A stretch of DNA of 64,000 nt from assembly GCA_965198315.1 (NCBI GenBank), contig OZ240616.1:391096-455095 (forward strand), in the 5' to 3' direction. A program made the position numbers and the translations under genes. The notes under the pieces were generated by a model. The model saw only the letters and a list, made by a program, of their open reading frames with translations, had not been told where the DNA came from and searched no databases. Shown here piece by piece: positions 1 through 64,000 of this stretch (within the stretch, counting starts at the first letter, position 1; each line of letters starts with the position of its first letter). The stretch is from Candidatus Aldehydirespiratoraceae bacterium. GTDB taxonomy: Bacteria > Actinomycetota > Acidimicrobiia > Acidimicrobiales > Aldehydirespiratoraceae.

Positions 1-331
1 TCTCCAAACCAACGACGCGGCGAGTGATCTCTTCGGCTAGGCGAACCTCGGCCTGCGTCGGCGCACCGTAGCTTGTGCCCAGAGCCGCTGCGGTTTGCAC
101 CGCTTCGGTTACAGCCGGGTGGGCGTGACCAAGAATCGTCGGGCCGTAGCTTTGGACGTAGTCGATGTAGCGGTTTCCTTCGACGTCGTAAACATAGGGA
201 CCGCTCGCTCGGGCAACGAAATACGGTGTCCCGCCCACCGACCCGAAGGCCCGCACCGGCGAATTGACACCTCCGGGGATGACTGCCTGAGCGCGGTCGA
301 ACAGCGCGCTGTTGGAAAGGTCGCTGCTCAC
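1..331 (-). CDS. hemL: glutamate-1-semialdehyde 2,1-aminomutase, N-terminal part (gene runs off the left edge)
   Basis: My own reverse-strand translation from GTG 331-329 gives [72 protein letters not shown], a canonical HemL N-terminus. The GTGA start/stop overlaps hemB. It is missing from the ORF track because it is truncated. Confidence 0.85.
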
Positions 332-1308
332 TGGAGTCGCTCGGCAAGCAAACGTGCGAAGTAGCTGCAGACCAGATCTGCCCCGGAGCGCTTGATAGCC
401 AGAGTGTGCTCTAACGCCACCGCTTCAAGTTCCAACCAGCCCAATTGCGCGGCGGCGTGAACCATCGCGTATTCGCCGCTCACGTGGTAGGCCGCGATGG
501 GAATGTCGAACTCGGCTCGGGCACGAGCGATCACGTCGAGATACGGCAGAGCCGGCTTGACCATCACGATGTCCGCACCTTCAGCGATGTCTTCGCGAAT
601 TTCTTCGGCTGCCTCTCGGGCATTGGCCACATCTTGCTGGTAGCCGCGTCGGTCACCTCCACCGACAATGGTCACGTCGACCGCGTCACGGAAAGGGCCG
701 TAGAGAGCGGTCGCGTATTTCGCGGAGTAGGCGAGTATGGCGATTCGTTCCAAATCTGCTTCGTCGAGGGCTTTGCGGATGGCTGCTACTTGCCCGTCCA
801 TCATTCCCGAGGGTGCCACGATGTCGACACCGGCTTGTGCCTGGGCGACAGCGACTTGCGCATAGAGCTCAAGGGTGGCGTCGTTGTCTGGCTGACCGCT
901 GGGGTCCAGCACGCCACAATGACCATGATCGGTGTACTCGTCAAGACACAGATCGGCAATCAGTACCATCTCGTCGCCATGGTCCTCACGCAGCTCAGCG
1001 AGGGCGACTTGCACAATGCCATCGGGGTTCCAAGCTTCTGATCCTTCGGCGTCTTTGCTTTGCGGGATCCCGAAGAGCACGACCGCGCCGACGCCAAGGT
1101 CTCGAAGTTGGCTCACTTCGGCTCGCAGCGACTCTCGAGTGTGCTGGTAATGGCCGGGCAACGACGAGATCGGCTGCGGTTCGTCGATGCCTTCCCGCAC
1201 GAATAGCGGGGCGATCAGGTCATCGACATGAAGATGGGTTTCGGACACGAGGCGCCGTAAAGCGGGAGTTCGGCGCAGGCGGCGCAGGCGGCGTTGAGGA
1301 AACGGCAC
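328..1308 (-). CDS. hemB: porphobilinogen synthase (delta-aminolevulinate dehydratase)
   Basis: 326-aa ORF with [18 protein letters not shown] and [10 protein letters not shown] motifs typical of HemB. It lies in a hem gene block. Confidence 0.95.
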
Positions 1309-1395
1309 CCTGCAAGGTTAGGGCCTAGCGGGACCAGAGCGAAGCGAACCGGAGCGAACAGCGCGAAACGAACCGGAGCGGAAAGCACCGCGCCG

Positions 1396-2058
1396 TTAGA
1401 ACATGCGGCCCTCAATGCGGCTGGCGGCCAGCCACACCCCCATGTCGTAGATGGTCTGAGCCATCGCCTGACCAATGAGGTCCAGCTTGCGCACCTGCTC
1501 AATTCGGACAGATGCCTGCTCGAGTTCTCGCCTTGGCAAAAGTTCCCGGAAGAGACCACAAGCGTCGGCCAAGCAGATGATCACAACGTCGCGGGGGTCT
1601 GGGATCTCGTCGCTGAACAGCACACCCAAAATCCGCAGCTTCACTTCGCGTTCGGCTTTGCCGTCGATGACCGGGTAGCGACGTGACTTGAACACCCACA
1701 AGAAGCGGTCGTCTTCACGTTCCAAGATCCCCACTTCGACAAGACGGTTGAGCGCCTCCTCGCGGATCTCTTCAGCGTGTGTGGCTTCCTGTTCAACCCA
1801 GTAACGGGCGTCACGCTCCGCACCATCCCGGTCCTCAACGATTCGAGCTAACGTCGGGTCTAGAAGGCTGTCACCAACTGGTGTGTCATCAAGCAGAACC
1901 AGTCTCTCCGGGTCGGTGTCGATGCGATATTCCATCGCCAAGTCCATCAGCACTGCACCGGCAAGGATCCGGTCCAGTAGCCAACTCGGCACATGCACGA
2001 ACTTCCCGTCGTCGTCACGCAACAACAGGAGAACGACTTCCTCAGCAAATCTCAACAT
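1396..2058 (-). CDS. GPP34/GOLPH3-family protein
   Basis: 220-aa ORF. The N-terminal LRFAEEVVLLLLRDDDGKF...ILAGAVLMDL pattern resembles bacterial GPP34 family members. Recognised from memory only. Confidence 0.65.
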   Translation of the reverse strand: MLRFAEEVVLLLLRDDDGKFVHVPSWLLDRILAGAVLMDLAMEYRIDTDPERLVLLDDTPVGDSLLDPTLARIVEDRDGAERDARYWVEQEATHAEEIREEALNRLVEVGILEREDDRFLWVFKSRRYPVIDGKAEREVKLRILGVLFSDEIPDPRDVVIICLADACGLFRELLPRRELEQASVRIEQVRKLDLIGQAMAQTIYDMGVWLAASRIEGRMF

Positions 2059-2151
2059 GGTCTCTATTGACCCCCTGTCTTGTTTGATTTCGCAACTCTA
2101 GAACGAGTCCTGAGTCCGGACCGAGGTTAGCAGCCCCACATTGACCGAACT

Positions 2152-2934
2152 TTATCGCTCGGTTCTGGTGGCGTCGGAGCCGCAATCGGTCCCGTGGAAG
2201 TCGACGATTGCGGACACGAGTCCGCCAATGGTGTGGGGTTCGGCTACAACGCTGACCGTCAGGCCCAACCCATGTGCGGTGGCGGCTGTCGCTGGACCGA
2301 TGCAGGCAACGATTTCGGGGAGGTTGTCAGGGCCGACAGCCGCATACAAATGACTGACTGTCGATGACGAGGTGAACGCCACCACATCACTTTGACGACA
2401 AGCCAAGATATCGGCGTCGCTGACCGGTACGCCGACTGTTCGGTATGCCGCTACATCGTGAACTGTCCATCCCAGCTCGCGGAGTCCTTCTGGAAGCAAC
2501 CTGCGAGCTTCATAAGCGCGGGCCAATAGAACCGTCGCGTCCGGGTGGCGGGGTTGAGGAAACGATTCGAGCAGGCCTTCTGCAATTGAGGTATCCGGGA
2601 CGAGATCAACTTCGATGCCCAACTCTTGGGCACGGTCGCAGGTGCCGGGGCCTATTACGGCAACAGAGACCCCCTCGGCCAGCGGTGCCAGAGCCAGAGC
2701 TTCGGAGACTTTGTTTGCGCCGTTGGGGCTGGTGATCACGAGCCAGTCATCACCGCCCAGACCGGCGAGATGTTCTCGCAAGCCAGCACCTCCATCGGCG
2801 GGGTCCACGATCTGGATCACCGGCACGACGACTGCTGTGGCGCCGAGTTCTTCTAGTGCGTCGGCAAGCCCCCCAGCTTGATGGCGGGCCCTGGTCACCA
2901 CCACCCGAACACCGTCGAGGGGACGTTCAGCCAT
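2152..2934 (-). CDS. hemD: uroporphyrinogen-III synthase
   Basis: 260-aa ORF with HEM4-like two-lobe pattern (VVVTRARHQAGGLADAL, VVAFTSSSTV). It overlaps the hemC stop by 8 nt and sits between hemC and hemB. Confidence 0.85.
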   Translation of the reverse strand: MAERPLDGVRVVVTRARHQAGGLADALEELGATAVVVPVIQIVDPADGGAGLREHLAGLGGDDWLVITSPNGANKVSEALALAPLAEGVSVAVIGPGTCDRAQELGIEVDLVPDTSIAEGLLESFPQPRHPDATVLLARAYEARRLLPEGLRELGWTVHDVAAYRTVGVPVSDADILACRQSDVVAFTSSSTVSHLYAAVGPDNLPEIVACIGPATAATAHGLGLTVSVVAEPHTIGGLVSAIVDFHGTDCGSDATRTER

Positions 2935-3883
2935 TGTCTGCCCATCGGGATTCCGCTAGCAGAGCGCGGCCTCCAGCGTCGTTGAGCAGGTAGCGGCCCA
3001 CGCCACGGCCGAGAGCATCCGGGTCTGTGCCGCGGCGTTGTTCACGAACCAACCTCTGACCGTCGAGTGAGGCCAGCATTCCTACCAATTCGATATTGCC
3101 GTCACCGCCGGCAGCATCGTTGAGCACTGCAACCGCACCCGCTGGAAGCGTGCAATCACCGCCGAGTTCGTGAAGAAACGCGCGTTCGGCATCCACGACT
3201 AGCCGTGTTCTGGGATCCTCAATAGCACGCAGCGCAGCAATCGTGTCTTCGTCGTCTGCTCGGCATTCGACTGCCAGCGCACCTTGGGCAACTTGGGGGA
3301 CCATCACCTCAGGATCAAGTGGTTCAACTACTTCGATGTCTAGTTCGAGGCGTTGGATAGCTGCCATGGCCATCACGATCGCGTCAAACTGTTCGGCCTT
3401 CTTCAGACGCGTTGCGATATTGCCACGCAGTTCAGAGAACTCCAGGTCCGGTCGGTGCCAAGCGAGTTGGGCGCGTCGGCGCACGGATCCGGTGGCGACT
3501 CGGGCCCCTTCACGCAAATCTTGCAGGCGGGTTCCCACCAGCGCGTCACGGGCATCACCGCGCTGTGGCACCGCCGCAAGCAGCAGCCCATCGGGTGTAG
3601 AAGACGTGAGGTCTTTCGCGGAATGAACTGCAATATCGGCGCGACCATCAAGCACCGCCTGTTGTACTTCTTTGGAGAAGACTCCCTTGCCGCCCATTGA
3701 GTGGATTGGAGTGTCTGTTCGTCGATCACCCGCTGTCGACACCGCGAGTTCTTCCAGGCTCTCAACCAGACCTGCCCCGACCAGCAGTGACGCCACATGA
3801 CGGGTCTGCCACAGAGCCAAAGGGCTTTGACGTGTGGCTGCAAGCATTTTTCGCCGCCTCGCCTCAGAGATCGTAGAGATCAC
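2927..3883 (-). CDS. hemC: hydroxymethylbilane synthase (porphobilinogen deaminase)
   Basis: ATRQSPLALWQT and GGKGVFSKEVQQAVLDGRADIAVHSAKDL motifs. An alternative start (Met13, nt 3847) would remove the overlap with hemA. Confidence 0.95.
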   Translation of the reverse strand: MISTISEARRRKMLAATRQSPLALWQTRHVASLLVGAGLVESLEELAVSTAGDRRTDTPIHSMGGKGVFSKEVQQAVLDGRADIAVHSAKDLTSSTPDGLLLAAVPQRGDARDALVGTRLQDLREGARVATGSVRRRAQLAWHRPDLEFSELRGNIATRLKKAEQFDAIVMAMAAIQRLELDIEVVEPLDPEVMVPQVAQGALAVECRADDEDTIAALRAIEDPRTRLVVDAERAFLHELGGDCTLPAGAVAVLNDAAGGDGNIELVGMLASLDGQRLVREQRRGTDPDALGRGVGRYLLNDAGGRALLAESRWADNG

Positions 3884-5138
3884 GCAGAGATTCAGCTAGA
3901 CGATCTCCGCGGGCCCGTCCTGCAGCGTCTTTGAGATGCGTTGACGGCCCGTGCAACATCTTGTTGACTATCCGCTTGGTCAAAGTTTCGACGACCGCCA
4001 GTTGTTCGGCATTGAGGTCCGACAGTTTCGCGGTTATCCGCTCGAGTTCTGCCAACCTGATCTCGTCGGCCTGCTGACGCAACGCGCTGATCAGCGGCGC
4101 CACCTCACGTGCTGAAGTGATCGATTGGTAGCGCTGAACTTCAGCGTCGACGATCTCTACGACACTGGCCACTTCGCGGTTGCGGCTCTGGAGGCCACCA
4201 TCGATGAAATCGCCGATGTCGTCCATGTTGAGCAGTGTGACTCCTTTGAGTCGGCTGGCCGCCGGGTCGACATCACGGGGAACGGCAATATCAACGATCA
4301 CCAGCGGTAGATCGCCGCGCCGAACGGACATCGTTGCCACATCCGTGGCCTGCAGGATCAGTTCCTGAGCTCCGGTGGTGGTTACCAGCACCGCTGCTCG
4401 CGAAAGAGCGTCAGGAAGTTCCTCAATATGAACGGCGGTGCCGTCGCAGACCGCGGCTAGTTGCTCGGCTCGGTCATATGTGCGGTTGGCTACAACAATC
4501 TCCGAGGCGCCGGCCTTAGCCAAAGATTTGACGGTTCCTTCAGCCATCTCACCAGCACCGATCACCAATACGCAGCGCCCGGCTATGCCGCCGATACGTT
4601 CGTTGGCCATCGCCACTGCAGCTTGAGAGACCGAGGCGATTCCACGGCCGATTGAAGTCTCAGACCGGGCGCGTTTTCCCACTTCAATGGCGTGACGGAA
4701 GAGAGCACCGAGCACCGATCCGACGGCGTGTTCGGTGACGGAACAATCCCAAGCGTCCCGCACCTGCCCCAGGATTTCATGTTCGCCGACAACGGCGGAA
4801 TCAAGTCCTGCGGCGACCGAGAATAGATGTCGAACAGCGTCAGCGTCGTGGTATGCGTAGAGATGGTCAGCCACATCCTCGGGGGCCAGACCTGCATGGC
4901 GAGCCAGAAACTCGCGTACATCTTGGTAACCGCCGTGGAAGCGCTCGGCGAAGGCGTACACCTCAACACGATTGCAAGTGGACAGCACCACAACTTCAGA
5001 GAGATGGTCTGCTTCCGACAACCCGCTCAGCACCTTCGGCAGTTGATCGGCAGCGACGGTCATCTGCTCAAGCTTGGCGAGCGGAGTCGACCGATGATTA
5101 CAACCAATCGCAACGATCGACACAGCCAAATTCCTCAA
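3864..5138 (-). CDS. hemA: glutamyl-tRNA reductase
   Basis: VLSTCNRVEVY catalytic-Cys motif and VIGAGEMAE NADPH-binding fold. 424 aa. Confidence 0.95.
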   Translation of the reverse strand: MRNLAVSIVAIGCNHRSTPLAKLEQMTVAADQLPKVLSGLSEADHLSEVVVLSTCNRVEVYAFAERFHGGYQDVREFLARHAGLAPEDVADHLYAYHDADAVRHLFSVAAGLDSAVVGEHEILGQVRDAWDCSVTEHAVGSVLGALFRHAIEVGKRARSETSIGRGIASVSQAAVAMANERIGGIAGRCVLVIGAGEMAEGTVKSLAKAGASEIVVANRTYDRAEQLAAVCDGTAVHIEELPDALSRAAVLVTTTGAQELILQATDVATMSVRRGDLPLVIVDIAVPRDVDPAASRLKGVTLLNMDDIGDFIDGGLQSRNREVASVVEIVDAEVQRYQSITSAREVAPLISALRQQADEIRLAELERITAKLSDLNAEQLAVVETLTKRIVNKMLHGPSTHLKDAAGRARGDRLAESLRDLYDL

Positions 5139-5204
5139 ATCCGACGCTCGAGCGGGTCGCTCGTGGCACCGTTCGATTTCCAGACCAACAAAACGGTACC
5201 GGGC

Positions 5205-5870
5205 TCAGGAGCTTTCGGCGACCCCGCCGGTGTCTTGTGGTTGTTGGCGTTGGAGATGGAACCCGAGAATCTGCAGTTCGGTGGAGAGATCGACGGAGCG
5301 GACGTCAATCTCGGAGGGCGCCACGAGCACCGCGGGGGCAAAGCTGAGAATCGAGCGAACCCCAGCTTCGACAAGCAGGTCCACGGTTTCCTGTGCTGCT
5401 TCGGCAGGAGTGGTGATCACCCCGATAGCGATCTGATGGGTGGCCACGACCTCAGCCAGGTGCTTGGGATGGTGCACGGTCACCCCGTCGATGGTGGCGC
5501 CGATCTTGTCGGGATCGGTGTCCACTGCGGCGACCACCGGGAACCCTCGGTCTGTGAAACCGGTGTGGTTGGCGAGCGCTCGGCCAAGGTTGCCGAGTCC
5601 GCAGACTACGACCGGCCAAGTGTTGGTCACGCCCAGAGCACGGCTGATCTCGACGATCAGATGGTCAACGTTGTAACCCACGCCTCTCGTTCCGTGCGGA
5701 CCCAGATAGCTGAGATCCTTTCGGACTTTTGCGTCGTTGACACCGGCCAATTCAGCAAGGCCCAGCGACGAAACCGTTGTTGGGCCGCTCGCAGCCAACT
5801 CCACAAGGCTCCTCAGGTACACGGGCAAGCGAGCAACAGTGGCTTCTGGGATGGGTTCGTGGTCGTTCAC
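5205..5870 (-). CDS. rex: redox-sensing transcriptional repressor Rex
   Basis: ATVARLPVYLRSL winged-helix segment and VVVCGLGNLGRALA Rossmann motif. The track ORF extends to 6059, but that extension overlaps the upstream ligase gene. GTG at 5870-5868 (VNDHEPIPE) is the plausible start. Confidence 0.9.
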   Translation of the reverse strand: MNDHEPIPEATVARLPVYLRSLVELAASGPTTVSSLGLAELAGVNDAKVRKDLSYLGPHGTRGVGYNVDHLIVEISRALGVTNTWPVVVCGLGNLGRALANHTGFTDRGFPVVAAVDTDPDKIGATIDGVTVHHPKHLAEVVATHQIAIGVITTPAEAAQETVDLLVEAGVRSILSFAPAVLVAPSEIDVRSVDLSTELQILGFHLQRQQPQDTGGVAESS

Positions 5871-5904
5871 TGACACAACCGTAGCCTTGCGAGTTACTGC
5901 CGAG

Positions 5905-7398
5905 TTAACGCAGTTCGCGACGCAGCACCTTGCCACCCATGCCCCGCGGGATCTCGTCGACGAAATCGATCTTGGTGGGACATTTGTAACGAGCCAACTC
6001 GTTGGCACACCATGCCACCAGTTCGTCCTCCTCCACCATGTGGCCGTCTTCGGCCACAACGAAAGCCTTCACTGTCTCTCCGCTGTGTGGGTGCGGTATC
6101 CCGACAACACCTGCTTCGCGAACCGCCGGATGGGTGACGAGCACCTGTTCAACTTCGGCTGGGAATACGTTGAATCCAGAAACAATGACCAGATCCTTGG
6201 CTCGGTCCACCAGGTAGAGATAGCCGTCGTCGTCGACCACTGCGATGTCACCGGTGTGGAGCCATCCCGCCTCATCAATGACCCTGGCGGTGGCGATCGG
6301 ATCACCGAGGTACCCGCGGAACACGTTGGGGCCTCTCACTAGAACCTCACCCGGGTCACCGACGTACACATCTCCGCCATCGTCAACAAGGCGTACTTCC
6401 ACGCCCGGTATTGGCTGGCCTATTGAACCGATGGGAGCGTCTGTGCCGGTCGCGAGCGTTACTGTCGGGCTTGCCTCGGTCAGGCCGTAACCCTCATAGA
6501 TCCGAATTCCGAAGCGGGTCTGTGCTTCTTCCACCACCCGGTCCGGGATTGCCGCGGCACCAGAGGCGGCCAAGCGAATCGAGGAGAACGCCCCTTCTTC
6601 AACGTCTTGGAGATGGGTCAACGCCGACCACATGGTGGGTGGACCGGCCATGGTGCTGACTTGTTCTTCGACTACGAGTTCGACCATCGACACCGGATCA
6701 AACCGTTCAACCAACACGAGCGTCGCGCCGACCCAAAGCGAGACATTGAGGATCGAGTTGAGTCCCAGCACATGAAAGAGGGGAACGACACATACAGACA
6801 CATCGTCTGGGCGGGCAATCTGTTCGGGTCGGGCCAGTACCTGGCGAATATTCGACGCCAGGTTGCCGTGGGTGAGCATGGCGGCTTTGGGGCTGCCTGC
6901 GGTGCCGCTCGTGAACAGCAGGGTCGCCAACTGCTCGTCGTCCCTGTCGACGATCGGCACCGGTGCGGCTCGGGCGACGGCTGCGTCGAGATCGATCGCG
7001 CCTTCGAATACTGAACCTGCCGGCACAAGGCAATGTTCAAGCGCCGCAACCTCTGTTCGGTCGAGCGTTTCCAGAGCAGCCACTCCTGCGGGGCCGGCAA
7101 TCACTGCTCTGGCATTGACAACCGACAGTTCACGTTGGATCTCAGCCGCGGGTGCCTGCGGATTGAGGGGAACCGCAACCATGCCTGCTCCAATCGCCGC
7201 ATACCACCCACGCACAAACCGTGTGTTCGTGCCGCAAAGAATGGCGACTCTGTCTCCCGGCTCGAGGCCGCGACCAACGAGCACACCTCGGGTGGCGGCG
7301 ATCTCTTCTCGGAGTTGGCCATACGAGACGCGGTCGCTACCGGAAACGATGGCCGTGCGGCTACCGGGATGGTCTTCGAGCAGAGTGGCGAGGTTCAC
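5905..7398 (-). CDS. AMP-dependent synthetase / long-chain fatty-acid--CoA ligase
   Basis: LFTSGTAGSPKAAML (AMP-binding), GYGLTE and TGDIAVVDDDGYLYLVDRAKD motifs. 497 aa. Confidence 0.85.
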   Translation of the reverse strand: MNLATLLEDHPGSRTAIVSGSDRVSYGQLREEIAATRGVLVGRGLEPGDRVAILCGTNTRFVRGWYAAIGAGMVAVPLNPQAPAAEIQRELSVVNARAVIAGPAGVAALETLDRTEVAALEHCLVPAGSVFEGAIDLDAAVARAAPVPIVDRDDEQLATLLFTSGTAGSPKAAMLTHGNLASNIRQVLARPEQIARPDDVSVCVVPLFHVLGLNSILNVSLWVGATLVLVERFDPVSMVELVVEEQVSTMAGPPTMWSALTHLQDVEEGAFSSIRLAASGAAAIPDRVVEEAQTRFGIRIYEGYGLTEASPTVTLATGTDAPIGSIGQPIPGVEVRLVDDGGDVYVGDPGEVLVRGPNVFRGYLGDPIATARVIDEAGWLHTGDIAVVDDDGYLYLVDRAKDLVIVSGFNVFPAEVEQVLVTHPAVREAGVVGIPHPHSGETVKAFVVAEDGHMVEEDELVAWCANELARYKCPTKIDFVDEIPRGMGGKVLRRELR

Positions 7399-7555
7399 GG
7401 TGACGGGGTCCTTATCGAGATCACCGTAATGATGGCACGCGCTCCATCAGCAAGCCGTGGAACCTATCGGGTTGTTCACAACAACAGGAACTGCAACGCT
7501 GAGGCACCCAGAATCAGGACCAGCAGGATGACAACGACGATGGTGGTTCCGCTTC

Positions 7556-8497
7556 TCATTGGGAGCGTTCCTTTCTTTGGATCTCGACTGCGATGGTCGC
7601 ACCGCCTTGTTGCGCTTGTGTTTGGGCTGTGCTGGGGTCGGTTGCTGCTAGGCGAACCTCGTCGCCTTCGGCCAGGTCGAATTCGCTTGCAGATGATCCT
7701 CGCGCGATCGCCAGTGAAAGCAAACCACTGGAGTCGACCATCAGGCCTGCTCGACCGGTGGGGATCTGGTCGTATGCCTCGGTTCGCATCCCGATTCTCT
7801 CCGTGTTCGGCATGACAACCAGCATTGTTGTACCGAAGCGGTCAACGTCGACGGGATCGACGTTCAACTGGCAGTTGCCGAAGCGGTCGATCCACAACAC
7901 TTCGGCCACGAGTTCGTCGCCGTCTTGGTGGCTTACCGGCAGCACACCGGGTACCAGGCCGGCGGGGTCGATATCTTCTCCGAGTTCTTCTGGTGGAACC
8001 CCATTGCACAGGTGCGCTGCAGCCGGCGCGAACACGTCACGGCCATCGAAGGTTGCACCTCCAGCCAAGGGCACGCGGTGGTCTTGCGATGTCAGTTCGA
8101 TGGCCCGTGTGGCACCGCCCACGAGACCGACCGCCGGGGCCAACAGCCCGTTGTCGGGTCCGATCAGATAGGACGCTCCGTCGCCGACTTCGATTGCGAC
8201 CGCTCGTCGCTGGGTTCCCACACCCGGGTCGACTACCGCCACAACCACGCCGGGGCACAGATAGTTGGCGGCTCGGGCGAGGGCCAGACCTCCGGCTCGG
8301 GTGTCGTGCGGGGTTATTCCGTGTGTGACATCGATGATCGCGACGTGCGGGGCGATTGAGCGGATCACCGAGTGGACTACGCCCACGAATTCGTCTTCGT
8401 GCCCGTAATCGGACAGGAACGAGATGGTGTCGAATCGGGCGGTCACGACGACGTCAGCTTCCGAGTTCGCGTGATCTCTGTGTGGCTGCCCGCACAA
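7556..8497 (-). CDS. SAM hydrolase / SAM hydroxide adenosyltransferase family protein (DUF62)
   Basis: SFLSDYGHEDEFVGVVH and VVAVVDPGVGT motifs. The real start may be GTG at 8446, which avoids overlap with proC. Confidence 0.8.
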   Translation of the reverse strand: MCGQPHRDHANSEADVVVTARFDTISFLSDYGHEDEFVGVVHSVIRSIAPHVAIIDVTHGITPHDTRAGGLALARAANYLCPGVVVAVVDPGVGTQRRAVAIEVGDGASYLIGPDNGLLAPAVGLVGGATRAIELTSQDHRVPLAGGATFDGRDVFAPAAAHLCNGVPPEELGEDIDPAGLVPGVLPVSHQDGDELVAEVLWIDRFGNCQLNVDPVDVDRFGTTMLVVMPNTERIGMRTEAYDQIPTGRAGLMVDSSGLLSLAIARGSSASEFDLAEGDEVRLAATDPSTAQTQAQQGGATIAVEIQRKERSQ

Positions 8498-9248
8498 CCC
8501 TGCCTACGAGTTCGACCAGATCGGCTTCGACAAACACGGCCAAGCCCGCTGCGGTGGTGCCTCCCGGTGAGGTGACGTTGCTGCGCAGTACTGCCGGGTC
8601 TTCACCCGATTCTGAGAGCAGTGTGGCCGCCCCCAGAAGGGTTTGACGGGTGAGGGCATCGGCTACTTCGGGAGCTAAGCCTTCGGCGATTCCGGCTGCG
8701 GTCAGCGCTTCGGCTAGGTGAAACAGATAGGCGGGGCCTGATCCGGACAGCCCGGTGACTGCGTCTAGGTCGCTTTCAGCGACGATTTCGACGGTGCCGA
8801 CCGCGCCCATGATGCTGGACGCCCAATCAAGATCGTCTGGACCTGCCGCAGCGCCTTCGGCGATGGCCGCTGCTCCTTTTCCGACCAGCGCCGGAGTGTT
8901 GGGCATAGCGCGCACAACCACCGTGCCGGCCGGCAGCTGCGCTTCGATCACCTCGGTCCGCACACCCGCGGCGATAGACAGCACTCGGCTGACTCCGGCT
9001 TTTGCCAAACCCCCCAAGACCGCGGCTACCACATCCGGTTTGACGGCGATCAGCGCGTCGATTTCGTCAATCGGTTCGGTCCCGATCGACATCGTCGGGT
9101 GTTCTGCCGCGAGCAACGCCCGGCGCTCGGCGACAGGCTCTACGACATGCAGTTCGTCGGCTGTCGCCCAGCCGCGATCGACCAGTCCCCCTAGTAGCGC
9201 CTCGGCCATTTTGCCGCCACCAATCATCTGCAGCTTCATCCGACGCAC
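8454..9248 (-). CDS. proC: pyrroline-5-carboxylate reductase
   Basis: N-terminal MIGGGKMAEALLGG dinucleotide fold and C-terminal VTSPGGTTAAGL motif. Confidence 0.9.
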   Translation of the reverse strand: MRRMKLQMIGGGKMAEALLGGLVDRGWATADELHVVEPVAERRALLAAEHPTMSIGTEPIDEIDALIAVKPDVVAAVLGGLAKAGVSRVLSIAAGVRTEVIEAQLPAGTVVVRAMPNTPALVGKGAAAIAEGAAAGPDDLDWASSIMGAVGTVEIVAESDLDAVTGLSGSGPAYLFHLAEALTAAGIAEGLAPEVADALTRQTLLGAATLLSESGEDPAVLRSNVTSPGGTTAAGLAVFVEADLVELVGRVVRAATQRSRELGS

Positions 9249-9307
9249 CGTAGCCCACCAGGCCTCGTTTCATTGGCAGTTTGGCCGCTGGGCAGTAGCG
9301 TGCGCGT

Positions 9308-10228
9308 ATGCATGGAGGGGACTTGTTGGCTGGGTCGTGTGCGTCAACCGGTTCGATTGCTTGTGTGGGCTTGGATCCTCGGCCGGAGCTCATTCCCGGT
9401 GAGATCGTCAGATCTGCGGTCGCGCAGAGTGATGACCCGCGCCGGCAGGTGGCGATTGCTTTCGAGACGTTCATGGTGTCGATCGTGCGTGCCGTGGCGG
9501 GCCATTGTGCGGCGGTGAAGCCGCAGGCTGCGTGTTACGAAGCTTACGGTTCAGCTGGTTGGCAGGTGTTGGAACGGGTTGTGGCCGAGGCTCGGAGGCT
9601 CAAGGTTCCCGTCATTGTGGATGCCAAACGCTCCGACATCGGTTCAACTGCAGTGCACTATCGACAGGGCTTGCTGACGTCTGCACCCGGGCTGGTCGGC
9701 TCCCAACAACTACCGGGGTTGGGTGCTGACTGGATCACCGGCAACCCATACCTGGGGGGTGATTCTGTCGAACCGTTGCTCGGTTCGCCTGGAGAGGGCA
9801 AAGGTGTCTTTGTGCTGGTGCGCACTTCCAACCCGGGCGCACAAGATTTTCAGGACCAGATCGTTGGCGACGATTCGCTGTTGACGGTCGTAGCGGCAAA
9901 AGTTCACGAATGGGGACAGGGGCGCCAGGGTGCTAACGGGTTTTCTGATGTTGGAGCCGTGGTCGGAGCTACTTGGCCCTCCGAAGCGGCAGAGTTGCGG
10001 GCCATTCTTCCCAACACGCTGTTCTTGGTGCCCGGGTTCGGAGCTCAAGGAGCTGGCGCCGAACAGGCTGTGGCTGGTTGCACCGCTCAGGGAACCGGGA
10101 TTATCGTCAATTCCAGTAGGGCAATCCTGGGAGCTTGGCAATCAGAGCCCGACGGGACCAACCCAGTCGAAGTGGCCCGCGCCGCCCTGGACGAGATGAA
10201 CCTGCAACTATCGGCCGCTCTCCCATAG
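9308..10228 (+). CDS. pyrF: orotidine 5'-phosphate decarboxylase, type 2
   Basis: VGLDPRPELIP, AVKPQAACYE and VDAKRSDIGST motifs typical of the long actinobacterial PyrF. Confidence 0.85.
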   Translation: MHGGDLLAGSCASTGSIACVGLDPRPELIPGEIVRSAVAQSDDPRRQVAIAFETFMVSIVRAVAGHCAAVKPQAACYEAYGSAGWQVLERVVAEARRLKVPVIVDAKRSDIGSTAVHYRQGLLTSAPGLVGSQQLPGLGADWITGNPYLGGDSVEPLLGSPGEGKGVFVLVRTSNPGAQDFQDQIVGDDSLLTVVAAKVHEWGQGRQGANGFSDVGAVVGATWPSEAAELRAILPNTLFLVPGFGAQGAGAEQAVAGCTAQGTGIIVNSSRAILGAWQSEPDGTNPVEVARAALDEMNLQLSAALP

Positions 10229-10238
10229 AGGGAGGGGG

Positions 10239-10294
10239 GACCGGCGGGAACGAAGATGCACACTTCCCCGAGTACACCGCCGTCCCGCCGGGTC
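10239..10294. terminator. imperfect GC-rich hairpin between convergent pyrF and the YbjN-like gene
   Basis: gaccggcggga (10239-10249) pairs with tcccgccgggtc (10283-10294) with one bulge. The loop is long (~33 nt), so this is a weak call. Confidence 0.3.
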
Positions 10295-10354
10295 AATGAC
10301 TAATATACATGAGACTGATTGAAACCCAACCAAAAATGGGATCAGTTTCAAATA

Positions 10355-10819
10355 TTACGAGAAGCGGGAGGCGAAGCCGATCCGTAGGGCTGGTCTGAAG
10401 CAGAGTTCGACGGCCGCCCACAATGATCCCAAGATTCGGTCAAGTTCAGCTTCGGTCACCGCTGCTACGGGCAACGACCCGGCCAAGAACACCGCATCCT
10501 CCTCGCCGATCTCGAATGCCAGCCCGGTCAATTTGTGGTTGCGGCGCAACAGTTGGCGATAGAACTCGGCTTCGTTCTCTTCGGGTGCCGGCATCACGTA
10601 GGTCTCGAACTGCAGGGTGCGCTGACGCAGGGTGAGCCAGGCTGTCCAGACATCCTTCTCTTCACCGAGTACCCGGACGAACCAGCGGACATGGTCATCG
10701 GTATCGCGTTCCACTGCGTCGATCAGCGGATTGGACGCCGCGGCTTGTTCCAGCCAGGCGTCGATGCGCTGCTCTACGGCTGCCAGCTCGGCGGGTGTGG
10801 CGAGAGGCGACTCCATCAC
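10355..10819 (-). CDS. YbjN-domain protein (sensory-transduction-regulator-like)
   Basis: 154-aa acidic protein immediately downstream of mshA, the same arrangement I recall for Mycobacterium Rv0486-Rv0487. Fold assignment is from memory. Confidence 0.65.
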   Translation of the reverse strand: MMESPLATPAELAAVEQRIDAWLEQAAASNPLIDAVERDTDDHVRWFVRVLGEEKDVWTAWLTLRQRTLQFETYVMPAPEENEAEFYRQLLRRNHKLTGLAFEIGEEDAVFLAGSLPVAAVTEAELDRILGSLWAAVELCFRPALRIGFASRFS

Positions 10820-10845
10820 GCGACGTTACCGAGAGTGCCTGAGGT

Positions 10846-12096
10846 TCACGTGCAGTCAACCGGCACGCGAGCCGCGATGTCGTCATAGACACGGCGCAAC
10901 CGTCCGGCCATCGTCGTCCAGGTGTAGGACCGGGCCGAAGTCGCGGCATTGCGTGACAACTCATCGGCGAGCAACGGTGAAGCCAAGATCGAACCAGCTG
11001 CCTCGGCAAACTCGGCCGGATCACGGCCCGCAATTCGGAATCCCGTGCGACCGTGCTCTACAAGCGTGCGCAGCCCTCCCACATCGGATGCAACAACGGG
11101 CGTTCCGCAGGCCGCTGCTTCAAGGGCCACTAGGCCGAAGGACTCCGAACGGCTCGGTACCAGACACACATCGGCAGCCCGGTAATACGTCGAAAGCAGA
11201 TGGTGCGGTTGTGGCTCGACAATCTCTACCCGCTCGGCGAGGCCATTGTTGGCTATGAGCTTTTCCAACCGGGCAACTTCGGTGTCACCGTCAGTACCGC
11301 TCGCCCCTCCCACGATCAGCAGTCGAGCCTCGGGATCGTTGAGTTCGGCCAGCGCCTCAACAGCAACATCAGCGCCTTTCAATGGCTGGATACGACCGAC
11401 GAACAACAGCACTGGGCCAGAACCCAGTCCGAGGGCCTGGCGTGCTCCGTGTTGTGCCCCAGCAGAGAAGAAGGCGTGGTTGACTCCTGGGGGAACGATC
11501 TCAATGCGGTCCGGGTCGGCCCCGTAATGCGACACCAACTCGTGCAACTCAGTCACGGAGTTGGCGGTGATCACGTCGGAGCAGCGGATCACATCGATCT
11601 CGGCGTCGATGCGCAGTTGCGGCTCGGGATCACCAGTTTCGGCCTTTACCCGCGCCAGCGTGTGAAAGGTCGCTACCAACGGCAAATCGAGTTCGTGTTT
11701 CAACCGGTGACCTGCAACTCCAGACAGCCAGTAGTTGGCGTGGATCACGTCGACAGGATCGCGCAGCAGGTAACCCCGAACCTGATCAGCAAAGTCATCG
11801 ACAATTCCGGGTAGTGCCTCTTTGGCGAGGCCGACGGGGCCCGCTTCGATGTGCACGACTCGGAACCCGGGTTCCACATCAACAACCTCGGGTAGCGCAT
11901 CGGCCCAGCGTCGGACATAGACGGTGGCATCGGCTCCAGCTTGGGCCAACGAGGAGACGAGTTCCCTGACATAGACGTTCATGCCGCCCGCGTCGCCTCC
12001 GCCGGGTTGCACCAGCGGCGACGTGTGGAGCGAAAGAACTGCGACCCGACTCACCACGCCACCTCGTAAGGTCCGCCCGCGCATGTTCGGTGGCAA
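10846..12096 (-). CDS. mshA: D-inositol-3-phosphate glycosyltransferase (mycothiol biosynthesis)
   Basis: VAVLSLHTSPLVQPGGGDAGGMNVYV N-terminus and ESFGLVALEAAACGTPVVAS GT4 motif. Confidence 0.9.
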   Translation of the reverse strand: MPPNMRGRTLRGGVVSRVAVLSLHTSPLVQPGGGDAGGMNVYVRELVSSLAQAGADATVYVRRWADALPEVVDVEPGFRVVHIEAGPVGLAKEALPGIVDDFADQVRGYLLRDPVDVIHANYWLSGVAGHRLKHELDLPLVATFHTLARVKAETGDPEPQLRIDAEIDVIRCSDVITANSVTELHELVSHYGADPDRIEIVPPGVNHAFFSAGAQHGARQALGLGSGPVLLFVGRIQPLKGADVAVEALAELNDPEARLLIVGGASGTDGDTEVARLEKLIANNGLAERVEIVEPQPHHLLSTYYRAADVCLVPSRSESFGLVALEAAACGTPVVASDVGGLRTLVEHGRTGFRIAGRDPAEFAEAAGSILASPLLADELSRNAATSARSYTWTTMAGRLRRVYDDIAARVPVDCT

Positions 12097-12136
12097 TCCA
12101 TTTTTTGAACGATACCCAACCTTTGAGCCGACGACG

Positions 12137-12254
12137 CCGCAGACCCCCCAACATCAACCTCCCGAGACAGGGGGCAGCACGGCGCGTTGCCCACGCTGCG
12201 GACGGCACCGCAGACCCCTCCCCGTCAACCTCCCGAGACAGGGGGCAGCACGGC
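12137..12254. repeat. 47-bp imperfect direct repeat pair duplicating the 3' end of moaD
   Basis: 12137-12183 and 12208-12254 both read ccgcagacccc..tcaacctcccgagacagggggcagcacggc, with 4 mismatches. The right copy contains the moaD stop and the last codons (AVLPPVSGG). Confidence 0.9.
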
Positions 12255-12467
12255 AATCTCGTCGCTGTCGGTGACGCGCTCGTCCCGCTCGGTCGGGTCG
12301 CCGTTGCGCCAGATAGCGCATGTCTCCAGCACCGCCTCGAAATCTGATCCATAGCAATCGACTGCGGCCTCAAGAATGTCGCCGACGGTGGAACCAGCGA
12401 ATTCGTCGCTGCGACGCCCAGCTGCTTCCCGGGCCGAAGCAAACAATCGGATCGTGGCCATCACCAA
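12225..12467 (-). CDS. moaD: MoaD/ThiS-family sulfur-carrier protein
   Basis: 80 aa with a C-terminal ...LPPVSGG di-glycine end and beta-grasp-like length. Confidence 0.8.
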   Translation of the reverse strand: MVMATIRLFASAREAAGRRSDEFAGSTVGDILEAAVDCYGSDFEAVLETCAIWRNGDPTERDERVTDSDEIAVLPPVSGG

Positions 12468-12543
12468 ACGCTACCGGTCAGTTTCGCAGCCTGGGGTGGT
12501 ATCCCCGATCTTGTCACACGGCACCGGTACGGTCGGCGCCATC

Positions 12544-13137
12544 ATGTTGAACGTGCTTATTGCCCGCCACGGGCAGTCGGAATGGAACCAACTCGGGCGC
12601 TGGCAGGGCCAAGCCGACCCCCAGCTTTCGGAGTTCGGATTCGCTCAGGCATCCGACGCGGCGGCGCATTGCGGTTCCTTCGACGCGATCATTTCAAGCA
12701 ACCTTCAGCGAGCCAGCCAAACGGCCGTGGTGATCTCAGAAGTCACAGGTATCGGCCCCGTGCTGATCGACGACTCTTTCTCAGAACGCGATGTCGGTTC
12801 ATACCAAGGGTTGACCCGCGAAGAGATCGACGAACGGTTCCCCGGTCAACTCGACGCCGGTGTCTGGCCCGAGGGTTGGGAACCCGACGAGTCGGTATTG
12901 CGGCGTGTCTTAGAAGGACTGGAGAGGCTACGCCGGCAGTGCGAAACCGGCGATGTGCTCGTTGTCGCCCACGGTGGGGTCATCTACGCCCTGGAACGCC
13001 AATTCGGCAACGAATACAACCGGATCCCCAATCTCGAAGGCCGTTGGTTTCACCACGACGGCACAAGTTGGCACCTCGGCGAGCGGGTAGCGCTCACCCA
13101 AAAAATCACACCTCAAAAACAGGATCTGATCCTATGA
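12544..13137 (+). CDS. histidine phosphatase (phosphoglycerate-mutase-like) family protein
   Basis: MLNVLIARHGQSEWN (RHG motif) and VVAHGGVI. ATG at 12544 chosen; the upstream part of the track ORF overlaps moaD antisense. Confidence 0.8.
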   Translation: MLNVLIARHGQSEWNQLGRWQGQADPQLSEFGFAQASDAAAHCGSFDAIISSNLQRASQTAVVISEVTGIGPVLIDDSFSERDVGSYQGLTREEIDERFPGQLDAGVWPEGWEPDESVLRRVLEGLERLRRQCETGDVLVVAHGGVIYALERQFGNEYNRIPNLEGRWFHHDGTSWHLGERVALTQKITPQKQDLIL

Positions 13138-13718
13138 CCGACATTCCATCCTCGAATTTCATGTCCTCGCGCTACCCGATAGAAGTCATCCGCAGCGACC
13201 GCAGAGTCAAAACCGTCTCCGCCCGCATCGTTGAGGGGGTGATCCGAGTACGGATCCCCTCTTGGATGACTTCACGGGATGAAGCCGAGTATGTCAGCGA
13301 CATTGTTGACCGCATCGAGAGACAGCGACGCTCCCACGGAATCGACCTAGCAAGCCGCGCTCGGGTGCTGGCAGAAAAGTTCGATCTGCCACTACCGACT
13401 TCGATTCGCTGGTCCAAGACCCAACGACAGCGATGGGGTTCCTGCTCCCCCCACAGCGGTCACATCCGCATCTCCGACCGACTCGTGGATGTGCCTCCCT
13501 GGGTGTTGGATCATGTGATCGTGCATGAACTGGCGCACCTTGTGGTTCCCAACCACTCCCCGGCCTTCGACGCGTTGGAGCAGCGCAACCCTCTGACGGA
13601 ACGGGCTATTGGATACCTGATGGCCCTGAACGATCGAACTGACCCGGTTGCCACGCTCTCCCCCGTGGCTGATCTCCCGGCGCAGGTCGACACCAGCGGT
13701 TTACCTCAGGCCGGCTAG
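13134..13718 (+). CDS. YgjP-like (DUF45/M48-type) zinc metallopeptidase
   Basis: HELAHL zinc motif. The ATGA start/stop overlaps the preceding gene. The longer track ORF (12582-) is an Arg-rich out-of-frame shadow. Confidence 0.8.
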   Translation: MTDIPSSNFMSSRYPIEVIRSDRRVKTVSARIVEGVIRVRIPSWMTSRDEAEYVSDIVDRIERQRRSHGIDLASRARVLAEKFDLPLPTSIRWSKTQRQRWGSCSPHSGHIRISDRLVDVPPWVLDHVIVHELAHLVVPNHSPAFDALEQRNPLTERAIGYLMALNDRTDPVATLSPVADLPAQVDTSGLPQAG

Positions 13719-15209
13719 CTCCTCTGACCCAACCCCGTGATCCGGCGAAGTGCTCGATGTCGGCTGGACTCTTCCGGCTAGCCAGGCAGCCTCGGCGTGG
13801 CCCATTGGTGTGCTGGGAGGCGCGTCGGTCCATTCCCAGAGTTCCTCAGAAATCCTCCTCCAATTGGCCCTGGCTCCCAGTTTCCCCAGGATGGAGAACA
13901 AGCCGAGGTTGATGCGCTGAATCAGGGCGAACGTGGGCGGCACGTTGGTGTGCTTCAAAATCGCATGGGTCTTGGCATCGAAGGTTTGACGGAGGAGCCC
14001 GGCGCTGTAGTCGGAGGTGAACGTGACAGGGGCGTCGTCGAGGATCATCTCGTAGTAGGCAGCAAACCAATCAAAGATTTCCTGATCCTCAAATGGCGCA
14101 TCCGCCCGCAGCACTTTCACCTCCTCCGCAGTGCTGCGGAATTCGGCGGGATCCCGTCGAATCATTGCCCGAATCAGCCGGGCGAACTGCTCTACTTCGG
14201 TGGGTTCGAAGTGTTTCACCAGCCCGAAATCGAGGAAAGCGATGCGGCCATCGTCGGCTAGCAGATAGTTGCCCGGGTGGGGGTCGCCGTTGAACACATG
14301 CAGGCGGTTCAAGCTGCGAAACACGAAACGGTAGACAACTTCAGCGACTCGCTCCTTCACCTCGTCCGTTTCGTCATAGACGGTCTCAAACGGTCGTCCG
14401 GCAACATATTCGGTGGTCAGAACTCGATCCGTGGAACGCTCCGGGTCAACATCAGGTACCCAAATATGGGGGTGGCCGCGGTAGTAGTCGGCGAAGAGCA
14501 TCTGGTTCGCCGCTTCGTGGTGATAGTCGAGTTCTTCGCTGATGCGAGCACGAAGTTCGGCCACTAGGTCGTCGGGGTGAAGCCCCGGGTAGACCATGCT
14601 CAAGAGCCTGGCGAGGGTTTCGCTGTTGTCAAGATCGGCCGCTATGGCTTGGGCGATCCCCGGGTACTGAACCTTCACCGCCACTGCCTTCCCTTCAGTG
14701 GTGATGGCTCGGTGAACTTGGCCGATCGAAGCAGCGGCTATTGGTTCTGGATCGATTTCTGCGAACACCTCGTGGAGCGGACGGCCCAGTGCCCGTTCGA
14801 TCTCGGTGAGGGCCAGATCCGAGGGCATCGGTGGGGCGCCGCTGCGCAAGCTGGCGAGCGCTCTACTCATCGCGGGTGGCATACCTTCGTCGAGGTAGCT
14901 CGCCATCTGACCGAGCTTCATCAACGCGCCCTTCATTTCTCCAAGGGCTGCCACGACATCTTCGGCTTCACGACGTTCGAGGTCAGCTTGCAGACGACGC
15001 CGTGACCCGTCGGCAGCTAGTTTCAGGCGCGCCTTGGTCATGCTCCTGTCAAAGGCGCGGCGAACCATCAGTCGCGCCATCTCAGCGCGGCGCTGGGCTC
15101 GGCTCAACGCCGCGATTGGCGAGGTTGCCGACCGCTGGGGGCGTCGAAAACGAAACACGCCCGCGACCACGGCCAACAGAGCAACCAGGGTCAATCCTCC
15201 GCGTCGCAT
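13701..15209 (-). CDS. ABC1/UbiB-family atypical kinase
   Basis: ASIGQVHRA, AVKVQYPG, HGDPHPGN and LDFG motifs. N-terminal TM segment. Confidence 0.85.
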   Translation of the reverse strand: MRRGGLTLVALLAVVAGVFRFRRPQRSATSPIAALSRAQRRAEMARLMVRRAFDRSMTKARLKLAADGSRRRLQADLERREAEDVVAALGEMKGALMKLGQMASYLDEGMPPAMSRALASLRSGAPPMPSDLALTEIERALGRPLHEVFAEIDPEPIAAASIGQVHRAITTEGKAVAVKVQYPGIAQAIAADLDNSETLARLLSMVYPGLHPDDLVAELRARISEELDYHHEAANQMLFADYYRGHPHIWVPDVDPERSTDRVLTTEYVAGRPFETVYDETDEVKERVAEVVYRFVFRSLNRLHVFNGDPHPGNYLLADDGRIAFLDFGLVKHFEPTEVEQFARLIRAMIRRDPAEFRSTAEEVKVLRADAPFEDQEIFDWFAAYYEMILDDAPVTFTSDYSAGLLRQTFDAKTHAILKHTNVPPTFALIQRINLGLFSILGKLGARANWRRISEELWEWTDAPPSTPMGHAEAAWLAGRVQPTSSTSPDHGVGSEELAGLR

Positions 15210-15215
15210 CTCGGT

Positions 15216-15575
15216 TCAGTTCTCGTCGGGAAGGTCCGGGCTCTCGAGCCGTTCCGCCAGTTCTTCTGCTCGTTCCAGTTCATCTTGGTCGAGCGCTTCG
15301 AGCACTTCGTCCACCAGATCAAGCGCGGCGCTTGCGCCGATGACTTCCGCATCGGATCCGCGAGAATCCGCGGATCCGCGTTCGCTGGAGCTGGCGGCTG
15401 TGCTTTTGCCGATGACTTCCGCATCGGCTGTGCTGGCGCCAATGACTTCCGCATCGGCTGTGCTTTTGCCGATGACTTCCGCATCGGATCCGCGGTCACC
15501 CTCGGGGACGGGTGTTGTGGGGTCTTGGTCGGGGTTTGGTGGGGGGGTCGTGTCTGGGGAGGGTTCGTCGGGCAT
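15216..15575 (-). CDS. small acidic repeat protein (DAEVIG-x-STA decapeptide repeats)
   Basis: ATG at 15575-15573, 119 aa, and the stop lies 6 nt before the ABC1-kinase start. Three consecutive 30-nt units start at 15409/15439/15469, with a fourth copy at 15336. Coding status is unproven. Confidence 0.4.
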   Translation of the reverse strand: MPDEPSPDTTPPPNPDQDPTTPVPEGDRGSDAEVIGKSTADAEVIGASTADAEVIGKSTAASSSERGSADSRGSDAEVIGASAALDLVDEVLEALDQDELERAEELAERLESPDLPDEN

Positions 15576-15660
15576 TAGGGGTGAGGGTAACCAACCCGAA
15601 CCGCGCTTTTTCGTTCGGCCCGATCTGACATGTGCTCGCGGGGCGCGGCAGGCTACGGCA

Positions 15661-17607
15661 ATGAATACCCGCCACCCCCACGCCGGCCAGCCGTTCACTG
15701 ATGATGACGCTGCTATTGCCGCGGCTCTCGAAGAGGTCAGCATCCCCACCCTGATGTGCACGATGGTCCACATCACCGGGGATCTCAGTTGGATCCGCGG
15801 TGATATCAAACCTGCCGGCTTGTTCCTCAACGAGTACCAGGGCTACATGGATGAAGAGTCCAAAGCTGAGGTGCGGCGCAGTGCCCTGCCTGAGATCATC
15901 GCCTACCGCGACCGCGGCTGTGTCTTGGCTGAGCCACAGCTGGATGCTGATCTTCTGCACGAAATGATGAATTTCATCGGGGTTGCCGAGATCCCGGGGG
16001 AAGTCGTGCCGATGATGCTCGACGAGATGGGACTCGGCGACACCGATGTGAACCGCATTGATTGGTCCGAGCAGATTTCAGATGACGTCAAGAGAGCCTT
16101 CCCGGTCGTGGTGATCGGTTGTGGTCAGTCGGGCCTGTTGGCCGGCATTCGTCTGAAAGAGGCCGGTCTTCCCTTCACGATCCTCGAAAAGAACGGTGGA
16201 CCTGGTGGTACCTGGTGGGAGAACCGCTATCCGGGAGCCCGGGTTGATGTCGGCAGCCACTTCTACTGCTACTCCTTTGAGCCCTCGGACCATTGGACGG
16301 AGTACTTCTCTCAACAACCCGAACTGCAGCAGTACTTCGTCGACGTGATGAAGCGCAACGAAATCACCGATCACTGCCGCTTCGACACCGAAGTCGTCGG
16401 AGCCACTCTCGACGAGTCCACAGGAATCTGGACCGTTGAGATTCGTACGGCCGACGGTGTCGAGGAGTCGCTGCCCGCCCGTGCGATCATTAGCGCCGTC
16501 GGTTCCCTGAACCGCGCGAAAATGCCTGAAATCGACGGCATCAGCAACTTCGAGGGGCCGTCGTTTCACTCCACTCGCTGGGACCACACGGTCGACATCA
16601 CCAACAAACGGTTCGCTCTGGTCGGAGCCGGAGCGAGTGGCTTTCAGATTGCTCCCACCATCGCCGATCAGGTCGAACATCTATCGATCTTTCAACGTAC
16701 GGCTCAATGGATGTTCCCCAACCCGAACTACCACGAGAAAGTACCCGAAGGGCAGAAGTGGGCGATCCGCCACCTGCCGTTCTTCGGGCGCTGGTTCCGG
16801 TTCTTACAGTTCTGGCCGGGTTCTGGAGGAGATCTGAGCAGCAGTCGTATCGACCCTGACTACGACGACAGCGACGGATATGCCATCAGCGAACGAAATC
16901 TGGCAACTCGAGGTTTCTTTGAGGGTTGGCTACGGCAACAGGTCGGCGACGACGAGGAACTGTTGGCCAAGGTCATTCCCGACTATCCAGCGACCGGAAA
17001 ACGGACTTTGCAGGACAACGGATCGTGGCTCGCTGCGTTGACCCGCGACGATGTCGACCTCATCCGCACCGGTATTGAGCGCATCGAGCCGACCGGCGTG
17101 CGCACAACCGACGGCGAGCTGCACGAGATCGACGTGATCTGCTACGCAACCGGATTTCACCACAACCGTTTCCTGTGGCCGATGGACATCCGCGGGCGCC
17201 GAGGCAAGCTCCTCAATGACTACTGGGGCGAGGAACCGACCGCCTATCTCGGAATAACCATCCCGGAGTTCCCCAACTTGTTCTGCATGTACGGACCAGG
17301 CACCAATCTGGCTCACGGCGGAAGCCTCATCTTCCACTCCGAATGCCAGATCACCTACATCATGGGGTGCTTGGAACAGCTTCTCGACGGGGACCACCGT
17401 CTGATGGAACCCCGACCGGAGATACACGACGCCTACAACGCTCACCGCAAGAGAGAGATCGACCAGATGGTCTGGAGCCACTGGTCGATCCCCCACACGC
17501 ATTACAAGAACGCCAACGGCGACGTGTTCACCCTGTCGCCCTGGCCGATCCATACCTACCAGCAGTGGACCAAGGCCCCCGACTCCAGCGAATACACCTT
17601 CACTTGA
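15661..17607 (+). CDS. flavin-containing (Baeyer-Villiger-type) monooxygenase
   Basis: VVVIGCGQSGLLAG FAD motif, GGTWWENRYPGARVD and ALVGAGASG NADPH motif. ATG at 15661 chosen; upstream track-ORF residues are low-complexity repeat translation. Confidence 0.85.
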   Translation: MNTRHPHAGQPFTDDDAAIAAALEEVSIPTLMCTMVHITGDLSWIRGDIKPAGLFLNEYQGYMDEESKAEVRRSALPEIIAYRDRGCVLAEPQLDADLLHEMMNFIGVAEIPGEVVPMMLDEMGLGDTDVNRIDWSEQISDDVKRAFPVVVIGCGQSGLLAGIRLKEAGLPFTILEKNGGPGGTWWENRYPGARVDVGSHFYCYSFEPSDHWTEYFSQQPELQQYFVDVMKRNEITDHCRFDTEVVGATLDESTGIWTVEIRTADGVEESLPARAIISAVGSLNRAKMPEIDGISNFEGPSFHSTRWDHTVDITNKRFALVGAGASGFQIAPTIADQVEHLSIFQRTAQWMFPNPNYHEKVPEGQKWAIRHLPFFGRWFRFLQFWPGSGGDLSSSRIDPDYDDSDGYAISERNLATRGFFEGWLRQQVGDDEELLAKVIPDYPATGKRTLQDNGSWLAALTRDDVDLIRTGIERIEPTGVRTTDGELHEIDVICYATGFHHNRFLWPMDIRGRRGKLLNDYWGEEPTAYLGITIPEFPNLFCMYGPGTNLAHGGSLIFHSECQITYIMGCLEQLLDGDHRLMEPRPEIHDAYNAHRKREIDQMVWSHWSIPHTHYKNANGDVFTLSPWPIHTYQQWTKAPDSSEYTFT

Positions 17608-17727
17608 GAACTGAGCGCACCTGAGAGCCGAGTCACCTGACGATTCTTGCTTGGCGGGCGTCACAGGCTGTGTCGTAGGGGTCGTCTATGCTCCAAACAA
17701 TCCACGCTGGGATCGGAGGTGATCGAT

Positions 17728-19236
17728 ATGGCGGTGATCGAAACCACGAGAATCGTTACAGGTAGGCTCGACGCGGCCAACAATTTGAGGCACCTGGCCG
17801 ACTCTCTGAACGAGGAGTTGGAACAGATCACCGACCGGGTCCGACGGTCTGGCATAGGGCAGTTCACGACTCCTTCTGATGTCGCTCGCACCATCGCATC
17901 GCTAGTTGAACCCACCGGTCAACCACTCAGAGTGATCGACCCCGGTGCCGGAACTGGCGCATTGATGCTCGCCTTGATCGCCGATTTCATCGAACGAGGC
18001 ATCGAAGTACCGATAGAAGTTGACCTCATCGAGACCGACTCCACCGCGATCAATCTGTTGCAAAGAGCCGCACAAGCGGCGCGAGTAACCGCGGACGCCT
18101 ACGGGATACCGCTCGAAACTCGGATCGTCGAACGCGACTTCTGCGACATCTCCGACTGGGCAGGAGACCGCCGGTTTGATATTGCGATCATGAACCCCCC
18201 GTACATGAAACTCAACTCTCGAGATCCTTGCCGCCGGATGGTTCTTCGTCGCCACGGTTTCGACTGCCCCAACCTGTATGCCGCGTTCCTCGCGGTCGCA
18301 ACTGACCTGTTGCAAGACGGCGGCCAACTTGTCGCCATCACACCTCGGTCCTTTACCAACGGTCTCTACTTCACAAAATTCCGCAAGGAGTTGATGAGCA
18401 GAGCCGCGTTCCGCCGAGCCATCCTCTTCGACCGCCGTGACCGGCTCTTTCGGTCTTCATCTGTGCTCCAAGAAACGATCATCTTCTCGCTGAAGATGTC
18501 TACCCCTGCCGACAGCGACTCAGTCCGAGTTGAGACTCGCTCCGATCATCTCAGCGAACCTCACCAACTCCACGATGTCCTACATGACAACATCGTGTCG
18601 CCCCAGGACAGCCAGAGATTCATCAACCTTCCCGCAAGCCCCGCAGAAACGCATGTATCCAGCCAGGTAGCGGCACTTCCCGCCGACCTGACTTCGCTGT
18701 GCTTGAGTGTCTCAACAGGGCCCATCGTGGACTTTCGATCCCGCGAGTATCTTACCGAAGCCGGAGTCCCCGGATCCGTGCCTTTGATTTATCCGGCAAA
18801 CATCAAGACGACCGGTGTCGAGTGGCCCGTTGCGACCACCAAACCTCAAGGTTTCGCCGTCTCCAACACGAATAGACGAATGCTGTTTCCAAACGGCCCA
18901 TACGTGCTGACCAAGCGTTTTACCGCCAAAGAACAGCGCCGCCGAGTAGTCGCCGGGGTATACCTCCCAGTCAAGGGCTATGACTACATAGCGTTTGAGA
19001 ACCATGTGAACGTTGTTCACCGCGACCGAAAACCGATCAACCAGTCCGAAGCGATACAACTAGCGGAGTTCCTGAACAGCGAACTAGTCGATACCTATTT
19101 TAGAATGTTCAGTGGAAGCACCCAAGTAAACGCCTCCGATCTGAGACGACTGCGCTTCCCTCAACTAGAAGACGCCGATTCGACTCACGGAACTCATACT
19201 CAGAGACGCTTGTCGTTCACTGACATCACTGAGTAA
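17728..19236 (+). CDS. N6-adenine DNA methyltransferase, M.PstI/M.BsuBI-like
   Basis: VIDPGAGTGAL (motif I) and NPPY (motif IV, in DIAIMNPPYMK). ggagg RBS before ATG 17728. ~500 aa, as I recall for M.PstI. Confidence 0.85.
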   Translation: MAVIETTRIVTGRLDAANNLRHLADSLNEELEQITDRVRRSGIGQFTTPSDVARTIASLVEPTGQPLRVIDPGAGTGALMLALIADFIERGIEVPIEVDLIETDSTAINLLQRAAQAARVTADAYGIPLETRIVERDFCDISDWAGDRRFDIAIMNPPYMKLNSRDPCRRMVLRRHGFDCPNLYAAFLAVATDLLQDGGQLVAITPRSFTNGLYFTKFRKELMSRAAFRRAILFDRRDRLFRSSSVLQETIIFSLKMSTPADSDSVRVETRSDHLSEPHQLHDVLHDNIVSPQDSQRFINLPASPAETHVSSQVAALPADLTSLCLSVSTGPIVDFRSREYLTEAGVPGSVPLIYPANIKTTGVEWPVATTKPQGFAVSNTNRRMLFPNGPYVLTKRFTAKEQRRRVVAGVYLPVKGYDYIAFENHVNVVHRDRKPINQSEAIQLAEFLNSELVDTYFRMFSGSTQVNASDLRRLRFPQLEDADSTHGTHTQRRLSFTDITE

Positions 19237-19241
19237 TTCCG

Positions 19242-20183
19242 ATGACCACCACCGTCTCAGTCGAAGACTGCCGCTTGTTGCTACGCAATCTCGTATTGGA
19301 TCATGAACGTCAAAACGAACGTTCGGCGCTTGTCCTGCTGGCGCTGCTAGCCCTGCGGCCCAATGACTCATGGTCTGATGCAACAGCAGTTCCTCTCAGG
19401 ACCGTCGAAATCATGGCTTGGATCCGGGAACACTACGACATTGACTACAAGCCGAACACCCGTGAAAAAATTCGAAGCCAAACCCTCCACCAGTTTATTC
19501 AGGCTCACCTGGTCATTGAGAACCCTGACGACCCATCCCGTCCCATCAACTCTCCAAACTGGTGTTACCAAGTAACCGACGAGGCCCTCAGACTCATTCA
19601 ATCGCGTGGGACGGCCTACTTCGTCGAGAACCTGGACCGGTATCTTGACGCCAAGCCGGGGCTGGCGACGACTTACCGGCAAGAGCGCGAGTTGGCGAAG
19701 ATCCCGGTCACGTTGCCAGACGGGTCCAGCATCGTGTTGTCTGCTGGCGGTCAGAACCCCCTGCTCAAGAGCATGATTGAGGAGTTCTGTCCCAGATTCA
19801 CTCCTGGAGGCTCAGTTCTCTACGTTGGTGATGCCGGGGCGAAGTGGCTCATTTATCAAAGCGACGATTTGAATGCCCTAGGTGTCTCTATCGACGCTCA
19901 CGGAAAGATGCCCGATCTTGTGGTCCACATGGAGGATCGAAACTGGATTGTCCTGTTGGAAGCGGCGTCTACTCATGGACCCGTCGACCACACACGCCAC
20001 CTCGAACTCAAGAGTCTGTTTCAAAACTGCAAAGCGGGGCTTGTTTTCGTTTCCTGCTTCACAGATCAAGCAACGATGAAAAAATACCTGACCGATATCT
20101 CGTGGGAGACTGAGGTCTGGACCGCAGACCATCCCACTCACTTAGTGCACTTCAACGGCGACCGGTTCTTGGGACCCCATTAG
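19242..20183 (+). CDS. BsuBI/PstI-family type II restriction endonuclease
   Basis: 313 aa, 5 nt after the methylase. Overall pattern (N-terminal HTH-like part; C-terminal ...PDLVV....WIVLLEA.. nuclease core) matches my recollection of the BsuBI/PstI family. AT-richer than neighbours. Confidence 0.75.
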   Translation: MTTTVSVEDCRLLLRNLVLDHERQNERSALVLLALLALRPNDSWSDATAVPLRTVEIMAWIREHYDIDYKPNTREKIRSQTLHQFIQAHLVIENPDDPSRPINSPNWCYQVTDEALRLIQSRGTAYFVENLDRYLDAKPGLATTYRQERELAKIPVTLPDGSSIVLSAGGQNPLLKSMIEEFCPRFTPGGSVLYVGDAGAKWLIYQSDDLNALGVSIDAHGKMPDLVVHMEDRNWIVLLEAASTHGPVDHTRHLELKSLFQNCKAGLVFVSCFTDQATMKKYLTDISWETEVWTADHPTHLVHFNGDRFLGPH

Positions 20184-20226
20184 TCAAACTGCCATGTGGA
20201 GAAGCTGAATCTCCCATAGTCTCCGA

Positions 20227-21645
20227 TCAGTGTGTTGAGGCTTGACGGGCGGCGGCTGAACCTGATGGATAGCCGACCAGCATCACCATCCCGGAGACAA
20301 CAAAACAGGCGATCACCCATATGAAACCGCTGTAAATGCCGTCGTAGCTGAACCCGGCAGCGAGGGTGCTCACCACGCTGATGCCAATGGCGTACCCGAC
20401 CTGTTGAAAGGTGCGGAGCGTGGCATTGGCGCTCGCAAACTGGTCGACTCCGACCTCTGCCATCGCCGCGCTCTGATAACCGGCGATAGTTGCTCCGACG
20501 CCCACTCCGATAAGGACCGCAGACGGCAAGTAGACGAGGACATAATCCTGTTCCGACGTGAAAGTCAGCAATATCCAGAGGTAGCCCGCGGCAACCACCC
20601 AACAGCCGATTGACACTATCCAGCGGTGTCCGATCCGGTCGGCCATCCCTCCCAAGCGCGCAGATGTCACCGCGGCGATCAGAGGACCCGGAGTGAGACC
20701 AAAACCGGTCTTCAGCACGCTCATACCCCAAAGCTCTTGAAACATGAACGAGTTGAGGAAGAATCCGGCCGTGAAAGCCAGCGAATAGGCCCAAAACGCC
20801 GCCGTTGACACTGAGTAGGGACGACCGGCGAACAGCGACAGATCAAGCAGCGGGGCAGGGTGGCGTGTTGATCGCCAAACCACAAAAGGAACGACCGCGA
20901 TCCCGGCCAGGATCAGCAGGAGCACACTCTGATCGGTCCACCCGTGCTGTTCTGAACGAACGATTCCGTACATGACCAGGGCCACGCCGGCCACACCTAC
21001 GGGAACACCGATCAGATCGAGCGGTCCCTCGGCGGTTTCATCACGCGTTTCAGCGACCAGACGTCGGGCTAAGACAGCGACGATCAGTCCTAACGGAACG
21101 TTGACAAGGAATATCCCCCGCCAGCTCCATGCGCTGATCAACACGGCACCAACAGAGGGGCCGAAGGCCGCTCCCAACGCGCCGGCGGCACCCCAGATTC
21201 CGATCGCTACACCTCGTCGAGAGAGCGGGAACTGGGGCAAGACCATCGCCAGCGAAGCAGGCATGAGAAATGCGCCCCCCGTCGCTTGCACTACCCGGGC
21301 GACGATCAGGGTTATTGGGCTATTGGCCATTCCGCACAGGGCGGAGCCGGCAAGGAACAGGTACAACCCAGCCGTGAACGTCGCCCTCCGGCCACGACGG
21401 TCTGCTGTTCGTCCTGCCAGCAGCAACAGTGACGCCAAGGCGATGTTGTAACCGGAGATCACCCAGGGGAGTTCGACCGATGTCGCTTCGAGGTCGCGTG
21501 CTATCGAGGGCAGAGCAACGTTGACCACAGATACGTCAAGCACCACCAGAAACGCCGCCGCGGTAACTACGATCAACGCCAGCCAACTCTCCCGGGTGAT
21601 CTCTTCGGGCGCTGCGGCGGGCATAAACCGCCGACCGTAGTTCAC
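20227..21645 (-). CDS. MFS transporter, DHA2 (14-TMS EmrB/QacA-like)
   Basis: 472 aa with many hydrophobic helices, LDVSVVNVALPSI and GRTADRRGRR motifs. Confidence 0.9.
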   Translation of the reverse strand: MNYGRRFMPAAAPEEITRESWLALIVVTAAAFLVVLDVSVVNVALPSIARDLEATSVELPWVISGYNIALASLLLLAGRTADRRGRRATFTAGLYLFLAGSALCGMANSPITLIVARVVQATGGAFLMPASLAMVLPQFPLSRRGVAIGIWGAAGALGAAFGPSVGAVLISAWSWRGIFLVNVPLGLIVAVLARRLVAETRDETAEGPLDLIGVPVGVAGVALVMYGIVRSEQHGWTDQSVLLLILAGIAVVPFVVWRSTRHPAPLLDLSLFAGRPYSVSTAAFWAYSLAFTAGFFLNSFMFQELWGMSVLKTGFGLTPGPLIAAVTSARLGGMADRIGHRWIVSIGCWVVAAGYLWILLTFTSEQDYVLVYLPSAVLIGVGVGATIAGYQSAAMAEVGVDQFASANATLRTFQQVGYAIGISVVSTLAAGFSYDGIYSGFIWVIACFVVSGMVMLVGYPSGSAAARQASTH

Positions 21646-21716
21646 GGGCTCGGTTTCTACTCATCGCCACGCCAAACTTGTGTGCCGCCCAGTCCAAAGG
21701 GCGCTAGACAAAGGCC

Positions 21717-22370
21717 GTGGCACCAGTCTCTGATCGTGATCAACGCCGATTTGCGCGGAGGGCTGTCTTCTTGAGAGTTGTGAGTCGTCTGTTGTGTCGC
21801 ACCCGCCAGACTACGGACGGTCCGATCGACACATTCGGAAGGCCCGTGGTTGTGGTCGCCAACCACAGGAGTTTTTTTGATGTGCCCGTGGGGTTCGCGC
21901 TACTTGAGAGTCTCTCACTGCGAGCTCGGATCTTGGTGCGCGCCAAGTACTTCGACATTCCGCTGGTGGGGAGGTTCCTCAAATCGGCTGGTTGTATCAG
22001 TGCTGGTAGTGGATGGCGAGCAACGATCAATACCGCTGTTGAGACGCTCGCAGCTGGTCGCCCGGTGGCGGTGATGCTTGAGGGTAGGATCGTGCCTCCC
22101 GAAAAACGTGATGAATCGGGTCTCGGCAAGGTCCGCAGAGGGTTTTTGGAGATCGCCAGAGCAGCCGACGCGGTTGTGTTGCCCGTCGCTTTTGTCGGTT
22201 CTGATGAGGTCTGGCCAGGTGACAGTCGGTTCCCGCGGATTCCTTGGCGCGGCCGACCGCTGGTGCAGATCCATGTTGGTGAGGTGATGATCATTGATGA
22301 CCTCACCAACAGCGAAACCCTAGAAACCATCCGTTCAGTTATGGCTTCTCATATAGCTCGGCTGAGTTGA
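21717..22370 (+). CDS. 1-acyl-sn-glycerol-3-phosphate acyltransferase family (PlsC-like)
   Basis: NHRSFFD (HX4D) and MLEGR motifs. Confidence 0.8.
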   Translation: MAPVSDRDQRRFARRAVFLRVVSRLLCRTRQTTDGPIDTFGRPVVVVANHRSFFDVPVGFALLESLSLRARILVRAKYFDIPLVGRFLKSAGCISAGSGWRATINTAVETLAAGRPVAVMLEGRIVPPEKRDESGLGKVRRGFLEIARAADAVVLPVAFVGSDEVWPGDSRFPRIPWRGRPLVQIHVGEVMIIDDLTNSETLETIRSVMASHIARLS

Positions 22371-22388
22371 GCGTTCTACGCTGCCACA

Positions 22389-23867
22389 ATGGACAAACAA
22401 CCCAACATTTTGTTGATCGTTTCCGATGAGGAACGACGCAACGATTGGCTGACCGGCAAGGCTGACCTTCCGGCGCACGATCGGCTACGAACCGACGGGT
22501 TGACTTTCAACCGCTACTACACACACTCCTCGCCCTGCTCGCCGTCCAGGGCGAGTCTCTACACCGGTAGTTATCTCGCCGAGCATGGGGTGGTCGACAA
22601 CGTCTCGTTCCCGGCTCACACGGCTCTCGATCCGGCAATTCCGACAATCGGGAGTCTTCTGGCAGACCACGGATATTACAGTGCTTACCTGGGCAAATGG
22701 CATCTTTCGCACGAGCACATCCCTGAAATGACCGCCCACGGCTACCAGGATTTTCGGGGTAACGACGTGCATTACACAGGGTCGGCTTGGAGCGGTCGCT
22801 TCTTCGATCCGATCATTGCAGCGGATGCGATCAACTGGCTGCGCACGCATGCCGACGACGACAAACCCTGGCATCTCACGGTGGCCCTCGTGAACCCGCA
22901 CGACATCATGTGGTTTCCGATTGACCATCTGAGTTACCAGGCCCAGCACCCAAAAGACGCCAAGGTTTTCGAGTTCATGCACCACCTGCGACTTGAGGGG
23001 GTACCGGTGGAGGCAATGTCAGAGGACTACCCGGAGCGGTTCAGCGAACTTCCCGCCAACTTTCACGACGATCTCCATTCCAAACCGGAGATCCAGCGGG
23101 CCTGGCGCCAGGTACGCAACCATGAACACTTCGTGGGCCGGATGGACCTCGCCGATGAGCGGGCCTGGCTACGGCAACTCGACTACTACGCCTACCTGCA
23201 TGAGGAACTTGACCAGAATCTCGGCGACTTGCTCAGCACCCTGGACGAACTCGGCATATACGACGACACGGTCATCGCCTACACCTCTGATCACGGTGAC
23301 GCCTGCGGCAGCCACGGCCTGCGCGCCAAGTTGCCGTGTGTCTATGAGGAGGTCATGGGTGTGCCGCTGGTCATCAAGGTTCCTGGTGTTACCGAGTCCG
23401 CAACGACGACCGATGCTTTGGCTACTCATGTTGATCTCGCCGCGACTCTGTGCGCGCTCGGCGGAGTTGACCTCGACGAGACGCCTTCGTTGTCGGGTGT
23501 CGACCTGATGCCCGCGCTTGCCGACTCGGACGCCCGGCCGCGTGACCATGTGTTGTTCTCCCAGGACAGCGCCCAGTCTTCGCTGCTTCGAAATTGCCGT
23601 TACGCGGTCCGCGGCTTTTTCGATGGGGTCACCAAATATGCCCGCTACTACGGGATCGGCGGTGGCATTGAGCGTGACGGCTCCCGGTCTTCTGCAACCA
23701 AACTCTTTGATGTCGATGCTTCTTTTGAGGATCACGATCATGAGTGGTACGACACCGTCGAGGATCCATTGGAACTGGTGAATCTGGCCCATGATCGCAG
23801 TCGGCGCGATGAGCTTCGAGACAATTTCGAGCGATTGTTGAAGATCGAAGCCGACGCGGGAGTCTGA
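22389..23867 (+). CDS. sulfatase (formylglycine-dependent)
   Basis: NILLIVSDE... and SSPCSPSRASLYTG (CxPxR) motifs. Confidence 0.9.
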   Translation: MDKQPNILLIVSDEERRNDWLTGKADLPAHDRLRTDGLTFNRYYTHSSPCSPSRASLYTGSYLAEHGVVDNVSFPAHTALDPAIPTIGSLLADHGYYSAYLGKWHLSHEHIPEMTAHGYQDFRGNDVHYTGSAWSGRFFDPIIAADAINWLRTHADDDKPWHLTVALVNPHDIMWFPIDHLSYQAQHPKDAKVFEFMHHLRLEGVPVEAMSEDYPERFSELPANFHDDLHSKPEIQRAWRQVRNHEHFVGRMDLADERAWLRQLDYYAYLHEELDQNLGDLLSTLDELGIYDDTVIAYTSDHGDACGSHGLRAKLPCVYEEVMGVPLVIKVPGVTESATTTDALATHVDLAATLCALGGVDLDETPSLSGVDLMPALADSDARPRDHVLFSQDSAQSSLLRNCRYAVRGFFDGVTKYARYYGIGGGIERDGSRSSATKLFDVDASFEDHDHEWYDTVEDPLELVNLAHDRSRRDELRDNFERLLKIEADAGV

Positions 23868-23904
23868 GGCAGTAGCGCGCAGCGCGGCCTGTAGCCTGCT
23901 TGGT

Positions 23905-23977
23905 GGGCCGCTAGCTCATCGGGTAGAGCAGGAGACTTTTAATCTCAAGGTGCCGGGTTCGAGCCCCGGGCGGCCTA
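23905..23977 (+). tRNA. tRNA-Lys (anticodon TTT)
   Basis: Hand-folded cloverleaf. Acceptor gggccgc/gcggcct (G1-U72), D arm gctc..gagc, anticodon loop cttttaa, T arm ccggg-ttcgagc-cccgg. Confidence 0.85.
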
Positions 23978-24085
23978 CGAATCCCATTGGTGTAACCAAA
24001 AGCCTGTTCTTGCACCGGAAAGCACAGTGTCGTGTGATAAGTTCCGAACTGTCCGATATCACACCCCAAGCAGCCCGGTTGAGTC

Positions 24086-24871
24086 ATGTCACCACGTCAG
24101 ATTGCAGTTACTCTCGTTGCCTTAATCTTCATCGTCGCCGCAGCCCTTCTCATAATCAGTCGGGGCGACGGCGACGATTCTGAAGACGAATCAACAACTA
24201 CGAGCAGTACGACCACGAGGTCTACCACGACTTCGGACACTGCGGCTGATCCGGGTGGCGACGACGGATCTGACGACGCTGACGACCCGTCTGAGACGCC
24301 CATTACCACGAGCACAACAACTTCGATTCCGCTTTCGGTGCCAGTCAACGTTCCGGTTGTTTGTACAGCCGACGGTGCTGGTGCTCAGGTAGTTGCCGAT
24401 GTCGCAGAAGACGCGGTTCCGCAACTGGGCCCCAGCTCGTCAATCAGCACGGTCGGGCTCGGAATCGTCACCTTCGGGCTGACAGTACCCAAGGCTGCTG
24501 AGGTGAGCGGGTCGGCCATGCTCTCCTGTGAGCCCCTGAGCGAGTGCTATCACGTCACGCCTGCCGCGGCTCCTCCCGGGATCAGCTTCTTGGTGCATGC
24601 ATCCACAATTGAGCGGGTCGACATTGTTGATGGCCCGATCACAACACGTTCGGGAATAGGGATCGGAACCACCGCCGAACATCTAGTCAATACGTTCGGA
24701 GACAAGCTTGAGCGACAGGTGATCGATGCCGATACTGTCAACTTGATCTTTGTGCCATCTGATGCCTCTGACGCCAACTTCCGAGTTGTGTTCACGGTCG
24801 AAGACGGCGTGGTGACGACTTATCGGTCGGGTCGCTTGCCGATGATCCTGCAAGACAACCCCTGCGCCTAG
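24086..24871 (+). CDS. membrane-anchored Ser/Thr/Asp-rich hypothetical protein
   Basis: N-terminal TM (VTLVALIFIVAAALLII), then a T/S/D-rich linker and a ~170-aa globular C-terminus. No family recognised. Confidence 0.55.
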   Translation: MSPRQIAVTLVALIFIVAAALLIISRGDGDDSEDESTTTSSTTTRSTTTSDTAADPGGDDGSDDADDPSETPITTSTTTSIPLSVPVNVPVVCTADGAGAQVVADVAEDAVPQLGPSSSISTVGLGIVTFGLTVPKAAEVSGSAMLSCEPLSECYHVTPAAAPPGISFLVHASTIERVDIVDGPITTRSGIGIGTTAEHLVNTFGDKLERQVIDADTVNLIFVPSDASDANFRVVFTVEDGVVTTYRSGRLPMILQDNPCA

Positions 24872-24880
24872 GACGCCCTC

Positions 24881-25411
24881 TTACTCAAGCCTTTCGTCCT
24901 CGAGCCTTGCGTCGGGTAGTTCGGCCTCGTAGCTGCGACATTCAACGACCACCGAGCCCATTCCCGCGGGTGTGTATTCGCCGGTGTCAATATTGAGATC
25001 GGTGACGAAGTCAACGTTGTCGAACCGCACGATGTCGTGCCCGAAGGTGAAATCCAGCAGCACTCCAAGACGTGGCTCGAAGAGCACTTCTTCGCCCTCA
25101 TCACCAACTTTCAAACCCACGTAGGGTTCACCGACGAATGCTTGAACGAAGGCCTCGACAGGTTTGTTGTTGACGTCTCTTCCGACGCCGACCGCGAGGA
25201 TTTCACCGGCGCCACCGTCGACGCATGTGAACACAAGGTCGTAAGCAGAAGGACCGACACGCACAAGTCCCACCGAATGCGGAATCGTTGTCGTATCGCT
25301 GGCGATTGATGACGAGTCGGCTTCTAGTTCTGACTGATCCTCGTCATCGCCGTTGCCTTGCAGCGCACAACCCGCAACAAAGACGGCGATCAGGCATAGC
25401 AACCTGCGCAC
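24881..25411 (-). CDS. hypothetical lipoprotein
   Basis: MRRLLCLIAVFVAGC signal peptide with lipobox. No family recognised. Confidence 0.6.
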   Translation of the reverse strand: MRRLLCLIAVFVAGCALQGNGDDEDQSELEADSSSIASDTTTIPHSVGLVRVGPSAYDLVFTCVDGGAGEILAVGVGRDVNNKPVEAFVQAFVGEPYVGLKVGDEGEEVLFEPRLGVLLDFTFGHDIVRFDNVDFVTDLNIDTGEYTPAGMGSVVVECRSYEAELPDARLEDERLE

Positions 25412-25468
25412 GTCCCGAGGCTACAGAACGCTTGGAGCCCGTGCAGGCAGGCGCTAGCTTCTACTGCA

Positions 25469-25651
25469 GTGGCCACGAACCCCAACACCCGCAAGCGACG
25501 CGTAAAGACCGCCCAGCAACAGCACCACACCCAAGCGGTGTCCAGGTATGAGCAACGCCGCCGTCGCCTCCTTCTCTGGTTGGTCGTGGGTTTGGCTGTG
25601 GCGATGATCCTGCCGCTCGCCGCGGGAATAATGTTCACGCTCTTGAGCTAA
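25469..25651 (+). CDS. possible small basic membrane protein
   Basis: 60 aa with a basic N-terminus plus one TM helix. Weak support. Confidence 0.3.
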   Translation: MATNPNTRKRRVKTAQQQHHTQAVSRYEQRRRRLLLWLVVGLAVAMILPLAAGIMFTLLS

Positions 25652-25714
25652 GAGGCCGAGCGGATTGATCCCGCACACGGCCGCGACCGAACGAGGCCGT
25701 GGCCCGAGCGGCCC

Positions 25715-26716
25715 GTGAACGCAGTGAACAAGAGCGGGAGACAACAGGCCACGGTCCGAAATTGGCGGGACCAGCCGATAGCCTGCGATGCGGTGAGTAC
25801 CGTCAAACGCGCCCGTCAGAAAGCCAACCGAGCCAGCCGCGTCGCCGCGGCGCAGGCAGCCGAAGCGAAAGCCAGAACCCGGCGGCAGACGATCCGCTGG
25901 GGTTCGGGGGTCGCCGTGATCGTGATCCTGATCGTCGGTATCGGATGGTTTCTGAACCGTGGCGATGACGACCCGTTCGACGGTTTTGACCCGGTGGTGA
26001 CGGACACCACGCAGCCCCCGACCGAACCCGAACCTGATCCGGTCGTCACTGAGGCCGTCAGTACGACATCGCCCACGGAGCCGGTGGAGATTTCGGAGCC
26101 GTCCAATCCGGATTGCCCCGCTCCCGACAAGAGCAGCCCTCGTACGCTCGACTTCGGTGGTCCGCAGCCGATGTGTATCAACCCCGTCCACAACTACCAA
26201 GCGGTGTTCGACACCTCCGAAGGCGAGATCGTCATCGACCTCGACACCGAGAACACCCCCAACACGGTCAACAATTTCGTGACCCTCTCCCGTTGGGGAT
26301 ACTACGACGGCACCACTCTGTTCCGAACCGATCCCAGCATCGACATCATTCAGGGCGGCTCGCCCCACACAGATTCAGCCAGCGATCCGGGACCCGGCTA
26401 CACGATCCCCGACGAGCCGACCTTCAATGACGAGGGTGGTTTCCTCACTGGGCCCTACCGGTATGTTCCGGGCCAGTTGGTGATGGCCCGAAGTGGTGGT
26501 CCTGATGCCTCCGGCGCCCAGTTCTTCTTCACGACCGGCCCCAACACCGCTCTGCTCGACGGCCAGGGTACCTACATCGTGTTCGGGCAGACCCACGAAG
26601 CCGGTCTCGGCGTGATGCAAGACATCATCGGCTTGCACCAACCCGACGACAGCGGGCTCGGAGGTCGGCCGTCTCGGACCGTCACTGTCAACTCGGTGAC
26701 GATTCAGGTGGGCTGA
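25715..26716 (+). CDS. membrane-anchored cyclophilin-type peptidyl-prolyl isomerase
   Basis: TM anchor and Pro/Thr/Glu linker, then NNFVTLSRWGYYDGTTLFR and MARSGGPDASGAQFFFT cyclophilin motifs. The start may be downstream of 25715. Confidence 0.85.
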   Translation: MNAVNKSGRQQATVRNWRDQPIACDAVSTVKRARQKANRASRVAAAQAAEAKARTRRQTIRWGSGVAVIVILIVGIGWFLNRGDDDPFDGFDPVVTDTTQPPTEPEPDPVVTEAVSTTSPTEPVEISEPSNPDCPAPDKSSPRTLDFGGPQPMCINPVHNYQAVFDTSEGEIVIDLDTENTPNTVNNFVTLSRWGYYDGTTLFRTDPSIDIIQGGSPHTDSASDPGPGYTIPDEPTFNDEGGFLTGPYRYVPGQLVMARSGGPDASGAQFFFTTGPNTALLDGQGTYIVFGQTHEAGLGVMQDIIGLHQPDDSGLGGRPSRTVTVNSVTIQVG

Positions 26717-27323
26717 TCGGCCACCGCACCCTCGCTTCCACGAACGGGCGGAACGGTGCCGACACGGTCGGCACTTCGAAGCGCTGCAGATCGGTGATCG
26801 TCAGTCCCAGTGCTCGGATCTCCGCCGGCAGGTCCCAGTCGAGGCGTAATCCGCCGACTGCGCGGCCAACACGCCCACCGAGCGCCAGCAGGCGACCGGT
26901 TCGACCGGCCCGTGCCACCGGTTCAAGGAAGAGCAGGCGACCTTCGTCGGCGAGTAGCTCCCTGAGGGTTCGAAGGAAACGATTCAGGTCGGCCACGAGG
27001 GGGGTACGGATCAGGCTGACGATCGTGTCGAAGGGGCCGTGGCCGAGTTCGCTCAGTTCCTCGGGTTCGGCATCGATTCTGGTAACGCCTTGAGGATCGT
27101 GTGCGGGGGTGCCGGCCCTGATGTCGCCCAGGCGATCGAGCATTGTGACCGAATCGACTTCGGTGGCGATCTGATAGCTGTCGAGATGGTCGGACCAACC
27201 GCCCAGGTCGAGGACTCTGCCGCTCGCCACTGAGGCCAGATTGCTCCGGCGTTTGCGCAGCGCGGGCGCCAACTCCATGGGCAACGGGTTCATCCAGGCA
27301 ACGAGAGGGGGGCGGTTCGCCAT
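26688..27323 (-). CDS. class I SAM-dependent methyltransferase (putative)
   Basis: VLDLGGWS glycine-rich motif-I-like segment and ~210 aa length. Moderate support. Confidence 0.55.
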   Translation of the reverse strand: MANRPPLVAWMNPLPMELAPALRKRRSNLASVASGRVLDLGGWSDHLDSYQIATEVDSVTMLDRLGDIRAGTPAHDPQGVTRIDAEPEELSELGHGPFDTIVSLIRTPLVADLNRFLRTLRELLADEGRLLFLEPVARAGRTGRLLALGGRVGRAVGGLRLDWDLPAEIRALGLTITDLQRFEVPTVSAPFRPFVEARVRWPISPPESSPS

Positions 27324-27374
27324 CCGGGCAACCTAGCGCGCCCTAGCCTTGTCCCATGCCTGTCGAACCTGCGC
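27251..27374. repeat. 124-bp direct repeat, copy 1 (left flank of the AbiE islet)
   Basis: Identical to 29489-29612 except one position (27361 t versus 29599 c). Covers the first 73 nt of the methyltransferase gene, the 32-nt divergent intergenic region and the first 19 nt of aat. Confidence 0.95.
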
Positions 27375-27435
27375 TGGACTGATGCATTCACTTCGGGCGA
27401 ACAGGTTCGTAGACCTGACCGGTACGGACAGCGAA

Positions 27436-28563
27436 TCAGAACTCGACGAGGTAGCGGGGGGTGAAGCTCTCGGACTCGATGCTGACTGCGCGGATGCGGT
27501 CGGCGCGGTAGCTGCGTATCTGTTCTCTATCGTTTACGACGAAGACCAGCAGCTTCCCTTCTTGCGAGTAGCGGAGGGAATAGGGCTCGACCGTGCGTAG
27601 CCCGATTCGGCCCTGCTTGGCGTGATAGTCGATGGTGACCTTGAGACGGTTCGCTCCAGCGAATCGTATGAGCTCGATCGGCGAGCCCTGTTGCCATGAG
27701 GTCATGTGCCGGGCTGGCCGCCAGCCAGTGACTGGCTCCGTCGGCCGGATCTCCGTCAACTGCGGCACGGGTCGGTCCCCGTCCAGCCAAGCGAACACAT
27801 CGTCGAGTTGGGACCAGAAGTCGTCAAAGCTCGGCAGGTGAGGCAGTTGGTGGCCGAGCATGTTCGACCACTCGGTCTCGATCTCGTCCCTGAACGGAGT
27901 AGAGCGGATCGTGGCAAGCGTCGGAGTGTCGATGCGTGCGTGGGCACACTTCGCCTCGAGGACCTGCACCACGTCGTCGGCGCGACCGATCAGGTCCGGA
28001 TGACGATGGGTGTGGACGACGTCGTAGAGGTCGCGGGGACGGCAGCGCTCAGCGAGTGCTCTGATCTTCTCTCCCAGGAGTTCTGGCAGCGAGTAGCAGA
28101 CCACACTGGTGAGGTGACTGGTGGCAGAGCTCGCTGGTGCGTCGCTGAACGGGTGTTGCACGGGTCGTGACTCCAAGCCTCGCACGATGGCTTCATCGGC
28201 CGTGAGGTCGAGCTTGACCTTGGGTGGCGTGGGCATGCCTAGCGGCCCGAGGCAGCCGACCCGTCCTTCGATCGTCGGTTTGCCTCGCTTGTTCTGGCGC
28301 TGTCGGAACGAGCCGTCGTCCACGATCAGCCGTAGCCCGCACCTGTCATCCAGCCATGCGGCGATCTCCGCGAACGTCTCTCCCAATCGTCCGACATCGA
28401 GATCGGATTCTGTGACAGTGAAGTCGAGGTCCTCAGAGAACCGGTAGGTCTCGAACCAGCACTTCCGAAGACATGTCCCGCCCTTGAACACCCAGGACCG
28501 CGTCTGCGGGTGCTCCGCGATGCCGGCAAGGAGCCAGCCAAGTACGTAGTCCTTCTCGACCAC
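27436..28563 (-). CDS. AbiEii/AbiGii-family nucleotidyltransferase toxin with C-terminal WYL-like domain
   Basis: MVEKDYVLGWLL...FKGGTCLRKC...YRFSEDLDF N-terminal NTase motifs. The C-terminal ~90 aa (ELIRFAGANRLKVTIDYHAKQGRIGLRTVEPYSLRYSQEGKLLVFVVNDREQIRSYRADRI) looks like a WYL domain. Confidence 0.85.
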   Translation of the reverse strand: MVEKDYVLGWLLAGIAEHPQTRSWVFKGGTCLRKCWFETYRFSEDLDFTVTESDLDVGRLGETFAEIAAWLDDRCGLRLIVDDGSFRQRQNKRGKPTIEGRVGCLGPLGMPTPPKVKLDLTADEAIVRGLESRPVQHPFSDAPASSATSHLTSVVCYSLPELLGEKIRALAERCRPRDLYDVVHTHRHPDLIGRADDVVQVLEAKCAHARIDTPTLATIRSTPFRDEIETEWSNMLGHQLPHLPSFDDFWSQLDDVFAWLDGDRPVPQLTEIRPTEPVTGWRPARHMTSWQQGSPIELIRFAGANRLKVTIDYHAKQGRIGLRTVEPYSLRYSQEGKLLVFVVNDREQIRSYRADRIRAVSIESESFTPRYLVEF

Positions 28564-28616
28564 ATGGTGAGCAAGTTGCTACTCACCTGCGAAGTTGGCG
28601 ATCTCTCGATTGGTGA

Positions 28617-29414
28617 TCACGCCGACACATCTGCGTTGATCCGCAGGCCCCACCGAGCCGACCGCGTGCCTCCCGAGGGCAGCGACGGGTCGAGCAGCGG
28701 AAACCCTGAGGTCAAAGGCCGAACAATCGCCCTAGTGTCGTGTCCCAGCACTTCCAGGAGATACCCGAGCCTCTTGATTGCCGCTCCGTTGTCCAGTCGT
28801 TCAAGGGCACCCACCAGATCCTCGAGCCTCCCAACCGAGAGCAGCGTGTCAAGGACCTCCATCGTGTGACGGATGCCGCCACCCAGTACTGGGTCCGACA
28901 GCATGTCGGCAACCGTGCGTTCCCGGCTAGACACTTTGACCTTCCGGTCACCCCGCCACTCCCCAACGAGTCCCCACTCGAAGCGGTCGATGTTGACATG
29001 ATGGACCAGATAGCTGGCACCAGCCAGCTTCTGATCAACTCGGCGCACCCGTTGTGCGGTGGAAACGACCGTAGAGCGAAAAACTTGGTCGGTGAGCGCC
29101 CAGTGATTCGCAGCCGACCACCCGGCGATGTAGCACGGATCCCACACCAAGTCCGCCAGATACCAGGGGTCCTCCTTCCAGGTCGCCGGATCCCGCGCGT
29201 CCACCGGAACTGCGATGTACAGACCCCGTCGGACACGCCTCAGCCACCCCCTCGATGCCCAAGCCGACAACCGCCGCGCAGCAGACTCGCGACTTACCCC
29301 CAACGCCGTGGCCGCAGCATCCACCGTGACTGTCCGCTGTCCCGCCCCGAACAACGTGGCAAGATCACGCCGACCCCGCGCTGACAATCCTCCCGGCTCG
29401 ATGCTCGGACTCAT
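28617..29414 (-). CDS. AbiEi-family antitoxin/transcriptional regulator
   Basis: N-terminal wHTH (VTVDAAATALGVSRESAARRLSAWASRGWLRRVRRGLY), 265 aa, located directly upstream of AbiEii. Confidence 0.8.
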   Translation of the reverse strand: MSPSIEPGGLSARGRRDLATLFGAGQRTVTVDAAATALGVSRESAARRLSAWASRGWLRRVRRGLYIAVPVDARDPATWKEDPWYLADLVWDPCYIAGWSAANHWALTDQVFRSTVVSTAQRVRRVDQKLAGASYLVHHVNIDRFEWGLVGEWRGDRKVKVSSRERTVADMLSDPVLGGGIRHTMEVLDTLLSVGRLEDLVGALERLDNGAAIKRLGYLLEVLGHDTRAIVRPLTSGFPLLDPSLPSGGTRSARWGLRINADVSA

Positions 29415-29488
29415 GCAGACATCCTAAGTCCAATACTTACGGCTTGAGTGGAATAACTGGCTTTGCGTTGTCATTTCGGGTCTGCTCA

Positions 29489-29612
29489 GTTTGCGCAGCG
29501 CGGGCGCCAACTCCATGGGCAACGGGTTCATCCAGGCAACGAGAGGGGGGCGGTTCGCCATCCGGGCAACCTAGCGCGCCCTAGCCTTGTCCCATGCCCG
29601 TCGAACCTGCGC
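29489..29612. repeat. 124-bp direct repeat, copy 2 (right flank of the AbiE islet)
   Basis: See copy 1. Contains a dead 73-nt methyltransferase 5' fragment and the live aat start. Confidence 0.95.
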
Positions 29613-30265
29613 CATGTTCGTGGAGCTTTCCGCCTGTCGAGAGCGCGGAGCCCTCTGGGTTGGTCGGGGTCGGTGCCGATCTGGAACCGGAAACGATCTT
29701 GGCTGCCTACAGGTCTGCGATGTTCCCGATGCCGATACAGGCTGACGGGTTGATCGGCTGGTGGTCGCCGGATCCACGAGGGGTTCTCGAACTCGGTTCA
29801 CTGCATGTGAGCCGTTCCCTGCGGCGCTCGGCTCGCCGATTCGAGATTCGCATCAACAGTTCGCTGCCTGCGGTTATTGATGCTTGTGCCAACTCAGGTC
29901 GGCCCCATGATTGGATCGATGCGCAGATCCGCGATGCCTATGTTCGGCTCGGCTCTCTGGGCTGGGTTCACAGCGTCGAGACCTGGCTGGACGGGGAATT
30001 GGTCGGTGGTATGTACGGCGTTGCTGTCGGTGGTTTGTTTGCAGGCGAGTCGATGTTTCACCGCGTCACGGATGCTTCCAAGGTTGCACTGGTGGCGCTC
30101 GTGGATCTCTTGGGTGACGGTCAGCGACGGCTGGTTGATGTGCAGTGGATGACGCCTCATCTCGCAACGCTCGGGGTTGTCGAGTGGCCTCGCACCCATT
30201 ATCTCGATGTCTTAGGTGAGCTGTTGGCGAGCCCTCTTCCAGAGCCGTTCCAGCATCCTGGTTAG
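29594..30265 (+). CDS. aat: leucyl/phenylalanyl-tRNA--protein transferase
   Basis: ILAAYRSAMFPM, WWSPDPRGVL and GGLFAGESMF motifs. Confidence 0.9.
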   Translation: MPVEPAPCSWSFPPVESAEPSGLVGVGADLEPETILAAYRSAMFPMPIQADGLIGWWSPDPRGVLELGSLHVSRSLRRSARRFEIRINSSLPAVIDACANSGRPHDWIDAQIRDAYVRLGSLGWVHSVETWLDGELVGGMYGVAVGGLFAGESMFHRVTDASKVALVALVDLLGDGQRRLVDVQWMTPHLATLGVVEWPRTHYLDVLGELLASPLPEPFQHPG

Positions 30266-30445
30266 CGCACACGCTGATTGACCGCGTCCAAGATGTCGAC
30301 AAACACGGTTAGGACATGCGAAAGCCCGGCCACTCACCGTCTGGAGAGGTACCGGGCTTCACTTCCAAGGACTAGTGCGGAGCGCGAGCCTTACCCGAAC
30401 TGTTGGCGAGCCCTCTTCCAGAGGCCTTCCAGTATCCTGGTTAGC
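30218..30445. repeat. 49-bp imperfect direct repeat pair duplicating the aat 3' end, enclosing a 130-bp insert
   Basis: 30218-30266 versus 30397-30445 show 4 mismatches. The insert contains the stem aagcccgg (30322-30329) / ccgggctt (30352-30359). Confidence 0.85.
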
Positions 30446-30446
30446 T

Positions 30447-30531
30447 GGAGGGATGGCAGAGCGGACGATTGCACTGGTCTTGAAAACCAGCGGGCTTCAC
30501 GGCCCCGGGGGTTCGAATCCCCCTCCCTCCG
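30447..30531 (+). tRNA. tRNA-Ser (anticodon TGA)
   Basis: Hand-folded. Acceptor ggaggga/tccctcc, anticodon stem ctggt/accag with loop cttgaaa, long variable arm, T arm ggggg-ttcgaat-ccccc. Confidence 0.85.
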
Positions 30532-30538
30532 CAATGTG

Positions 30539-31792
30539 ATGTGTCAAGACATAGGAAAGGTGTGAACCTGCGCGGGGCGGGGTTTTTTAGGGTTGGTTTT
30601 GGGGTTGGTAGTCGCGGTTGGGGTTGAGGGTTAGGTGTCGGAGGAGTTCGCCGGTTTGGGTTGCGATGACTCTGATGTCGAGATCGGCGACGAGGAGGGT
30701 TACGGGGGTGTGTTTGTGGGCTCTGCCGATGCCGATGTGGTGGAGTCGGCTGTTGTGGCGGAGTGTGACGGAGCCTGTTTTGTCGATGCGGTCGTGTCGG
30801 ACTCTGAAGTGGATGTCGGCACCGTTGTGTTCAGGACCGGTTTTGGGGAGACGCTGGTAGGCGGCGGCTGGGGTGGTGCGGCCGAGGCTGCGGTGGGGGC
30901 GGTTGTGGTTGTAATGGCGGGTGAATTCGTCGATGAGGCCTTGGAGCTGGTCGAGGCTGTGGGCAGCGGGTTGGGCGGTTAGCCATTTTTTGAGGGTTTG
31001 TTGGAAGCGTTCGACTTTGCCGCAGGTGGTTGGGTGGTTGGGTGTGGAGTTCTTCTGTTCGATGTCTAGGGCTACGAGGCGGGCCTCGAAGGCGTTTCTG
31101 CCTCCTTTGCCGCCCGAGAAGCGGGTGGTGTAGACCATGGCGTTGTCGGTGAGCGTGGACGCGGGAACGCCGTGGTCAGCACACGTTTGGTTGAAGGTGT
31201 CAACCACGATCGGGCCGGTGATACGCCGATGGACGGTGACCGACAGTGCGTAGCGGGAATGGTCGTCTAGCCAGGTGATGATCTCGACCTCGGCACCTGT
31301 GGCGAGCCGCCAGTGACAGAAGTCTGACTGCCACATCTGGTTGGGCAGATCGGCGGCGAAGCGGACATAGGACGACTTCGGGCGTTTCTTCGCGTTGGAC
31401 TCCACCAGACCCAGATCGACGAGGCGGCGCCGGACCGTCGAGGGCGACACGGTGATCTGGTGACGCTGTTGAAGGTGCCAGCAGACGGTGTGCGGGCCGG
31501 CGTCGAGGCCTCGGGAGGACAGCTCTGAGCGTAGGTTCACCACCAACTCGACTATCTCGTCACAGACCTTGGATGGTGAGCTACCGGGACGCCGCGACCG
31601 GTCTTGGAAAGCCGTGTCGCCCTCAGCACGCCAGCGGGCCACAAGCTTGCAGACCCAACCCTCAGACACCCCATAGAGCCTGGCCGTTTGGGCCTGGGTC
31701 CGACCCTCCAACACCACCGACAAGACAACCGATCGACGTTTCGACATGCCCCAACATCAGCCGACCAGACCCTTTCCTATGTCTTGACACAT
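30539..31792. mobile_element. IS481-family insertion sequence (1254 bp)
   Basis: Perfect 22-bp terminal inverted repeats: atgtgtcaagacataggaaagg at 30539-30560 and its reverse complement at 31771-31792. They enclose one transposase gene. Confidence 0.85.
30587..31747 (-). CDS. IS481-family transposase (DDE/rve integrase core)
   Basis: N-terminal HTH (RTQAQTARLYGVSEGWVCKLVARW), rve-core pattern (WQSDFCHW...DDHSRY...TDNAMVY) and C-terminal YNHNRPHRSLG. Confidence 0.9.
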   Translation of the reverse strand: MSKRRSVVLSVVLEGRTQAQTARLYGVSEGWVCKLVARWRAEGDTAFQDRSRRPGSSPSKVCDEIVELVVNLRSELSSRGLDAGPHTVCWHLQQRHQITVSPSTVRRRLVDLGLVESNAKKRPKSSYVRFAADLPNQMWQSDFCHWRLATGAEVEIITWLDDHSRYALSVTVHRRITGPIVVDTFNQTCADHGVPASTLTDNAMVYTTRFSGGKGGRNAFEARLVALDIEQKNSTPNHPTTCGKVERFQQTLKKWLTAQPAAHSLDQLQGLIDEFTRHYNHNRPHRSLGRTTPAAAYQRLPKTGPEHNGADIHFRVRHDRIDKTGSVTLRHNSRLHHIGIGRAHKHTPVTLLVADLDIRVIATQTGELLRHLTLNPNRDYQPQNQP

Positions 31793-32560
31793 ACCTTTCC
31801 TATGTCCTGAACCACAACACCTCCAGCTCCGCAAATGTGATGTGTCAAGACATGTGCTGAGCATCCCCCCTTTGGCCGGACACCTCGATTAGGAGGTAAG
31901 CCCCGAGAAGGCTACCCAACAACGTGACAGGGGTCTATATTGTCACGTCTATGGCTGGTTCGTGTCCAGGTCGTGATTCAAGTTCAATGGTTGGGTTGAG
32001 CCGTGTCTGGTTGAGCCTCGGGTGTGGATGTCGGCCAAGGGGAGTGTATGTTCCCACCAGGTGGCGCATTTAGACGTTTGGGAGCACAGCCCCCAACCGG
32101 AAGGCCTTCCGCAAGTGCGGCTCTCTTGAGCGTCGGAGGCGTCGGAGTCAATGGCTTTTTCAATGTCGGTCCCGGTCATTGCCTCCAGGATGGTGTAGTG
32201 GTCGATTTGGACGCCATGGAGGCTGGGGAGTCCCCCCTCTGTACCGGGGACCTCCTTCAGATTCGGTGTTCGCTCAACCCTGATTCTGGAGGCCCCCACC
32301 CCTGTCACCGAGGACTCAGTGCCTGCTTAAATCCGAAGAGCCGACTTACGACTTGTTGATGAGTGATATACGATTTGCTTATGAAGTTCAGCATGTTGAT
32401 GAAGTTCAGTAACCGCGCTCATAGGGCGGTGCACGACGCCGCCAACTCTGACACCGGCCGTGCCGCGCCGGAGACCCCTTTACCTTGTTGGTGGCCCTGG
32501 TGTGGCAATGTCGGGGTTGGTTGCTCGCTGCGGTGGGTAGGACTGTAGTCCCCTGTCATT

Positions 32561-34606
32561 TTGATGGCTTGGGGGGTGTTGTCGCCTGCTGTGGTCGGGT
32601 GTCTGGGACCTCTTACAGGGACATGCTTTAGGGCTGAATGTAAAGTGGTTGAGGCGCAGGCTCCGGGAGCATCCGAGTTAGGAACAATCCCAGAGCTAAG
32701 GAGCGTCTGTCTGTGGTTCGTGGACGACGCGGGGTTTGAGGAGGGGCCCGAGTCTTTGTGCAGCGAGTTCACTGATCCGGTGAGGGTGCCGGAGGGGCCT
32801 GCTGTGGAGGCGGTGCGGCCCCAGTTGGCCGCGGGCGGCTATCACTCGTGTCTGGTGACGTTGAGCGGCAATATCCGTTGCGCGGGCGACAACCTCCACG
32901 GCCAGCGCAACACGCCCTTGCCTGATGAGGGCCATTGGTATGTGAGCGTGGCTGCTGGGGGGTTCCATACTTGTGGTCTCCAGGACGACGGGGTGGTCAA
33001 GTGCTGGGGCGACGACACCTACGGCCAGAGCACCGTCCCGCAGGACGATCTTGTGTTCGCGTCGGTGTCGGCGGGGCCGTGGCACACGTGCGCGTTGACC
33101 GAGCCCGAGCCCGATGGGGCCGGGGGGTTGTTGAAGTGCTGGGGCAACGACTACGACGGCCAGCAGAGGACGTCGAAGGTGCGGCCCGATGACCTGTTCA
33201 GGTTGGTGTCGGCGGGCGGGTGGACGAATTTCCGGCCTGCGCACTGGAACTGGAACGGGACGGTGTACCGGGGCTTCCACGCGAGCCGCACCTGCGTGCT
33301 CGGCACCGACGGCTTCATCGTCTGCGAGGGAAACGACATGGGCAACCACACCTTGGAGCGCGTACTCGATCCCGACACCGGATCTTGCGTAAAAGATCCC
33401 GTCACCAAGGAGTGTCGCACGACCGGCGACGTCGGCCGTCACGGGCCGCTGGGACTGAGCGACGAAGGCACGCTGCATCACACCGCGGTGTCGGCGGGCG
33501 GCGGCCATGCCTGCGCGGTGATCTCTGACGGCACCATGGACTGCTTCGGCAGAAACCAAGAAGACCAGCTCGTCCCAATACGCCCGAACGGCGATCCGGG
33601 TCCGCTGTTCGACCCCGACAATCCCGACAATCCCGACAATCCCGACAACAAAGGCTGCCCCGCAACCGACGACGGCTCCGACGATACCGGCAACAACGGC
33701 CGCCCCGTCGCCGACCCCGACTACCGGTGGATCGAGGTCGCCGCGGGCGGCAGCCACACCTGCGCCACCATGCAACAGATCGGCGGGACCAGCACCAGGC
33801 TCAAGTGCTGGGGCTACGAGCAGTTCTTCAACAGCGAAGGCCACGGCGGCCACCCCACCAGCGCCGACGCCGGAATCAACCCCCGCAACCCCGTCGCCGG
33901 CACCAGCCACTACTGCTGGCTCCACGGCCCCGACAACAACACCCAAGTCAGCTGCCGCGGCGACGACGCCTTCAACGCAGCCCGCTGGAACAACCGAAAA
34001 ATCAGCTCCTTCGACCCGATGATACCCGCCGGCGTGGAGCCCGACGTCGACCAATTCCGCCTGCTGTTCGTCACCTCCGCAGTACGCGACGCCACCAGCG
34101 ACGCCATATCTGACTACAGAAACTTCGTCAAGGAACTCGCCGCCAACGGGCACCCCGCCATCCGCCCATTCAGCTCCAACTTCCGCGTCGTAGCCACTCT
34201 CTCGATGGGTTCGGCCTTCGGAAACAGCGACACCGCCTTCTCAAGCGACGCGGGCCATCCGATCTACTGGTTCGGCGGCGACAGAGTCGCAGGCGACCAC
34301 CGCGACTTCTGGGACGCAAACTGGGACTCCACCGATCGGCCCAGAGACGAATTCGGCCGCCTTGTGACCGAACAAGACCTCGAAGTGTTCACCGGTGCCG
34401 GCATACGAGGAAGCCCCCTCCAGATCGAAGACGTAAACTCAGCCTTGGGCAATGACAACGTCGGGATCGGATACCTGAACCACGCCGAAATCAGGCCCTT
34501 TTACGCCGACGACGCTGTCCTGGCGAACACCGAAGAAAGACGCTTCTACGCGATATCGCCGCTCCTCAAAATAACAGCCGACGGCCAGTACTACAAAGCC
34601 GACTAG
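32561..34606 (+). CDS. RCC1-repeat (beta-propeller) protein with unassigned C-terminal domain
   Basis: Repeated blades AAGGYHSCLV...CAGDNLHGQ, AAGGFHTCGL...CWGDDTYGQ, SAGPWHTCAL...CWGNDYDGQ, SAGGGHACAV...CFGRNQEDQ and AAGGSHTCAT...CWGY. PDNPDNPDNPDN linker. The C-terminal ~190 aa (FRLLFVTSAVRDATS...) is unassigned. Start uncertain. Confidence 0.75.
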   Translation: MMAWGVLSPAVVGCLGPLTGTCFRAECKVVEAQAPGASELGTIPELRSVCLWFVDDAGFEEGPESLCSEFTDPVRVPEGPAVEAVRPQLAAGGYHSCLVTLSGNIRCAGDNLHGQRNTPLPDEGHWYVSVAAGGFHTCGLQDDGVVKCWGDDTYGQSTVPQDDLVFASVSAGPWHTCALTEPEPDGAGGLLKCWGNDYDGQQRTSKVRPDDLFRLVSAGGWTNFRPAHWNWNGTVYRGFHASRTCVLGTDGFIVCEGNDMGNHTLERVLDPDTGSCVKDPVTKECRTTGDVGRHGPLGLSDEGTLHHTAVSAGGGHACAVISDGTMDCFGRNQEDQLVPIRPNGDPGPLFDPDNPDNPDNPDNKGCPATDDGSDDTGNNGRPVADPDYRWIEVAAGGSHTCATMQQIGGTSTRLKCWGYEQFFNSEGHGGHPTSADAGINPRNPVAGTSHYCWLHGPDNNTQVSCRGDDAFNAARWNNRKISSFDPMIPAGVEPDVDQFRLLFVTSAVRDATSDAISDYRNFVKELAANGHPAIRPFSSNFRVVATLSMGSAFGNSDTAFSSDAGHPIYWFGGDRVAGDHRDFWDANWDSTDRPRDEFGRLVTEQDLEVFTGAGIRGSPLQIEDVNSALGNDNVGIGYLNHAEIRPFYADDAVLANTEERRFYAISPLLKITADGQYYKAD

Positions 34607-34619
34607 AACCGGAGTCCAG

Positions 34620-34850
34620 ATCGGCCGACGCGGTGGGCGTATTGGGGACCTTGCGATACTTGGGTCGTCCCGAGACGCCACGCAGCCCTGCCTGTCTCAT
34701 CAGCATCTGGACGGTCTGGGGGCACACTGCTGTGCCCCGGCCCAAGACGAGCTCGGCACGGACCCGAATGGCTCCATAGGTCTGCCGGGAGTCGGCACCG
34801 ATCTCGCCGATGATCTCGCTCAGCGAGGCGTATCGGATCGACCGCGCTGT
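34620..34850 (-). pseudogene. IS3-family transposase (OrfB N-terminal/HTH_21) fragment
   Basis: SRQTYGAIRVRAELVLGRGTAVCPQTVQMLMRQAGLRGVSGRPKYRK matches the conserved IS3 OrfB N-terminal pattern (G.YG..RI.AEL......V....V.RLMR.AGL.G). No DDE core follows. Confidence 0.6.
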
Positions 34851-34890
34851 CGGCGGACGACCCAGCTGGCCGCAGTAGCCCGAGCACGGG

Positions 34891-36591
34891 ATGACCCGGC
34901 ACGGAGCTGGCCGTCGAGCTTTTGACACAAATCGGGTCGTTGGTCGGTTAGCCTGCGACTCGACCGGCACTCGGAGGTTCAAATTGGGTTCGCTGAATTC
35001 TCTAGGCCTGGAGCGCAGTTGCGGCTCTTGGCGTCTTGCGACTCGACATTTTCTCTTGGTGGCCTTGTTGGTAATTGCGGCTTGCGCTTCTGGAGACGAG
35101 GGCACTCCAGACCTGGGTTCGAACAGTTCTGTCGAAAACGACGAAGCCGCTCAGTCGGGCACGACCGCATCCGAGAAAGTCCAGGGATCAACAGACGCCG
35201 ACGATCGGATCGAACCGTCCGAGCGCGATTGTTCACCTCATATCCCCGACGATCTTCGCTTGTCCCAACCCTCTCCAACGGCTGCCAGCATCGAGATATC
35301 ACAGGCCACCTATGACTGCGCCCACGAGGTCGGTCTTGCGTTCGCCACCGACCCTGCCGCGATCTCCACGCTTCAGTCTCAGGGGATTCAGGGGCCGCTG
35401 CTATTCGTCGATCGTCAATTTGATGTTCCTCTGATGGACGAGCTCGGGCGTCTCGCTCCAGAGAAGATCATTGCTGTAGGAATCGACGACCGGCACCTTG
35501 ACGACGAACTGGCCGACTTCGTCTCCGAATCGGTAACTGTCGATCAGCAGGCAGAACTATTGCCTCAAGGTGGGTCTTATGACCGCGTCTGGCTCGTCGA
35601 CAACTACACCGAGGCTGTGCCGCTGGCGGTTCTCGGCAACCAAATCGGTGTCAGGGTGATCACTGTGCCTGGAGACCTCCGAGCCGCATCTGTCGAGGAA
35701 CGGGAGATGATCGCCGCTGCTTCTGAGGTGGAACTGCTTTCGGACTACGGCGAGGACGCAGCCTGGCAATTGGATGTAATCCGCCGTGGCCCTGAACTAC
35801 CCGGGGGTGGTTTCCTCCTGTTCGATCCAAACCAACCCCGCCGCATGGTTGCCATGTACGGCCATCCACAGACATCAGGGCTCGGAGTGTTGGGAGAACA
35901 GAGTCCCGATAGGAGTATCGAACGCCTCCGCTCCATCGCTCAGGGCTACGACGCTGACGGTTTCGCCGTATTACCCACCTTCGAGATCATCGCCACCGTT
36001 GCCGCGGGCAGCGCCGGCTACGACGGGAACTTCTCCAATGAGACCGCTTTGGACATACTCAGGCCCCTAATCGAGACAGCGGCCGCTAACGACTTCTATG
36101 TGGTCTTGGATCTTCAGCCGGGACTATCCGACTATCTCTCGCAGGCAAAGATCTACGAGGAGTTCCTGCGCCTCCCTCATGTGGGGCTGGCATTGGATCC
36201 CGAGTGGAGGCTGAAGCCCGGCCAACGTCATCTGCAGCAGATCGGCACGGTCGACGCGGGTGAGATCAACCAGGTTGTCGAGTGGCTGGCCGGGATCGTC
36301 CGTGAAGAAGCACTTCCCCAGAAGCTGCTGGTCCTCCACCAGTTCAAGTTCTCCATGATCACGAACCGTCATCTGGTCGAGACTCCCGCCGAGCTGGCGG
36401 TTCTGGTTCATATGGACGGTCAGGGTCCGCTACCGACCAAGTACAGCTCCTGGAATGCCCTCACCCGCCAGCCCGACGCAGACCAGTTCTATTGGGGTTG
36501 GAAGAACTTCTACGACGAGGACTCCCCCACCGCCACCGCTGCTCAAGTGTTGGCCCTGACCCCCACCCCCCTGTTCGTCTCGTACCAGTAA
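34891..36591 (+). CDS. hypothetical secreted/lipoprotein (LLVIAAC lipobox-like)
   Basis: Long ORF with good codon structure and a hydrophobic segment HFLLVALLVIAACASG. The start codon is uncertain, since ATG 34891 lies ~50 aa upstream of the signal-like segment. Family not recognised. Confidence 0.6.
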   Translation: MTRHGAGRRAFDTNRVVGRLACDSTGTRRFKLGSLNSLGLERSCGSWRLATRHFLLVALLVIAACASGDEGTPDLGSNSSVENDEAAQSGTTASEKVQGSTDADDRIEPSERDCSPHIPDDLRLSQPSPTAASIEISQATYDCAHEVGLAFATDPAAISTLQSQGIQGPLLFVDRQFDVPLMDELGRLAPEKIIAVGIDDRHLDDELADFVSESVTVDQQAELLPQGGSYDRVWLVDNYTEAVPLAVLGNQIGVRVITVPGDLRAASVEEREMIAAASEVELLSDYGEDAAWQLDVIRRGPELPGGGFLLFDPNQPRRMVAMYGHPQTSGLGVLGEQSPDRSIERLRSIAQGYDADGFAVLPTFEIIATVAAGSAGYDGNFSNETALDILRPLIETAAANDFYVVLDLQPGLSDYLSQAKIYEEFLRLPHVGLALDPEWRLKPGQRHLQQIGTVDAGEINQVVEWLAGIVREEALPQKLLVLHQFKFSMITNRHLVETPAELAVLVHMDGQGPLPTKYSSWNALTRQPDADQFYWGWKNFYDEDSPTATAAQVLALTPTPLFVSYQ

Positions 36592-36602
36592 CCCGGCCTG
36601 AG
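36528..36602. repeat. 75-bp direct repeat, copy 1 (left flank of the TA islet)
   Basis: Matches 38678-38752 with 3 mismatches. Covers the last ~64 nt of the 34891-36591 gene plus 11 nt after its stop. Confidence 0.9.
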
Positions 36603-36685
36603 CGGACTGTACATTCACTTCATTCTCGCCAGCCATCGAAGGAATACATCAGAGCATCATAAATTTGAGATGCTACGATGTCTGA

Positions 36686-36943
36686 ATGCGAACAACGTTG
36701 ACTCTCGATGATGACTTGGCCGCGGCCCTCAGAGAACACGCCCAACGGGTGGGAGTGCCGTTCAAGCATGTCGTCAACGACACCCTGCGGCGGGGCCTGT
36801 CCCCGGTGCTCGCAAAGACGGAGTCCGATTACAAGATCAGGCCCCACGACAGCGGTTTCAGACCCGGCGTCGATCCGTTGCGGCTGAATCAGCTCAACGA
36901 CTCGCTTGCGGCCGACGACTTCGCTGGTTCGCCGCCACAGTGA
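36686..36943 (+). CDS. type II antitoxin, VapB-like
   Basis: MRTTLTLDDDLAAALREHA N-terminus typical of antitoxins paired with PIN toxins. 4-nt overlap with the PIN gene. Confidence 0.75.
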   Translation: MRTTLTLDDDLAAALREHAQRVGVPFKHVVNDTLRRGLSPVLAKTESDYKIRPHDSGFRPGVDPLRLNQLNDSLAADDFAGSPPQ

Positions 36944-37365
36944 TTGTCCCGGACCTGAACCTGCTCGTCTACGCCCACAGCACCGGCGCGCCACTGCACG
37001 ATCCGGCCCGGCAATGGTGGGAGGATCTGGTGAACGGAACCGAACGAGTCGGGGTTCCGTGGCTGGTGGCGGCAGGTTTCGTGCGACTGCTCACCCACCC
37101 CAGGGTCATGAACACCCCAGCGGATCCGGCGCACGCCGTTGACCTCATGGCCCAATGGTTCAACTCACCCACCGTTTCACCGCTGAACCCGGGCCCCCAG
37201 CACATCGCGCTCTTGCGCAACATGCTGGCTGCCGCCGGCACAGGAGGAGACCTCGTCACCGACGCCCACATCGCCGCGTTGGCCGTTGAGCACCAAGCAG
37301 AGGTCCACTCCAACGACAGCGACTTCACACGCTTCCCCGGGCTGAGCTGGCGCAACCCGCTCTGA
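36940..37365 (+). CDS. vapC: PIN-domain ribonuclease toxin VapC
   Basis: MIVPDLNLLVYA (first acidic residue), TDAHIAALA and SNDSDF motifs. Confidence 0.85.
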   Translation: MIVPDLNLLVYAHSTGAPLHDPARQWWEDLVNGTERVGVPWLVAAGFVRLLTHPRVMNTPADPAHAVDLMAQWFNSPTVSPLNPGPQHIALLRNMLAAAGTGGDLVTDAHIAALAVEHQAEVHSNDSDFTRFPGLSWRNPL

Positions 37366-37416
37366 GTTCACCCAACGTCAAGCGAATTCTTCGGCAAAAA
37401 CAGTGTTGTTGGTCGG

Positions 37417-37686
37417 TTAGAGGTAGGAGTCGAGGGCGTCTCGGATGACTTGGCTCTCGGTGGTCTTGTCGGAAGCTGCCCGCTGCTTGATCCGGCTCTT
37501 GTAGCTGTGGGGAGCGCGGAATGTGTACACCTCGGCCCGTGTCTCTCCGATTCTCGGTGAGCGGCGGCGCGTCCGCTTGATCTTGGCGAGCTCGTCGGGT
37601 GTGAACTCGCGCCCCTCGAAGTCCGTGGCGATGGCCTCTGTCTCATCGCCGGTCAAGGTCTTGTCGGTCTTAGTCTCGTTGCTCAT
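37417..37686 (-). CDS. putative antitoxin (RHH-like C-terminus)
   Basis: ATG 37686 overlaps the upstream gene stop (ATGA). The C-terminal YKSRIKQRAASDKTTESQVIRDALDSYL resembles CopG/RHH antitoxins. Confidence 0.55.
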   Translation of the reverse strand: MSNETKTDKTLTGDETEAIATDFEGREFTPDELAKIKRTRRRSPRIGETRAEVYTFRAPHSYKSRIKQRAASDKTTESQVIRDALDSYL

Positions 37687-37934
37687 GGTCGCTCCCCGGT
37701 GAGGTAGGTGCGGAATACTGGGCGCAGTGGCATCGCGTGAACGACCAAGTCCTGTTCTGCTGCCTGGAGGTACAGGAGTTCGAGTAGGTTGCCCGCACGG
37801 TCGGGACCGATGCACAGGCTTTTGGTCGGTTCATGTTCGCTGTCGATGTCATAGAAGCCCATGGCGTGTTGCCATGCATGCCGGATGTCCTCGTCGGTCA
37901 ACCCGTGCCGGTAGGCCGACTCAAATATCTGCAC
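37683..37934 (-). CDS. small toxin-like protein of a conserved actinobacterial TA family
   Basis: 83 aa. The pattern AYRHGLTDEDIRHA...IGPDRAGNLLELLYL...VVHAMPLRP recurs in small actinobacterial proteins paired with RHH partners. Family name not recalled with certainty. Confidence 0.5.
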   Translation of the reverse strand: MQIFESAYRHGLTDEDIRHAWQHAMGFYDIDSEHEPTKSLCIGPDRAGNLLELLYLQAAEQDLVVHAMPLRPVFRTYLTGERP

Positions 37935-38025
37935 CGCTTAAGCGTAACACGTTTAAGGGTGGCTTGAGTCCGCGGACCTCGTCTGGGAGGACGCTGTTGG
38001 TGTTCTGTCTTGTTTTCTGTACAGT

Positions 38026-38304
38026 TTGAGTATGACCGCCAACATCACCACCAGTTCCAGCAGCTACACAGCGCCATTGACTGATGCCCGTAGTCGCCTG
38101 AGCGAGATCGTCGACGAGGTCGAGTCCACCGGGGCCGAATTCATCATCACCAAGCACGGCCGCCCAGCAGCTGTGATCGTGGGGCACGAAGACTACGAGT
38201 CGCTGATTGAGACGCTCAACATCCTTGCGGACAGCGACACCGTGGCCGCTATCGCCGAAGCTGAGGCTGACCTCGCTGCCGGCGATCTCGTTCCCCTCGA
38301 TTGA
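38026..38304 (+). CDS. Phd/YefM-family antitoxin
   Basis: LTDARSRLSEIVDEVESTGAEFIITKHGRPAAVIVGHEDYESLIETL is a classic Phd/YefM fold signature. Confidence 0.85.
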   Translation: MSMTANITTSSSSYTAPLTDARSRLSEIVDEVESTGAEFIITKHGRPAAVIVGHEDYESLIETLNILADSDTVAAIAEAEADLAAGDLVPLD

Positions 38305-38311
38305 TCAAATC

Positions 38312-38554
38312 GTGCCCAAACTGACCGCCAGAGCTAAAAGAGACCTGGATGGGTTACCCCCGGCGCTCTCGCAGAAAGCGCGTGAGCTCATCAGACGACT
38401 CGACGACGAGCCTGGACTCGGCAAAAAACTCAAGGGCCAACTACGGGACAAGCGCTCCGCGCGCCTAGGACGCTCTCATCGCATCATCTACACAGCGCGA
38501 CACGGTGACATTGTCGTGCTCACGATCGGTGCCAGGAAGGACATCTACCGTTGA
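38312..38554 (+). CDS. RelE/ParE-family toxin
   Basis: GTG 38312. A..DLDGLP....A..L...L...P..G..L.G.L.....ARLG.SHRIIY......I.VL.IG.R.D.Y is the RelE/ParE pattern. Confidence 0.75.
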   Translation: MPKLTARAKRDLDGLPPALSQKARELIRRLDDEPGLGKKLKGQLRDKRSARLGRSHRIIYTARHGDIVVLTIGARKDIYR

Positions 38555-38677
38555 TGGGATTCGAACTACCATCGAATAAGAAGGAGCGCTAGCTATGCCC
38601 GGGCTGTGACGTCCGCCAGCGCACCGTCGGCCCATGGCACTTGAGTAGACCGATCAGAGGACGAGGATCGCCGTCAG

Positions 38678-38752
38678 CACCGGCACCGCTGCTCAAGTGT
38701 TGGCCCTGACCCCCAACCCGCTGTTCGTCTCGTACCAGTAACCCGGCCTGAG
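38678..38752. repeat. 75-bp direct repeat, copy 2 (right flank of the TA islet)
   Basis: See copy 1. This is a dead duplicate of the upstream gene's 3' end. Confidence 0.9.
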
Positions 38753-38754
38753 TC

Positions 38755-39402
38755 TCAGGCTCTATGAGTTGCCAGGTAGGCCAGTACTTCTTGTTCGGAG
38801 ACTACGTCTGCGTATTTTGCGTCGAGGTCGAACAGGTTGGACTCGTGCACCTGCGGGTCTCGGTCTCCGCAGGCGTCACGCACCACGATCGGCACAAACC
38901 CGTGCTGGCAGGCATCCAGCGCCGTGGCTCTAACGCAACCACTGGTGGAAACACCGGTGTGGATCAGCGTGTCGACACCCATCGAGGTGAGCGTCGAAGC
39001 CAGCGACGTTCCGAAAAATCCTGAGGCGTACTGCTTCACGACCACCACTTCCCCAGCGGTGGGTTCGAGTCCGGCGCCGTACTCGCCGAGCGGGTTACCC
39101 CTCACGAAACACTCGAGGGCACCGACTTTGCGGAAGAATATGCCGCCGTCGGCTCCACCGGGCTGGAACTCCACTCTGGTGTGCAGCACCGGGATCTGAG
39201 CGGTTCGGGCAGCGTTCAACACCCGCACACACGAAGCGCGGGCGTCCTCCACCCCGGCGTAGAGCGGCGACGCCTCATCCAGGTAGGCCCGACAGAAGTC
39301 GATGACGACGAGGGCGGGCCGCTTGCCGAACCCCAGCCGGTTGTTGAACCCCGCACGGCGGTAATCGTCTAGCAACCCGTTGTCGGTCACTTCCTCGCTC
39401 AT
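38755..39402 (-). CDS. isochorismatase-family cysteine hydrolase (N-carbamoylsarcosine-amidase-like)
   Basis: ALVVIDF, HTRVEF and TGVSTSGCVRATALDA (catalytic Cys) motifs. Confidence 0.85.
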   Translation of the reverse strand: MSEEVTDNGLLDDYRRAGFNNRLGFGKRPALVVIDFCRAYLDEASPLYAGVEDARASCVRVLNAARTAQIPVLHTRVEFQPGGADGGIFFRKVGALECFVRGNPLGEYGAGLEPTAGEVVVVKQYASGFFGTSLASTLTSMGVDTLIHTGVSTSGCVRATALDACQHGFVPIVVRDACGDRDPQVHESNLFDLDAKYADVVSEQEVLAYLATHRA

Positions 39403-39418
39403 ATCGTCACGCTCCGCA

Positions 39419-40615
39419 TCAACCGATCACCCCGTCAACCCGAAGCCGATCCAGAACATCGGCACTGAGTCCCAGGATCTGGCCGAAAACCTCGTCGTTG
39501 TGCTCACCCAAAGCCGGACCCGACCAATTGATCGACCCCGGGGTGTTCGACATCTTCGGCACTACGTTCTGCATCGGTACAGAGCCGAAATCGGGTGTGT
39601 CAACCCAGACAATCGCCTCGCGGGCCGCGAAATGATCGTCGGCCAGCATTTCTGGGGCGCGGTACATCTGACCGTTGGGGACGCTGTGTTCGTTGAGCAG
39701 TTGATGTAGCTCCTCGGCGTCGACGGTTACCGACCACTCAGCAATCAGTTCGTCCAGCTCAAGCTGGTTGTCTCCTCGGGCGATGTGGGTGGCGAAACGG
39801 GGGTCATCGCCAAGTTCGGGACGGCCCATCGCTTCAGCGAGCCGCCGCCACACGGTGTCCTGGTTGCCTGAGATCAGGTGAATCTTGTTGTCGCGGGTCG
39901 GATACGCGTTGGCCGGAGCGATATTGGGGATCATCGAACCGGTGCGTTCACGGATGAACCCGGCCACGTGGTATTCGGTCAGCAGAGACTCCATCACAGC
40001 TAGCACCGACTCATACAGCGCGGCGTCGACAAGCTGGCCCTTGCCGGTGCGCTCGCGGGCGTGAACAGCGTTGAGGGTGCCGATCGTTGCGAACATGGCA
40101 GTGAGCGTGTCGCCGATGCTGATGCCGGTTCGGCTGGGCATCTTCTCGGGATCACCGGTCGTGTAGCGAATACCGCCCAACGCCTCACCGATGGCCCCAA
40201 AACCCGGCTGCGCCGAGTACGGCCCGGTCTGGCCGTAACCCGAGACGCGAGTGACGATCAATCGCGGGTTGAGAGCTTGCAGATCTTCGGGAGCAAGACC
40301 CCATTTCTCCAACGTGCCCGGCCGGAAGTTCTCCACCAGTACATCGGCGTCGGCTACCAACTGGCGCACCAAGTCCTGACCGGCGGCTTCGCGAAGGTTG
40401 ATGGTGACCGACTTCTTGCCCCGGCCCACTACCGGCCACCACAACGATTTACCGTCGGCTTTTTCTTGGCCCCAGGCGCGCATCGGGTCACCGGTTACGG
40501 GTGGTTCGATCTTGATGACCTCAGCACCGTGGTCAGCTAGTTGTTGACCACAGAACGGCCCGGCTAGCAGCGTGCCCATCTCGATCACACGGATATCGGA
40601 AAGCGCCCCGGTCAT
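39419..40615 (-). CDS. family III CoA-transferase (CaiB/BaiF)
   Basis: IRVIEMGTLLAGPFCGQQLADHGAEVIKIE N-terminus and VENFRPG motif. Confidence 0.9.
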   Translation of the reverse strand: MTGALSDIRVIEMGTLLAGPFCGQQLADHGAEVIKIEPPVTGDPMRAWGQEKADGKSLWWPVVGRGKKSVTINLREAAGQDLVRQLVADADVLVENFRPGTLEKWGLAPEDLQALNPRLIVTRVSGYGQTGPYSAQPGFGAIGEALGGIRYTTGDPEKMPSRTGISIGDTLTAMFATIGTLNAVHARERTGKGQLVDAALYESVLAVMESLLTEYHVAGFIRERTGSMIPNIAPANAYPTRDNKIHLISGNQDTVWRRLAEAMGRPELGDDPRFATHIARGDNQLELDELIAEWSVTVDAEELHQLLNEHSVPNGQMYRAPEMLADDHFAAREAIVWVDTPDFGSVPMQNVVPKMSNTPGSINWSGPALGEHNDEVFGQILGLSADVLDRLRVDGVIG

Positions 40616-40626
40616 GCGTCACCAGT

Positions 40627-41541
40627 ATGCTCGGCAGGGTGACCGAGTCCATCCAAATCGTCGAGGTTGCCCCCCGAGATGGATTGCAGGCCGATCCCGC
40701 CGATCTCAGCACGGCACAGAAAGTCGAGCTCATCGAACGGCTGATCGCCGCCGGCCATACCCGCATCGAAGCCACCAGCTTCGTCAACCCCGAAGCCGTG
40801 CCGAAAATGGCCGACGGAGACGCAGTCATGGCCGCAGTGCCCCGATCCAGCGGCGTGAGTTACAGCGCCCTGGCGCTCAACCAGCGGGGTGTCGAACGGG
40901 CAATAGCAGCGGGCGTTGACGAGGTCTGCGGCGTGGTCGTTGCGACCGAGACCTTCTCCCAAGCCAACCAGCGGGCCACGATCGCCGAATCGATACAGCG
41001 CTGGCGCACCATCAGCGACACTGCCCGCTCGGCCGGGATCAAGACCGCTGTCACAATCTCGGCGGTGTGCGGATGCCCTTATGAGGGTCGGGTCGATACC
41101 GACAAGGTGCTCGACATTGTGTCTGATCTGGCCGACACGCAACCCGACGAACTGGCCCTTGCCGACACGATCGGCGCAGGCGTGCCCACCGGAGTCGGGG
41201 CTCTGTTCGCCGGCGCCGCGCAACGTGCTCCGGGAATCGCTCTGCGCGGGCATTTCCACAACACCCGCAACACTGCGTTGGCCAACATCGCGGCTGCCAT
41301 CGACGAGGGCGTGCGAATCTTCGACTCCAGCCTTGGCGGAGTCGGCGGTTGTCCCTTCGCCCCGAGAGCCACCGGCAACGTGGCCACCGAAGATGTGGTC
41401 TATCTGGTGCATGAGATGGGCTTTGACACCGGTCTGGATTTGGACGCGTTGATCGCTGCGAGCACTTGGCTGGAAACCCAACTCGGCCACGGCGTGCCCA
41501 GTCTGGTCGCCAAGGCCGGCGGTTTCCCTCAACCTCGCTGA
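40627..41541 (+). CDS. hydroxymethylglutaryl-CoA-lyase-like (HMGL family)
   Basis: IVEVAPRDGLQ, HFHNTRNTALAN and GGVGGCPFAP motifs. Confidence 0.9.
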   Translation: MLGRVTESIQIVEVAPRDGLQADPADLSTAQKVELIERLIAAGHTRIEATSFVNPEAVPKMADGDAVMAAVPRSSGVSYSALALNQRGVERAIAAGVDEVCGVVVATETFSQANQRATIAESIQRWRTISDTARSAGIKTAVTISAVCGCPYEGRVDTDKVLDIVSDLADTQPDELALADTIGAGVPTGVGALFAGAAQRAPGIALRGHFHNTRNTALANIAAAIDEGVRIFDSSLGGVGGCPFAPRATGNVATEDVVYLVHEMGFDTGLDLDALIAASTWLETQLGHGVPSLVAKAGGFPQPR

Positions 41542-41573
41542 ACTCACAGGAGGCGCAAACCAAGCCGCGCCGC

Positions 41574-43037
41574 TCATGTCGGTCTCTTCTGATATTCGCC
41601 GGCCGGATCGCCAACCACCACCCCGTCCGCGAGGATGCGTTGGCCCCGCAACCAGACACGGCGCACCTTGCCGTTGAGTTCCTGGCCCTCGAACGGTGTG
41701 TAACCCTGGCTGGATTCTGACTCCGCCGCTGACACCACATGGCTGACTGCCGGGTCCAACAATGCGATATCGGCGTCGAAACCAGCAGCGATAGTTCCTT
41801 TGGTACCGAGCGCGTATCGCTGGGCCGGGTTCCATGCCAGCATGCGAGCCATGTCCACCAGACCCAAGCCCCGTTTGGTCCCTTCGGAATAAAGCCCGTT
41901 CAGCAGGTATTCGGTGCCCCCGAAGCCACTTTTGGCGAGCCAGATGTCGTCAGGATTCTCAGCAGACACCTTGGCCTCGGTACGACAGCAGGCATGATCG
42001 CTCACCACCCAATCCAGTTCACCGGCGAGCACATGGCTCCACAGCGCCTCCACATCAGCACGGGGACGGATTGGCGGGTTGACCTTCCCCCACGGATCGC
42101 CGGAAGTTTCGATGTCCACCAGCAGATGCCCGATCGTGACTTCGCGGCGGAAGTTCACGTTCTCAAAGCACCGCTCCATGCGCAGGGCCGCGTCGACGGC
42201 CTTCGCCGACGACAGGTGCAGCAGGTTGATGTTGACCACATCGGTCTCATGGGCCAGATATGAGGCGATGGTCACGGCTAGTCCCTCCGAGTGCGGAGGG
42301 CGAGAAGCCGAGTACGCGGCCAGCCCGGTGAGGTCTCCCGCTGCTTCGACCAACTTGGTGTACGCCGTCATGATCTCAGCGGTTTCGCAGTGCAGAGACA
42401 GCGACAGCGCATCGGCCAGATCCGGGTGGTTGCGGCGGGCGTCGGCGATGCCCCGCATGATGAACTCGAAGTGGGCGTAGTCGTAGCGTTCGCCGGGTGG
42501 GGTCATCAGAAACTTGGACTGGTCGTCGCTGGCGCCATGCAGGCCATGACCGCCGTAGAACATGAAAATCTTGAACGAAGTCACCCCGTATTCGCTGGCC
42601 AGCATGGGGATCTCGTCGATGTGGCTTGCCTGCATCGGGGCGAGGTGGAAGGCGTAGTCCACATGGCTGTGGCCTTCGATCTGTTGCAGTACTTCCGGGA
42701 AGAACTCGGCGTAGGGCCCGCCTCGGTTCAAGTAGTACTGACCCGTCCGCATGTAGTTGAGCACCGTGGTCGTGCCGCCTTGGGCCGCGGCCCGGCTCTC
42801 GCTTGCAGCATCGACAGGCAACGGGTTGTAAATGCCCATGTGAGTGTGGGCATCCACCGATCCCGGGAAGGCGATGAGGCCCGAAGCGTCGAATATCTCT
42901 GTGGTTTCGGGCGCGGCTGCAGCAAGCCCGACACCGAGTTCGCTGACCTTCCCGGCGCTGATGGCTATGTCTGTCTGGTCAGCTTCGCCCACGTCCGGGC
43001 GGACCACGGTGGCGCCGGTGATGATCAGGTCGGTCAT
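41574..43037 (-). CDS. cyclic amidohydrolase (hydantoinase/dihydropyrimidinase/allantoinase-like)
   Basis: IITGATVV...FPGSVDAHTHM metal-binding motif. 487 aa. The ATGA overlaps the PrpD-like gene. Confidence 0.85.
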   Translation of the reverse strand: MTDLIITGATVVRPDVGEADQTDIAISAGKVSELGVGLAAAAPETTEIFDASGLIAFPGSVDAHTHMGIYNPLPVDAASESRAAAQGGTTTVLNYMRTGQYYLNRGGPYAEFFPEVLQQIEGHSHVDYAFHLAPMQASHIDEIPMLASEYGVTSFKIFMFYGGHGLHGASDDQSKFLMTPPGERYDYAHFEFIMRGIADARRNHPDLADALSLSLHCETAEIMTAYTKLVEAAGDLTGLAAYSASRPPHSEGLAVTIASYLAHETDVVNINLLHLSSAKAVDAALRMERCFENVNFRREVTIGHLLVDIETSGDPWGKVNPPIRPRADVEALWSHVLAGELDWVVSDHACCRTEAKVSAENPDDIWLAKSGFGGTEYLLNGLYSEGTKRGLGLVDMARMLAWNPAQRYALGTKGTIAAGFDADIALLDPAVSHVVSAAESESSQGYTPFEGQELNGKVRRVWLRGQRILADGVVVGDPAGEYQKRPT

Positions 43038-44449
43038 GGGCGTTCCTTCGTCGGTGCGTCAATTCGTTGCAGAGGATCCAGCAGCCCGGCGGTGGAGTCA
43101 ATACCGGCGAGGCCCGACAAGGTCTCGTGCGTTCTGCAGGCGTCTTGGCTCGACAAAAGGCCGGCGGTGTTGTCGGTGTACTTGGCTGCCAACTCCGACG
43201 CTGACAGGGGCCGGTCCGGTCCACCCCGGTTGGCGAGCACCTCTTCCACCAACGTTTGACCCGCCCTGGTCGTAACGCTCAAGCGGGCGGGAAGCTGGTA
43301 CGGATATATCTGCATCAGCTGAGGATCACCCACGACATCAACCCGCTCCATCAGTTCACGACGAAGCGGGTCACGGGCCAGCGCATCACTGAAATCGCCC
43401 AGACCGACGCCCAGTCCTCCGCCGCCCAGCAAACCGGCGACCACCGTGTACGGCCCGCTGAACTGGGCGTGATATCCGGTTTCGGGCATCCGTTTAGCCT
43501 CAATCGGGTCGCCGATAGTGCGCACGGTCGGCGGCGCCACTTCCAGGGTGGCACTAGCGAGGTCCTCGGCGCAGACACCCCGCTGGCGAAGGGCCATAGC
43601 GGCGTCGATTCCGGTGTGGGTGAAGTGGTTCGCTGGATACGGCTTGTAGAAGATTTCATCGCAATGCCAGCGATCTGACAGGTGCGCGGTGACCGAGTCG
43701 AGGTCGGATTGGTCACCCAGGAACGCTTGGAACAGTCCGAACCGGCCTTCGATTGCGGTCGGTGGTCCGGTAATGCCCCGTGCCGCGAGTTGAGCCGCGG
43801 TGACCCCGGCCCGAGCGGCCCAACCGCAGTGGAGTCGTTTCACAGTTCCACCAGACCGGTTGGCTTCAATGATTCCGCTGGCCATGCTGCAGGCAATGCC
43901 CATGGCGTGGGTGATCCCGTCACTACCGAGGCCGAGCAACCGACCAGCGGCGGCCGCTGATCCCACCGCGCCGCATATCGACGTGGCGTGTTGGCCTCGT
44001 TCGAAATACACCGATTGACGGGCATGGGGGTCGTAGCCGCCCATACCGAGACGCACGGTTGTCTCCAAACCCACCGCCACAGCATCAAGTAGTGCTGCGC
44101 CGGACACCGACTGCCACTCAGCCACCGCCAGCGCGGCGGGCACCACCGATGCGCTGGGGTGCAGGATGGACGGCAGATGCGTGTCGTCATAGTCCAACGA
44201 GTGGGCCAGTACACCGTTGACGAAAGCGGCTTCGGCTGCCGACATGGCCTGTCCGGCACCGATCGCGGTGGCTTGGGCGGCGGAGCCCTGATCGACCGCG
44301 AACCCGATGACCGCGCGGGAGGTCTCCAGCGTGGAGGCCCGTACGGCAATCCCCACGACGTCGATGATGCGAGACGGGATACCGGCTCGGACGGTTTCTG
44401 GCACCGGGGCGGCAGCCAGGCCCGCCAGTTGCGAAACCACCGGACTCAT
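43034..44449 (-). CDS. MmgE/PrpD-family protein
   Basis: ~470 aa with LDYDDTH and PYPANHFTHTGIDAA patterns typical of the PrpD family. Confidence 0.85.
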   Translation of the reverse strand: MSPVVSQLAGLAAAPVPETVRAGIPSRIIDVVGIAVRASTLETSRAVIGFAVDQGSAAQATAIGAGQAMSAAEAAFVNGVLAHSLDYDDTHLPSILHPSASVVPAALAVAEWQSVSGAALLDAVAVGLETTVRLGMGGYDPHARQSVYFERGQHATSICGAVGSAAAAGRLLGLGSDGITHAMGIACSMASGIIEANRSGGTVKRLHCGWAARAGVTAAQLAARGITGPPTAIEGRFGLFQAFLGDQSDLDSVTAHLSDRWHCDEIFYKPYPANHFTHTGIDAAMALRQRGVCAEDLASATLEVAPPTVRTIGDPIEAKRMPETGYHAQFSGPYTVVAGLLGGGGLGVGLGDFSDALARDPLRRELMERVDVVGDPQLMQIYPYQLPARLSVTTRAGQTLVEEVLANRGGPDRPLSASELAAKYTDNTAGLLSSQDACRTHETLSGLAGIDSTAGLLDPLQRIDAPTKERP

Positions 44450-44459
44450 GCGATGGCCC

Positions 44460-45284
44460 TCATGCGATGGCCAATGGGCGGACCGGGGCTCCGGTAGCGC
44501 CGTGGATGTTCAGATGGGACAGCACGAACACGAACTCATAGACCCCGGCGGCGGCCAGACCATCCAGTTCCAGGGCCTCGATGATGTTGATGCCCTGCTC
44601 CACCAGCAGGACCCGGTGAGCCGGCAACAGGGCATGTCCTTGTCCAGCGGGGATGCACTCGAAGGCCAGCGTGTCGGCCCCGACGAGGGTTGCGCCCTGT
44701 TCAGCCAACCATTGCGCACCCTCCTCCCCGACTCCCGGCACTCCAGTGTCTTTACCGCCATAACGGTCGGGGTCGTCGAAGTAGGCCCCCCAGCCGCTGC
44801 GTATCAGTACCGCGTCACCCGAGCGCAGAGGGGTGCCTTGACGTGTCGCCGCGCCTTTGAGTTCGGCCACGCTGATCTCGTGGCCGCCATCGCACACCTC
44901 CTCCTCGAGCAGCCCGGCTATGTCCAGCAGCACGCCGCGACCGACGAACGGTGGCAGTTCTTGAATCCCCAACACCTCGAAGTTGCCGCCTGACTGAGCC
45001 TCTTGCGCATCTATGCCGCCATGCAGCAAGCCTTGGTGGCTGACATGGGCCAGCGCGTCCACATGTGTCCCGACGTGGCAACCGGTTGTCAGCAGGTCAG
45101 CCGCCGCCGAACCACCGTCGGCTCGCACCCGTTCGCCGTGGCGCCGGTCCAGACAGTGGTTGAACATCGGGTGGTTCGGTGATTGCGCCATACCGTTTCG
45201 CATCAGGCGACCGAGATCGTAGACGGTGGCTTCAGCGAGCACGCCCAGAAGCTCCGTGACTGGCCCTGAGATATTTCTGCTCAT
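44460..45284 (-). CDS. cyclase-family protein (kynurenine-formamidase-like)
   Basis: TTGCHVGTHVDALAHV (HxGTHxDxxxH) motif. Confidence 0.85.
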   Translation of the reverse strand: MSRNISGPVTELLGVLAEATVYDLGRLMRNGMAQSPNHPMFNHCLDRRHGERVRADGGSAAADLLTTGCHVGTHVDALAHVSHQGLLHGGIDAQEAQSGGNFEVLGIQELPPFVGRGVLLDIAGLLEEEVCDGGHEISVAELKGAATRQGTPLRSGDAVLIRSGWGAYFDDPDRYGGKDTGVPGVGEEGAQWLAEQGATLVGADTLAFECIPAGQGHALLPAHRVLLVEQGINIIEALELDGLAAAGVYEFVFVLSHLNIHGATGAPVRPLAIA

Positions 45285-46471
45285 GCGATCACTCCCCGGT
45301 CTCGCAGGTCGGCCAGTCGTTCGGCGCTCATCCCGGTATCTGTCAATACCTGATCGGTGTCTGCGCCGAGGGTTCGCCCAGAGTGTCGGACCTCGCCGGG
45401 TGTGTCCGACAAACCGAACAGGACGTTCTGCATCAGTAGCGGACCCAAGTCGGGGTCGTCGACCGACACCACGGCTCCGCGGGCCTGCACCTGCGGATCT
45501 GCGACGTACTGCTCCACGTCGTACACCGGAGCGAGCGCCACGTCGGCACCGGCGAACGCTTCAACGACTTCGGCGAGCGGGCGTTCGCCGATCCATGCGG
45601 CCATGGCATCGTCGATCTCATCGCTGTGGGCGGCCCGGCCGGCACCGGTGGCGAACCACGGTTCACCCACCAGGTCGCCCCGACCGATCAATTCCATTGT
45701 GCGGCGAGCTACCGCGTCGGCGCTGCTCGACACAGCCACCCAGCGGTTGTCGGCGGTGAGGTAGGTGTTGCGGGGGGCGTTGTTGAGCGAGCGGTTCCCA
45801 CTCCGCTGAGTGATATGGCCGGTCTGGTCCCAGGTGATGACATGGGGGCCGAGCGCGGTGGCGAGCGGTTCGAGGATCGACAGGTCCACTACTTGGCCCT
45901 GTCCAGTGGCGTGCCGGTGGTGCAGTGCCATCATCACCGCGGCGACCCCGCTGATGCCGGCGAAGCTGTCGGCGAGTCCGAAGGGGGGCAGGGTCGGGGG
46001 CCGGTCGGCTTCACCGGTCATGTGGGCAAAGCCGCTCATGGCCTCGATCAAGGTCCCGAAGGCCGGCCGACGGGCATACGGGCCGGTCTGGCCGAATCCG
46101 CTGACCCGGCAGAGAATCAGCCCGGGGTTGCGCTCCGACAGTACTTCGGGGCCCAGGCCCCAGCGCTCGAGGGTGCCGGGCCGGAAGTTCTCGACAACTA
46201 CATCGGCGGAGGCTGCGAGGTCCAGGAACACTTCGGCTCCGTCGGGATCGCTCAGGTTCAAACCCACGCAGCGTTTGTTGCGTGCGACGATCTTCCACCA
46301 GAGTCCCTGACCATCCTTCTGCGCACCGTGACCCCGCATGCTGTCGCCTGTCTGGGGATGCTCTATCTTGATCACATCCGCGCCGAAATCGGCCATGATC
46401 TGGCCTATCACCGGCCCCGCGATCACGGTGGAAGCGTCAATGACGCGCAGGTCGGCCAGAGGACCCTTCAT
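45281..46471 (-). CDS. family III CoA-transferase (CaiB/BaiF), second copy
   Basis: MKGPLADLRVIDASTVIAGPVIGQIMADFGADVIKIE and VENFRPG. ATG 46471 preferred over the longer track ORF. Confidence 0.9.
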   Translation of the reverse strand: MKGPLADLRVIDASTVIAGPVIGQIMADFGADVIKIEHPQTGDSMRGHGAQKDGQGLWWKIVARNKRCVGLNLSDPDGAEVFLDLAASADVVVENFRPGTLERWGLGPEVLSERNPGLILCRVSGFGQTGPYARRPAFGTLIEAMSGFAHMTGEADRPPTLPPFGLADSFAGISGVAAVMMALHHRHATGQGQVVDLSILEPLATALGPHVITWDQTGHITQRSGNRSLNNAPRNTYLTADNRWVAVSSSADAVARRTMELIGRGDLVGEPWFATGAGRAAHSDEIDDAMAAWIGERPLAEVVEAFAGADVALAPVYDVEQYVADPQVQARGAVVSVDDPDLGPLLMQNVLFGLSDTPGEVRHSGRTLGADTDQVLTDTGMSAERLADLRDRGVIA

Positions 46472-46611
46472 GCGGAACGTCGTTTCTCCCAGGGGAACAT
46501 CGGCCCTAGTGTTCCGCACAATCGAGTCTGTTGGCAACCGTTCCCAGCGAAGATAGGCCTTACCAGCGAACATCCGCTAGCCTCATTCCCCTGAGCGGAA
46601 CAGCAGAACCA

Positions 46612-47394
46612 ATGGACTCAGTCACTGGCACAAGTCGCAGCGTGGCCGCTATTGAGCGGGCTGCTGATGTGCTGTTCCTGTTCGCCAGAGCACAGAGCAC
46701 TCTGGGCGTCACCGAGATTTCCAAGGAACTCGGCGTGTCCAAGGCGGTCGTGCATCGAATACTCACCTCGTTGCGTGAACGGAACCTGTTGACCATCGAC
46801 CCGGAGACCCGGCGCTACGCGCTTGGGCCGGCTGTGTTGGAACTGGCCACTGCTTACCGCGATCAGCTCGATATTCGGACCCTGGCCCTCGACGAGATGC
46901 GCAGACTCAGCGCCGCGACCGACGAAACCGCGACTCTGTCGGTACGCCACGGCAACAAACGTGTTTACGTCGCCCAGATAACGCCTCCCCGAGAGGTGAA
47001 GATGACCGTGCCCATCGGTGGGTCGTTTCCGCTGCACGCCGGCGCTTCGTCCAAAGCGTTCCTGGCTTGGCTCAGCGAAGGCGAGATTGACCTCTATCTG
47101 GCCGAGAATCCACTCGACGCCATAACTGGGGCCACCATCATCACTGTCGACGAACTTCGTGCCGAACTGGGCCGCATTCGTCAGCAGGGTTTCGCCGTCT
47201 CTCTCGGTGAACGTCAACACGACGCCGGTTCGGTCGCGGCTCCGATCCTCGACGACAACCAAGCGCCAGTCGCGGTGATCAGCGTCAGTGGACCGATTGA
47301 ACGCTTCCGCGACAAAATCGCCAGTTCGGCGGCTGCGGTGGTGGAGGTCACCCGAGCGCTGTCCACAAAGCTCGGAGCCCGCCCTGGTGGCTGA
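46612..47394 (+). CDS. IclR-family transcriptional regulator
   Basis: SVAAIERAADVLFLFA...LGVTEISKELGVSKAVVHRILTSL HTH followed by an IclR effector domain. Confidence 0.9.
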   Translation: MDSVTGTSRSVAAIERAADVLFLFARAQSTLGVTEISKELGVSKAVVHRILTSLRERNLLTIDPETRRYALGPAVLELATAYRDQLDIRTLALDEMRRLSAATDETATLSVRHGNKRVYVAQITPPREVKMTVPIGGSFPLHAGASSKAFLAWLSEGEIDLYLAENPLDAITGATIITVDELRAELGRIRQQGFAVSLGERQHDAGSVAAPILDDNQAPVAVISVSGPIERFRDKIASSAAAVVEVTRALSTKLGARPGG

Positions 47395-49171
47395 ACTGCC
47401 TCAGGTGACAGACCACTTGACGGTGGCGGCGGTGCAGTTCGCCACGGGCAGCGATCTCGAGGAGAACCTCGACACCTGCCTACGAATGCTCGATGCGACC
47501 GCCGCGCAGGGGGCTGATCTGGTGGTGTTTCCGGAGTTCTGCAACCACATCTCGGTCTACGACGATGCCGCGCACTGCCGGGCTGTTGCCGTAGCACTGG
47601 ATGGTCCCTGGATGCGGGCTTTTGCTCGGCGGGTTGCTGAGCACGGGATTTATGCCGCAATGGCTGTGACGATCCCCCGAGCTGACGGGCGGGTGACCGT
47701 GACCGGCCTGCTGTTCGACCCCGACGGGGAACTGCTGGCCACCGCGGACAAACAGATGCTCATGGGGAATGAAAGGTCCTTCCTTAGTACCGGTTCCGGG
47801 GCGAACCCGGTGGCCGATACTCGCTTCGGCCCCGTCGGCCTGTATTCCTGCATGGACGGCGTGACCTTCGAGATACCCCGCACGTTGGCGGTGCGCGGTG
47901 CTCGGTTGTTGCTCAACAACCTCAACTCGTTCGCCCGTGACGAGGCGGCGCTGCATATTCCGGTGCGAGCCGCCGAGAACGGCGTGTTCGTGGTGGCTGC
48001 CAACAAGGTCGGTCCTTTGTTGCCCCCTGACCGCGTGGACGCTTTCAGCGAGGCGCTGGGCGTGGGTGCCGAGACCTTGAACGGCGCCGGTGAAAGCCAG
48101 ATCGTGGGTCCCGACGGCACCGTGTTGGCTATCGGCCCCCTAACCGGCGAGGCGGTGGTCATCGCCGAGGTTGACCTGTCCGAGGCCGACCCGACCCGGC
48201 TGGTGGGCCGACGGCCCGGTGTGTACGCCCCGCTGGCGCAAGCCCCTACGGCACGACCGGCAACCGGTTTGGCCGCTGAGGTGGTCGTTGCCTGCGTGCC
48301 TGGAAGCCAAGCGAAACCAGAACTACTCGACGAGACCTTCGCTTCTTCGGCGGCGCTGGTGATCTTGCCGGAGCTGACACCGGTGCCCGCCACCATTCCC
48401 GAGGGCGTCTTGGTGGTGACCACAGCCCTGCGAGAAGACCGAGACGGGCACGGTCAACACGAACACGGTCAACACGGCGACGGTCAACACAGGGACCAGA
48501 TTTGGTCGTCGCAAGCCCTACAAACAAATCGAGACAGCGACCGTCAACCCGGCGACAGTGAACACAGTCACGGTCAACACGGTGACACTCAACACGGCGA
48601 CACTCAACACAGCCACATTCAACACAGGGGCCAGGTTTGGTCGGCGCAAGGCTTGGTCCACGAACAACCGCAGATCCACCGCAGTGATCGCTACCCGCAA
48701 GTCACCGACTTGGGCAGTGGCGTGGACTTGTATCGAACGCCGTTCGGTGATCTGGCCGTCTTGGTAGCCGACGACCACCGCTACCCCGAAGCCGTGCGAC
48801 TAGCAGCAGTGGCCGGCGCCCACATCGTTGTGGTGTGTTGGCAGCCTGAACACCCCTGGGAGTGGGATCTGGCTCTGGTGGAGCGTGCAGCCGAGAACCG
48901 AGTCAGCCTCGCTGCGTGCGCGCCGATGGGTTCAGCCGGCGCTGCGATAATGCTCGACCCACCGGCCGATTCGCTCTGGAATCCTCAGCGGTCAAGCGCC
49001 TATGACGGCACCATCAACACTCCAACAACCATTCGGGCCAAGCCGGATCAAGGGCTGCTTATTGCGACCTTGCACCCAGGCCGAGCCCTCCACCGGGAGG
49101 TCTCAAAAGACACCGATCTCGTGGGTGGCCGACCGTGGCAGGCCTCGCAGATACTCAACGCGGTGCCCTAG
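47387..49171 (+). CDS. tandem carbon-nitrogen hydrolase (nitrilase-superfamily) protein with His/Gln/Gly-rich insertion
   Basis: First domain has VAAVQF...VVFPEF (catalytic Glu) and GLYSCMD (Cys). The second domain looks degenerate (LPEL; LVADDHRYPE lacks the Cys). Start is GTG 47387, or GTG 47405 / TTG 47417. Confidence 0.8.
   Translation: MAELPQVTDHLTVAAVQFATGSDLEENLDTCLRMLDATAAQGADLVVFPEFCNHISVYDDAAHCRAVAVALDGPWMRAFARRVAEHGIYAAMAVTIPRADGRVTVTGLLFDPDGELLATADKQMLMGNERSFLSTGSGANPVADTRFGPVGLYSCMDGVTFEIPRTLAVRGARLLLNNLNSFARDEAALHIPVRAAENGVFVVAANKVGPLLPPDRVDAFSEALGVGAETLNGAGESQIVGPDGTVLAIGPLTGEAVVIAEVDLSEADPTRLVGRRPGVYAPLAQAPTARPATGLAAEVVVACVPGSQAKPELLDETFASSAALVILPELTPVPATIPEGVLVVTTALREDRDGHGQHEHGQHGDGQHRDQIWSSQALQTNRDSDRQPGDSEHSHGQHGDTQHGDTQHSHIQHRGQVWSAQGLVHEQPQIHRSDRYPQVTDLGSGVDLYRTPFGDLAVLVADDHRYPEAVRLAAVAGAHIVVVCWQPEHPWEWDLALVERAAENRVSLAACAPMGSAGAAIMLDPPADSLWNPQRSSAYDGTINTPTTIRAKPDQGLLIATLHPGRALHREVSKDTDLVGGRPWQASQILNAVP
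48441..48655. repeat. in-frame tandem repeats encoding (H-G-Q-H / G-D-x-Q-H)n inside the CN-hydrolase gene
   Basis: cacggtcaacac units recur. Two larger modules each end in cagggRccagRtttggtcgKcgcaagSc (RDQIWSSQAL / RGQVWSAQGL). Confidence 0.9.
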
Positions 49172-49970
49172 CAAGAACCGCTCGGGCTTGACGCACGACT
49201 GCGGTGTCCACGAACTTGCCGTCCACGATCAGTGCTGCACGGCCCTCGGCAGCCGCTGCTTCGTAGGCGGCCACGATTTTCTCAGCTTGAGCTATGGCAT
49301 TGGTTGAGGGGGTGAAGGCTGCGTTGACTGCCTCCACTTGCTTGGGGTGGATAACCGAGCGACCGCCAAAGCCGTGGCGGCGCAGCGATTCGCTGGAGGC
49401 GACTAGCGCTTCGTCGTCGTCAAGGTCGGTGGGTACGGGTCCGCACGGGGACTCAAGCCCAGAACCGACCGATGCGACCACCACGCGGGTGCGGATCGGC
49501 CACATTTCGAGGGCGTCGGCGGACGGTTCCATACACATGTCTGCAGCGAGGTCTGCTTCGCCCAAGGCCAGGCGCACCACCGCGGGCATCGCCGCGATCT
49601 CGTAGATGTCGGCCACGCCGACAGCCGACTCGATGAGGGCCATCACGGGGCTGCCCGCGAAGTCGACGGCGCAAACCGCGGTATCGGCTTTGGGCACGAC
49701 CACACCCGCGAATTCCACTCCGTCGGCGACCAAGGAACGCACCATCGCAGCATCGTCGTCGAGCAAGTCGGGGCGGCTGTTGACCCGCACCCAGGCGGCT
49801 GCCCCGGAGTTGGCTCGCAGCCAGTCCGCGACTGCGTCTCGGGCGGTTGCCTTGGCTGTTTCGGCAACCGCGTCTTCGAGATCGCAGATGATGGCGTCAG
49901 CTCCCGAACCGAGCGCCTTGTCGAAGCGGTCGGAGCGGTCACCCGGGACGTAGAGAGTGGTGCGGGTCAT
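49155..49970 (-). CDS. HpcH/HpaI aldolase / citrate-lyase beta-subunit-like (CitE) acyl-CoA lyase
   Basis: LYVPGDRSDRFDKALGSGADAIICDLEDAV N-terminal motif. Confidence 0.85.
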   Translation of the reverse strand: MTRTTLYVPGDRSDRFDKALGSGADAIICDLEDAVAETAKATARDAVADWLRANSGAAAWVRVNSRPDLLDDDAAMVRSLVADGVEFAGVVVPKADTAVCAVDFAGSPVMALIESAVGVADIYEIAAMPAVVRLALGEADLAADMCMEPSADALEMWPIRTRVVVASVGSGLESPCGPVPTDLDDDEALVASSESLRRHGFGGRSVIHPKQVEAVNAAFTPSTNAIAQAEKIVAAYEAAAAEGRAALIVDGKFVDTAVVRQARAVLARAPR

Positions 49971-50104
49971 TGTCGTGGCAGTTCCCTGATGTTGTTGGCA
50001 GTGTGGTTTGTTGACACTCGTCGCTGCTCAGCCCTACTGTCAGGCCGAATGAAACGTTGTTCCGCTTAACGGAACAACTTTCCTCTGACGATACCGGAGT
50101 ACCT

Positions 50105-50917
50105 ATGCGCGAGACGTTGAAGGGCGTCCAAGACATCTTCGACGAGCGAGGTCCGACAGATGCTACGGCAACGTTCAACCGCCTGTGGTCCATCACCGGT
50201 GAACTCATGGCCAAGATCGAAGCCCGGTTCGAGTTGACCCGAGACCCGAGCACCGACGATTTGGAGTCCTACCGAGGCGAAACTGAGCACCCCTCAGGAC
50301 GGCTTGCCGCCTATGCCGGACCCGAAATCGACTGGCTGGTCCACTCCTGGATCGGCAACCCGCCGCTGGGCTTCACCAACATGCACGTAACCGCCTGGCT
50401 CGGCCCGCAAATAAACGTTCCCCATCTCGGTATCGCCTGGGGAACCCTGCCCGACCTGTGGTTCTACATCGACTTCAATGCCCGTTCCGATCTCATGCTC
50501 GACACCGAAGCGCTGGACAAATACTTCGAACCGCTCAACGAAGAGTTCTTGGAGTTGCGCGCCGATGAGGGGCTGGCACCGTTCACCTCCAGGGCTTTGT
50601 ATATCCGCCAAGCGCTGAGCGACGTGGCCATCTGTTTCACCACCCCCAACCGCACCCACGACAAAGCACGGCTTGACCAGGTGAGCGAACTGGCCCATCG
50701 GCGGGTCGACCAATGGCTGCGCTGGGTTGATGAAGCCGAACCGGTGCCGCAAGCACGTCGCGAAAAACTTACCGCAGACGATCTGGCCCGGCGACGCAAC
50801 ATCGCCGAACGAGACCCCGCGAACGTGATGGCGGAACGGTTCTTCGGTCAGGAGATGACCGATCGCCTGGTTCGAGCTCTCTGGGGTGGCGACCGGCTAC
50901 TGCTGAGACCCAGTTAG
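50105..50917 (+). CDS. red-chlorophyll-catabolite-reductase-like (FDBR/RCCR family) protein 1
   Basis: ggag RBS before ATG 50105. Segments IDWLVHSWIG, VPHLGIAWG...YIDFNARSDLMLDTEALDKYFE, APFTSRALYIRQALS and ERFFGQEMTDRLVRAL line up with the Arabidopsis RCCR (ACD2) segments IDFVIGSWI, APNFVVEL...LDLPHRKDLVLNPDYLKEYYQ, NPYVSPSLFVRSAFS and PRMFGEEVSSRVVHAI as I remember them. Confidence 0.65.
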   Translation: MRETLKGVQDIFDERGPTDATATFNRLWSITGELMAKIEARFELTRDPSTDDLESYRGETEHPSGRLAAYAGPEIDWLVHSWIGNPPLGFTNMHVTAWLGPQINVPHLGIAWGTLPDLWFYIDFNARSDLMLDTEALDKYFEPLNEEFLELRADEGLAPFTSRALYIRQALSDVAICFTTPNRTHDKARLDQVSELAHRRVDQWLRWVDEAEPVPQARREKLTADDLARRRNIAERDPANVMAERFFGQEMTDRLVRALWGGDRLLLRPS

Positions 50918-50927
50918 GACGTATCGA

Positions 50928-52118
50928 ATGTTCATCAAGAACCACTGGTATGCAGTCGAGTTCGGTGCCGATGTCGTCGGCGAGCCTGTACTGGCCCGGG
51001 TACATGGCCACGACCTGGTGCTGTGGCGCAGTCCCGACGGCACCGTCAACGCCCAATCCGACCTGTGCGTCCACCGTGGCGGTTCACTTGCCGGAGGCAA
51101 GGTGGTGGGCAACTGCGTGCGGTGCCCTTACCACGGGTGGCGCTACGACACCGGCGGTGCGTGTGTGGAGATCCCCGCAAATCGGCAAGGTCTGCCCATC
51201 CCCAAAAAGGCCCGGATCGACACCTATCCCTGTATCGAGCGCTACGGGTTCGTATGGGTGTTCCTGGGCGACCTGCCTACAGAGCAGCGACCTCCGGTGC
51301 CTGTACTCGACGGCCTCGAAGAACACACCGAAGCCAAAGCCGAGGGTTACCGCGCCATATTCGGCGAGTTCACCTGGAACGCCAACTACGACCGGGTGTT
51401 GGAGAACGCAGTCGACATCGCCCACACCCCGTTCGTGCACTCCGGATCGTTCGGCAACGCTGAGCAACCTGAAATCGGTGACTTTGAACTCGAAGAGGAC
51501 CACCACGACGGCTATTTGACTTCGGTGACGGCCACGGTCGACCTTGAGCCACCACGCCCATCAGGGCTGTGGAAGTTCATCTCCAAGAAAGACCGCCCCC
51601 CGGTCAGCACAACTACCGGGTTCTATCCCCCCAATGTGTCGCTCTTGATCGTGCGCCTGCCAATGGGCGAGATTCGCATCTTCACCGCGGCGGTCCCCCG
51701 AGATGAGCACCTCACCGTCTCGAAGTTCGCCATGTTGCGCACGTTCTTCACAGGCGGTTGGGCCGACAAGAACTCCATGCAACGCACAATCAAGATTTTT
51801 CTGGAGGACCAGCCCACCGTGGAGGGGCAGCGGCCCGAGTTGTTGCCGTTCGATTTGTCGGCCGAACTGCATGTCAAGTCCGATTCGATCCAGTTGGCCT
51901 ACCGTCGCTGGCGCCAAGAGCAGCTCGACAAAGGCTGGGGACTTGAAGTGCTCTCGGACGAATCGGCCATGCGGGCCGCTGCGGTGATTCCCTCACCGGC
52001 ACGATCGGGCGATCCAGAACTGGCTAACGCCTGGGTGTTCCCCACCGTCACTGAGGCTGTAGCGCAACGGCCTGTCGGCGAGACCGCGCAACGGTCCGTC
52101 GGCGAGGCCGAGCGATGA
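50928..52118 (+). CDS. Rieske [2Fe-2S] non-heme-iron oxygenase, PaO/VanA-type single-component alpha subunit
   Basis: CVHRGGSL...CPYHGW Rieske ligands and ENAVDIAHTPFVH mononuclear-iron motif. The C-terminal FLEDQPTVEGQ and SDSIQLAYRRW resemble the PaO/Tic55/VanA lineage. Confidence 0.85.
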   Translation: MFIKNHWYAVEFGADVVGEPVLARVHGHDLVLWRSPDGTVNAQSDLCVHRGGSLAGGKVVGNCVRCPYHGWRYDTGGACVEIPANRQGLPIPKKARIDTYPCIERYGFVWVFLGDLPTEQRPPVPVLDGLEEHTEAKAEGYRAIFGEFTWNANYDRVLENAVDIAHTPFVHSGSFGNAEQPEIGDFELEEDHHDGYLTSVTATVDLEPPRPSGLWKFISKKDRPPVSTTTGFYPPNVSLLIVRLPMGEIRIFTAAVPRDEHLTVSKFAMLRTFFTGGWADKNSMQRTIKIFLEDQPTVEGQRPELLPFDLSAELHVKSDSIQLAYRRWRQEQLDKGWGLEVLSDESAMRAAAVIPSPARSGDPELANAWVFPTVTEAVAQRPVGETAQRSVGEAER

Positions 52119-52834
52119 GCCTGTCGGCTGATCTGTGCCTTGGGGCTGTCGAGGCGATTGAGGCTCGCTTGGGGTTGGCGGAGACCGTGAACACACCGCT
52201 GGTTTCGGCGCTGGACGGTTCGCCGGTTGGTGCCCACCGGGTGTTGGCGCGTGACGGGCTGGCCGCGTTGGTGTACGTGGGTATGACTGTGGAGGCATTC
52301 GGACTCGACAGCCACATGTGTTTCGCGTTCACGGATGCTCACAGTCCGGTCCCTCATTTCACAGTGGATTCGGTGTTGGCCGGTCCCCACTATGCGTTCC
52401 ACCTTGATCTGATCCCCCGCCTGGACCCGGGTGCGAACCTGGCCTACATCGACCATTGCTACGGCCCGCTCACCGAAACCCATGACACGGTCGTGGAGAT
52501 GGAGGGGCTGACACCCGCACATTTGTCACCGCGGCAATGGCAGTTGATGTCGGCCTGGATGCTGGCCCATCGCGCCGACGAAGACGGATTTCGGGGGGTG
52601 TTCGATGCGGTGTCCGCATATCGCGACCACTGGCTCAAGTTGGTGGTCGAGGGTGTGCCTGACGATGCCCTCGGTGGCGCGACCCCAGACGATCTGGATC
52701 GGCGTGACTTCCGCAACCGCGAGGCAATCTTCAGCCCCGAGGTGGACCCCGTCTGGGCTCGGGTCGACCAACTGCTCGGCCCAGAAACCAGCGCCAATAT
52801 CCAAACCAGTCTCAAAACCGCAGCACGCAGCTAG
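52115..52834 (+). CDS. red-chlorophyll-catabolite-reductase-like (FDBR/RCCR family) protein 2
   Basis: The ATGA overlaps the oxygenase gene. SPVPHFTVDSVL....FHLDLIPRLDPGANLAYIDHCY parallels RCCR APNFVVELI....LILDLPHRKDLVLNPDYLKEYY. The C-terminal DLDRRDFRNREAIF...VWARVDQLLG parallels ELERRDKSFRRKSI...FPRMFGEE. Confidence 0.6.
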   Translation: MSLSADLCLGAVEAIEARLGLAETVNTPLVSALDGSPVGAHRVLARDGLAALVYVGMTVEAFGLDSHMCFAFTDAHSPVPHFTVDSVLAGPHYAFHLDLIPRLDPGANLAYIDHCYGPLTETHDTVVEMEGLTPAHLSPRQWQLMSAWMLAHRADEDGFRGVFDAVSAYRDHWLKLVVEGVPDDALGGATPDDLDRRDFRNREAIFSPEVDPVWARVDQLLGPETSANIQTSLKTAARS

Positions 52835-52861
52835 AACAAGCACCGAGAACGGAGATCACCT

Positions 52862-53800
52862 ATGAGCGAAACCGAAGCCTCCGAGTGGCAGCAGCGCATC
52901 ACCGGTGAATGGTACGGCCTGCCGTCGGTTTTCGATGCCGACGGAAGCCACACAGGGTTCAACAAGGTCAGTCGGGCCAGCGTGTTCGCCGACGGCAAGG
53001 TCACCTATTGGATGCAGTGCAACTTCATGAACACCGGACCGTTGCGCAACCGCTTCGAGATCCGCGATTTCGAGTTCGGCGTGGACGATCAGGGCAACGA
53101 CCGCATCTATCATGGCCCCGACTTCTACGGGGCAGGCCACCCCTACGGTTCGCTGGTGGATTCGCACTATTACGCACCGGGTTGGCGGGCCGATCTCAAC
53201 ACCATGAACCAGATCCTCCCCGACGGAGTGACTCAGGTGTACTCGTCTCTGCTGTATGAAGGACCGACCATCTTTGCGGTGTTCAACGGGGTGTATCTCA
53301 ACGCCCACGACTACGACACCAATGCCGACACCAAAGAATGGATCGACACCCACATCGAGGCCGAACGCGAGCTGGCCTCATGGCCCCACACCGTGCCCGA
53401 CCGGATCGGCGGTGAATGGACCGGGCAATGCGAGGTGTTCGGGGCCGATCAACAACGTCGGGGCACAGTGGATGTGCGCTTGCGCAACGACCCCATCGAC
53501 TTGGTGTGCGCCAACTGCACTCTGGACATGTCCGGGACCATCGACCGGTCTCTGAGCTACATCCGCACCCGCTCTGGTGGCAACCGTTACACCTACGACG
53601 GCCCCGATTTCTGGGGCAACGCCATCGCTTACGGTCGGGCGCTGTACACGACCCAGCATCATGCGAGCGAGGCGTTCAAGATCAAAGGGCGGGAGTTCAT
53701 CCTTGACCGCAACTACACGCTGGCTGTGGCCTGGAAGCTCTACTCCGGCGACCGCATGACCGACATCGTGTTCGGCCCCCTCAACTGGTCATCCGACTAA
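52862..53800 (+). CDS. two-module GxWxG beta-barrel-like protein (DUF3598/nitrobindin/lipocalin-like, tentative)
   Basis: Two internal modules each open with the signature ITGEWYGLPSVFDADG / IGGEWTGQCEVFGADQ. 27 nt after RCCR-like 2. Confidence 0.55.
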   Translation: MSETEASEWQQRITGEWYGLPSVFDADGSHTGFNKVSRASVFADGKVTYWMQCNFMNTGPLRNRFEIRDFEFGVDDQGNDRIYHGPDFYGAGHPYGSLVDSHYYAPGWRADLNTMNQILPDGVTQVYSSLLYEGPTIFAVFNGVYLNAHDYDTNADTKEWIDTHIEAERELASWPHTVPDRIGGEWTGQCEVFGADQQRRGTVDVRLRNDPIDLVCANCTLDMSGTIDRSLSYIRTRSGGNRYTYDGPDFWGNAIAYGRALYTTQHHASEAFKIKGREFILDRNYTLAVAWKLYSGDRMTDIVFGPLNWSSD

Positions 53801-53879
53801 CGCGCCAACGGGGTGTTGCCGGTTGGGTTCAACCGATGGCCACCTCTACCAAGGGCCCGAGCGAATAGGTGGTTGTCCA

Positions 53880-54247
53880 GGTCTCCTCTGGTTGAGCCGC
53901 TGACGAACCACCGGGAACCATCATCGGTCCTACCCAACCAAGCAGGACTCAAACCACCGAGAACCATCATCGGTCTGCTCTGGTTGAGCCGCTGACGAAC
54001 CACCGGGAACCATCATCGGTCCTACCCAACCAAGCAGGACTCAAACCACCGAGAACCATCATCGGTCTCCTCTGGCTGGGCCACTGACAAACCACCCGGA
54101 ACCATCATCGGTCCTACCCAACCAAGCAGGACTCAAACCACCGAGAACCATCATCGGTCTCCTCCGGCTGGGCCACTGACAAACCACCCGGAACCACCAT
54201 CGGTCCTACCCAACCAAGCAGGACTCAAACCACCGAGAACCATCATC
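53880..54247. repeat. 4 x 92-bp tandem repeat (each unit is two 46-bp half-units)
   Basis: Units start at 53880, 53972, 54064 and 54156. Each half-unit ends in aaccaccgRgaaccatcatc. The period is not a multiple of 3. The array lies downstream of the DUF222-HNH gene. Confidence 0.95.
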
Positions 54248-54339
54248 GACCCCTCCCGACCGACCCGCCGCCTCACCGCGGCCGCGCCAGTCGACGTGCC
54301 TCAACCTCTCCTCTTTTGCTAGATGGCTGGGTGTCACGG

Positions 54340-55503
54340 TTAGGGGCCGTTTGGGGGGTTGTTGGGGTTGATGATTTTGTAGCCGGTGTTGGTTTTGATG
54401 ACGATGTAGCCGCGGTCGTGGATGTTGTGGTGGCAGTGTGGGCAGGCGAGACACATTTTGTCGATGTCGGTTAGTCCGCCGTCTTCCCAAGGCACGATGT
54501 GATGGATTTCGCAGCGTTCAGGACCTGCGGTGCAGTCTTTGCCTGTGCAGTGCCGGTCGCGGGCGATGATGGCTTTGATTTGGGCTTCGGTGGGGAGCCT
54601 ACGGTCGCGTCCCACCCAAATGGGTTGGCCTTTGCCGTCAAACACAACGCCGGTCACTGTGGCCATGCACATCAAGCGTTCCAGCACTGTTTGGGGTAAG
54701 GCTTCACCACCGACGATCTCAGCGACACAGGTGGGGTTGTCGCCTCGTAGACGTTCAACGTCGGCTACTGCGATCAGTTGCATCCTTGTGCTGCCCGGCC
54801 CGCAACGGCCCACATCGGTCAACAACGCCACGAACGCGTCGGCTAAGCGTTGTGGTGTTGTGCGAACATCGTCGGGGGTGCCGTCGCGGCCGCCGTCGTC
54901 ACGCCACATGCGGTCGTATTCAACATTGATTGCTTTGACCGCTTGTTGATAGCTAGTCGGATCGAGTTCTGCTAACAGCACACCCATACCTTCTTCGTTC
55001 ACCCAATGCTTGAACAACCGGTTGCGGCGTTGCTGTTGATACAACTCGGCGCCGTCGTCGGGTTGGTTGCGGTTCACCCACCGCCGCGACTGTTCAGCGA
55101 ACGCATCAACAGACGATGTCTCAGCAAGCTTCGACAACTCGTCGTCTACTTGCCCAGACGAAGTCTTGGCCGCAGCCCCAACCGCCACCGCGGCGTGTTC
55201 GACAGTGATGGCACCACTAGCCAACGCTTCGGCCAGCTTCGGCATCTCCGCGAGTCCAGCAGCAGTCTTCGCGACCGAATTAGCGGCACGAGTGGACATG
55301 CGCCCCGCCTCACGCAGCACCGTCTTGGAGTTCACACCACCATCATCAAGACCCTCGATCTCGGTTGCGCAGCGTGTCTGCAACGCACCCAACGCGGCGA
55401 TCACCCGCCCAGCACCCGCAACCAGACCCTCCAACTCGCCGCGGCACAGCCCAGAAACCACCACCCCCCGGGTCTGTTTGATCATCGAATCGAACATGAC
55501 CAC
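54340..55503 (-). CDS. DUF222 + HNH endonuclease protein (REP13E12-type actinobacterial repeat gene)
   Basis: N-terminal DUF222-like helical region. C-terminal ARDRHCTGKDC....CEIHHIVPWEDGG.TD..N....C..CH..IH HNH motif. Confidence 0.85.
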   Translation of the reverse strand: MVMFDSMIKQTRGVVVSGLCRGELEGLVAGAGRVIAALGALQTRCATEIEGLDDGGVNSKTVLREAGRMSTRAANSVAKTAAGLAEMPKLAEALASGAITVEHAAVAVGAAAKTSSGQVDDELSKLAETSSVDAFAEQSRRWVNRNQPDDGAELYQQQRRNRLFKHWVNEEGMGVLLAELDPTSYQQAVKAINVEYDRMWRDDGGRDGTPDDVRTTPQRLADAFVALLTDVGRCGPGSTRMQLIAVADVERLRGDNPTCVAEIVGGEALPQTVLERLMCMATVTGVVFDGKGQPIWVGRDRRLPTEAQIKAIIARDRHCTGKDCTAGPERCEIHHIVPWEDGGLTDIDKMCLACPHCHHNIHDRGYIVIKTNTGYKIINPNNPPNGP

Positions 55504-55800
55504 AACCTAGCCAAAGGGTGTGACACTACATGAAAATAGAGATCCACGATGGCTACGGTTGTGGCTACGGATCACCAATGGGTGACCGCGCACTTACACC
55601 GTCAGGGCCCGTTGGGAATCACAGAAATCTCGAGTGGTTGATGTGGATCTGGGCTCGTGGAATCCGCGTATCCGAGAACGCCGCCAAGCTGGAAGCGCTC
55701 GGCTCAGGATCCCCACGTCCCAAACAACCACACGACAGAACCTCGGCATGAATCACACAAAAAACAGTCTCTGATTCACCCTGGGACGTTCCTATAGATG

Positions 55801-56883
55801 TCAAGTGCGGGTTTTGAGGGTGGCGAGGTCGGCTCGCAGTGTGCGGTAGATCTCTCGTGCGAGGTAGCGCTTGAGGCAGCGGATGGCTTCTTTCTTGGTT
55901 TTGCCTTCGGCGACGCGGCGGTCGAGGTAGCTGCGGGTTCGGTCGCAGTAGCGGAGCCGGACGATGACGATCATGTGCAGTGCCCGGTTGGCGGCGCGGT
56001 TGCCGGCGAAGTTGAGCCGGTGGCGGCTGGTGCGCCCGCTGGATGCGGGCACCGGAGCGGTTGCGCACAGGTGGGCGAAGGACGCTTCGGAGCCGAGCCG
56101 GTCGATGTTCTCGCCGGCTGCGACGAGCAGCGCCGCGGTGTGGTGGGTGCCGCATCCCAGACGCGACACTGTCGTGGGCGCTGCGGCGGCGACGAGCCGG
56201 TCGAGTTCGCGTTCGAGTTCGTCGGCTTCGGCGCCGAGCCGGGCGATGCGGCGCCCCAGGCTGCGCAGTGCTGCTTTGGCGGCCTGGGCGGGATCGGCGA
56301 GCCGGGCGGGGTCGGGCCGCAGCCGGGCGCACACCGCGGCTTTGCCCTCGAGGGTGCGGCGGGTGTCGAGCTGTTCGCGCAGCGCGGCGGGGGCGGTGAC
56401 GAGCAGGTCGCCGAGCTGGCACAGCGCAGCGGAGCGGGCTTTGACAGCGCTGCTGCGGACGACGCTGAGCTGGCGGATCGACTCGACCACGCCGGTCGTG
56501 TCCTTGGCGGCTGCGGTCGCTTCGCCCGAGAGCACCTTGCGGGCGGCGGCCTCGGCGTCGATGGCGTCGTTCTTGCCGCGGCGCGAACGCAGATGCGCGT
56601 GCGGCTGGTTGACCTCGATCACCCGGCAGCCCTGCTCGGTCAGCGACCGGGCCAGGGCAGCTCCGTAGGACCCGGTCGATTCCACGCCGACCGCGGCGAT
56701 CGGGCCGAACGACAAGAGCCATTCATGAGTCGAGCGGTAGCCAGCGCCGGTCGCGGGGAACGACTCAGTGCCCAGCACCCGACCCAAGGGGTCGAGCGCG
56801 GCGGCTACGTGGAAGTCGGTGTGGCAGTCAATCCCGCCGATCACCGCCTGTGGTGGTGGTTCTGGCATCATGTTGTCCTTCAT
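55801..56883 (-). CDS. IS110-family transposase
   Basis: IGGIDCHTDFHVAA (DEDD N-terminal domain), VGVESTGSYG, NDAIDAEAAA and C-terminal LKRYLAREIY. ATG 56883 chosen. Confidence 0.9.
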   Translation of the reverse strand: MKDNMMPEPPPQAVIGGIDCHTDFHVAAALDPLGRVLGTESFPATGAGYRSTHEWLLSFGPIAAVGVESTGSYGAALARSLTEQGCRVIEVNQPHAHLRSRRGKNDAIDAEAAARKVLSGEATAAAKDTTGVVESIRQLSVVRSSAVKARSAALCQLGDLLVTAPAALREQLDTRRTLEGKAAVCARLRPDPARLADPAQAAKAALRSLGRRIARLGAEADELERELDRLVAAAAPTTVSRLGCGTHHTAALLVAAGENIDRLGSEASFAHLCATAPVPASSGRTSRHRLNFAGNRAANRALHMIVIVRLRYCDRTRSYLDRRVAEGKTKKEAIRCLKRYLAREIYRTLRADLATLKTRT

Positions 56884-57199
56884 CTCGGAGCGGCTCGCGT
56901 GCCGGGACGGGACGGACATAACAGTGATGAGGCATCTGTCAGCGCAGGTTCCTATGAGGTCACGTCGCTCGTTCCGGACCGGCCGCAGCTGGCAAGTCCA
57001 AGGAGCAGACCGCCGACATCGACGAGTCCCAGGCAAGGCACCCACAACACGCAGGGCCAGTTTTGCGGCAAGTCAGACGCCGACGGCCCGCTCCCCGCAC
57101 ACATCTTCACTGTTTTGCGCAGGCTCCAAGGATTGGAGCAAGCATGGGAGCTATGGACACACAAGCGAACACGGCGGGGACGTCTCGTCGGTATTCGGC

Positions 57200-57492
57200 T
57201 GAGCAGAAAAAGCACGCGGGTACGTGCCGACAACACAATCACCTGCTGGGGCAACAACACCTTGGGGCAGACTGGTGCGCCTGAGGGGAAGTTCCAAACT
57301 GTTTCCGCCGGCTCGGGGCATTCGTGCGGGTTGCGTGCCGACAACACACTCACCTGCTGGGGCAACTACTTCGATGGGCGGACTGATGTGCCTGAGGGTG
57401 CGTTCAAGACTGTATCCAACAGCGAGGAGTACTCGTGTGGGGTACGTGCCGACAACACAATCACCTGCTGGGGCTACATACGGATAGGTTGA
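57200..57492 (+). pseudogene. RCC1_2-like repeat gene fragment (about 2.5 blades)
   Basis: RADNTITCWGNNTLGQTGAPEGKFQTVSAGSGHSCGLRADNTLTCWGNYFDGRTDVPEGAFKTVSNSEEYSCGVRADNTITCWGY, with 111-nt periodicity and near-identical 33-nt segments at 57220 and 57442. No credible start. Abuts the IS110. Confidence 0.5.
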
Positions 57493-57620
57493 TGCGCCTG
57501 CGATGACGTGCTCGGCTCGCTGGGCACGTGTTGCATCTAGCAAGGGGCCGAGCAGACAGGCGGTGGTCCAAGTCTGTTCCGGCCCGGGTCCGTTCTGCTC
57601 GAACCGCCGGGAACCACCGG

Positions 57621-57682
57621 GTTTGAACTAGGACTTGACAAACCTTTGTTGTTATTGCAAACTAGTTTGTGTTACAAACTAG
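57621..57682. promoter_or_regulatory. candidate promoter/operator upstream of the membrane-protein/wHTH operon
   Basis: ttgaca at 57635-57640. Perfect 12-bp palindrome caaactagtttg at 57658-57669, with related half-sites gtttgaactag (57621-57631) and acaaactag (57674-57682). Confidence 0.4.
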
Positions 57683-57696
57683 ATGGAGGCGAGCAA

Positions 57697-58323
57697 ATGC
57701 AGACATTCGATGACAGCTCAGATCCCCTGACCGCCGAGGAGAGTTGGCAGGCCATCCACACCACCATGGACGATGCCCGGAGCTCGATGTACCTGGCCGG
57801 AAGCACGAAGATCATGCTGTTGTGGGGCGTGATCGTCTCAGTGGGATGGCTCTCCCAGTACGCCATCGAGACGCTCGCCACCGAGTTCGTCGAGGACAGG
57901 CCAGAGGTCTCAGGCTTGTTGTGGGCTGTCCTCGGCCCGGTGGGTGGGGTGAGTAGCGGCTTCATCGGTCACCGAGCGAGCCAGAACATTGCGGCAAGCG
58001 AAACGGCCCGCCGGGCAGGGATCCGGGTCTGCCTTTTCTGGGTCACCCTCGTGGTGGCCTCGTTCCTCCTCATTGGCGCGGCAGGGTTGTGGAACGATGC
58101 CGAGCACCTCCCGCGATTCTGGGTGGGCATGGCGGCACTCGGATACGTCCTGTTCGGCATCATGCACCGTCCCATGATCGCGGTGTTGGGTCTGGGCTTC
58201 GCAGCCGCGTTCTACATCCCGGAATACCTCCTCGGCGACGTGGCACTGGCGGTGTCCGGATCGGCGACGCTGGCCATGACGGTTGCCGGCTTCGTGTGGG
58301 TCCACAAGACCGGCGAATGGTGA
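57697..58323 (+). CDS. integral membrane protein (about 5 TM), unknown function
   Basis: ggagg RBS before ATG 57697. Hydrophobic helices throughout. Stop overlaps the regulator start. Confidence 0.65.
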   Translation: MQTFDDSSDPLTAEESWQAIHTTMDDARSSMYLAGSTKIMLLWGVIVSVGWLSQYAIETLATEFVEDRPEVSGLLWAVLGPVGGVSSGFIGHRASQNIAASETARRAGIRVCLFWVTLVVASFLLIGAAGLWNDAEHLPRFWVGMAALGYVLFGIMHRPMIAVLGLGFAAAFYIPEYLLGDVALAVSGSATLAMTVAGFVWVHKTGEW

Positions 58324-58727
58324 ACGACGAAGCCTCCATGACCAGTCAGCCGTCCCCGTCCACGGACGCAACTCCCGTGTCGACCGGCGAGGAGATCATC
58401 CTCGATGAGACCATCCATCAGCCGACCCGGCTGCGCATCATGACGCTGCTGGTCTCGGTTCTCGAGGCGGACCGCCTGGCCTACGGATTCATCCAGCAGA
58501 CCCTGCGGCTGACCGGCGGCAACCTGACGGTCCATCTGCGCAAGCTCGAGGCCGCGGGGCTGGTGACCATCACCAAGGAGTTCCAAGGCGCCAAACCGCG
58601 CACCTGGGTGCAGGCGACCACACAGGGACGACGGGCCTTCGCCGAGTACCTGTCGAACCTGGAGAGGGCGCTCGGGGTCAGTGTCCGCGGGGTGCCTGCC
58701 GACGATGGACAAGCAGGCAGCCAGTGA
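58317..58727 (+). CDS. winged-helix transcriptional regulator (ArsR/MarR-like HTH)
   Basis: HQPTRLRIMTLL........GFIQQTLRLTGGNLTVHLRKLEAAGLVTI...F.G.KPRTWV..T..GR.AF. Confidence 0.75.
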   Translation: MVNDEASMTSQPSPSTDATPVSTGEEIILDETIHQPTRLRIMTLLVSVLEADRLAYGFIQQTLRLTGGNLTVHLRKLEAAGLVTITKEFQGAKPRTWVQATTQGRRAFAEYLSNLERALGVSVRGVPADDGQAGSQ

Positions 58728-58808
58728 CCGACCGCATCTTGGCGCAGGGGAAACGACCAGCAATCGAAAGGATCGTTTGATGCGATGCGCCGGGTGGAGT
58801 TCTCCGGG

Positions 58809-59498
58809 TCAACCGATGGTCACTGTTACTGAACGGGTGTCGTCGTCGATGGTCTCAGCAAGGGCGATAGCGGTTGCTCCGATCGGGTCGTTCATGGTCC
58901 ATAGGCGGCGGTGTTGTGACGGCGCTGGCCAACAGGCCGCAACCAGCAGCGGGCCGACTGCACGGCGCAGTGGCCATTCATCGCCGTCTTCGGGCAGCGG
59001 GGCCGACAGGTCCAAGCGAGGCTCGATCCCGGACGCTTCCGGGACGGCTACTCCCACGATGTCGGCCACTGACCGTCCGGCTAGTGAGAAGAACCCGCCG
59101 GTGAGTTGGCGGTCGGGGGTGACAAGCACGCTGTAGGACTCGAACTCGTATCCGAATCGGGGCCACAGGCCCTGTCCGGTCATTGCCCCGGGCTGCCATT
59201 GTGTCGCGGTGCCCACCACATCGGGGCCCAGGTAGCGGCGCTGGTCACCGACCACTTCGAGATCGAATACCCATTCGCCTGCGAACGCGGCCATGGCGTG
59301 GCCGTCGAGTGCGAGCGACGGTTCGCATTGTTGGGTCACCCGCAGCCGCGCTTCGTCGATCTGTTCGACGCAACGGCGCTGGGCGACGGTTCCTCGGTAA
59401 GTACCGTCGGGGTCGTACACGTATTCGGTTACCCGCCAGGCGCCGCCGAAGCTGTCATCGCTGTTCACACTGTCGTTGCTCATGTCATCGCTGCTCAT
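58809..59498 (-). CDS. GxWxG-type barrel-like protein (paralogue family)
   Basis: FGGAWRVTEYVYDPDGTYRG opening signature. 4-nt overlap with the upstream gene. Family tentative. Confidence 0.5.
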   Translation of the reverse strand: MSSDDMSNDSVNSDDSFGGAWRVTEYVYDPDGTYRGTVAQRRCVEQIDEARLRVTQQCEPSLALDGHAMAAFAGEWVFDLEVVGDQRRYLGPDVVGTATQWQPGAMTGQGLWPRFGYEFESYSVLVTPDRQLTGGFFSLAGRSVADIVGVAVPEASGIEPRLDLSAPLPEDGDEWPLRRAVGPLLVAACWPAPSQHRRLWTMNDPIGATAIALAETIDDDTRSVTVTIG

Positions 59499-60397
59499 GC
59501 CGGATCGAAGGCCAGGGTGCCGTAGCTAGCCCCAACCCGCTCGGAGCCCCGATACCAGATGCAAAGCACCGCCTTCATGGTGCCGTCGAGTGCTGCTACT
59601 TCGCGGCGCCACACCCGCAGTCCGTCGGTCTGGTGATGGAACTGTCCGCTGAGACCCCTGCCGCCGCTGAGGGTTGCGCTACCTGTCACCTCGCCGTTCG
59701 GGGTCCAGGCAGACCAGCCGTCAGAGGTCAGCGGGAACGAGACATCGCCTGCGAACCCAAGCCCTGACAACTCCACTTGGAATTGACTGCTCCCTTTGGT
59801 GACCGTCTCGGCATATGCAGCCACCTCGGTAGGTTCAAGATCAGCATCGAGATGGTGCAACTGGCCCGACCAGCACCCCGAGCGCAGCAACAAAAGCTCG
59901 TCTCGGCCCGCCGCTGGGTCGTCTCCCAACTCCGCGGGGTCCATCGCTTGAACAGGCGGCGGTGTCGGCGCCTCAGCGTCAACTTGACGCTGATACTCGC
60001 CGACCACCGTCCAAACAAGCCTCACCCCCCGGCTCAGCAAAGCCAGAGACAACTGACGTGATCCGTCGGGCAGCACCATCAAGAAGAAGCGCTGTGACAG
60101 ACCAAGGTCCGGCCAGTAGTTGTGAGCCGCCACCAGGCCGTCGCCCAATGCCTCCGCGTAGCCCACGTTGAGCGGGCCCTCATAGGTCCGATACGAACCG
60201 TGATCGACGATGGTGTACTCCCCCGACAGCGAGAACGGCCCGTCGAAGGTGACTTCTACGGTTACTGTCCCGGCCTGGTCATCGGCCTGCACTGACCGGG
60301 TGTCGCGCCCCAACCCAGCGAAGCGACCTTGAGAGTCGTATACCTCAGCCGCGCCGATCCATTGACCGACACCCTGAGAGAACGACCCACTGCTCAC
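59495..60397 (-). CDS. two-module GxWxG barrel-like protein (paralogue family)
   Basis: Modules open with GVGQWIGAAEVYDSQGRFAG and RSGCWSGQLHHLDADL. 4-nt overlaps on both sides. Confidence 0.5.
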   Translation of the reverse strand: MSSGSFSQGVGQWIGAAEVYDSQGRFAGLGRDTRSVQADDQAGTVTVEVTFDGPFSLSGEYTIVDHGSYRTYEGPLNVGYAEALGDGLVAAHNYWPDLGLSQRFFLMVLPDGSRQLSLALLSRGVRLVWTVVGEYQRQVDAEAPTPPPVQAMDPAELGDDPAAGRDELLLLRSGCWSGQLHHLDADLEPTEVAAYAETVTKGSSQFQVELSGLGFAGDVSFPLTSDGWSAWTPNGEVTGSATLSGGRGLSGQFHHQTDGLRVWRREVAALDGTMKAVLCIWYRGSERVGASYGTLAFDPA

Positions 60398-61212
60398 GCT
60401 CGGACCAAGTGCACCGTCTGCGCCTCGATCGACGTCGCTGCCAGCTTCGCGGCGAGGTCGGTGCCCGCCGGTTGCGGAGAGAGGTAACGGCCCTCTGTAG
60501 CCAATTCGAGTTCACCGGCAGCAAATGGATACGGGTCCAGTTCGTAGACCGCACCGGGCAGTTCCACGACCGAGACGGTCACGTCGTCGCCGACCGCTCG
60601 GGGCACGTTGTGGAACTCTGATTCGCCGCGTTCGCCTTCGGGGGCCAGGTGCATGTAGAGGGAGAGCGTGTCGAAGAACTGGAGCTGTTTGTAGGCGTGG
60701 AACAGGTACTCGTTGCTTGCATGCTCAGGGTCGCTCACCGCTAGCTGCTCTCGGAGGCGGCTCTGACGGTCCTCTTCTGCTGCCAGCATGGCGTCAACTT
60801 CGGGACGCAGGTCCTCTCCGATGCTGTCGAGGAAGATCTTGTCGCTCAGCCCGTACCGTCCCCGATACAGGCCGTAGGTGTGCATCGACGAGATGATGCC
60901 GCTGAACGGGTGATGGCTCTCGTTGAACGCCGGCGACCCCGCCGAGGTGGCAACGATTTGCGGCAACGGCGTAGCTGTGAGGTTGTACGGCAGTCCGGTC
61001 GCCGGGTCTTGAGGGGCGGTGGCATCCAGGTCGGCCCATCCTTGGTCGTGGTGGTCGACGATGAACTGCATCGGTTCGGTGGGTTCGAGCCCGGCGAAGT
61101 CTTCGTTGCCGAAGTTCACGGCCAGCGACCCTGCGAAGGCGGTGTGCTGGTGCATTGCGATCACGAAGTGCGGGGCGTCAGCAACACCGCCGGGGGCGCG
61201 CTGGACGATCAT
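60394..61212 (-). CDS. DUF3891-like protein
   Basis: IAMHQHTAFAGSLA and VDHHDQGWADLD His-rich motifs resemble DUF3891 as I recall it. ATG 61212 preferred, since the upstream track ORF is Arg/His/Gln junk. Confidence 0.5.
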   Translation of the reverse strand: MIVQRAPGGVADAPHFVIAMHQHTAFAGSLAVNFGNEDFAGLEPTEPMQFIVDHHDQGWADLDATAPQDPATGLPYNLTATPLPQIVATSAGSPAFNESHHPFSGIISSMHTYGLYRGRYGLSDKIFLDSIGEDLRPEVDAMLAAEEDRQSRLREQLAVSDPEHASNEYLFHAYKQLQFFDTLSLYMHLAPEGERGESEFHNVPRAVGDDVTVSVVELPGAVYELDPYPFAAGELELATEGRYLSPQPAGTDLAAKLAATSIEAQTVHLVRA

Positions 61213-61664
61213 GGCCGTTGGATCCGGGCGAAGTCTTGAATCTGGAACAGGTTGGTTTCCCCGTCCCGCACTTTGTGGGTGATGATGCGCCGGGTGTCGG
61301 GGTTCAAGAAGTAGTGGTTGTTGTAGACGATGGTGTTGCTGACTCTGCTGTCGATGGTGAACACGTAGTTGTATGGCGTGAGTTCGGCGCCTTCGAGGCT
61401 GATCTGTTCGCTGTCGGCGAAGCACCGTTTGCCTTCAACTCCGATCGGCGTGTTGAAGATGGTTTCACCCACGCCGTAGAGGTTTTCGAAGTGTTCGTGG
61501 AGGTGCCAGGTCTGGTCGTCGAGCCAGTAGACATCCATGTGCACCGCGCTGGATTCAAGGAACTCCCCTTCGGGGCTGAAGCTCTTGCACAGCCCTTCCC
61601 AGCGGCCCATGAAACACTGATAGGGCCTATCCGAAGTGGGGCCGTAGCTTTTTTGTTCGCTCAT
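61209..61664 (-). CDS. single-module GxWxG barrel-like protein
   Basis: ATG 61664. FMGRWEGLCKSFSPEGEFLE signature. 151 aa. Confidence 0.5.
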   Translation of the reverse strand: MSEQKSYGPTSDRPYQCFMGRWEGLCKSFSPEGEFLESSAVHMDVYWLDDQTWHLHEHFENLYGVGETIFNTPIGVEGKRCFADSEQISLEGAELTPYNYVFTIDSRVSNTIVYNNHYFLNPDTRRIITHKVRDGETNLFQIQDFARIQRP

Positions 61665-61733
61665 GGCGCAATCGTAGAGTGCCCGGCCCGACAATGAAAC
61701 CGCGTTCCACTGAGCGGAACCATAAGCTGAAAT

Positions 61734-62696
61734 ATGATCGTTCGGGGATGGTACTTTGCGTTTGAGGCCGACGAAGACGCAGCTGTAGCCACGCTGTACT
61801 ACCCCGGTGACGACCAACGGTTGGCAGAAGCTCGGTTGACCGGGCGCGTCCCCCCGATCGAATCGCCCGATCCCTGGCCGGTGATCGTGATGATGCCGGG
61901 GATCAACATCGCTCCCGACGGCTACCGCTGGCTGGCTCACCGACTCGTGGCCGACGGATTCTGCGTTGTGACCTGTGCGGCTATCGGTTCACTCGGGCCT
62001 GCGGGGCGGGGCATCACTCCCGGTATCGATATGGGTGCGCTGTTGCCTGACACGATCGGTACCCGACCGTCGTCCACCGTGCTCGAACCGCTGCTGGCTC
62101 GTCTCGACGGCGCCACCGAAGACGACAGCCCCGTGGCTGGACTTCTGGATCTGACCCGGGTGGTGATCGGTGGTCATTCCGCCGGTGGCACGGTGGCGTT
62201 GCACAACAGCGACCCTGCCTGGGTCCCGGGCCTGCAAGCGGTGTTCACTTACGGCGCTCACACCATGACCGCCACTGCGTTGGGGCACGGCGAGAGCACC
62301 GTTGTGACCGTGCCGGCCAAGGTGCCACAGATGTTGCTGGGCGGGACTGACGACGGGGTTATCTCAGCGAGCCGTGACCGCTACCTCACAAAGCAAGACG
62401 ACACGGCCCACGACCCCATCCGCCGAACCTTCGACGAGGCCATCGGCCGTGACACCGGCGATTCCTGGCTGGTTGAGTTGGCCGGAGTGGGCCATTTCGC
62501 TATCTGCTGGCCGCTCGACACCACAAGCGGTCGCACTTTCCTGGAGTCCGACCCTGTCTCAGCAGACCCCGAGATCCGAGAACTGCTGGCCGACCTCATC
62601 GCCGCATTCATCGCCACGAGTCTCGACCGCCCCGTCCCCAAAAGCCTGGAGAGCCTTGTCGAGCATCGCCTGGTGACCCACTGGAGACGGCGCTGA
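61734..62696 (+). CDS. alpha/beta hydrolase, chlorophyllase/dienelactone-hydrolase-like
   Basis: YYPG....PWPVIVMMPGINIAPDGYRWLAHRLVADGFCVV parallels the chlorophyllase N-terminal pattern. GGHSAGG nucleophile elbow. Late GTDDG and GVGHF (Asp/His candidates). Confidence 0.7.
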   Translation: MIVRGWYFAFEADEDAAVATLYYPGDDQRLAEARLTGRVPPIESPDPWPVIVMMPGINIAPDGYRWLAHRLVADGFCVVTCAAIGSLGPAGRGITPGIDMGALLPDTIGTRPSSTVLEPLLARLDGATEDDSPVAGLLDLTRVVIGGHSAGGTVALHNSDPAWVPGLQAVFTYGAHTMTATALGHGESTVVTVPAKVPQMLLGGTDDGVISASRDRYLTKQDDTAHDPIRRTFDEAIGRDTGDSWLVELAGVGHFAICWPLDTTSGRTFLESDPVSADPEIRELLADLIAAFIATSLDRPVPKSLESLVEHRLVTHWRRR

Positions 62697-62733
62697 ACCC
62701 GGCGTTCTCGTACAATCTGCAGGAGAGGGCTAA

Positions 62734-63540
62734 ATGGGCAAGCGCATTGTTATCACGGGGAGCACGAGGGGGATCGGCAACGGGTTGGCCCGTGAGTTCC
62801 TGAAGCGCCAATGCCAGGTCGCCATCAGTGGACGCTCAGCCGACAGCGTGGCGACGGTGGTGGCCGAACTCGGTGAGTATTACGGGGCGTCCAAGGTCTG
62901 CGGCAAAGCCTGCGACATCACCAACCCCACCCAACTCCAGGAGCTATGGGACCACGCCGCACAAGCATTCGGCGGGGTCGACATATGGATCAACAACGCG
63001 GGAGTCAGCATTGAGCGCCGACCTCTGTGGGAACAATGCGACGACGACCTGGCTGGATTGGTCAACACCAACCTCACCGGAGCGCTGCTAGCCAGCAAGA
63101 CAGCTGTGTCCAACATGGTGCGCCAAGGCCACGGACAGGTTTGGAACACCGAAGGGTTCGGTTCTGATGGCGCCACTCAACCCGGTATGGCCGCCTACGG
63201 CGCCACCAAGCGCGCCGTCCGTTACCTGCAGAAAGCCCTACGCAAAGACACCGCCGACACCGATGTGCAGATCTGCACTGTCTCGCCGGGCATCGTCGTG
63301 ACCGACCTGCTCACCGGCGACTACGACCTCACCTCCGAACAGTGGGAGAAGTCGAAGAAGATCTTGAACATTCTGGGCGACGAGGTCCACACCGTCACTC
63401 CCTGGCTGGCCGACCACATTCTCGCGACCGACAAGTCCGGCGCCCGCGTGGTGTGGCTGACCCGCCGCAAAGCCTTCGCCCGTTTCATGACTGCGGCGTT
63501 CCGCAAACGCGACCTGTTCGTCGACATCAAGGGCGCCTGA
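62734..63540 (+). CDS. short-chain dehydrogenase resembling chlorophyll(ide) b reductase NOL/NYC1
   Basis: VITGSTRGIGNGLAREFLKRQCQVAISGRSADSV..VV.EL, VDIWINNAG, N.EG.GSDG.TQPGMAAYGATK, SPGIVVTDLL and ILNILGDEVHTVTPWL follow the NOL pattern ITGSTRGLGKALAREFL..GD.V.I.SRS..SV, INIWINNAG, N.DGAGSGG.STP..AVYGSTK, SPGMVLTELL and FNIICELPETVARTL (from memory). Confidence 0.8.
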   Translation: MGKRIVITGSTRGIGNGLAREFLKRQCQVAISGRSADSVATVVAELGEYYGASKVCGKACDITNPTQLQELWDHAAQAFGGVDIWINNAGVSIERRPLWEQCDDDLAGLVNTNLTGALLASKTAVSNMVRQGHGQVWNTEGFGSDGATQPGMAAYGATKRAVRYLQKALRKDTADTDVQICTVSPGIVVTDLLTGDYDLTSEQWEKSKKILNILGDEVHTVTPWLADHILATDKSGARVVWLTRRKAFARFMTAAFRKRDLFVDIKGA

Positions 63541-63546
63541 CGACCC

Positions 63547-64000
63547 TTAGGACTCGCTTACACCGGTGACCGCGGAGCCGCTGCGGGCTATGGCCGTCAG
63601 GTCGCCTCCGAGGTAGCTGCGCACCACGGCGGCGTCGGCTTGGACCTCGCTCGGGGTGCCCTCGGCGATGACGGAGCCCGTCTCCATGGCGATCAGCCGG
63701 TCGCAGACCGAACTCAGCAGCGGCATGTCGTGCTCGATCACTATCAGCGTCATCTGGTAGGCGTCGCGGATCTGGGTGATCAGTGTGCCCAGTGCCTCCG
63801 TTTCGGCTTGGGCGATACCGGCCGAAGGTTCGTCCATGAGCAGCAACCTTGGGCGCAGAGCAACGTTGGCCGCCAGCTCGACGAGGCGGCGGGTGCCGGT
63901 GGACAACAGGCTCACCGGCTGGTCAGCCAAGCCGCCGAGACCGAACACGGCGAGCGTCTCGGAAGTTTCGTCCTCGATTCGGCGTTCGGCTGACGATCCA
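63547..64000 (-). CDS. ABC transporter ATP-binding protein (LivG/LivF-like), C-terminal part; continues beyond the window
   Basis: LSTGTRRLVELA (signature-like), LLLMDEPSAGI (Walker B) and IEHDM (H-loop). The frame stays open to the window edge. Confidence 0.8.
   Translation of the reverse strand, partial: GSSAERRIEDETSETLAVFGLGGLADQPVSLLSTGTRRLVELAANVALRPRLLLMDEPSAGIAQAETEALGTLITQIRDAYQMTLIVIEHDMPLLSSVCDRLIAMETGSVIAEGTPSEVQADAAVVRSYLGGDLTAIARSGSAVTGVSES

Follow-up and report, generated by a model that had tools for sequence, protein, structure and literature searches.

The abiE operon described here lies in a 2114-bp insert between two 124-nt direct copies of its target, at a site that is empty in some related strains. 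The window, the whole stretch of DNA analyzed, comprises 64,000 nt from a Candidatus Aldehydirespiratoraceae bacterium (GCA_965198315.1, OZ240616.1:391096-455095), and the positions in Table 1 are counted from its first nucleotide. [quoted passage not shown]

The starts of the two repeat copies are 2238 nt apart, and the copies differ at a single base (T at 27367, C at 29605). Each copy comprises 73 nt from the start of a methyltransferase-like gene (MT), the 32 nt between the genes, and 19 nt from the start of aat. Because the repeat spans both gene starts together with the intergenic region, MT and aat are both complete, and dead 5' fragments of the two genes are left on the inner sides of the duplication; the MT fragment opens a 45-aa ORF (29424-29561, minus strand). 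The insert carries abiEi and abiEii only, and neither terminal inverted repeats, a transposase or an integrase nor a GC anomaly was detected in it. Its right end is formed by the last ~11 nt, …GGGTCTGCTCA. [quoted passage not shown] Its statement that classical transposition is not involved also stands. In classical transposition the target duplication is 2-15 bp, far from the length seen here, and a DDE transposon or IS was rejected for want of such a short duplication, of terminal inverted repeats and of a transposase.

Table 1. Positions of the features of the AbiE locus and of the sister insertion in the window.
Feature	Coordinates	Strand	Description
Flanking SAM-methyltransferase-like gene, intact	26688-27323	-	211 aa; weak Methyltransf_23 match; start at 27323
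Left target-duplication copy	27251-27374		Functional methyltransferase 5' end with putative promoter region, 32-nt intergenic region, dead 19-nt aat 5' fragment (27356-27374)
Inserted segment	27375-29488	-	2114 bp; missing from the empty alleles (L086-L090)
Insert left terminus	27375-27394	+	TGGACTGATGCATTCACTTC; relic of an Eco57I-family N6-methyltransferase ORF, motif GLY[V/I]HF
Filler	27395-27425		31 nt separating the relic from the stretch that is homologous to other AbiE loci
abiEii, nucleotidyltransferase toxin (PF08843) with C-terminal WYL domain	27436-28563	-	Pfam/PADLOC matches
abiEi, antitoxin/transcriptional regulator	28617-29414	-	AbiEi_4 N-terminal and AbiEi_1 C-terminal domains
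abiEi upstream (putative promoter/operator) region	29415-29488	-	Kept in other AbiE contexts to about 29460-29480
Right target-duplication copy	29489-29612		Dead 73-nt methyltransferase 5' fragment (29489-29561), intergenic region, functional aat 5' end
Flanking aat, leucyl/phenylalanyl-tRNA-protein transferase, intact	29594-30265	+	Start at 29594
Sister event (TA3)	36528-38752		75-nt duplication 36528-36602 and 38678-38752, 96% identical; 2075-bp insert 36603-38677

Both junctions of the insert are crossed with zero mismatches by unitigs of runs X1 and X3, and the filled architecture of the window recurs in L081 and L085, related strains that were assembled independently. These unitigs and assemblies rule out an assembly artefact, which the initial annotation had allowed for. 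The read-level evidence consists of Logan unitigs; PacBio runs with the locus were sought and none was found. An Rfam scan returned no RNA family at the insert junctions, its sole match being tRNA-Ser.

From its sequence the cargo is a predicted type IV toxin-antitoxin/abortive-infection operon, abiEi-abiEii-WYL. AbiEi (a wHTH AbiEi_4 domain followed by AbiEi_1) precedes AbiEii, a DUF1814 nucleotidyltransferase, and the profile matches are strong (Pfam AbiEii, E=2.6e-37; PADLOC AbiEii, E=2.9e-126; PADLOC AbiEi, E=1.5e-67). The operon resembles known AbiE type IV systems in the order abiEi to abiEii, in the 4-nt overlap of the two genes in relatives, and in matching both the Pfam and the PADLOC families. 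It differs from them in that the window toxin bears a C-terminal WYL domain (subtype PDLC02317) and a nonsense codon. The latter, a TGG to TAG change at codon 14 of the 394-aa frame of relatives, is absent from the initial annotation; it reads CTA on the plus strand at 28579-28581, and the frame in relatives starts at ~28620. The toxin frame of the window is accordingly interrupted, and a restart at GTG would give 375 aa as against 394.

The empty MT-aat site, with one 124-nt copy and a 32-nt intergenic region, was found in five assemblies (L086, L087, L088, L089 and L090) and in contig 2545640 of run X13, where the joint 27361>29600 skips 2238 nt. A second, apparently empty strain is present alongside the filled one in runs X1-X3. 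Such an empty site had been predicted, and the contrary outcome, that all relatives carry the duplication, does not hold, as the insertion is polymorphic. The empty state occurs in distant strains (L088 at 84-86%, L089 at 86%) and in closer ones; the filled state is limited to the nearest relatives of the window. When 80 more distant Acidimicrobiia/actinobacterial loci were searched by tblastn with the window AbiE proteins, no AbiE was found near aat. Exact-protein look-ups of the window aat, methyltransferase and AbiEi products gave no match, and relatives were reached instead through homologues of the window proteins. A scan of GTDB genomes with aat returned only distant relatives (72% or less) with the synteny PPIase-(MT)-aat, none of which was close enough to serve as an empty-site reference. 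Both junctions are identical to the nucleotide in the window, L081 and L085, and the left copies in L081 and L085 retain …CCCTGCGC at the joint although their own aat alleles read …CCCACCTCG; the filled allele has a single origin.

A second insertion in the window, TA3, has the same organization with different cargo, namely an RHH antitoxin with a VapC-PIN toxin, an unclassified gene pair, and Phd with a ParE/RelE toxin. The TA3 site is empty in L090. At the left end of TA3 (36595-36639) stands an in-frame relic, GLSGLYIHFILASHR, of the Eco57I methyltransferase family that is also represented at the left end of the AbiE insert, and it matches the methyltransferase (M) gene of L089 at 92.7% over 41 nt and at 93% over 15 aa in frame. 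The AbiE terminus is homologous to positions 36603-36621 of the TA3 terminus, and both start at the same nucleotide of the relic. The pattern GGACTGN{1,4}CATTCACTTC occurs twice in the 64 kb, versus 0 expected, each time 1 nt inside the left end of an insert, and each insertion target resembles the adjacent CCTGAGC. Exactly the same relic nucleotide begins two independent insertions, a specificity greater than random illegitimate recombination would predict, and one that hints at a defined donor end or a recognized site. At the right ends of the two inserts, a search for a shared motif or terminal inverted repeat gave only a weak 10/11 match (CTTGAGTRGA), which we treat as chance because it is not conserved in other AbiE loci. 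JGI metagenome scans with the M-gene relic and with the repeat core gave 0 matches each, as did a scan of viral contigs with the relic. Other strains have the sister insert without 38 nt of the relic, which shows that junctions have been remodeled since insertion, and alternative joints in runs (37365>38786 and 37420>38719) reveal turnover of cargo at the TA3 site.

Further long duplications occur in the clade. One of 79 nt surrounds 4.3 kb in L081, and one of 50-56 nt affects the 3' end of aat in L087 and in the window; of the two copies of the aat 3' end, the functional one is an odd allele and the dead one, beside tRNA-Ser, resembles the aat of other strains. A self-BLAST for long direct repeats in 92 loci (1.23 Mb) detected them in close relatives of the window only, plus an internal repeat in the hsdS region of L091. 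Within the 92-locus sample the phenomenon is thus clade- or locus-specific.

Short identities are present at the joints of both insertions. They comprise CCTGCGC versus CCTGAGC at the left and CTGCTC at the right of the AbiE insert, and (GGCC)TGAG at the left and GACGAGGA at the right of TA3. Some of them could have arisen by chance, since their lengths are only 4-8 nt, the match is in part imperfect, and a small patch offsets two of them. The target itself appears to be a compact promoter module. Boxes of the TANNNT type, read by eye, lie 6 nt upstream of the two ATGs (TAGCCT and TAGGTT), MT and aat each appear to be leaderless, and the -35 region of each gene would then lie within the first codons of the other. 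A scan for sigma-70 consensus promoters found nothing.

The AbiE cassette is also present, at 86-87% identity, in four other contexts (L082, L083/L084 and L091). There the homology is confined to about 27426/27438..29460/29480, and neither MT/aat-like sequence nor flanking repeats were found beside the cassette. The proposition that the cassette always makes long duplications was therefore rejected, as no long direct repeats surround AbiE in these contexts. From ~10 nt past the stop codon, the sequence downstream of abiEii is wholly different between contexts, and no conserved imperfect palindrome was seen there across contexts. An integron gene cassette was also considered and appears not to apply, in that the sequences 3' of abiEii differ between contexts and no attC site was recognized.

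Comparison of the window with L081/L085 gave dS values of 0.081 for abiEii and 0.053-0.058 for abiEi, and of 0.23-0.27 for MT and 0.22-0.23 for aat. With dS 3-4 times lower, the cassette is younger than the flanking alleles. Bases specific to the window in CCATGGGC and AACGAGAGG are found in both of its repeat copies. The two copies within a genome differ at 1 position in the window, 7 in L081 and 3 in L085, and the window copies differ from those of L081/L085 at 6-11 positions. The repeat copies are under concerted evolution. The points inside the repeats at which donor-like sequence switches to recipient-like sequence are not the same in L081_L and L085_L, and therefore there is no fixed crossover core.

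The explanation that we favor has four steps. A foreign fragment, whose left end lay inside an Eco57I-family methyltransferase gene, would have entered the 5' end of aat through illegitimate recombination guided by microhomology, with no recombinase encoded by the element. As to enzymology, the candidates that we infer are template switching during replication and end-joining between two breaks separated by 124 bp, which could lie on sister chromosomes; in either case the stretch between the two joints would be left on both sides of the insert. The fragment would have landed in a 32-bp divergent intergenic region with overlapping promoters of both genes, where only duplication of the whole module would leave both genes expressed, and for this reason the rare duplicated product would have been kept by selection. 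Such promoter logic would explain how the insertion survived in a divergent promoter region, a place in which a simple insertion of any kind would be expected to silence a neighboring gene. The insert with its repeats may then have moved between strains that had already diverged, through homologous recombination, the crossovers lying within the repeats or close to them, either as a linear double crossover or by Campbell integration of an excised circle. Finally, gene conversion would keep the two copies in each genome alike.

It is possible, though we lean against it, that the window strain was itself a recipient, having obtained the allele from another strain by Campbell integration of a circle carrying the insert and one repeat, or by a double crossover. 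The synonymous divergence, by which the cassette is 3-4 times younger than its flanking alleles, points this way, as do the repeat copies of L081 and L085, which are mosaics, and direct repeats of this length (124 bp) suffice for RecA-mediated recombination. Receipt of the allele only shifts the question of origin to another strain, however, and it is the aat allele of the window (…GAACCTGCGCC…) that agrees with the junction sequence; the event may thus have taken place in the window lineage. Transfer into the window strain is compatible with the spread step of the microhomology-guided explanation rather than opposed to it. The Campbell-type integration put forward in the initial annotation fares in the same way, being plausible, on the dS evidence, for spread between strains but leaving the first origin of the duplication unexplained.

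The sister insertion invites a broader proposal that we hold only tentatively, as an improbable generalization. Toxin-antitoxin and defense cassettes in this sponge-associated Acidimicrobiia clade may colonize tight gene boundaries without a recombinase, from a specific DNA end inside a restriction-modification (RM) methyltransferase gene. The idea of a specific end comes from two insertions that differ in duplication length (124 and 75 bp) and in cargo and share one start nucleotide of the M relic. If it is true, sites would be opened, with long target duplication, by pioneers in the form of RM units or of DNA broken at a defined position within them, the opened sites would pass to other addiction modules, and a phenomenon that has lacked an explanation since 2000 would have a concrete, testable mechanism.

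A rival reading, which we judge unlikely, is that an RM unit with a XamI-like R gene and an Eco57I-family M gene itself invaded both sites with long target duplication, perhaps at breaks made by its own nuclease, and that the AbiE and TA cargo was swapped in later, deletions or replacements leaving the M-gene relic at the left junction. The relic at the left end of both inserts is what such a history would leave, and cargo turnover of the kind it demands is seen in runs at the TA3 site. An intact RM unit with a related M gene is present in the same neighborhood of L089, where it abuts the 3' end of a homologue (563 aa) of the 566-aa gene, a few nucleotides from the TA3 junction, and the literature ties this mode of insertion to RM systems. 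Against these points, the relic of both inserts begins inside the ORF, near aa 161-164, and precisely at the border with the duplicated target. The M gene must then have been truncated before joining, or two independent deletions must have ended at the same M position, and no relic of an R gene was found in the window.

We assign a still smaller chance to att-type integration, the other route named in the initial annotation, in which a non-autonomous element resembling a CIME or satellite would be integrated by a tyrosine or serine recombinase encoded elsewhere. Such an element would bring its own copy of 117-124 bp and so leave the genes intact, as phage 21 and e14 do in icd. The two inserts do share a terminal motif, both targets have a similar CCTG[A/C]G at the joint, the downstream aat 3' duplication looks like an element-borne replacement end, and our view of the genome is 64 kb of a contig of roughly 4.15 Mb, so that a trans-acting recombinase may be encoded elsewhere. 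The shared motif is, however, a fragment of a methyltransferase ORF rather than an att arm, and the duplicated targets, of 124, 75 and 79 nt, have neither sequence nor length in common. The two junctions have no common core, switch points vary between strains, and the cassettes of L082, L083/L084 and L091 have no such arms. The filled alleles (window, L081 and L085) encode no recombinase between the 124-bp repeats, and in L081 and L085-L090 the MT-aat site is free of elements bearing an integrase. Integrase-fold genes were seen only as rve genes of IS481-type transposases downstream of aat (30587-31747 in the window; also in L087 and L090). These observations argue against the att-type proposal. 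Very improbable, and already largely refuted, is the reading that the filled arrangement is ancestral and the empty alleles arose by deletion between the repeats, which would permit precise excision, or that the duplication is an artefact, given the distribution of empty and filled states among distant and close strains, the 80 more distant loci with no AbiE near aat, a cassette dS below that of the flanks and, against an artefact, the unitigs across both junctions and the two independent assemblies.

[quoted passage not shown] It offers natural filled and empty alleles, joints with microhomologies mapped to the nucleotide, and a relic of an RM gene shared by two insertions. With these on hand, the mechanism can be addressed through comparative long-read metagenomics and the genetics of a tractable actinobacterium. 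Once formed, the duplicated arms would provide portable homology for spread, kept alike by gene conversion.

Among known systems, integrative elements with a replacement gene end, such as phage 21/e14 in icd and SXT in prfC, have a fixed core and an integrase and produce the same repeats at every integration; CIMEs are cis-mobilizable elements that lack an integrase. The AbiE locus is like them in that direct repeats of a gene end keep the target intact and in that the element may be without a recombinase. It differs from them in that no integrase was found at the MT-aat site of L081 and L085-L090 or between the repeats of the window, no common core or fixed crossover point was found in the filled alleles, the same arms are not present at the other locations (L082, L083/L084 and L091), and the repeats are local sequence. 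FoSTeS/MMBIR and end-joining capture produce templated insertions, target duplication, microhomology at joints and patches from a third template. Descriptions of these processes come mostly from eukaryotes and from amplification in E. coli, and we know of no demonstration of them in defense-gene acquisition in Acidimicrobiia. The 20-nt relic and 31-nt filler at the left end of the AbiE insert would fit such short extra patches, and the insertion may be linked to these processes by analogy only.

The structure recognized in the initial annotation holds, and it has a published name and precedent of which that annotation was not aware. "Insertion with long target duplication" is a named signature described for RM systems only (Nobusato 2000, Gene 259:99; Furuta 2010, NAR 38:2428, PMC2853133). 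The duplications in those papers are 46-423 bp long, their definition requires an RM system as cargo, and as the cause the authors suggested some property of these systems, DNA breakage for instance (PMC2853133); Mruk & Kobayashi 2014 (PMC3874152) likewise state this mode of insertion for RM systems only. Our literature searches found no report of it for TA or Abi cargo. The AbiE insertion agrees with this class in being a small addiction-type unit flanked by a long direct duplication, above the 30 bp of the class, of sequence that is single-copy in related genomes (twice in the window; once in L086-L090 and X13). The insert is well inside the 20-kb limit and has no mobility genes, transposase or integrase, the duplication overlaps gene ends as is often the case in the class, and the duplicated sequences are unrelated and vary in length (124 bp for AbiE, 75 for TA3, 79 in L081, 50-56 at the aat 3' end). 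It differs in its cargo, which is AbiE or type II TA with no DNA nuclease, homologues of R and M genes being replaced by a methyltransferase-gene relic of 20-41 nt (20 nt in the AbiE insert) at one end only. Because its cargo is AbiE and not R plus M, we regard the insertion as working like the class described by Furuta and not as a strict member of it. Here the long-target-duplication signature is seen with AbiE and with three-TA-pair cargo, where previously it was described for RM systems.

The two 124-nt copies that bracket the AbiE insert were 99% identical in the direct-repeat search, with a spacing of 2238, and differed only at one position (27367 T versus 29605 C); their alignment showed that the identity ended abruptly at either side. 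Within the repeat are the first 73 nt of the methyltransferase gene, the 32 nt between the genes and the first 19 nt of aat. Because it spans both 5' ends, neither the methyltransferase gene nor aat is disrupted, and each inner side has a dead 5' fragment, just as the initial annotation had described. Inverted terminal repeats, a recombinase and a GC anomaly were all absent in the repeat, domain and composition analysis of the insert, and abiEi and abiEii were the only genes found in it, in agreement with the earlier statement that it encodes no recombinase.

Coordinates of the insertions, repeats and genes (window positions unless a related locus is named)
Feature	Position	Size or strand	Evidence or remarks
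Left copy of direct repeat	27251-27374	124 nt	direct-repeat search of window
Right copy of direct repeat	29489-29612	124 nt	direct-repeat search of window
AbiE insert	27375-29488	2114 bp	two minus-strand genes
AbiEii	27436-28563	minus	Pfam PF08843 E=2.6e-37, WYL domain; PADLOC AbiEii E=2.9e-126
AbiEi	28617-29414	minus	AbiEi_4 and AbiEi_1 domains; PADLOC E=1.5e-67
Methyltransferase-like gene	26688-27323	minus, 211 aa	left neighbour of insert
aat	29594-30265	plus	Leu_Phe_trans E=1.3e-59; right neighbour of insert
TA3 repeats	36528-36602 and 38678-38752	75 nt	96% identical; flank 2075-bp insert
aat 3'-end duplication	30211-30266 and 30390-30445	56 nt	88% identical; around 123-bp remnant 30267-30389
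Bil-type island	L087 359-5346	4.9 kb	aat to tRNA-Ser; 50-nt aat 3'-end copies, 92% identical
L081 insertion	L081 3129-7605	4.3 kb	between converging methyltransferase and PPIase genes

In the relatives, AbiEii has 394 aa and its start overlaps the abiEi stop. Codon 14 of this frame is TAG for TGG in the window (CTA at 28579-28581, plus strand); abiEii is intact in the related loci L081 and L085, and sequencing runs X6, X7, X10 and X13 have C at 28580 (T>C), which restores TGG. The window toxin may be decaying, or may be made from a downstream GTG as a 375-aa protein.

The window derives from an uncultured member of the Acidimicrobiia, and its closest aat relatives were MAGs of the 'Ca. Aldehydirespiratoraceae' and Poriferisodalis type. 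The PPIase-(methyltransferase)-aat order was conserved across 80 distant relatives, and tblastn with the window AbiE proteins detected no AbiE near aat in these loci. Among the close relatives, obtained by homologue searches and context look-ups (percentages give the DNA identity with the window), L081 (~95%) and L085 (~94%) were filled, with the same insert and junctions as the window. L086 and L087 (92-93%), L090 (~91%), L089 (~86%) and L088 (84-86%) were empty, with aat and the methyltransferase gene back to back and the 124 nt in single copy. An X13 contig likewise joined 27361 to 29600, skipping 2238 nt; the empty site that the initial annotation proposed to look for is thus present in five related loci and one run. 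Unitigs from runs X1-X3 spanned both junctions without mismatch, and a second strain of similar depth in these runs showed only the path from methyltransferase through repeat to aat. Given the empty alleles and the unitigs across both junctions, the AbiE arrangement is a genuine insertion polymorphism and not an artefact. Neither of the outcomes named beforehand as contrary was seen: independent assemblies and mismatch-free unitigs argue against an assembly error, and the single-copy loci against a duplication common to all relatives.

All three filled genomes had the left joint …CCTGCGC/TGGACTGATGC… and the right joint …CTGCTCA/GTTTGCGC…. The aat 5' allele of L081 and L085 differs (…GTGGACCCACCTCG…), but their dead left copies end in …CCCTGCGC. 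The shared joints and the disagreement of these left-copy ends with the resident aat show that there was a single insertion event, in a genome whose aat allele was window-like or L088-like. Between the window and L081/L085, dS was 0.081 for abiEii and 0.053-0.058 for abiEi, and 0.23-0.27 for the methyltransferase gene and 0.22-0.23 for aat; by these values the alleles on its flanks are 3-4 times older than the AbiE unit. Either the unit has passed between strains already diverged, or its flanks have been exchanged around it; the breakpoints fall within the repeats or beside them. The position of the switch from recipient-like to donor-like sequence differs between the left copies of L081 and L085, a pattern compatible with homologous recombination or gene conversion and not with a fixed att core. 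Both window copies have two window-specific substitutions, in CCATGGGC and AACGAGAGG, and copies within one genome differ at fewer positions (window 1, L081 7, L085 3) than window copies do from L081/L085 copies (6-11); the 124-nt copies thus show concerted evolution. Import into the window strain by a Campbell or double-crossover event accounts for the presence of the insert there and is compatible with its spread, together with the repeats, by homologous recombination, but the origin of the duplication is not explained by it; as a full account it is possible but doubtful.

The second insert of the window, TA3, carries an RHH/PIN (VapBC) pair, an unclassified pair and a Phd/ParE-RelE pair. 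Its empty site was found in L090, where an isochorismatase gene and a 602-aa homologue of the window 566-aa gene converge and the 75 nt are single-copy. The AbiE and TA3 inserts have homologous starts, from the same nucleotide (TGGACTGATGCATTCACTTC and CGGACTG-TACATTCACTTC, respectively), and GGACTGN{1,4}CATTCACTTC occurs in the 64 kb only at these two starts, with 0 expected in shuffles. The similarity extends further in TA3 (36595-36639, in-frame translation GLSGLYIHFILASHR), matching residues 161-175 of an Eco57I-family N6-methyltransferase of L089 (93% at the protein level; 41 nt at 92.7% DNA identity), whose gene forms a pair with a RE_XamI-domain gene. The shared terminus is therefore a fragment of an RM methyltransferase (M) ORF, and its reading as an att arm or as the end of a transposon was rejected. 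In other strains 38 nt of this relic are missing from the TA3 left end; therefore, junction remodelling occurs. Run contigs also contained alternative TA3 cargo joints, 37365>38786 and 37420>38719.

Short microhomologies were present at the four joints: target CCTGCGC and M gene CCTGAGC at the AbiE left joint, insert …CTGCTC(A) and target CTGCTC(CGGC) at the right, target GGCCTGAG and M gene GG(G/C)(T/C)TGAG at the TA3 left joint, and GACGAGGA on both sides of the TA3 right joint. At the AbiE left end a 20-nt relic is followed by a 31-nt filler and then by the start of AbiE homology, a patchwork typical of multi-step template switching or later remodelling. A rival order of events, in which AbiE or TA cargo later took the place of an RM unit that had created the duplication, is supported by the relic and by the RM unit near the TA3 junction in L089; against it, the relic begins inside the ORF precisely at each of the two joints, and we consider this order unlikely.

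The same AbiE operon (86-87% DNA identity) was found in at least four other places, beside a peptidase gene (L082), adjoining SIR2-HerA (L083/L084) and adjoining a type I RM system (L091). The homology is confined to the stretch between a point at most ~10 nt past the abiEii stop and one 45-65 nt upstream of abiEi, and neither long flanking repeats nor methyltransferase/aat sequence surrounds the cassette in L082, L083/L084 or L091. The 124 nt is therefore a local target, and an attP brought by the cassette was rejected. A trans-acting integrase or CIME-like integration finds no support in cores, arms or neighbours, with 64 kb of this genome covered by the analysis, and is improbable. The initial annotation, the observations of which were confirmed, had offered att-type site-specific or Campbell-type integration; this interpretation stands in part, as crossover is compatible with the spread, but the variable switch points and the armless cassette elsewhere speak against att-type integration. 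An ancestral arrangement or an artefact is contradicted by the allele distribution, dS and independent assemblies, and is very improbable.

Further long duplications occur in the clade. The L081 insertion, for which the window is the empty state, carries an HNH/DUF222 gene, an AAA_15 ATPase and small ORFs; a 79-nt duplication (98.7% identical) brackets it, there is also an inner 348-nt partial copy, and the final ~8 methyltransferase codons are replaced. The aat 3' end (50-56 nt) is duplicated downstream of aat in L087 and the window. The 123-bp window remnant has a tRNA-Ser-like fragment, and in L085 this segment is found 290 bp past tRNA-Ser; in other strains aat abuts tRNA-Ser. In the window it is the functional 3' end that has the odd allele; the dead copy beside tRNA-Ser resembles the functional aat end of other strains. 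The duplication may represent either a replacement end carried in by an element or an island scar. The L087 island encodes BilA-D (a ubiquitin-like defence system), HTH/Peptidase_M78 and DUF3368, with a degenerate tRNA-Ser 5' fragment at its left end and a RelE 3' remnant homologous to window 38531-38606 at its right. The region downstream of aat and tRNA-Ser was different in every related strain (RM, Bil, VapBC, IS). Directly after the window tRNA-Ser(TGA) (30447-30532) is an IS481-family element (30533-31853; transposase 30587-31747) with 22-nt perfect terminal inverted repeats (30539-30560 and 31771-31792) and a 20-nt copy of its left end at 31834-31853, 42 nt past the right repeat. In L088 (2021-2057), a 37-40-nt copy (~87%) of the methyltransferase-aat intergenic promoter and first three aat codons precedes a Phd-like gene that adjoins an RM unit (N6_Mtase/Eco57I and RE_XamI); the copy may have been captured as a promoter or left over from an earlier insertion at the methyltransferase-aat site. 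A ~96-nt stretch just upstream of and overlapping the PPIase gene start (25650-25747) is single-copy in the window, and several related strains lack it, with joints that omit 96-98 nt. Its word depths reached up to ~80,000 in X1, X3, X4 and X5, where its loose ends were many and varied; the stretch may represent a short element present in very many copies in these metagenomes. Positions 53788-54247 hold an apparently non-coding tandem array (46-nt period, at least six in-register copies of a 184-nt unit).

We infer that the AbiE insertion arose by recombinase-independent, microhomology-guided insertion of a DNA fragment with its left end in an M gene, either by template switching at a fork or by end-joining between breaks 124 bp apart. 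Leaderless mRNAs and TANNNT -10 boxes are abundant in Actinobacteria. Since the methyltransferase and aat start codons are 32 nt apart and TANNNT boxes lie 6 nt before them (TAGCCT for aat; TAGGTT on the other strand for the methyltransferase), both transcripts are probably leaderless, with each -35 region inside the first codons of the other gene. A simple insertion at this boundary would disable a gene, whereas duplication of the whole module would not, which would explain why this product survived. The duplicated methyltransferase promoter would point into abiEi, and that of aat antisense into the abiEii 3' end. After insertion, the repeats served as homology for spread and gene conversion.

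The structure matches the 'insertion with long target duplication' that Kobayashi's group found for RM systems by genome comparison, with duplications of 46-423 bp and without mobility genes, in several phyla including an actinobacterium; its mechanism was unexplained, with DNA breakage a possible link (PMC2853133; PMC3874152). In those reports the mode was restricted to RM systems, whereas the cargo here is AbiE/TA, and our literature search found no report of such an insertion with AbiE or TA cargo. We conclude that the AbiE insertion is a TA/Abi-cargo form of this known, mechanistically unexplained mode. The structure itself has precedent; what is new is the RM-gene relic that two independent insertions share, the mapping of the empty sites and the evidence for spread and conversion, which open the old mechanistic question to testing.

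Follow-up and report, generated by a model that had tools for sequence, protein, structure and literature searches.

Two islets of about 2.1 kb entered the analysed chromosome as insertions that duplicated their target, by 124 nt in islet 1 and by 75 nt in islet 2. Sequence alignments identify the left end common to both islets as a relic of the methyltransferase (M) gene of a XamI-type restriction-modification (RM) unit, and islet 2 is circularly permuted around this relic. Coordinates refer to the window, i.e. the whole 64-kb stretch that was analysed.

27251-27374: left copy of T1, the 124-nt target duplication of islet 1; first 73 nt of a methyltransferase-like gene (26688-27323, reverse strand) plus 51 nt upstream
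27375-29488: islet 1, the AbiEi/AbiEii cassette, 2114 nt
27436-28620, reverse strand: AbiEii toxin gene with a C-terminal WYL domain (Pfam, PADLOC)
28617-29414, reverse strand: AbiEi antitoxin/regulator gene (Pfam, PADLOC)
29489-29612: right copy of T1, abutting aat (29614-30265)
36528-36602: left copy of T2, the 75-nt target duplication of islet 2; last 64 nt of a 566-aa gene (34891-36591) plus 11 nt
36603-38677: islet 2, 2075 nt, toxin-antitoxin cargo
36686-36943: VapB (Pfam RHH_1)
36940-37365: VapC (Pfam PIN)
within 37368-37934, reverse strand: two small ORFs
38026-38304: Phd (Pfam PhdYeFM)
ending at 38554: ParE/RelE-like gene (Pfam ParE_toxin)
38678-38752: right copy of T2, abutting an isochorismatase gene (38755-39402, reverse strand)

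A direct-repeat search yielded identities of 99% between the copies of T1 and 96% between those of T2, in agreement with the long flanking repeats reported in the preliminary description of this region, which had also suggested a search for empty sites. T1 and T2 are unrelated in sequence; one target is a gene 5' end, the other the 3' end of a different gene. The relatives used for comparison are represented by loci labelled L001, L174, L180-L183, L186-L189 and others, and those free of the islets are 84-96% identical. Site 1 is empty, with T1 in single copy, in six relatives (L180-L183, L187 and L188), and the same holds for site 2 and T2 in L181 and L182. These empty, single-copy sites identify both islets as true insertions. 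Islet 1 occupies the same site in L174 and L186, and islet 2 does so in L001. The repeat copies of islet 1 share 99-100% identity both in L186 and in the window. At some loci the repeat copies diverge by 4-18%, which fits old duplications and repeats carried in by the element alike. The homology of the right T2 copy to the 566-aa gene extends about 15 nt past the repeat. A perfect palindrome (GCCTGAG-T-CTCAGGC) is centred on the insertion point at site 2, and in L188 an RM unit sits in this site, a few bases from the islet 2 junction.

The cargo of the two islets is unrelated, as had been noted before. In islet 1, an AbiEi regulator is followed by an AbiEii nucleotidyltransferase, the composition of an AbiE system (type IV toxin-antitoxin/abortive infection). 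Compared to L174, AbiEii is interrupted (W14 to stop) and the open frame restarts at a GTG at position 28563; this premature stop at codon 14 makes toxin activity doubtful. Islet 2 features two type II toxin-antitoxin pairs according to Pfam, each with an antitoxin followed by a PIN-domain or ParE-fold toxin, while PADLOC gave no match for these pairs. In both L180 and L188, XamI-type RM units are found linked to the islet 2 cargo. When all ORFs of the islets were scanned against Pfam, no recombinase, integrase or mobility domain was detected in either islet, nor was an integrase relic found in them, and a repeat search of both islets found no inverted repeats at their ends. Outside the islets, the only such genes of the window are an IS481-family transposase gene and a DUF222-HNH gene. 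An autonomous, recombinase-bearing relative, which the preliminary description had recommended looking for, was not found by our searches, which were weak.

The termini read TGGACTGATG.../...GTCTGCTCA(G) in islet 1 and CGGACTGTAC.../...GCCGTCAG in islet 2. The following features are located at or close to these ends.

27376-27394, forward strand: left-end motif of islet 1, GGACTGATGCATTCACTTC, inside a 51-nt piece (27375-27425) outside the AbiE module
29443-29452, forward strand: right motif of islet 1, CTTGAGTGGA, within the AbiE upstream region
36599-36643, forward strand: relic of an N6-adenine DNA methyltransferase (M) gene in islet 2, GLSGLYIHFILASHR, which includes the left motif
36604-36621, forward strand: left-end motif of islet 2
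38640-38649: right motif of islet 2, CTTGAGTAGA, within the 73-nt right-terminal piece (38606-38677)
38670-38677, forward strand: last 8 nt of islet 2, identical to bases of the M gene that lie 7 nt upstream of the relic

The pattern GGACTG-N2-3-CATTCACTTC was found twice in the window, at the previously reported positions, against 0 matches expected from 100 dinucleotide shuffles. In both islets the motif begins one base past the left repeat copy, on the same strand and at the same repeat offset, with 17 of 19 columns identical. Since the islets also share 18 other exact 10-mers by chance, the signal of the left motif lies in its position. The similarity extends 7 nt into the native target ends (CCTGCGC/T.. 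versus CCTGAG/C..). The motif is invariant in the orthologous islet 1 copies of L174 and L186; searches, which were weak, yielded no further instance.

The proposed right motif, CTTGAGTRGA, is indeed present in both islets (two matches, 0.17 expected; one of 100 shuffles reaches two). Its role as a shared end did not withstand comparison with the relatives: at the same site in the orthologous islet 1 copies the sequence varies (CCTGAGCGGA in L174, TCTGAGCGGA in L186), it is not conserved in other AbiE modules, and in islet 2 it belongs to the 73-nt terminal piece, which is missing from the matching right end in L183. We judge the resemblance to be due to chance. Both islets end in TCAG; in islet 1 these bases are part of the AbiE upstream region, which runs on past TCAG in L189 and L175.

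Comparison of the 45-nt relic of islet 2 with the interior of the M gene of L188, 27 codons after NPPY, showed 41 of 45 nt to be identical, and at the protein level the identity was 93% over 15 aa (tblastn, E = 4e-5). The first 4 nt of the relic (TGAG) overlap the end of T2 and thus constitute a microhomology. The last 8 nt of the islet match M-gene bases just upstream of the relic, so that islet 2 is circularly permuted around it. Local alignment of the joined ends with the L188 M gene gave 45 identical columns out of 52, with one 7-nt gap and a score of 64. The 8-nt match was spotted after the fact, and its chance probability was estimated at roughly 3e-4. T2 ends in 8 nt (GGCCTGAG) that are similar to the M bases replaced (GGGTTGAG), and the end of T1 (CCTGCGC) resembles that of T2 plus one base (CCTGAGC). 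Patchy similarity to the target just upstream of T was observed at the right ends (GACGAGGA in islet 2, TGCTC in islet 1). Islet 1 retains 19 nt of the relic. Aligned with M genes by itself, its motif scored no better than shuffled sequence; the link of islet 1 to the M gene is made solely through the 17/19 match to islet 2, to which it is closer than to either available M gene. As a methyltransferase coding fragment, the left motif may have been retained passively or copied as a short patch from a template, instead of being a recognition site. Neither a circular form nor a plasmid relative nor a contiguous junction was found in the searches made.

Additional insertions were observed in the window and in the relatives. 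Those in the window, together with the IS element, are as follows.

17661-20235: third insertion, a PstI/BsuBI-type RM unit (M 17647-19236, R 19242-20183; Pfam, PADLOC)
30211-30266 and 30390-30445: two 56-nt copies (88%) of the aat 3' end, flanking a 123-nt remnant
30533-31853: IS481 element, outside both islets

The RM unit has a target repeat of only about 12-15 nt and is missing from L180-L183, L186 and L188. The end of the 123-nt remnant is similar to the right end of islet 2 (..GCGGAGCGCGAGC), and the segment 30211-30445 has the appearance of an islet that decayed at the aat/tRNA-Ser hot spot. At this hot spot, L183 harbours a 4.8-kb island between 76-nt repeats as well as a tyrosine integrase beside tRNA-Ser; in L189, an integrase fragment lies beside AbiE. 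L174 features a second pair of islets of about 2 kb with unrelated cargo, common ends of 75 nt and about 110 nt and the same left junction, and with duplications of 81 and 283 nt at a single target position. One of the pair encodes a DUF222-HNH nuclease, and the shared ends are unrelated to the left motif of the window. In L001, a 7-nt target repeat is common to the IS elements of the ISL3 and DUF772/DDE_Tnp_1 types.

Insertion with long target duplication has been described for RM units without mobility genes, flanked by repeats of 46-423 bp and with no known mechanism (Nobusato et al. 2000 Gene 259:99; Furuta, Abe and Kobayashi 2010, PMC2853133). Together with IS1549 and IS1634 (PMC2266710), these units contradict the earlier statement that the combination matches no described element class. 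As described there, RM units of this kind are small and selfish, lack mobility genes and lie between direct repeats that are tens to hundreds of bp long; a relative lacking the unit has just one copy of the repeat, whose length varies from case to case and which often covers a gene end. The islets of this study likewise have repeats longer than 30 bp, single-copy in relatives that lack the unit and retain conserved flanks, carry no mobility gene and are smaller than 20 kb. They differ in cargo: in place of R and M genes, AbiE and VapBC/Phd-ParE are found along with an M relic of just 15 codons. The islets hold toxin-antitoxin/abortive-infection cargo with no working RM, only the 45-nt M relic, and reside in an uncultured acidimicrobial (Acidimicrobiia) host. 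Neither these points nor the common end of the islets, the permutation around the relic and the junction microhomology are mentioned in the portion of PMC2853133 consulted. The intact RM unit of the window departs from that pattern by its short repeat. With a shared end that is a leftover piece of an M gene, the islets point to this known, mechanistically unexplained type of insertion and not clearly to a new mobile element.

Taken together, we tentatively favour, as quite possible, the explanation that the islets are addiction/defence cassettes captured via long-target-duplication insertion, in which extrachromosomal DNA was opened in the M relic and joined by host repair or replication. The circular or concatemeric intermediate and the repair-based joining are parts that we infer. 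A small extrachromosomal DNA, circular or concatemeric, would have held the cargo and the methyltransferase relic; opened inside the relic, it would have been captured by host repair or replication with no dedicated recombinase. One junction would have been made where the end of T and the relic share a microhomology of 4-7 nt. The second end would have rejoined the target at a point 75-280 nt upstream, by a template switch back or by staggered breaks, which would have duplicated T and converted X-T-Y to X-T-cassette-T-Y, with T being 124 and 75 nt. This layout leaves both neighbour genes intact and makes scarless loss via recombination of the repeats possible. The 19-nt relic of islet 1 may reflect descent from an ancestor like islet 2, or a short templated patch copied at the similar CCTGNGC.

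Microhomology-mediated template switching and break-induced replication (FoSTeS/MMBIR) are described mainly in eukaryotes, and we know of no demonstration of such a route for bacterial defence cassettes. The islets would resemble its products in the templated insertion between target duplications, the junction microhomology and the short patches copied from nearby. The two insertions, at different targets, start within one base of each other on the relic. Unguided repair does not predict such a coincidence; under repair-based capture, a shared start point would be expected only with a templated patch or common descent.

Somewhat doubtful is the proposal of the preliminary description that the islets form a non-autonomous mobile-element family, whose ends (left YGGACTG-N2-3-CATTCACTTC, right ..TCAG) would be cut by an enzyme encoded elsewhere, with staggered nicks giving duplications of 75-280 bp. 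The insertions, their long duplications and the lack of a recombinase accord with it, as do the start of the motif at the same repeat offset in two different targets, the similar size and TCAG end of both islets, and the permutation of islet 2, expected of a circle with abutted ends. The L174 pair, with its common ends and junction, unrelated cargo, differing duplications and DUF222-HNH gene, also fits, and variable duplications of 8-514 bp have a precedent in IS1549 and IS1634 (PMC2266710). However, the motif is known from two instances within 10 kb in one genome lineage and is methyltransferase coding sequence, the right motif is attributed to chance, and the TCAG of islet 1 belongs to the AbiE upstream region. 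The islets lack terminal inverted repeats, searches of the window and of about 150 kb of the relatives' loci revealed neither a partner nor a candidate enzyme, and the L174 ends, unrelated to the motif, could have arisen by tandem duplication and cargo replacement. In a variant that we consider unlikely, ..TCAG/YGGACTG-N2-3-CATTCACTTC.. would be a joined-end site: recombinase-less cassettes would circularise and be reinserted by a trans-acting enzyme that cuts the strands 75-280 nt apart, for which a DUF222-HNH nuclease (REP13E12-type) such as that of the L174 islet is a candidate.

It is distinctly improbable that the motif is irrelevant to mobility and that two independent illegitimate recombinations broke the M relic almost at the same position. 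Chance explains many of the short matches that the islets share, and similar DNA recurs among M genes because a conserved protein motif is encoded by the patch. Against this, islet 1 is closer to islet 2 than to the M genes, and a coincidence of starts within 1 nt was estimated at well below 1%.

Integrase-dependent elements of the pSAM2/SLP1 type have long identical flanks that restore the end of the target gene, and they accrete in tandem at hot spots such as tRNA-Ser. Segments of att identity in actinobacterial integrative elements measure 40-110 bp. The islets share the long flanks restoring a gene end and the accretion at a tRNA-Ser-type hot spot, and could be remnants of such cis-mobilisable elements, with the repeats as attL/attR and the target gene end carried in by the element. 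The repeat copies that are just 82-96% alike at several loci, the homology beyond the right T2 copy, the integrase in L183 and the integrase fragment in L189 are compatible with this origin. It is nevertheless very unlikely, as neither islet has an integrase gene or relic, the left end is common to unrelated repeats and targets that are ordinary gene ends, one and the same junction has repeats of different length (81 versus 283 nt in L174), and the two repeat copies of islet 1 match at 99-100% in both the window and L186.

Hardly probable at all is mobilisation of the cassettes, as mobile insertion cassettes, by an IS1634/IS1549-type DDE transposase acting in trans. This is the sole transposase family documented for long variable duplications, with one actinobacterial member: duplications of 8-514 bp and no mechanistic model are reported for IS1549 (Mycobacterium smegmatis) and IS1634 (Mycoplasma mycoides) of the IS1634 family (PMC2266710). 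The duplications in the window (124 and 75 nt) and in L174 (81 and 283 nt) are similarly long and variable. However, these IS elements are autonomous, encoding a DDE transposase and having terminal inverted repeats at their ends, whereas the islets have neither and their ends do not fit the consensus C-----YT. Within the 64-kb window (of a 4.15-Mb genome) and the relatives' loci, we saw no transposase of this type; the IS types found there were IS481, ISL3 and DUF772/DDE_Tnp_1. An integron gene cassette was rejected, as the repeats copy neighbouring chromosomal genes and not attC, no integrase was found, and Rfam gave tRNA-related matches only.

The islets bear on how small defence and addiction modules move when they have no mobility genes of their own. 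The type of insertion that has been on record for RM units for 25 years is here extended to toxin-antitoxin/abortive-infection cassettes and to an uncultured actinobacterial lineage, with several occupied and empty alleles at hand for the islet sites. Three mechanistic clues lead to testable models: one junction is fixed while the other varies, the fixed one shows microhomology, and islet 2 is circularly permuted around the methyltransferase relic. The joined-end reading, if true, would provide an enzymatic mechanism for long-target-duplication insertion, unexplained since 2000. The intact neighbour genes and the scarless loss would account for a rapid turnover of defence islets.

Relatives with and without the two islets provided evidence of insertion. 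We compared the syntenic loci of relatives, which are 80-96% identical to the window and amount to about 150 kb of DNA in total. The names that homologs bear assign the lineage to the Acidimicrobiia (Ca. Poriferisodalis / Acidimicrobiales). Six of them (L180-L183, L187 and L188) lack the AbiE cassette (islet 1); there, a methyltransferase-like gene adjoins aat and the 124-nt sequence is single-copy, and the same site is occupied by islet 1 in L174 and L186. For the VapBC/Phd-ParE cassette (islet 2), empty sites were found in L181 and L182, where a homolog of the 566-aa gene adjoins the isochorismatase gene and the 75-nt sequence is single-copy; L001 carries islet 2 at this position. Since some relatives have a single-copy target T without an islet and others have the islet at the same site, an arrangement X-T-Y became X-T-islet-T-Y, and each islet is an insertion that duplicated a long target sequence. 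This confirms the proposal of the preliminary description that long duplications flank unrelated cargo.

Insertions in the window (forward-strand coordinates)
27251-27374 and 29489-29612: direct repeat of islet 1 (T1), 124 nt, 99% identity
27375-29488: islet 1, AbiEi and AbiEii genes, AbiEii with a WYL domain
36528-36602 and 38678-38752: direct repeat of islet 2 (T2), 75 nt, 96% identity
36603-38677: islet 2, VapB-VapC, two small minus-strand ORFs, and Phd with a ParE/RelE-like toxin gene
17661-20235: third insertion, PstI/BsuBI-type RM unit (M 17647-19236, R 19242-20183), absent from six relatives

T1 takes in the start of one gene together with the sequence upstream of it, T2 the end of another, and the genes on either side were left intact by both insertions. 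The insertion point at site 2 is the centre of a perfect 7+1+7 palindrome, GCCTGAG-T-CTCAGGC (window 36589-36610 and 38739-38765; also in the empty L181 and L182), formed by the 13 nt that separate the convergent 566-aa and isochorismatase genes.

Neither islet contains a recombinase domain, and the rest of the window yielded only a DUF222-HNH gene (54340-55503) and the transposase gene of an IS481-family element (30587-31747). The latter lies in an insertion sequence with 22-nt perfect inverted repeats that directly follows tRNA-Ser(TGA) (window 30447-31853); a second copy of a 34-nt repeat that takes in the tRNA-Ser 3' end lies at 31820-31853. RM, Bil, M78-peptidase and integrase genes occupy the tRNA-Ser spot in relatives. 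The DUF222-HNH gene (REP13E12-like, minus strand; region 53788-55540) adjoins an array of 46-nt tandem repeats (53788-54247). As to the cargo itself, codon 14 of the AbiEii gene (27436-28620, minus strand) is a premature stop (TGG in L174, TAG here; 28579-28581); the open frame resumes at GTG 28563, giving 375 aa instead of the 394 aa of homologs, so that the toxin may be inactive or shortened at its N-terminus.

A shared left-end sequence just after the left repeat had been proposed, and it holds. The pattern GGACTG-N(1-4)-CATTCACTTC matches the window only at 27376-27394 and 36604-36621 and is not frequent by chance (no match in 100 shuffles). Both copies, of the form GGACTG-N2-3-CATTCACTTC, have the same orientation, start one base past the left repeat and are identical in 17 of 19 columns. 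As 18 exact 10-mers are otherwise common to the islets by chance, the signal of the left motif is its position. The proposed right-end motif did not withstand comparison. CTTGAGTRGA occurs twice in the window (0.17 expected; two matches in 1 of 100 shuffles), but orthologous copies of islet 1 have CCTGAGCGGA (L174) or TCTGAGCGGA (L186) in its place with the left motif unaltered. It is not conserved in other AbiE modules, and in islet 2 it lies inside a 73-nt piece that the related right end of L183 lacks.

By inspection, the islet ends show no dyad symmetry, recombinase core or terminal inverted repeats; ATGCAT and TGTACA, the variable spacers, are the only 6-nt palindromes there. Comparison of the ends with the sites of several restriction enzymes, type IIS and other (BpuEI CTTGAG, BsrBI GAGCGG, DdeI CTNAG, PstI CTGCAG), gave no consistent cut position; CTGCAG is present 19 times, with 21 expected. 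Pattern scans of sequence collections were overrun by chance matches or met collections poor in this lineage. In genome contigs the 16-nt left motif had at least 120 matches, spread over all phyla and due to chance or coding sequence, with no flanking repeat among the matches listed; its 52 matches in viral contigs were all by chance, and neither scan counts as a negative. The contiguous joined ends, TCAGNGGACTGN{2,3}CATTCACTTC, gave two low-GC chance matches in JGI metagenomes, which hold few close relatives. PLSDB plasmids contained nothing related to islet 2 and, for islet 1, distant AbiEii genes only. An Rfam search of window 26-40 kb returned tRNA-Ser-related matches only.

The left motif has a counterpart in a coding sequence. 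Window 36599-36643 is identical at 41 of 45 positions to the interior of an intact N6-adenine methyltransferase (M) gene in L188, which has Pfam Eco57I and M_Eco57I_C domains and adjoins a RE_XamI gene; the match starts 27 codons past NPPY. In a protein alignment, GLSGLYIHFILASHR pairs with GLSGLYVHFILASHR (E = 4e-5). Together, the DNA and protein matches identify the left motif, on sequence similarity, as a piece of methyltransferase coding sequence. The final 8 nt of islet 2 (GCCGTCAG) equal M-gene bases 7 nt upstream of the fragment, and the joined right and left ends align to the gene with 45 of 52 columns identical and one 7-nt gap (score 64). Judged by this alignment, islet 2 is circularly permuted relative to the relic. 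The final 8 nt of T2 (GGCCTGAG) are similar to the bases of the gene that are 'missing' (GGGTTGAG), which constitutes microhomology at the left junction.

Islet 1 holds 19 nt of the relic within a 51-nt piece outside the AbiE module. Their similarity to islet 2 exceeds that to either M gene, and alone they have no significant similarity to M genes. The T1 end, CCTGCGC, resembles the T2 end plus one base, CCTGAGC. The upstream flank of AbiE in L189 and L175 was considered as a contiguous M-gene relic and rejected, with alignment scores in the range of shuffled sequences.

The VapBC and Phd-ParE genes of islet 2 recur in L180 and L188, linked there to XamI-type RM units; in L188 the unit follows a 563-aa gene, a few bases from the same junction as islet 2. 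L180 (reverse complement, 10441-14640) also has an islet-2-like cassette (VapB, truncated VapC, Phd-ParE; 85-88% identical) directly 3' of tRNA-Ser, with an inverted XamI-type RM unit in its middle and with neither a long flanking repeat nor the left motif.

Further insertions occur in the window and in relatives. The PstI/BsuBI-type RM unit has a flanking repeat of only about 12-15 nt (GCTTGGCGGGCG); in the most distant relative, L187, this position holds the unit with a deletion of its R gene. An apparent fourth insertion, decayed, is a 123-nt remnant flanked on either side by a 56-nt copy of the aat 3' end, and the same aat/tRNA-Ser hot spot in L183 contains a 4.8-kb island between 76-nt repeats. 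L174 features two additional islets of about 2 kb; the window has the empty site of both. Their cargo is unrelated, an AAA_15 ATPase gene in one and a DUF222-HNH gene (an 84%-identical copy of that in the window) in the other. One junction is fixed, both left joints lying at window 26787-26789, and the other is variable, with duplications of 283 and 81 nt. The two share a 75-nt left end and a right end of about 110 nt, which do not occur in the window and are unrelated to its motif. They stand in tandem (reverse complement, 955-5273); the shared right end has the palindrome GGACTGAGTCC, and in one islet an additional 253 nt, with 74% similarity to part of L186, separate the conserved right end from the repeat.

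In other contexts (L175, L176, L189) the AbiE module stands alone, without motif or matching repeat. In L176 (1-13218), three defence islets (S8 peptidase and AAA ATPase; AbiE; nSTAND3-like ATPase and S8 peptidase) follow one another in tandem, set apart by a 129-aa gene that is present, together with the region upstream of it, in four diverged copies (75-88%). In L189 (reverse complement, 1057-1407) the module, 88.7% identical to islet 1, adjoins an apparent C-terminal fragment of a tyrosine integrase gene, and its homology ends exactly at the right end of islet 1 (..TCAG).

We tentatively favour, at somewhat less than an even chance, capture of relic-bearing DNA by host repair or replication, a reading that extends to the 19 nt of islet 1. 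A small circular or concatemeric DNA would have borne cargo and relic, opened within the relic and then been captured, the first joint forming at microhomology and the second 75-280 nt upstream in the target, duplicating T. The 19 nt could have been inherited from an islet-2-like ancestor or copied as a short templated patch where the target ends are similar.

The preliminary description instead envisaged a non-autonomous family with functional ends, moved in trans. Its insertions, unrelated cargo and lack of a recombinase stand, and this view accounts more directly for the common start point and for the ends that the L174 islets share; it is nevertheless rather unlikely, as there are two instances only, no candidate enzyme in the window or the relatives' loci and no inverted repeats, the right motif fails and the left 'end' matches M-gene coding sequence. 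Pure coincidence appears improbable, and integrase-mediated integration, for which defining features are lacking, more so. Least probable is an IS1634-type transposase, for which defining features are likewise lacking. IS1549 and IS1634 generate target duplications of 8-514 bp (PMC2266710) and, unlike the islets, are autonomous insertion sequences with inverted repeats.

The preliminary description could not match the combination to a described class, but its structure fits 'insertion with long target duplication', described for RM units with 46-423-bp repeats that are single-copy in the empty genome and with no mobility gene (PMC2853133). That study gives the mechanism as not known and offers restriction-enzyme double-strand breaks as the authors' guess. 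This is the closest description for the islets, which share the structural features of such RM-unit insertions and, unlike them, have no RM cargo, only the relic of an M gene remaining.

Follow-up and report, generated by a model that had tools for sequence, protein, structure and literature searches.

A conserved bacterial gene island with two RCCR-fold proteins and a Rieske oxygenase, possibly for the breakdown of a tetrapyrrole-derived compound

The closest described counterparts of the locus studied here are the PAO/RCCR step of plants, a prokaryotic 'SH-RCCR-type' genotype of chlorophyll a degradation, and pairs or clusters of FDBR-fold reductases. The genotype was proposed from genome-wide co-occurrence in a preprint (Aliyu, Fruh, Sturm & Kaster, bioRxiv 10.64898/2026.03.19.712979, March 2026), which attributes sets of structural homologues (RCCR, PAO-like, PPH/CLH-like) but no SGR to heterotrophic bacteria, above all Actinomycetota. 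Named carriers include Micromonosporaceae and Streptosporangiaceae. A single co-location is given for Shewanella acanthi (homologues within about 11 kb), and a Shewanella strain with such a homologue set decolourises chlorophyll extract. The sole step assayed was dephytylation, via a PPH/CLH double mutant in a non-actinobacterial host. With this preprint, the idea of bacterial chlorophyll catabolism via RCCR and PAO homologues is not new. The pre-PcyA clusters of heterotrophs (Rockwell et al. 2023, PMC10151467), in turn, are biosynthetic and encode V4R proteins and globins besides heme oxygenase and an Fe-S protein; neither that study nor its supplement mentions actinobacterial RCCR-like proteins.

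We analysed a window of 64,000 nt from a non-photosynthetic, sponge-associated actinobacterium, i.e., a heterotroph. A sequence-only reading of the window had listed five ORFs (two RCCR-like proteins, an oxygenase, a hydrolase and an SDR), all of which are present. The genes for RCCR1 (50105..50917, + strand), the oxygenase (50928..52118, +) and RCCR2 (52115..52834, +) are tightly coupled, as had been read: the RCCR1 stop codon (50915-50917) is separated by a gap of 10 nt from the oxygenase ATG (50928), and the oxygenase stop and RCCR2 start overlap as ATGA (52115-52118). In our best reading, the RCCR/Rieske genes form the centre of a catabolic island that spans about 24 kb (39.4-64.0 kb of the window) and whose upstream edge lies at about 39.4 kb such that amidases, CoA-transferases, lyases and an IclR regulator are included. 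Next after the trio comes a double lipocalin barrel, and a serine esterase, an SDR and a nitrilase-type tandem amidase accompany the trio. We see an even chance that the island serves to take up and dismantle a tetrapyrrole-derived compound; the most plausible candidates are chlorophyll products (a pheopigment or a phyllobilin-type bilin) and other bilins.

In line with the earlier reading, both RCCR-like proteins truly belong to the RCCR/FDBR superfamily. RCCR1 belongs to the RCCR family (PF06405): it scores 53.8 bits with the Pfam RCC_reductase model (cut-off 24.9) compared to only 17.8 bits with Fe_bilin_red, and aligns with Arabidopsis RCCR (AtRCCR, 3agb) over about 190 residues (phmmer, E=7e-9). 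RCCR2 has no Pfam match. It is a diverged paralogue of the RCCR/FDBR fold from a family without Pfam model, related to RCCR1 by BLASTP (E=6e-6) and by family-to-family hhalign (98.7% probability, E=1.9e-16). For its AF2 model (pLDDT 95), the nine best PDB matches are AtRCCR (E=1.7e-11, TM 0.71-0.73), i.e., the structure with which a comparison had been proposed, and the next are PebA, PcyA, HY2 and PebB. At E<1e-5, the model matches linear-tetrapyrrole reductases only, bar one chain of a Ycf2-FtsHi complex (4.4e-5); coproporphyrinogen oxidase ranks after all of these. The RCCR1 profile yields 68-107 bits for plant and algal RCCR(-like) proteins and only 24.5 bits for its operon partner RCCR2. 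Judged by these profile scores, plant RCCR is a closer relative of RCCR1 than RCCR2 is.

The plant resemblance extends to single residues: where AtRCCR has Glu154, the aligned residue of RCCR2 is an invariant acidic one (D85), and both proteins have an invariant Asp within 1-2 residues of AtRCCR Asp291. RCCR1, in contrast to AtRCCR, has an Ala at the Glu154 position. Furthermore, the island has two RCCR-folds (three in locus L091) where plants have one. Adjacent FDBR-folds that likely perform consecutive two-electron reductions are shared with PebA/PebB pairs and pre-PcyA clusters, and the latter also place FDBR relatives in non-photosynthetic bacteria, but in place of their biosynthetic partners the present cluster encodes a Rieske oxygenase together with catabolic enzymes. 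RCCR-like genes are also found without a Rieske partner, an observation we count against a tetrapyrrole substrate.

A Rieske-type monooxygenase gene beside an RCCR-family gene recalls the plant PAO-RCCR couple. The oxygenase matches the Pfam models Rieske (75.6 bits) and VanA_C (93.9 bits), and its translation shows intact motifs for the Rieske [2Fe-2S] cluster (C47-x-H49...C66-x2-H69) and the mononuclear iron (D-x2-H-x4-H). It had been assigned to a PaO/VanA lineage, of which only the VanA part stands: no PaO domain is found even at E<=10, and neither a C-terminal CxxC motif nor a membrane anchor is present, in contrast to the plant enzyme. The closest solved relatives are SxtT, SxtDIOX, NdmA and DdmC; the oxygenase groups with N/O-demethylases and hydroxylases (SxtT, NdmA, DdmC), and we rejected a PaO-lineage oxygenase. 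These relatives favour a reading in which the island handles a non-tetrapyrrole N-heterocycle or cyclic imide/lactam (a methylated heterocycle, a maleimide/tetramate natural product or a small pyrrolic compound). Here, the Rieske enzyme would act as N/O-demethylase or hydroxylase and the RCCR-folds would be recruits that reduce an exocyclic C=C beside a lactam. We consider this possible but rather doubtful, given the almost exclusively linear-tetrapyrrole-reducing structural neighbours of RCCR2 and the proximity of RCCR1 to plant RCCR; to our knowledge, no FDBR/RCCR-fold enzyme acts on a non-tetrapyrrole.

The hydrolase and the SDR are individually less distinctive. The hydrolase (61734..62696, +) is an alpha/beta hydrolase of the serine type (motif GHSAGG) and falls in the chlorophyllase/PETase/DLH-related group. 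Its earlier description as chlorophyllase-like is not supported by the family models: the PETase model, formerly named Chlorophyllase2, gives 26.8 bits, just below its cut-off of 28, and Chlorophyllase (PF07224) only E=0.13. The classical SDR oxidoreductase (62734..63540, +; motifs TGSTRGIG, NNAG, YGATK) is generic by NCBIfam and PDB comparison. The labels 'chlorophyllase-like' and 'NOL/NYC1-like' go back to generic alpha/beta-hydrolase and SDR similarity; the generic sequences of both proteins also count against a tetrapyrrole. Nevertheless, the hydrolase is 39% identical to a Thermomonospora hydrolase sited between RCCR1 and the Rieske gene, and 32% identical to the N-terminal half of P0486, in which nature has fused a member of the same hydrolase family to an RCCR domain and which is encoded on a eukaryote-like contig. 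The SDR shows 54% identity with its Thermomonospora counterpart inside the operon. Streptosporangium loci contain an additional gene above both the Chlorophyllase and PETase cut-offs; we count this gene and the fusion in favour of a tetrapyrrole.

Relatives of RCCR1 occur in 302 species genomes, and the island is kept in non-photosynthetic Actinomycetota and Chloroflexota from cyanobacteria-rich sponges or soil. Among 26 distant loci, the Rieske gene and RCCR2 are each found in 25, the barrel in 21, the SDR in 20, the hydrolase in 18 and CN_hydrolase in 20-22. Soil actinomycetes and Chloroflexi show one array (RCCR1-hydrolase-Rieske-RCCR2-double barrel-SDR), whereas in the lineage of the window hydrolase and SDR are separate from the core. 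The window locus is additionally split by a mobile insertion (53.8-58.8 kb, about 5 of the 13.5 kb), which is missing in relative L008. One could thus regard the five genes as a chance neighbourhood with hydrolase and SDR unrelated to the core, since both are of generic families and lie 8 kb away, past opposite-strand genes and the insertion. This is highly improbable and refuted by the conservation data: the core genes are contiguous in Thermomonospora and Micromonospora; hydrolase and SDR adjoin them there as well as in Actinomadura, Streptosporangium, Actinoplanes, Streptomyces and Anaerolineae; and the hydrolase-RCCR fusion exists. In Anaerolineae, a single co-directional array (L087) comprises orthologues of thirteen window genes. 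Co-conservation, whose failure had been named beforehand as refuting, is thus strong, and hydrolase and SDR are members of the unit despite their generic sequence because they form one array with the core in soil actinomycetes and Chloroflexi.

The GxWxG barrels noted earlier are confirmed. One is a 312-aa tandem lipocalin-like double barrel (52862..53800, +; AF2 pLDDT 91.9) with BFA1/DUF3598-like fold, which 58/59 close and 21/26 distant loci have downstream of RCCR2. It shares two tandem barrels with BFA1/DUF3598 proteins (PDB 5yvf, 2o62; TM 0.55-0.69; Foldseek E=1e-8 for 5yvf, TM 0.61/0.69 for 2o62) but is not recognisably similar to them in sequence (8-11% identity, no Pfam match); BFA1 is a chloroplast ATP-synthase assembly factor, whereas the 312-aa protein shares an operon with redox enzymes. 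A 300-aa paralogue with two GxWxG motifs (59495..60397, -) is linked to it by BLAST, and a 229-aa paralogue (58809..59498, -) to both families by BLASTP. A 133-aa protein with a GRWEG (GxWxG-type) motif (61209..61610, -) is presumably a single barrel (88% identical to its L004 counterpart, 72% to the Anaerolineae orthologue). In between lies a DUF3891 protein (60394..61212, -; listed ORF to 61425; Pfam 113.9 bits), with the start taken from the L004 alignment; it and the 229-aa barrel have orthologues in the Anaerolineae array. That lipocalin-type barrels come in four kinds points to a ligand that is bulky and hydrophobic, which speaks against the reading with a non-tetrapyrrole heterocycle.

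Upstream of the core, candidate funnel enzymes are encoded. A family III CoA-transferase (39419..40615, -; Pfam CoA_transf_3), similar to succinate-glutarate and succinyl-CoA:mesaconate types (NCBIfam 270 bits, under cut-off), is 63% identical to one adjoining a Thermomonospora cluster and found in 48/59 close and 7/26 distant loci. It is followed by an HMG-CoA-lyase-family lyase (40627..41541, +; NCBIfam PRK05692 337.7 bits, cut-off 246; 52% identical to a Thermomonospora neighbour), a cyclic amidohydrolase of allantoinase/hydantoinase/imidase type (41574..43037, -; Pfam Amidohydro_1; NCBIfam allantoinase and dihydropyrimidinase under cut-off) with an orthologue (47% identity) in the Anaerolineae array, an MmgE/PrpD-family (de)hydratase (43034..44449, -; Pfam MmgE_PrpD_N and MmgE_PrpD_C; 48/59 close loci), a cyclase/arylformamidase-like hydrolase (44460..45284, -; Pfam Cyclase 100.5 bits) and a second family III CoA-transferase (45281..46573, -; CoA_transf_3 408.8 bits). 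The tandem CN_hydrolase amidase of the nitrilase superfamily (47387..49171, +; start uncertain, ORF opens at 47288; two Pfam CN_hydrolase stretches, His/Gln-rich insert) is directly upstream of RCCR1 in Thermomonospora and Micromonospora and present in 52/59 close and 20/26 distant loci using the window query (54/59 and 22/26 using the Thermomonospora query). A CitE/RipC-like acyl-CoA C-C lyase (49155..49970, -; Pfam HpcH_HpaI; NCBIfam RipC_Ccl 143 bits, under cut-off) is divergent from RCCR1.

The island is probably controlled by its own IclR-family regulator (46627..47394, +; start uncertain, ORF opens at 46531; NCBIfam BhcR/PcaR-like), which is 53% identical to that of the Thermomonospora cluster. 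A palindrome TGTTCCG-N5-CGGAACA (50058..50076, within an inverted repeat 50053-50081) is a putative operator. It is exact in 26/85 loci, in most of which it keeps its distance from the RCCR1 start (30-47 nt upstream), and also occurs in the distant locus L077 (53% identity); we count its retention for a tetrapyrrole.

Further modules, i.e., cyclic/linear amidases, a maleate-isomerase/Amdase-like enzyme, PrpD/aconitase-type hydratases, CoA-transferases and acyl-CoA lyases, are kept mainly in one lineage each. The soil-actinomycete version adds a two-component flavin monooxygenase, an FAD_binding_3 monooxygenase and two aldehyde dehydrogenases, a set typical of N-heterocycle catabolism that counts against a tetrapyrrole. 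Non-tetrapyrrole heterocycles are favoured by the accessory flavin reductase with ACAD-like monooxygenase, FAD_binding_3 and aldehyde dehydrogenase genes, and likewise by the accessory Amdase/maleate-isomerase-like enzyme, amidases and hydantoinase/oxoprolinase-type genes. The same holds for a linked fused LIV-type (HAAT) ABC importer, of which the C-terminal end (63547..64000, -; Pfam ABC_tran and BCA_ABC_TP_C) is cut by the window end; it is complete in L004 (930 aa), and the same kind adjoins the Rieske gene in L091. LIV/HAAT importers are known for small solutes, and the recurrent linkage argues for a substrate smaller than an intact tetrapyrrole.

Compared to plants, the island lacks genes for SGR, HCAR, TIC55 and ferredoxin, and it resides in a heterotroph as a regulated catabolic unit with amidases, CoA-transferases and lyases. 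The earlier claim that Stay-Green and ferredoxin are missing agrees with our scan, i.e., neither Staygreen (Mg-dechelatase) nor ferredoxin is among the genes scanned; hemB, hemD, hemC and hemA lie at 328-5138. Over the loci examined, we find no Mg-dechelatase, heme oxygenase, ferredoxin or reductase, and no heme oxygenase among the annotated gene families recurring over the 85 loci first surveyed. The lack of PaO domain, Mg-dechelatase and ferredoxin counts against a tetrapyrrole, while that of heme oxygenase counts on both sides. Instead of chlorophyll derivatives, the island could degrade bilins that stem from heme or are of phycobilin type (biliverdin, phycocyanobilin, phycoerythrobilin, bilirubin oxidation fragments): these are substrates of FDBR-fold reductases, they require no Mg-dechelatase, and the hosts are found in soil or in association with cyanobacteria-rich sponges. 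We judge this unlikely, given that neither heme oxygenase nor an IsdG-type gene is in the loci examined, that RCCR1 favours RCC_reductase over Fe_bilin_red, and that an esterase is kept in the core and fused to RCCR elsewhere, although heme-derived bilins have no esters.

The statement that no bacterial operon of this composition is known needs qualification, since the preprint already reports Actinomycetota RCCR-type sets and the Shewanella acanthi co-location. We count these Actinomycetota sets and the decolourising Shewanella strain, as independent findings, for a tetrapyrrole. The idea of the preprint is the same and its Micromonosporaceae and Streptosporangiaceae also carry the present cluster, but its text nowhere uses the words operon, gene cluster or synteny, nor does it describe a second RCCR paralogue, barrel proteins, DUF3891, the amidase/CoA funnel or the operator. 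The two-RCCR operon, its barrel proteins and the downstream funnel thus appear to be undescribed. If the island dismantles a tetrapyrrole-derived compound, plausibly one from chlorophyll, the esterase would remove an ester (phytyl or methyl) and the Rieske enzyme would open or hydroxylate the macrocycle or bilin. RCCR1 and RCCR2 would each reduce one conjugated C=C, like the PebA/PebB pair or plant RCCR, while the barrel proteins may hold hydrophobic, photoreactive intermediates and the SDR may adjust a keto, formyl or hydroxyl group. Pyrrole units would be set free as lactam or maleimide-type pieces. As the family names suggest, imidase and amidases may convert these to substituted maleates and ammonia, from which hydratase or isomerase, CoA-transferase and lyase would lead into the central metabolism of these heterotrophs.

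The five open reading frames (ORFs) that the sequence-only reading had joined into a plant-like PAO/phyllobilin locus are present in the window: two RCCR-like genes, RCCR1 (50105-50917) and RCCR2 (52115-52834), on either side of a Rieske oxygenase gene (50928-52118), followed by the genes of a hydrolase (61734-62696) and an SDR (62734-63540). That observation is confirmed, and the interpretation attached to it is partly supported. The RCCR1 stop codon (50915-50917) lies just ahead of the oxygenase ATG at 50928, the oxygenase stop is shared with the RCCR2 start in an ATGA overlap (52115-52118), and 27 nt separate RCCR2 from a 312-aa ORF (52862-53800) with the ribosome-binding site GGAG. Hydrolase and SDR genes are 37 nt apart. 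No core gene receives an equivalog-level name from NCBIfam, and a promoter/terminator scan of the sequence gave no signal above chance. The G+C content of the window is 60-66%, and its nearest relatives are sponge- or marine-associated Acidimicrobiia MAGs (Candidatus Aldehydirespiratoraceae, Poriferisocius, Poriferisodalis), with RCCR1 identities of at most 97%. Among the ORFs scanned in the window, no photosynthesis genes were seen; the early heme synthesis genes hemB, hemD, hemC and hemA are lined up along the minus strand (328-5138), 45 kb from the island that holds the core (about 39.4-64.0 kb).

RCCR1 passes the curated threshold of the Pfam model PF06405 (RCC_reductase; 53.8 bits, cut-off 24.9), which is also present in all 120 homologues listed, and reaches only 17.8 bits on Fe_bilin_red. 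A phmmer comparison with Arabidopsis RCCR (AtRCCR; 3agb) yields E=7e-9 over residues 71-259. The RCCR1-family profile finds only 396 clusters (50% identity) among 1.84 billion representatives. It scores 68-107 bits against eukaryotic RCCR or RCCR-like proteins (among them moss Ceratodon RCCR and proteins of Chlorella vulgaris and Spirogloea) and only 24.5 bits against the operon partner RCCR2. Given these matches and scores, RCCR1 truly belongs to the plant RCCR family; judged by profile, plant and algal RCCR are nearer to it than its paralogue RCCR2 is. Bit scores were used here in place of a tree: neighbour joining of RCCR1, RCCR2 and eukaryotic RCCR gave a tree that was discarded as a caterpillar artefact of saturated distances and fragmentary sequences. 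Two RCCR-like proteins (P0488 and P0370) come from Chlorella vulgaris and from transcriptome data of Rigifila ramosa, a non-photosynthetic protist; the latter could be contamination. RCCR is reported to be missing in chlorophytes.

RCCR2 has neither a Pfam nor an NCBIfam match and does not pass the PF06405 cut-off. It is nonetheless a paralogue of RCCR1, since BLASTP relates the two proteins (E=6e-6, 26% identity), their family alignments match with 98.7% probability (E=1.9e-16), and a PDB search with the RCCR2 profile retrieves AtRCCR (E=9e-4) as well as HY2 (E=7.5e-3). The AlphaFold model (pLDDT 95.1) points the same way: it has the alpha/beta/alpha sandwich of the ferredoxin-dependent bilin reductase (FDBR) superfamily, and its nine best PDB matches are all AtRCCR (E=1.7e-11, TM 0.71-0.73), followed by PebA, PcyA, HY2, PebB and PebS, then by a chain of the Ycf2-FtsHi complex and then by coproporphyrinogen oxidase. 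All structural neighbours at E<1e-5 act on a linear tetrapyrrole, bar one Ycf2-FtsHi chain (E=4.4e-5). Within the RCCR fold, RCCR2 forms a branch of its own that carries no annotation. The proposed pair of RCCR-like proteins therefore stands for RCCR1 at the level of the Pfam model, and for RCCR2 through its profile and structure model although the Pfam model fails. With regard to Glu154 and Asp291, the catalytic pair of AtRCCR (numbering of the AtRCCR structure), gap placement in the alignments is ambiguous: RCCR1 carries an invariant Ala in place of Glu154, an invariant D85 of RCCR2 aligns with E111 of the AtRCCR chain (Glu154, assuming a chain offset of 43), and both families have an invariant Asp 1-2 positions off Asp291.

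The oxygenase was said to be of PaO/VanA lineage, and we assessed the PaO side of this by the Pfam PaO domain. This domain (PF08417) is not found in it even at E<=10; instead, the protein matches Rieske (75.6 bits) and VanA_C (93.9 bits). Its translation holds intact CxH...CxxH (C47-V-H49...C66-P-Y-H69) and D-x2-H-x4-H (DIAHTPFVH) motifs. Plant proteins of the PAO/LLS1/ACD1 family carry a C-terminal CxxC motif and a membrane anchor, and neither a CxxC pair nor a hydrophobic anchor is seen in the C-terminal 60 residues translated here. As the closest solved relatives are moreover SxtDIOX/SxtT, NdmA and DdmC, we place the enzyme outside the PAO lineage.

The hydrolase is a serine alpha/beta hydrolase whose GxSxG nucleophile aligns as GGHSAGG. 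It stays below the cut-off of PF12740 (PETase, formerly Chlorophyllase2; 26.8 bits, cut-off 28) and reaches E=0.13 on PF07224 (Chlorophyllase); the Thermomonospora orthologue scores 31.7 bits on PF07224 (cut-off 26), over 43 residues only. An extra 452-aa gene lies downstream of the cluster in four Streptosporangium loci (16431-17789 in L063) and passes both cut-offs (Chlorophyllase 29.1 bits, PETase 30.1 bits). The SDR, which the sequence-only reading had likened to chlorophyll b reductase NOL/NYC1, has the motifs TGSTRGIG, NNAG and YGATK; TGxxxGxG, NNAG and YxxxK define all classical SDRs. Its best NCBIfam and PDB matches are generic ones of FabG and glucose-dehydrogenase types (80-130 bits, all under the cut-offs).

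The 312-aa protein has no sequence-family match, and its model (pLDDT 91.9) is a tandem lipocalin-like double barrel. Foldseek relates it to BFA1 (5yvf, E=9.8e-9) and to the Nostoc DUF3598 protein 2o62 (TM 0.61/0.69), i.e., it shares the two tandem lipocalin-like barrels of DUF3598/BFA1 proteins. The opposite strand of the window encodes 300-aa and 229-aa paralogues, a 133-aa protein with a GRWEG motif and a DUF3891 protein. Together, the double barrel, its two paralogues and the GRWEG protein account for the seven GxWxG modules that had been noticed.

The unit reaches further upstream of the core in the window and takes in two CoA-transferases, an HMG-CoA-lyase-family enzyme, a cyclic amidohydrolase, a PrpD-like protein, a cyclase-type hydrolase, IclR, a tandem CN_hydrolase and a CitE/RipC-like lyase. 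The tandem CN_hydrolase (47288-49171) carries a low-complexity His/Gln/Asp-rich insert (HGQHEHGQHGDGQH...HSHGQHGDTQHGDTQHSH) between its two nitrilase-like halves, which may reflect metal binding or linker expansion and is missing in the 535-aa orthologue of the related locus L004. A palindrome, TGTTCCG-N5-CGGAACA, lies 30-47 nt ahead of RCCR1. It is exact in 26/85 surveyed loci, mostly at that offset, and is found as well in a locus with an RCCR1 only 53% identical.

In the window, 8 kb separate the hydrolase-SDR pair from the core, and a mobile insertion fills part of this gap. In Thermomonospora echinospora and Micromonospora, where proteins are 39-56% identical to those of the window, the genes are contiguous in the order CN_hydrolase-RCCR1-hydrolase-Rieske-RCCR2-barrel-SDR-unknown-Amdase, and IclR, flavin reductase, ACAD-like monooxygenase, aldehyde dehydrogenase and FAD monooxygenase genes lie ahead of this array. 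Anaerolineae (Chloroflexota) have one co-directional array of small barrel, DUF3891, both barrel paralogues, RCCR1, hydrolase, Rieske, RCCR2, double barrel, SDR, Amdase, aconitase-C protein, CoA-transferase and cyclic amidohydrolase. Since bacterial SGR homologues are known from this class, Staygreen was searched for in the Anaerolineae cluster; none was found. The 26 distant loci contain Rieske (25), RCCR2 (25), barrel (21), SDR (20), hydrolase (18) and CN_hydrolase (20-22) genes, and the respective numbers for the 59 close loci are 57, 58, 58, 41, 42 and 52-54. Furthermore, hydrolase and RCCR are found fused (P0525/P0486; L086, 7584-9425) in a protein with an N-terminal signal-like sequence, whose N-terminal half is 32% identical to the window hydrolase (E=5e-31) and whose C-terminal half is an RCC_reductase domain. 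The respective metagenomic contig (9.7 kb, 50% G+C) is presumably of eukaryotic source, given the RING-finger and DEAD/HA2 helicase genes next to the fusion. Counts, contiguous arrays and fusion therefore speak clearly against a lack of co-conservation, the objection that the sequence-only reading had raised against itself.

Other arrangements also occur. A metagenomic variant locus has three RCCR-like genes, and its Rieske gene is adjoined by a fused LIV-type ABC transporter of the kind linked to the island in the window. Without a Rieske cluster, an RCCR-family gene lies beside a divergent alpha/beta hydrolase, a two-component system and a plant-type Fer2 ferredoxin on a Woeseia-like contig (L092), and another adjoins MerR and TerB genes (L090). 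Unbiased clustering of all flank ORFs, based on crude gene calls in these very GC-rich loci, brought up neither a heme oxygenase nor any other family shared by many loci.

The mobile insertion (53801-58808, about 5 kb) is absent from the relative L008. At its edge, just downstream of the double-barrel gene, a 92-bp tandem repeat occurs four times (53880-54248, 96% identity), with copies also in the closest relatives L006 and L007. Inside the insertion, the minus strand encodes a DUF222/HNH endonuclease (54340-55503) and an IS110-family transposase (55801-57045); the plus strand has an RCC1-repeat coding fragment next to the transposase (about 57050-57492, containing a 111-bp repeat) and a membrane-protein ORF (57646-58323) that is in no other locus. 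A full-length RCC1-repeat (beta-propeller) protein is encoded at 32561-34606; these repeats are eukaryote-like, and enrichment of the family is frequent among sponge symbionts. The stretch upstream of the island appears rich in mobile elements, given an AbiEii/AbiEi type IV toxin-antitoxin pair (toxin with WYL domain) and an IS481-type integrase gene (27436-29414 and 30587-31747) together with a PIN-domain gene (36940-37365). The G+C content of the window is lowest (55.5%) at 18-20 kb, where an Eco57I-type N6 DNA methylase gene (17647-20183) is located, and this DNA may have been acquired.

With regard to function, we favour a catabolic island with a tetrapyrrole-derived substrate and give this about an even chance, because of the structural neighbours of RCCR2, the branch of RCCR1, the conserved esterase, the lack of heme oxygenase in the loci examined and the accessory enzymes. 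In plants, the RCCR branch works directly after a Rieske oxygenase, and RCCR depends on ferredoxin to reduce the C15/C16 bond of red chlorophyll catabolite. The esterase is conserved in the core and fused to RCCR elsewhere, whereas heme-derived bilins carry no esters. This argues, together with the missing heme oxygenase, against a heme- or phycobilin-type bilin as substrate, which we regard as a lesser and quite improbable rival. A biosynthetic bilin cluster was rejected, given the catabolic context and no heme oxygenase, phytochrome or globin. The most attractive sub-case of a tetrapyrrole substrate is a chlorophyll-derived one (pheopigment or phyllobilin), which we put forward only tentatively. 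Here, the missing Mg-dechelatase would be explained, because pheopigments already lack Mg.

Several observations count against a tetrapyrrole: the oxygenase is of VanA/NdmA/SxtT type, no ferredoxin or reductase gene is present at the window locus, the linked importer belongs to the LIV/HAAT type, which commonly carries small solutes, and RCCR-like genes are also found without a Rieske partner. Likewise, the soil-actinomycete version comes with flavin monooxygenases and aldehyde dehydrogenases, which are typical of N-heterocycle catabolism. A non-tetrapyrrole heterocycle or imide is a serious rival, albeit an unlikely one when set against the structural neighbours of RCCR2 and the branch of RCCR1.

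For the favoured tetrapyrrole substrate, the mechanism we infer continues with the accessory enzymes. These comprise an imidase-type amidohydrolase, nitrilase-type amidases and an Amdase/maleate-isomerase-like enzyme on the ring-opening side, as well as PrpD/aconitase-type hydratases, CoA-transferases and HMG-CoA- or citramalyl-CoA-type lyases. Going by their family names, they may form a ring-dismantling funnel, i.e., they would suit lactam- or maleimide-type ring opening and subsequent disposal of substituted maleates or C5-C7 dicarboxylates. Taken jointly, heterotrophic Actinomycetota and Chloroflexota would host a complete assimilatory pathway for the chlorophyll macrocycle: a non-PaO Rieske oxygenase would open the chlorophyll-derived macrocycle, two RCCR-fold reductases would detoxify the opened product, and the pyrrole rings would pass via maleimide-type intermediates to central metabolites and ammonia. 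The RCCR1 lineage would, in addition, be the closest relative, possibly the horizontal donor, of streptophyte RCCR. We consider this joint reading doubtful as a whole.

Literature searches found no description of such an operon. RCCR 'and related sequences' serve only as outgroup in Rockwell et al. 2023 (PMC10151467). The preprint 'Chlorophyll a degradation in Prokaryotes' (Aliyu et al., bioRxiv 10.64898/2026.03.19.712979, March 2026) reports 1,193 RCCR structural homologues. According to it, Actinomycetota make up about 33% of the genomes to which an 'RCCR-type complete pathway' is assigned, the dominant cultured families include Micromonosporaceae and Streptosporangiaceae, and SGR and RCCR exclude each other across genomes. 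Its Shewanella acanthi hits lie inside 11 kb, and chlorophyll extract was decolourised by the wild type and not by a PPH/CLH double mutant; its tests do not extend to the steps of oxygenase and reductase. The preprint builds on genome-wide co-occurrence, and the words operon, gene cluster and synteny are absent from it. Set against its SH-RCCR-type set (RCCR with PAO-like and PPH/CLH-like homologues, without SGR), the window is a candidate, with RCCR, Rieske oxygenase and alpha/beta hydrolase present and no Staygreen seen. The central idea of the sequence-only reading is thus already in the preprint, which makes the locus a further member of that kind, while no operon is described there. As far as we have seen, four features are new here: an operon architecture with two RCCR genes and a Rieske gene that is conserved in two phyla, the families of the barrels and of DUF3891, the fusion of hydrolase and RCCR, and the regulated link to the predicted ring-dismantling funnel.

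To our knowledge, the fate of the chlorophyll macrocycle and of phyllobilins after leaving the plant or alga is largely unknown. The operon-level evidence from two phyla, which is stronger than genome-wide co-occurrence, indicates that RCCR-family proteins, Rieske oxygenase, esterase and SDR act jointly, in a unit that also has ring-opening amidases and CoA-dependent lyases. Since the cluster occurs in cultivable Micromonospora, Thermomonospora, Actinoplanes, Streptosporangium and Actinomadura, direct tests are possible. Three uncharacterised families, i.e., RCCR2, the double barrel with its paralogues, and DUF3891, are now candidate tetrapyrrole-handling proteins. Finally, RCCR has been described as a streptophyte (charophyte) innovation of unknown origin (Schumacher et al. 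2022, PMC9306834), and the nearness of RCCR1 to plant and algal RCCR bears on where plants got this enzyme.
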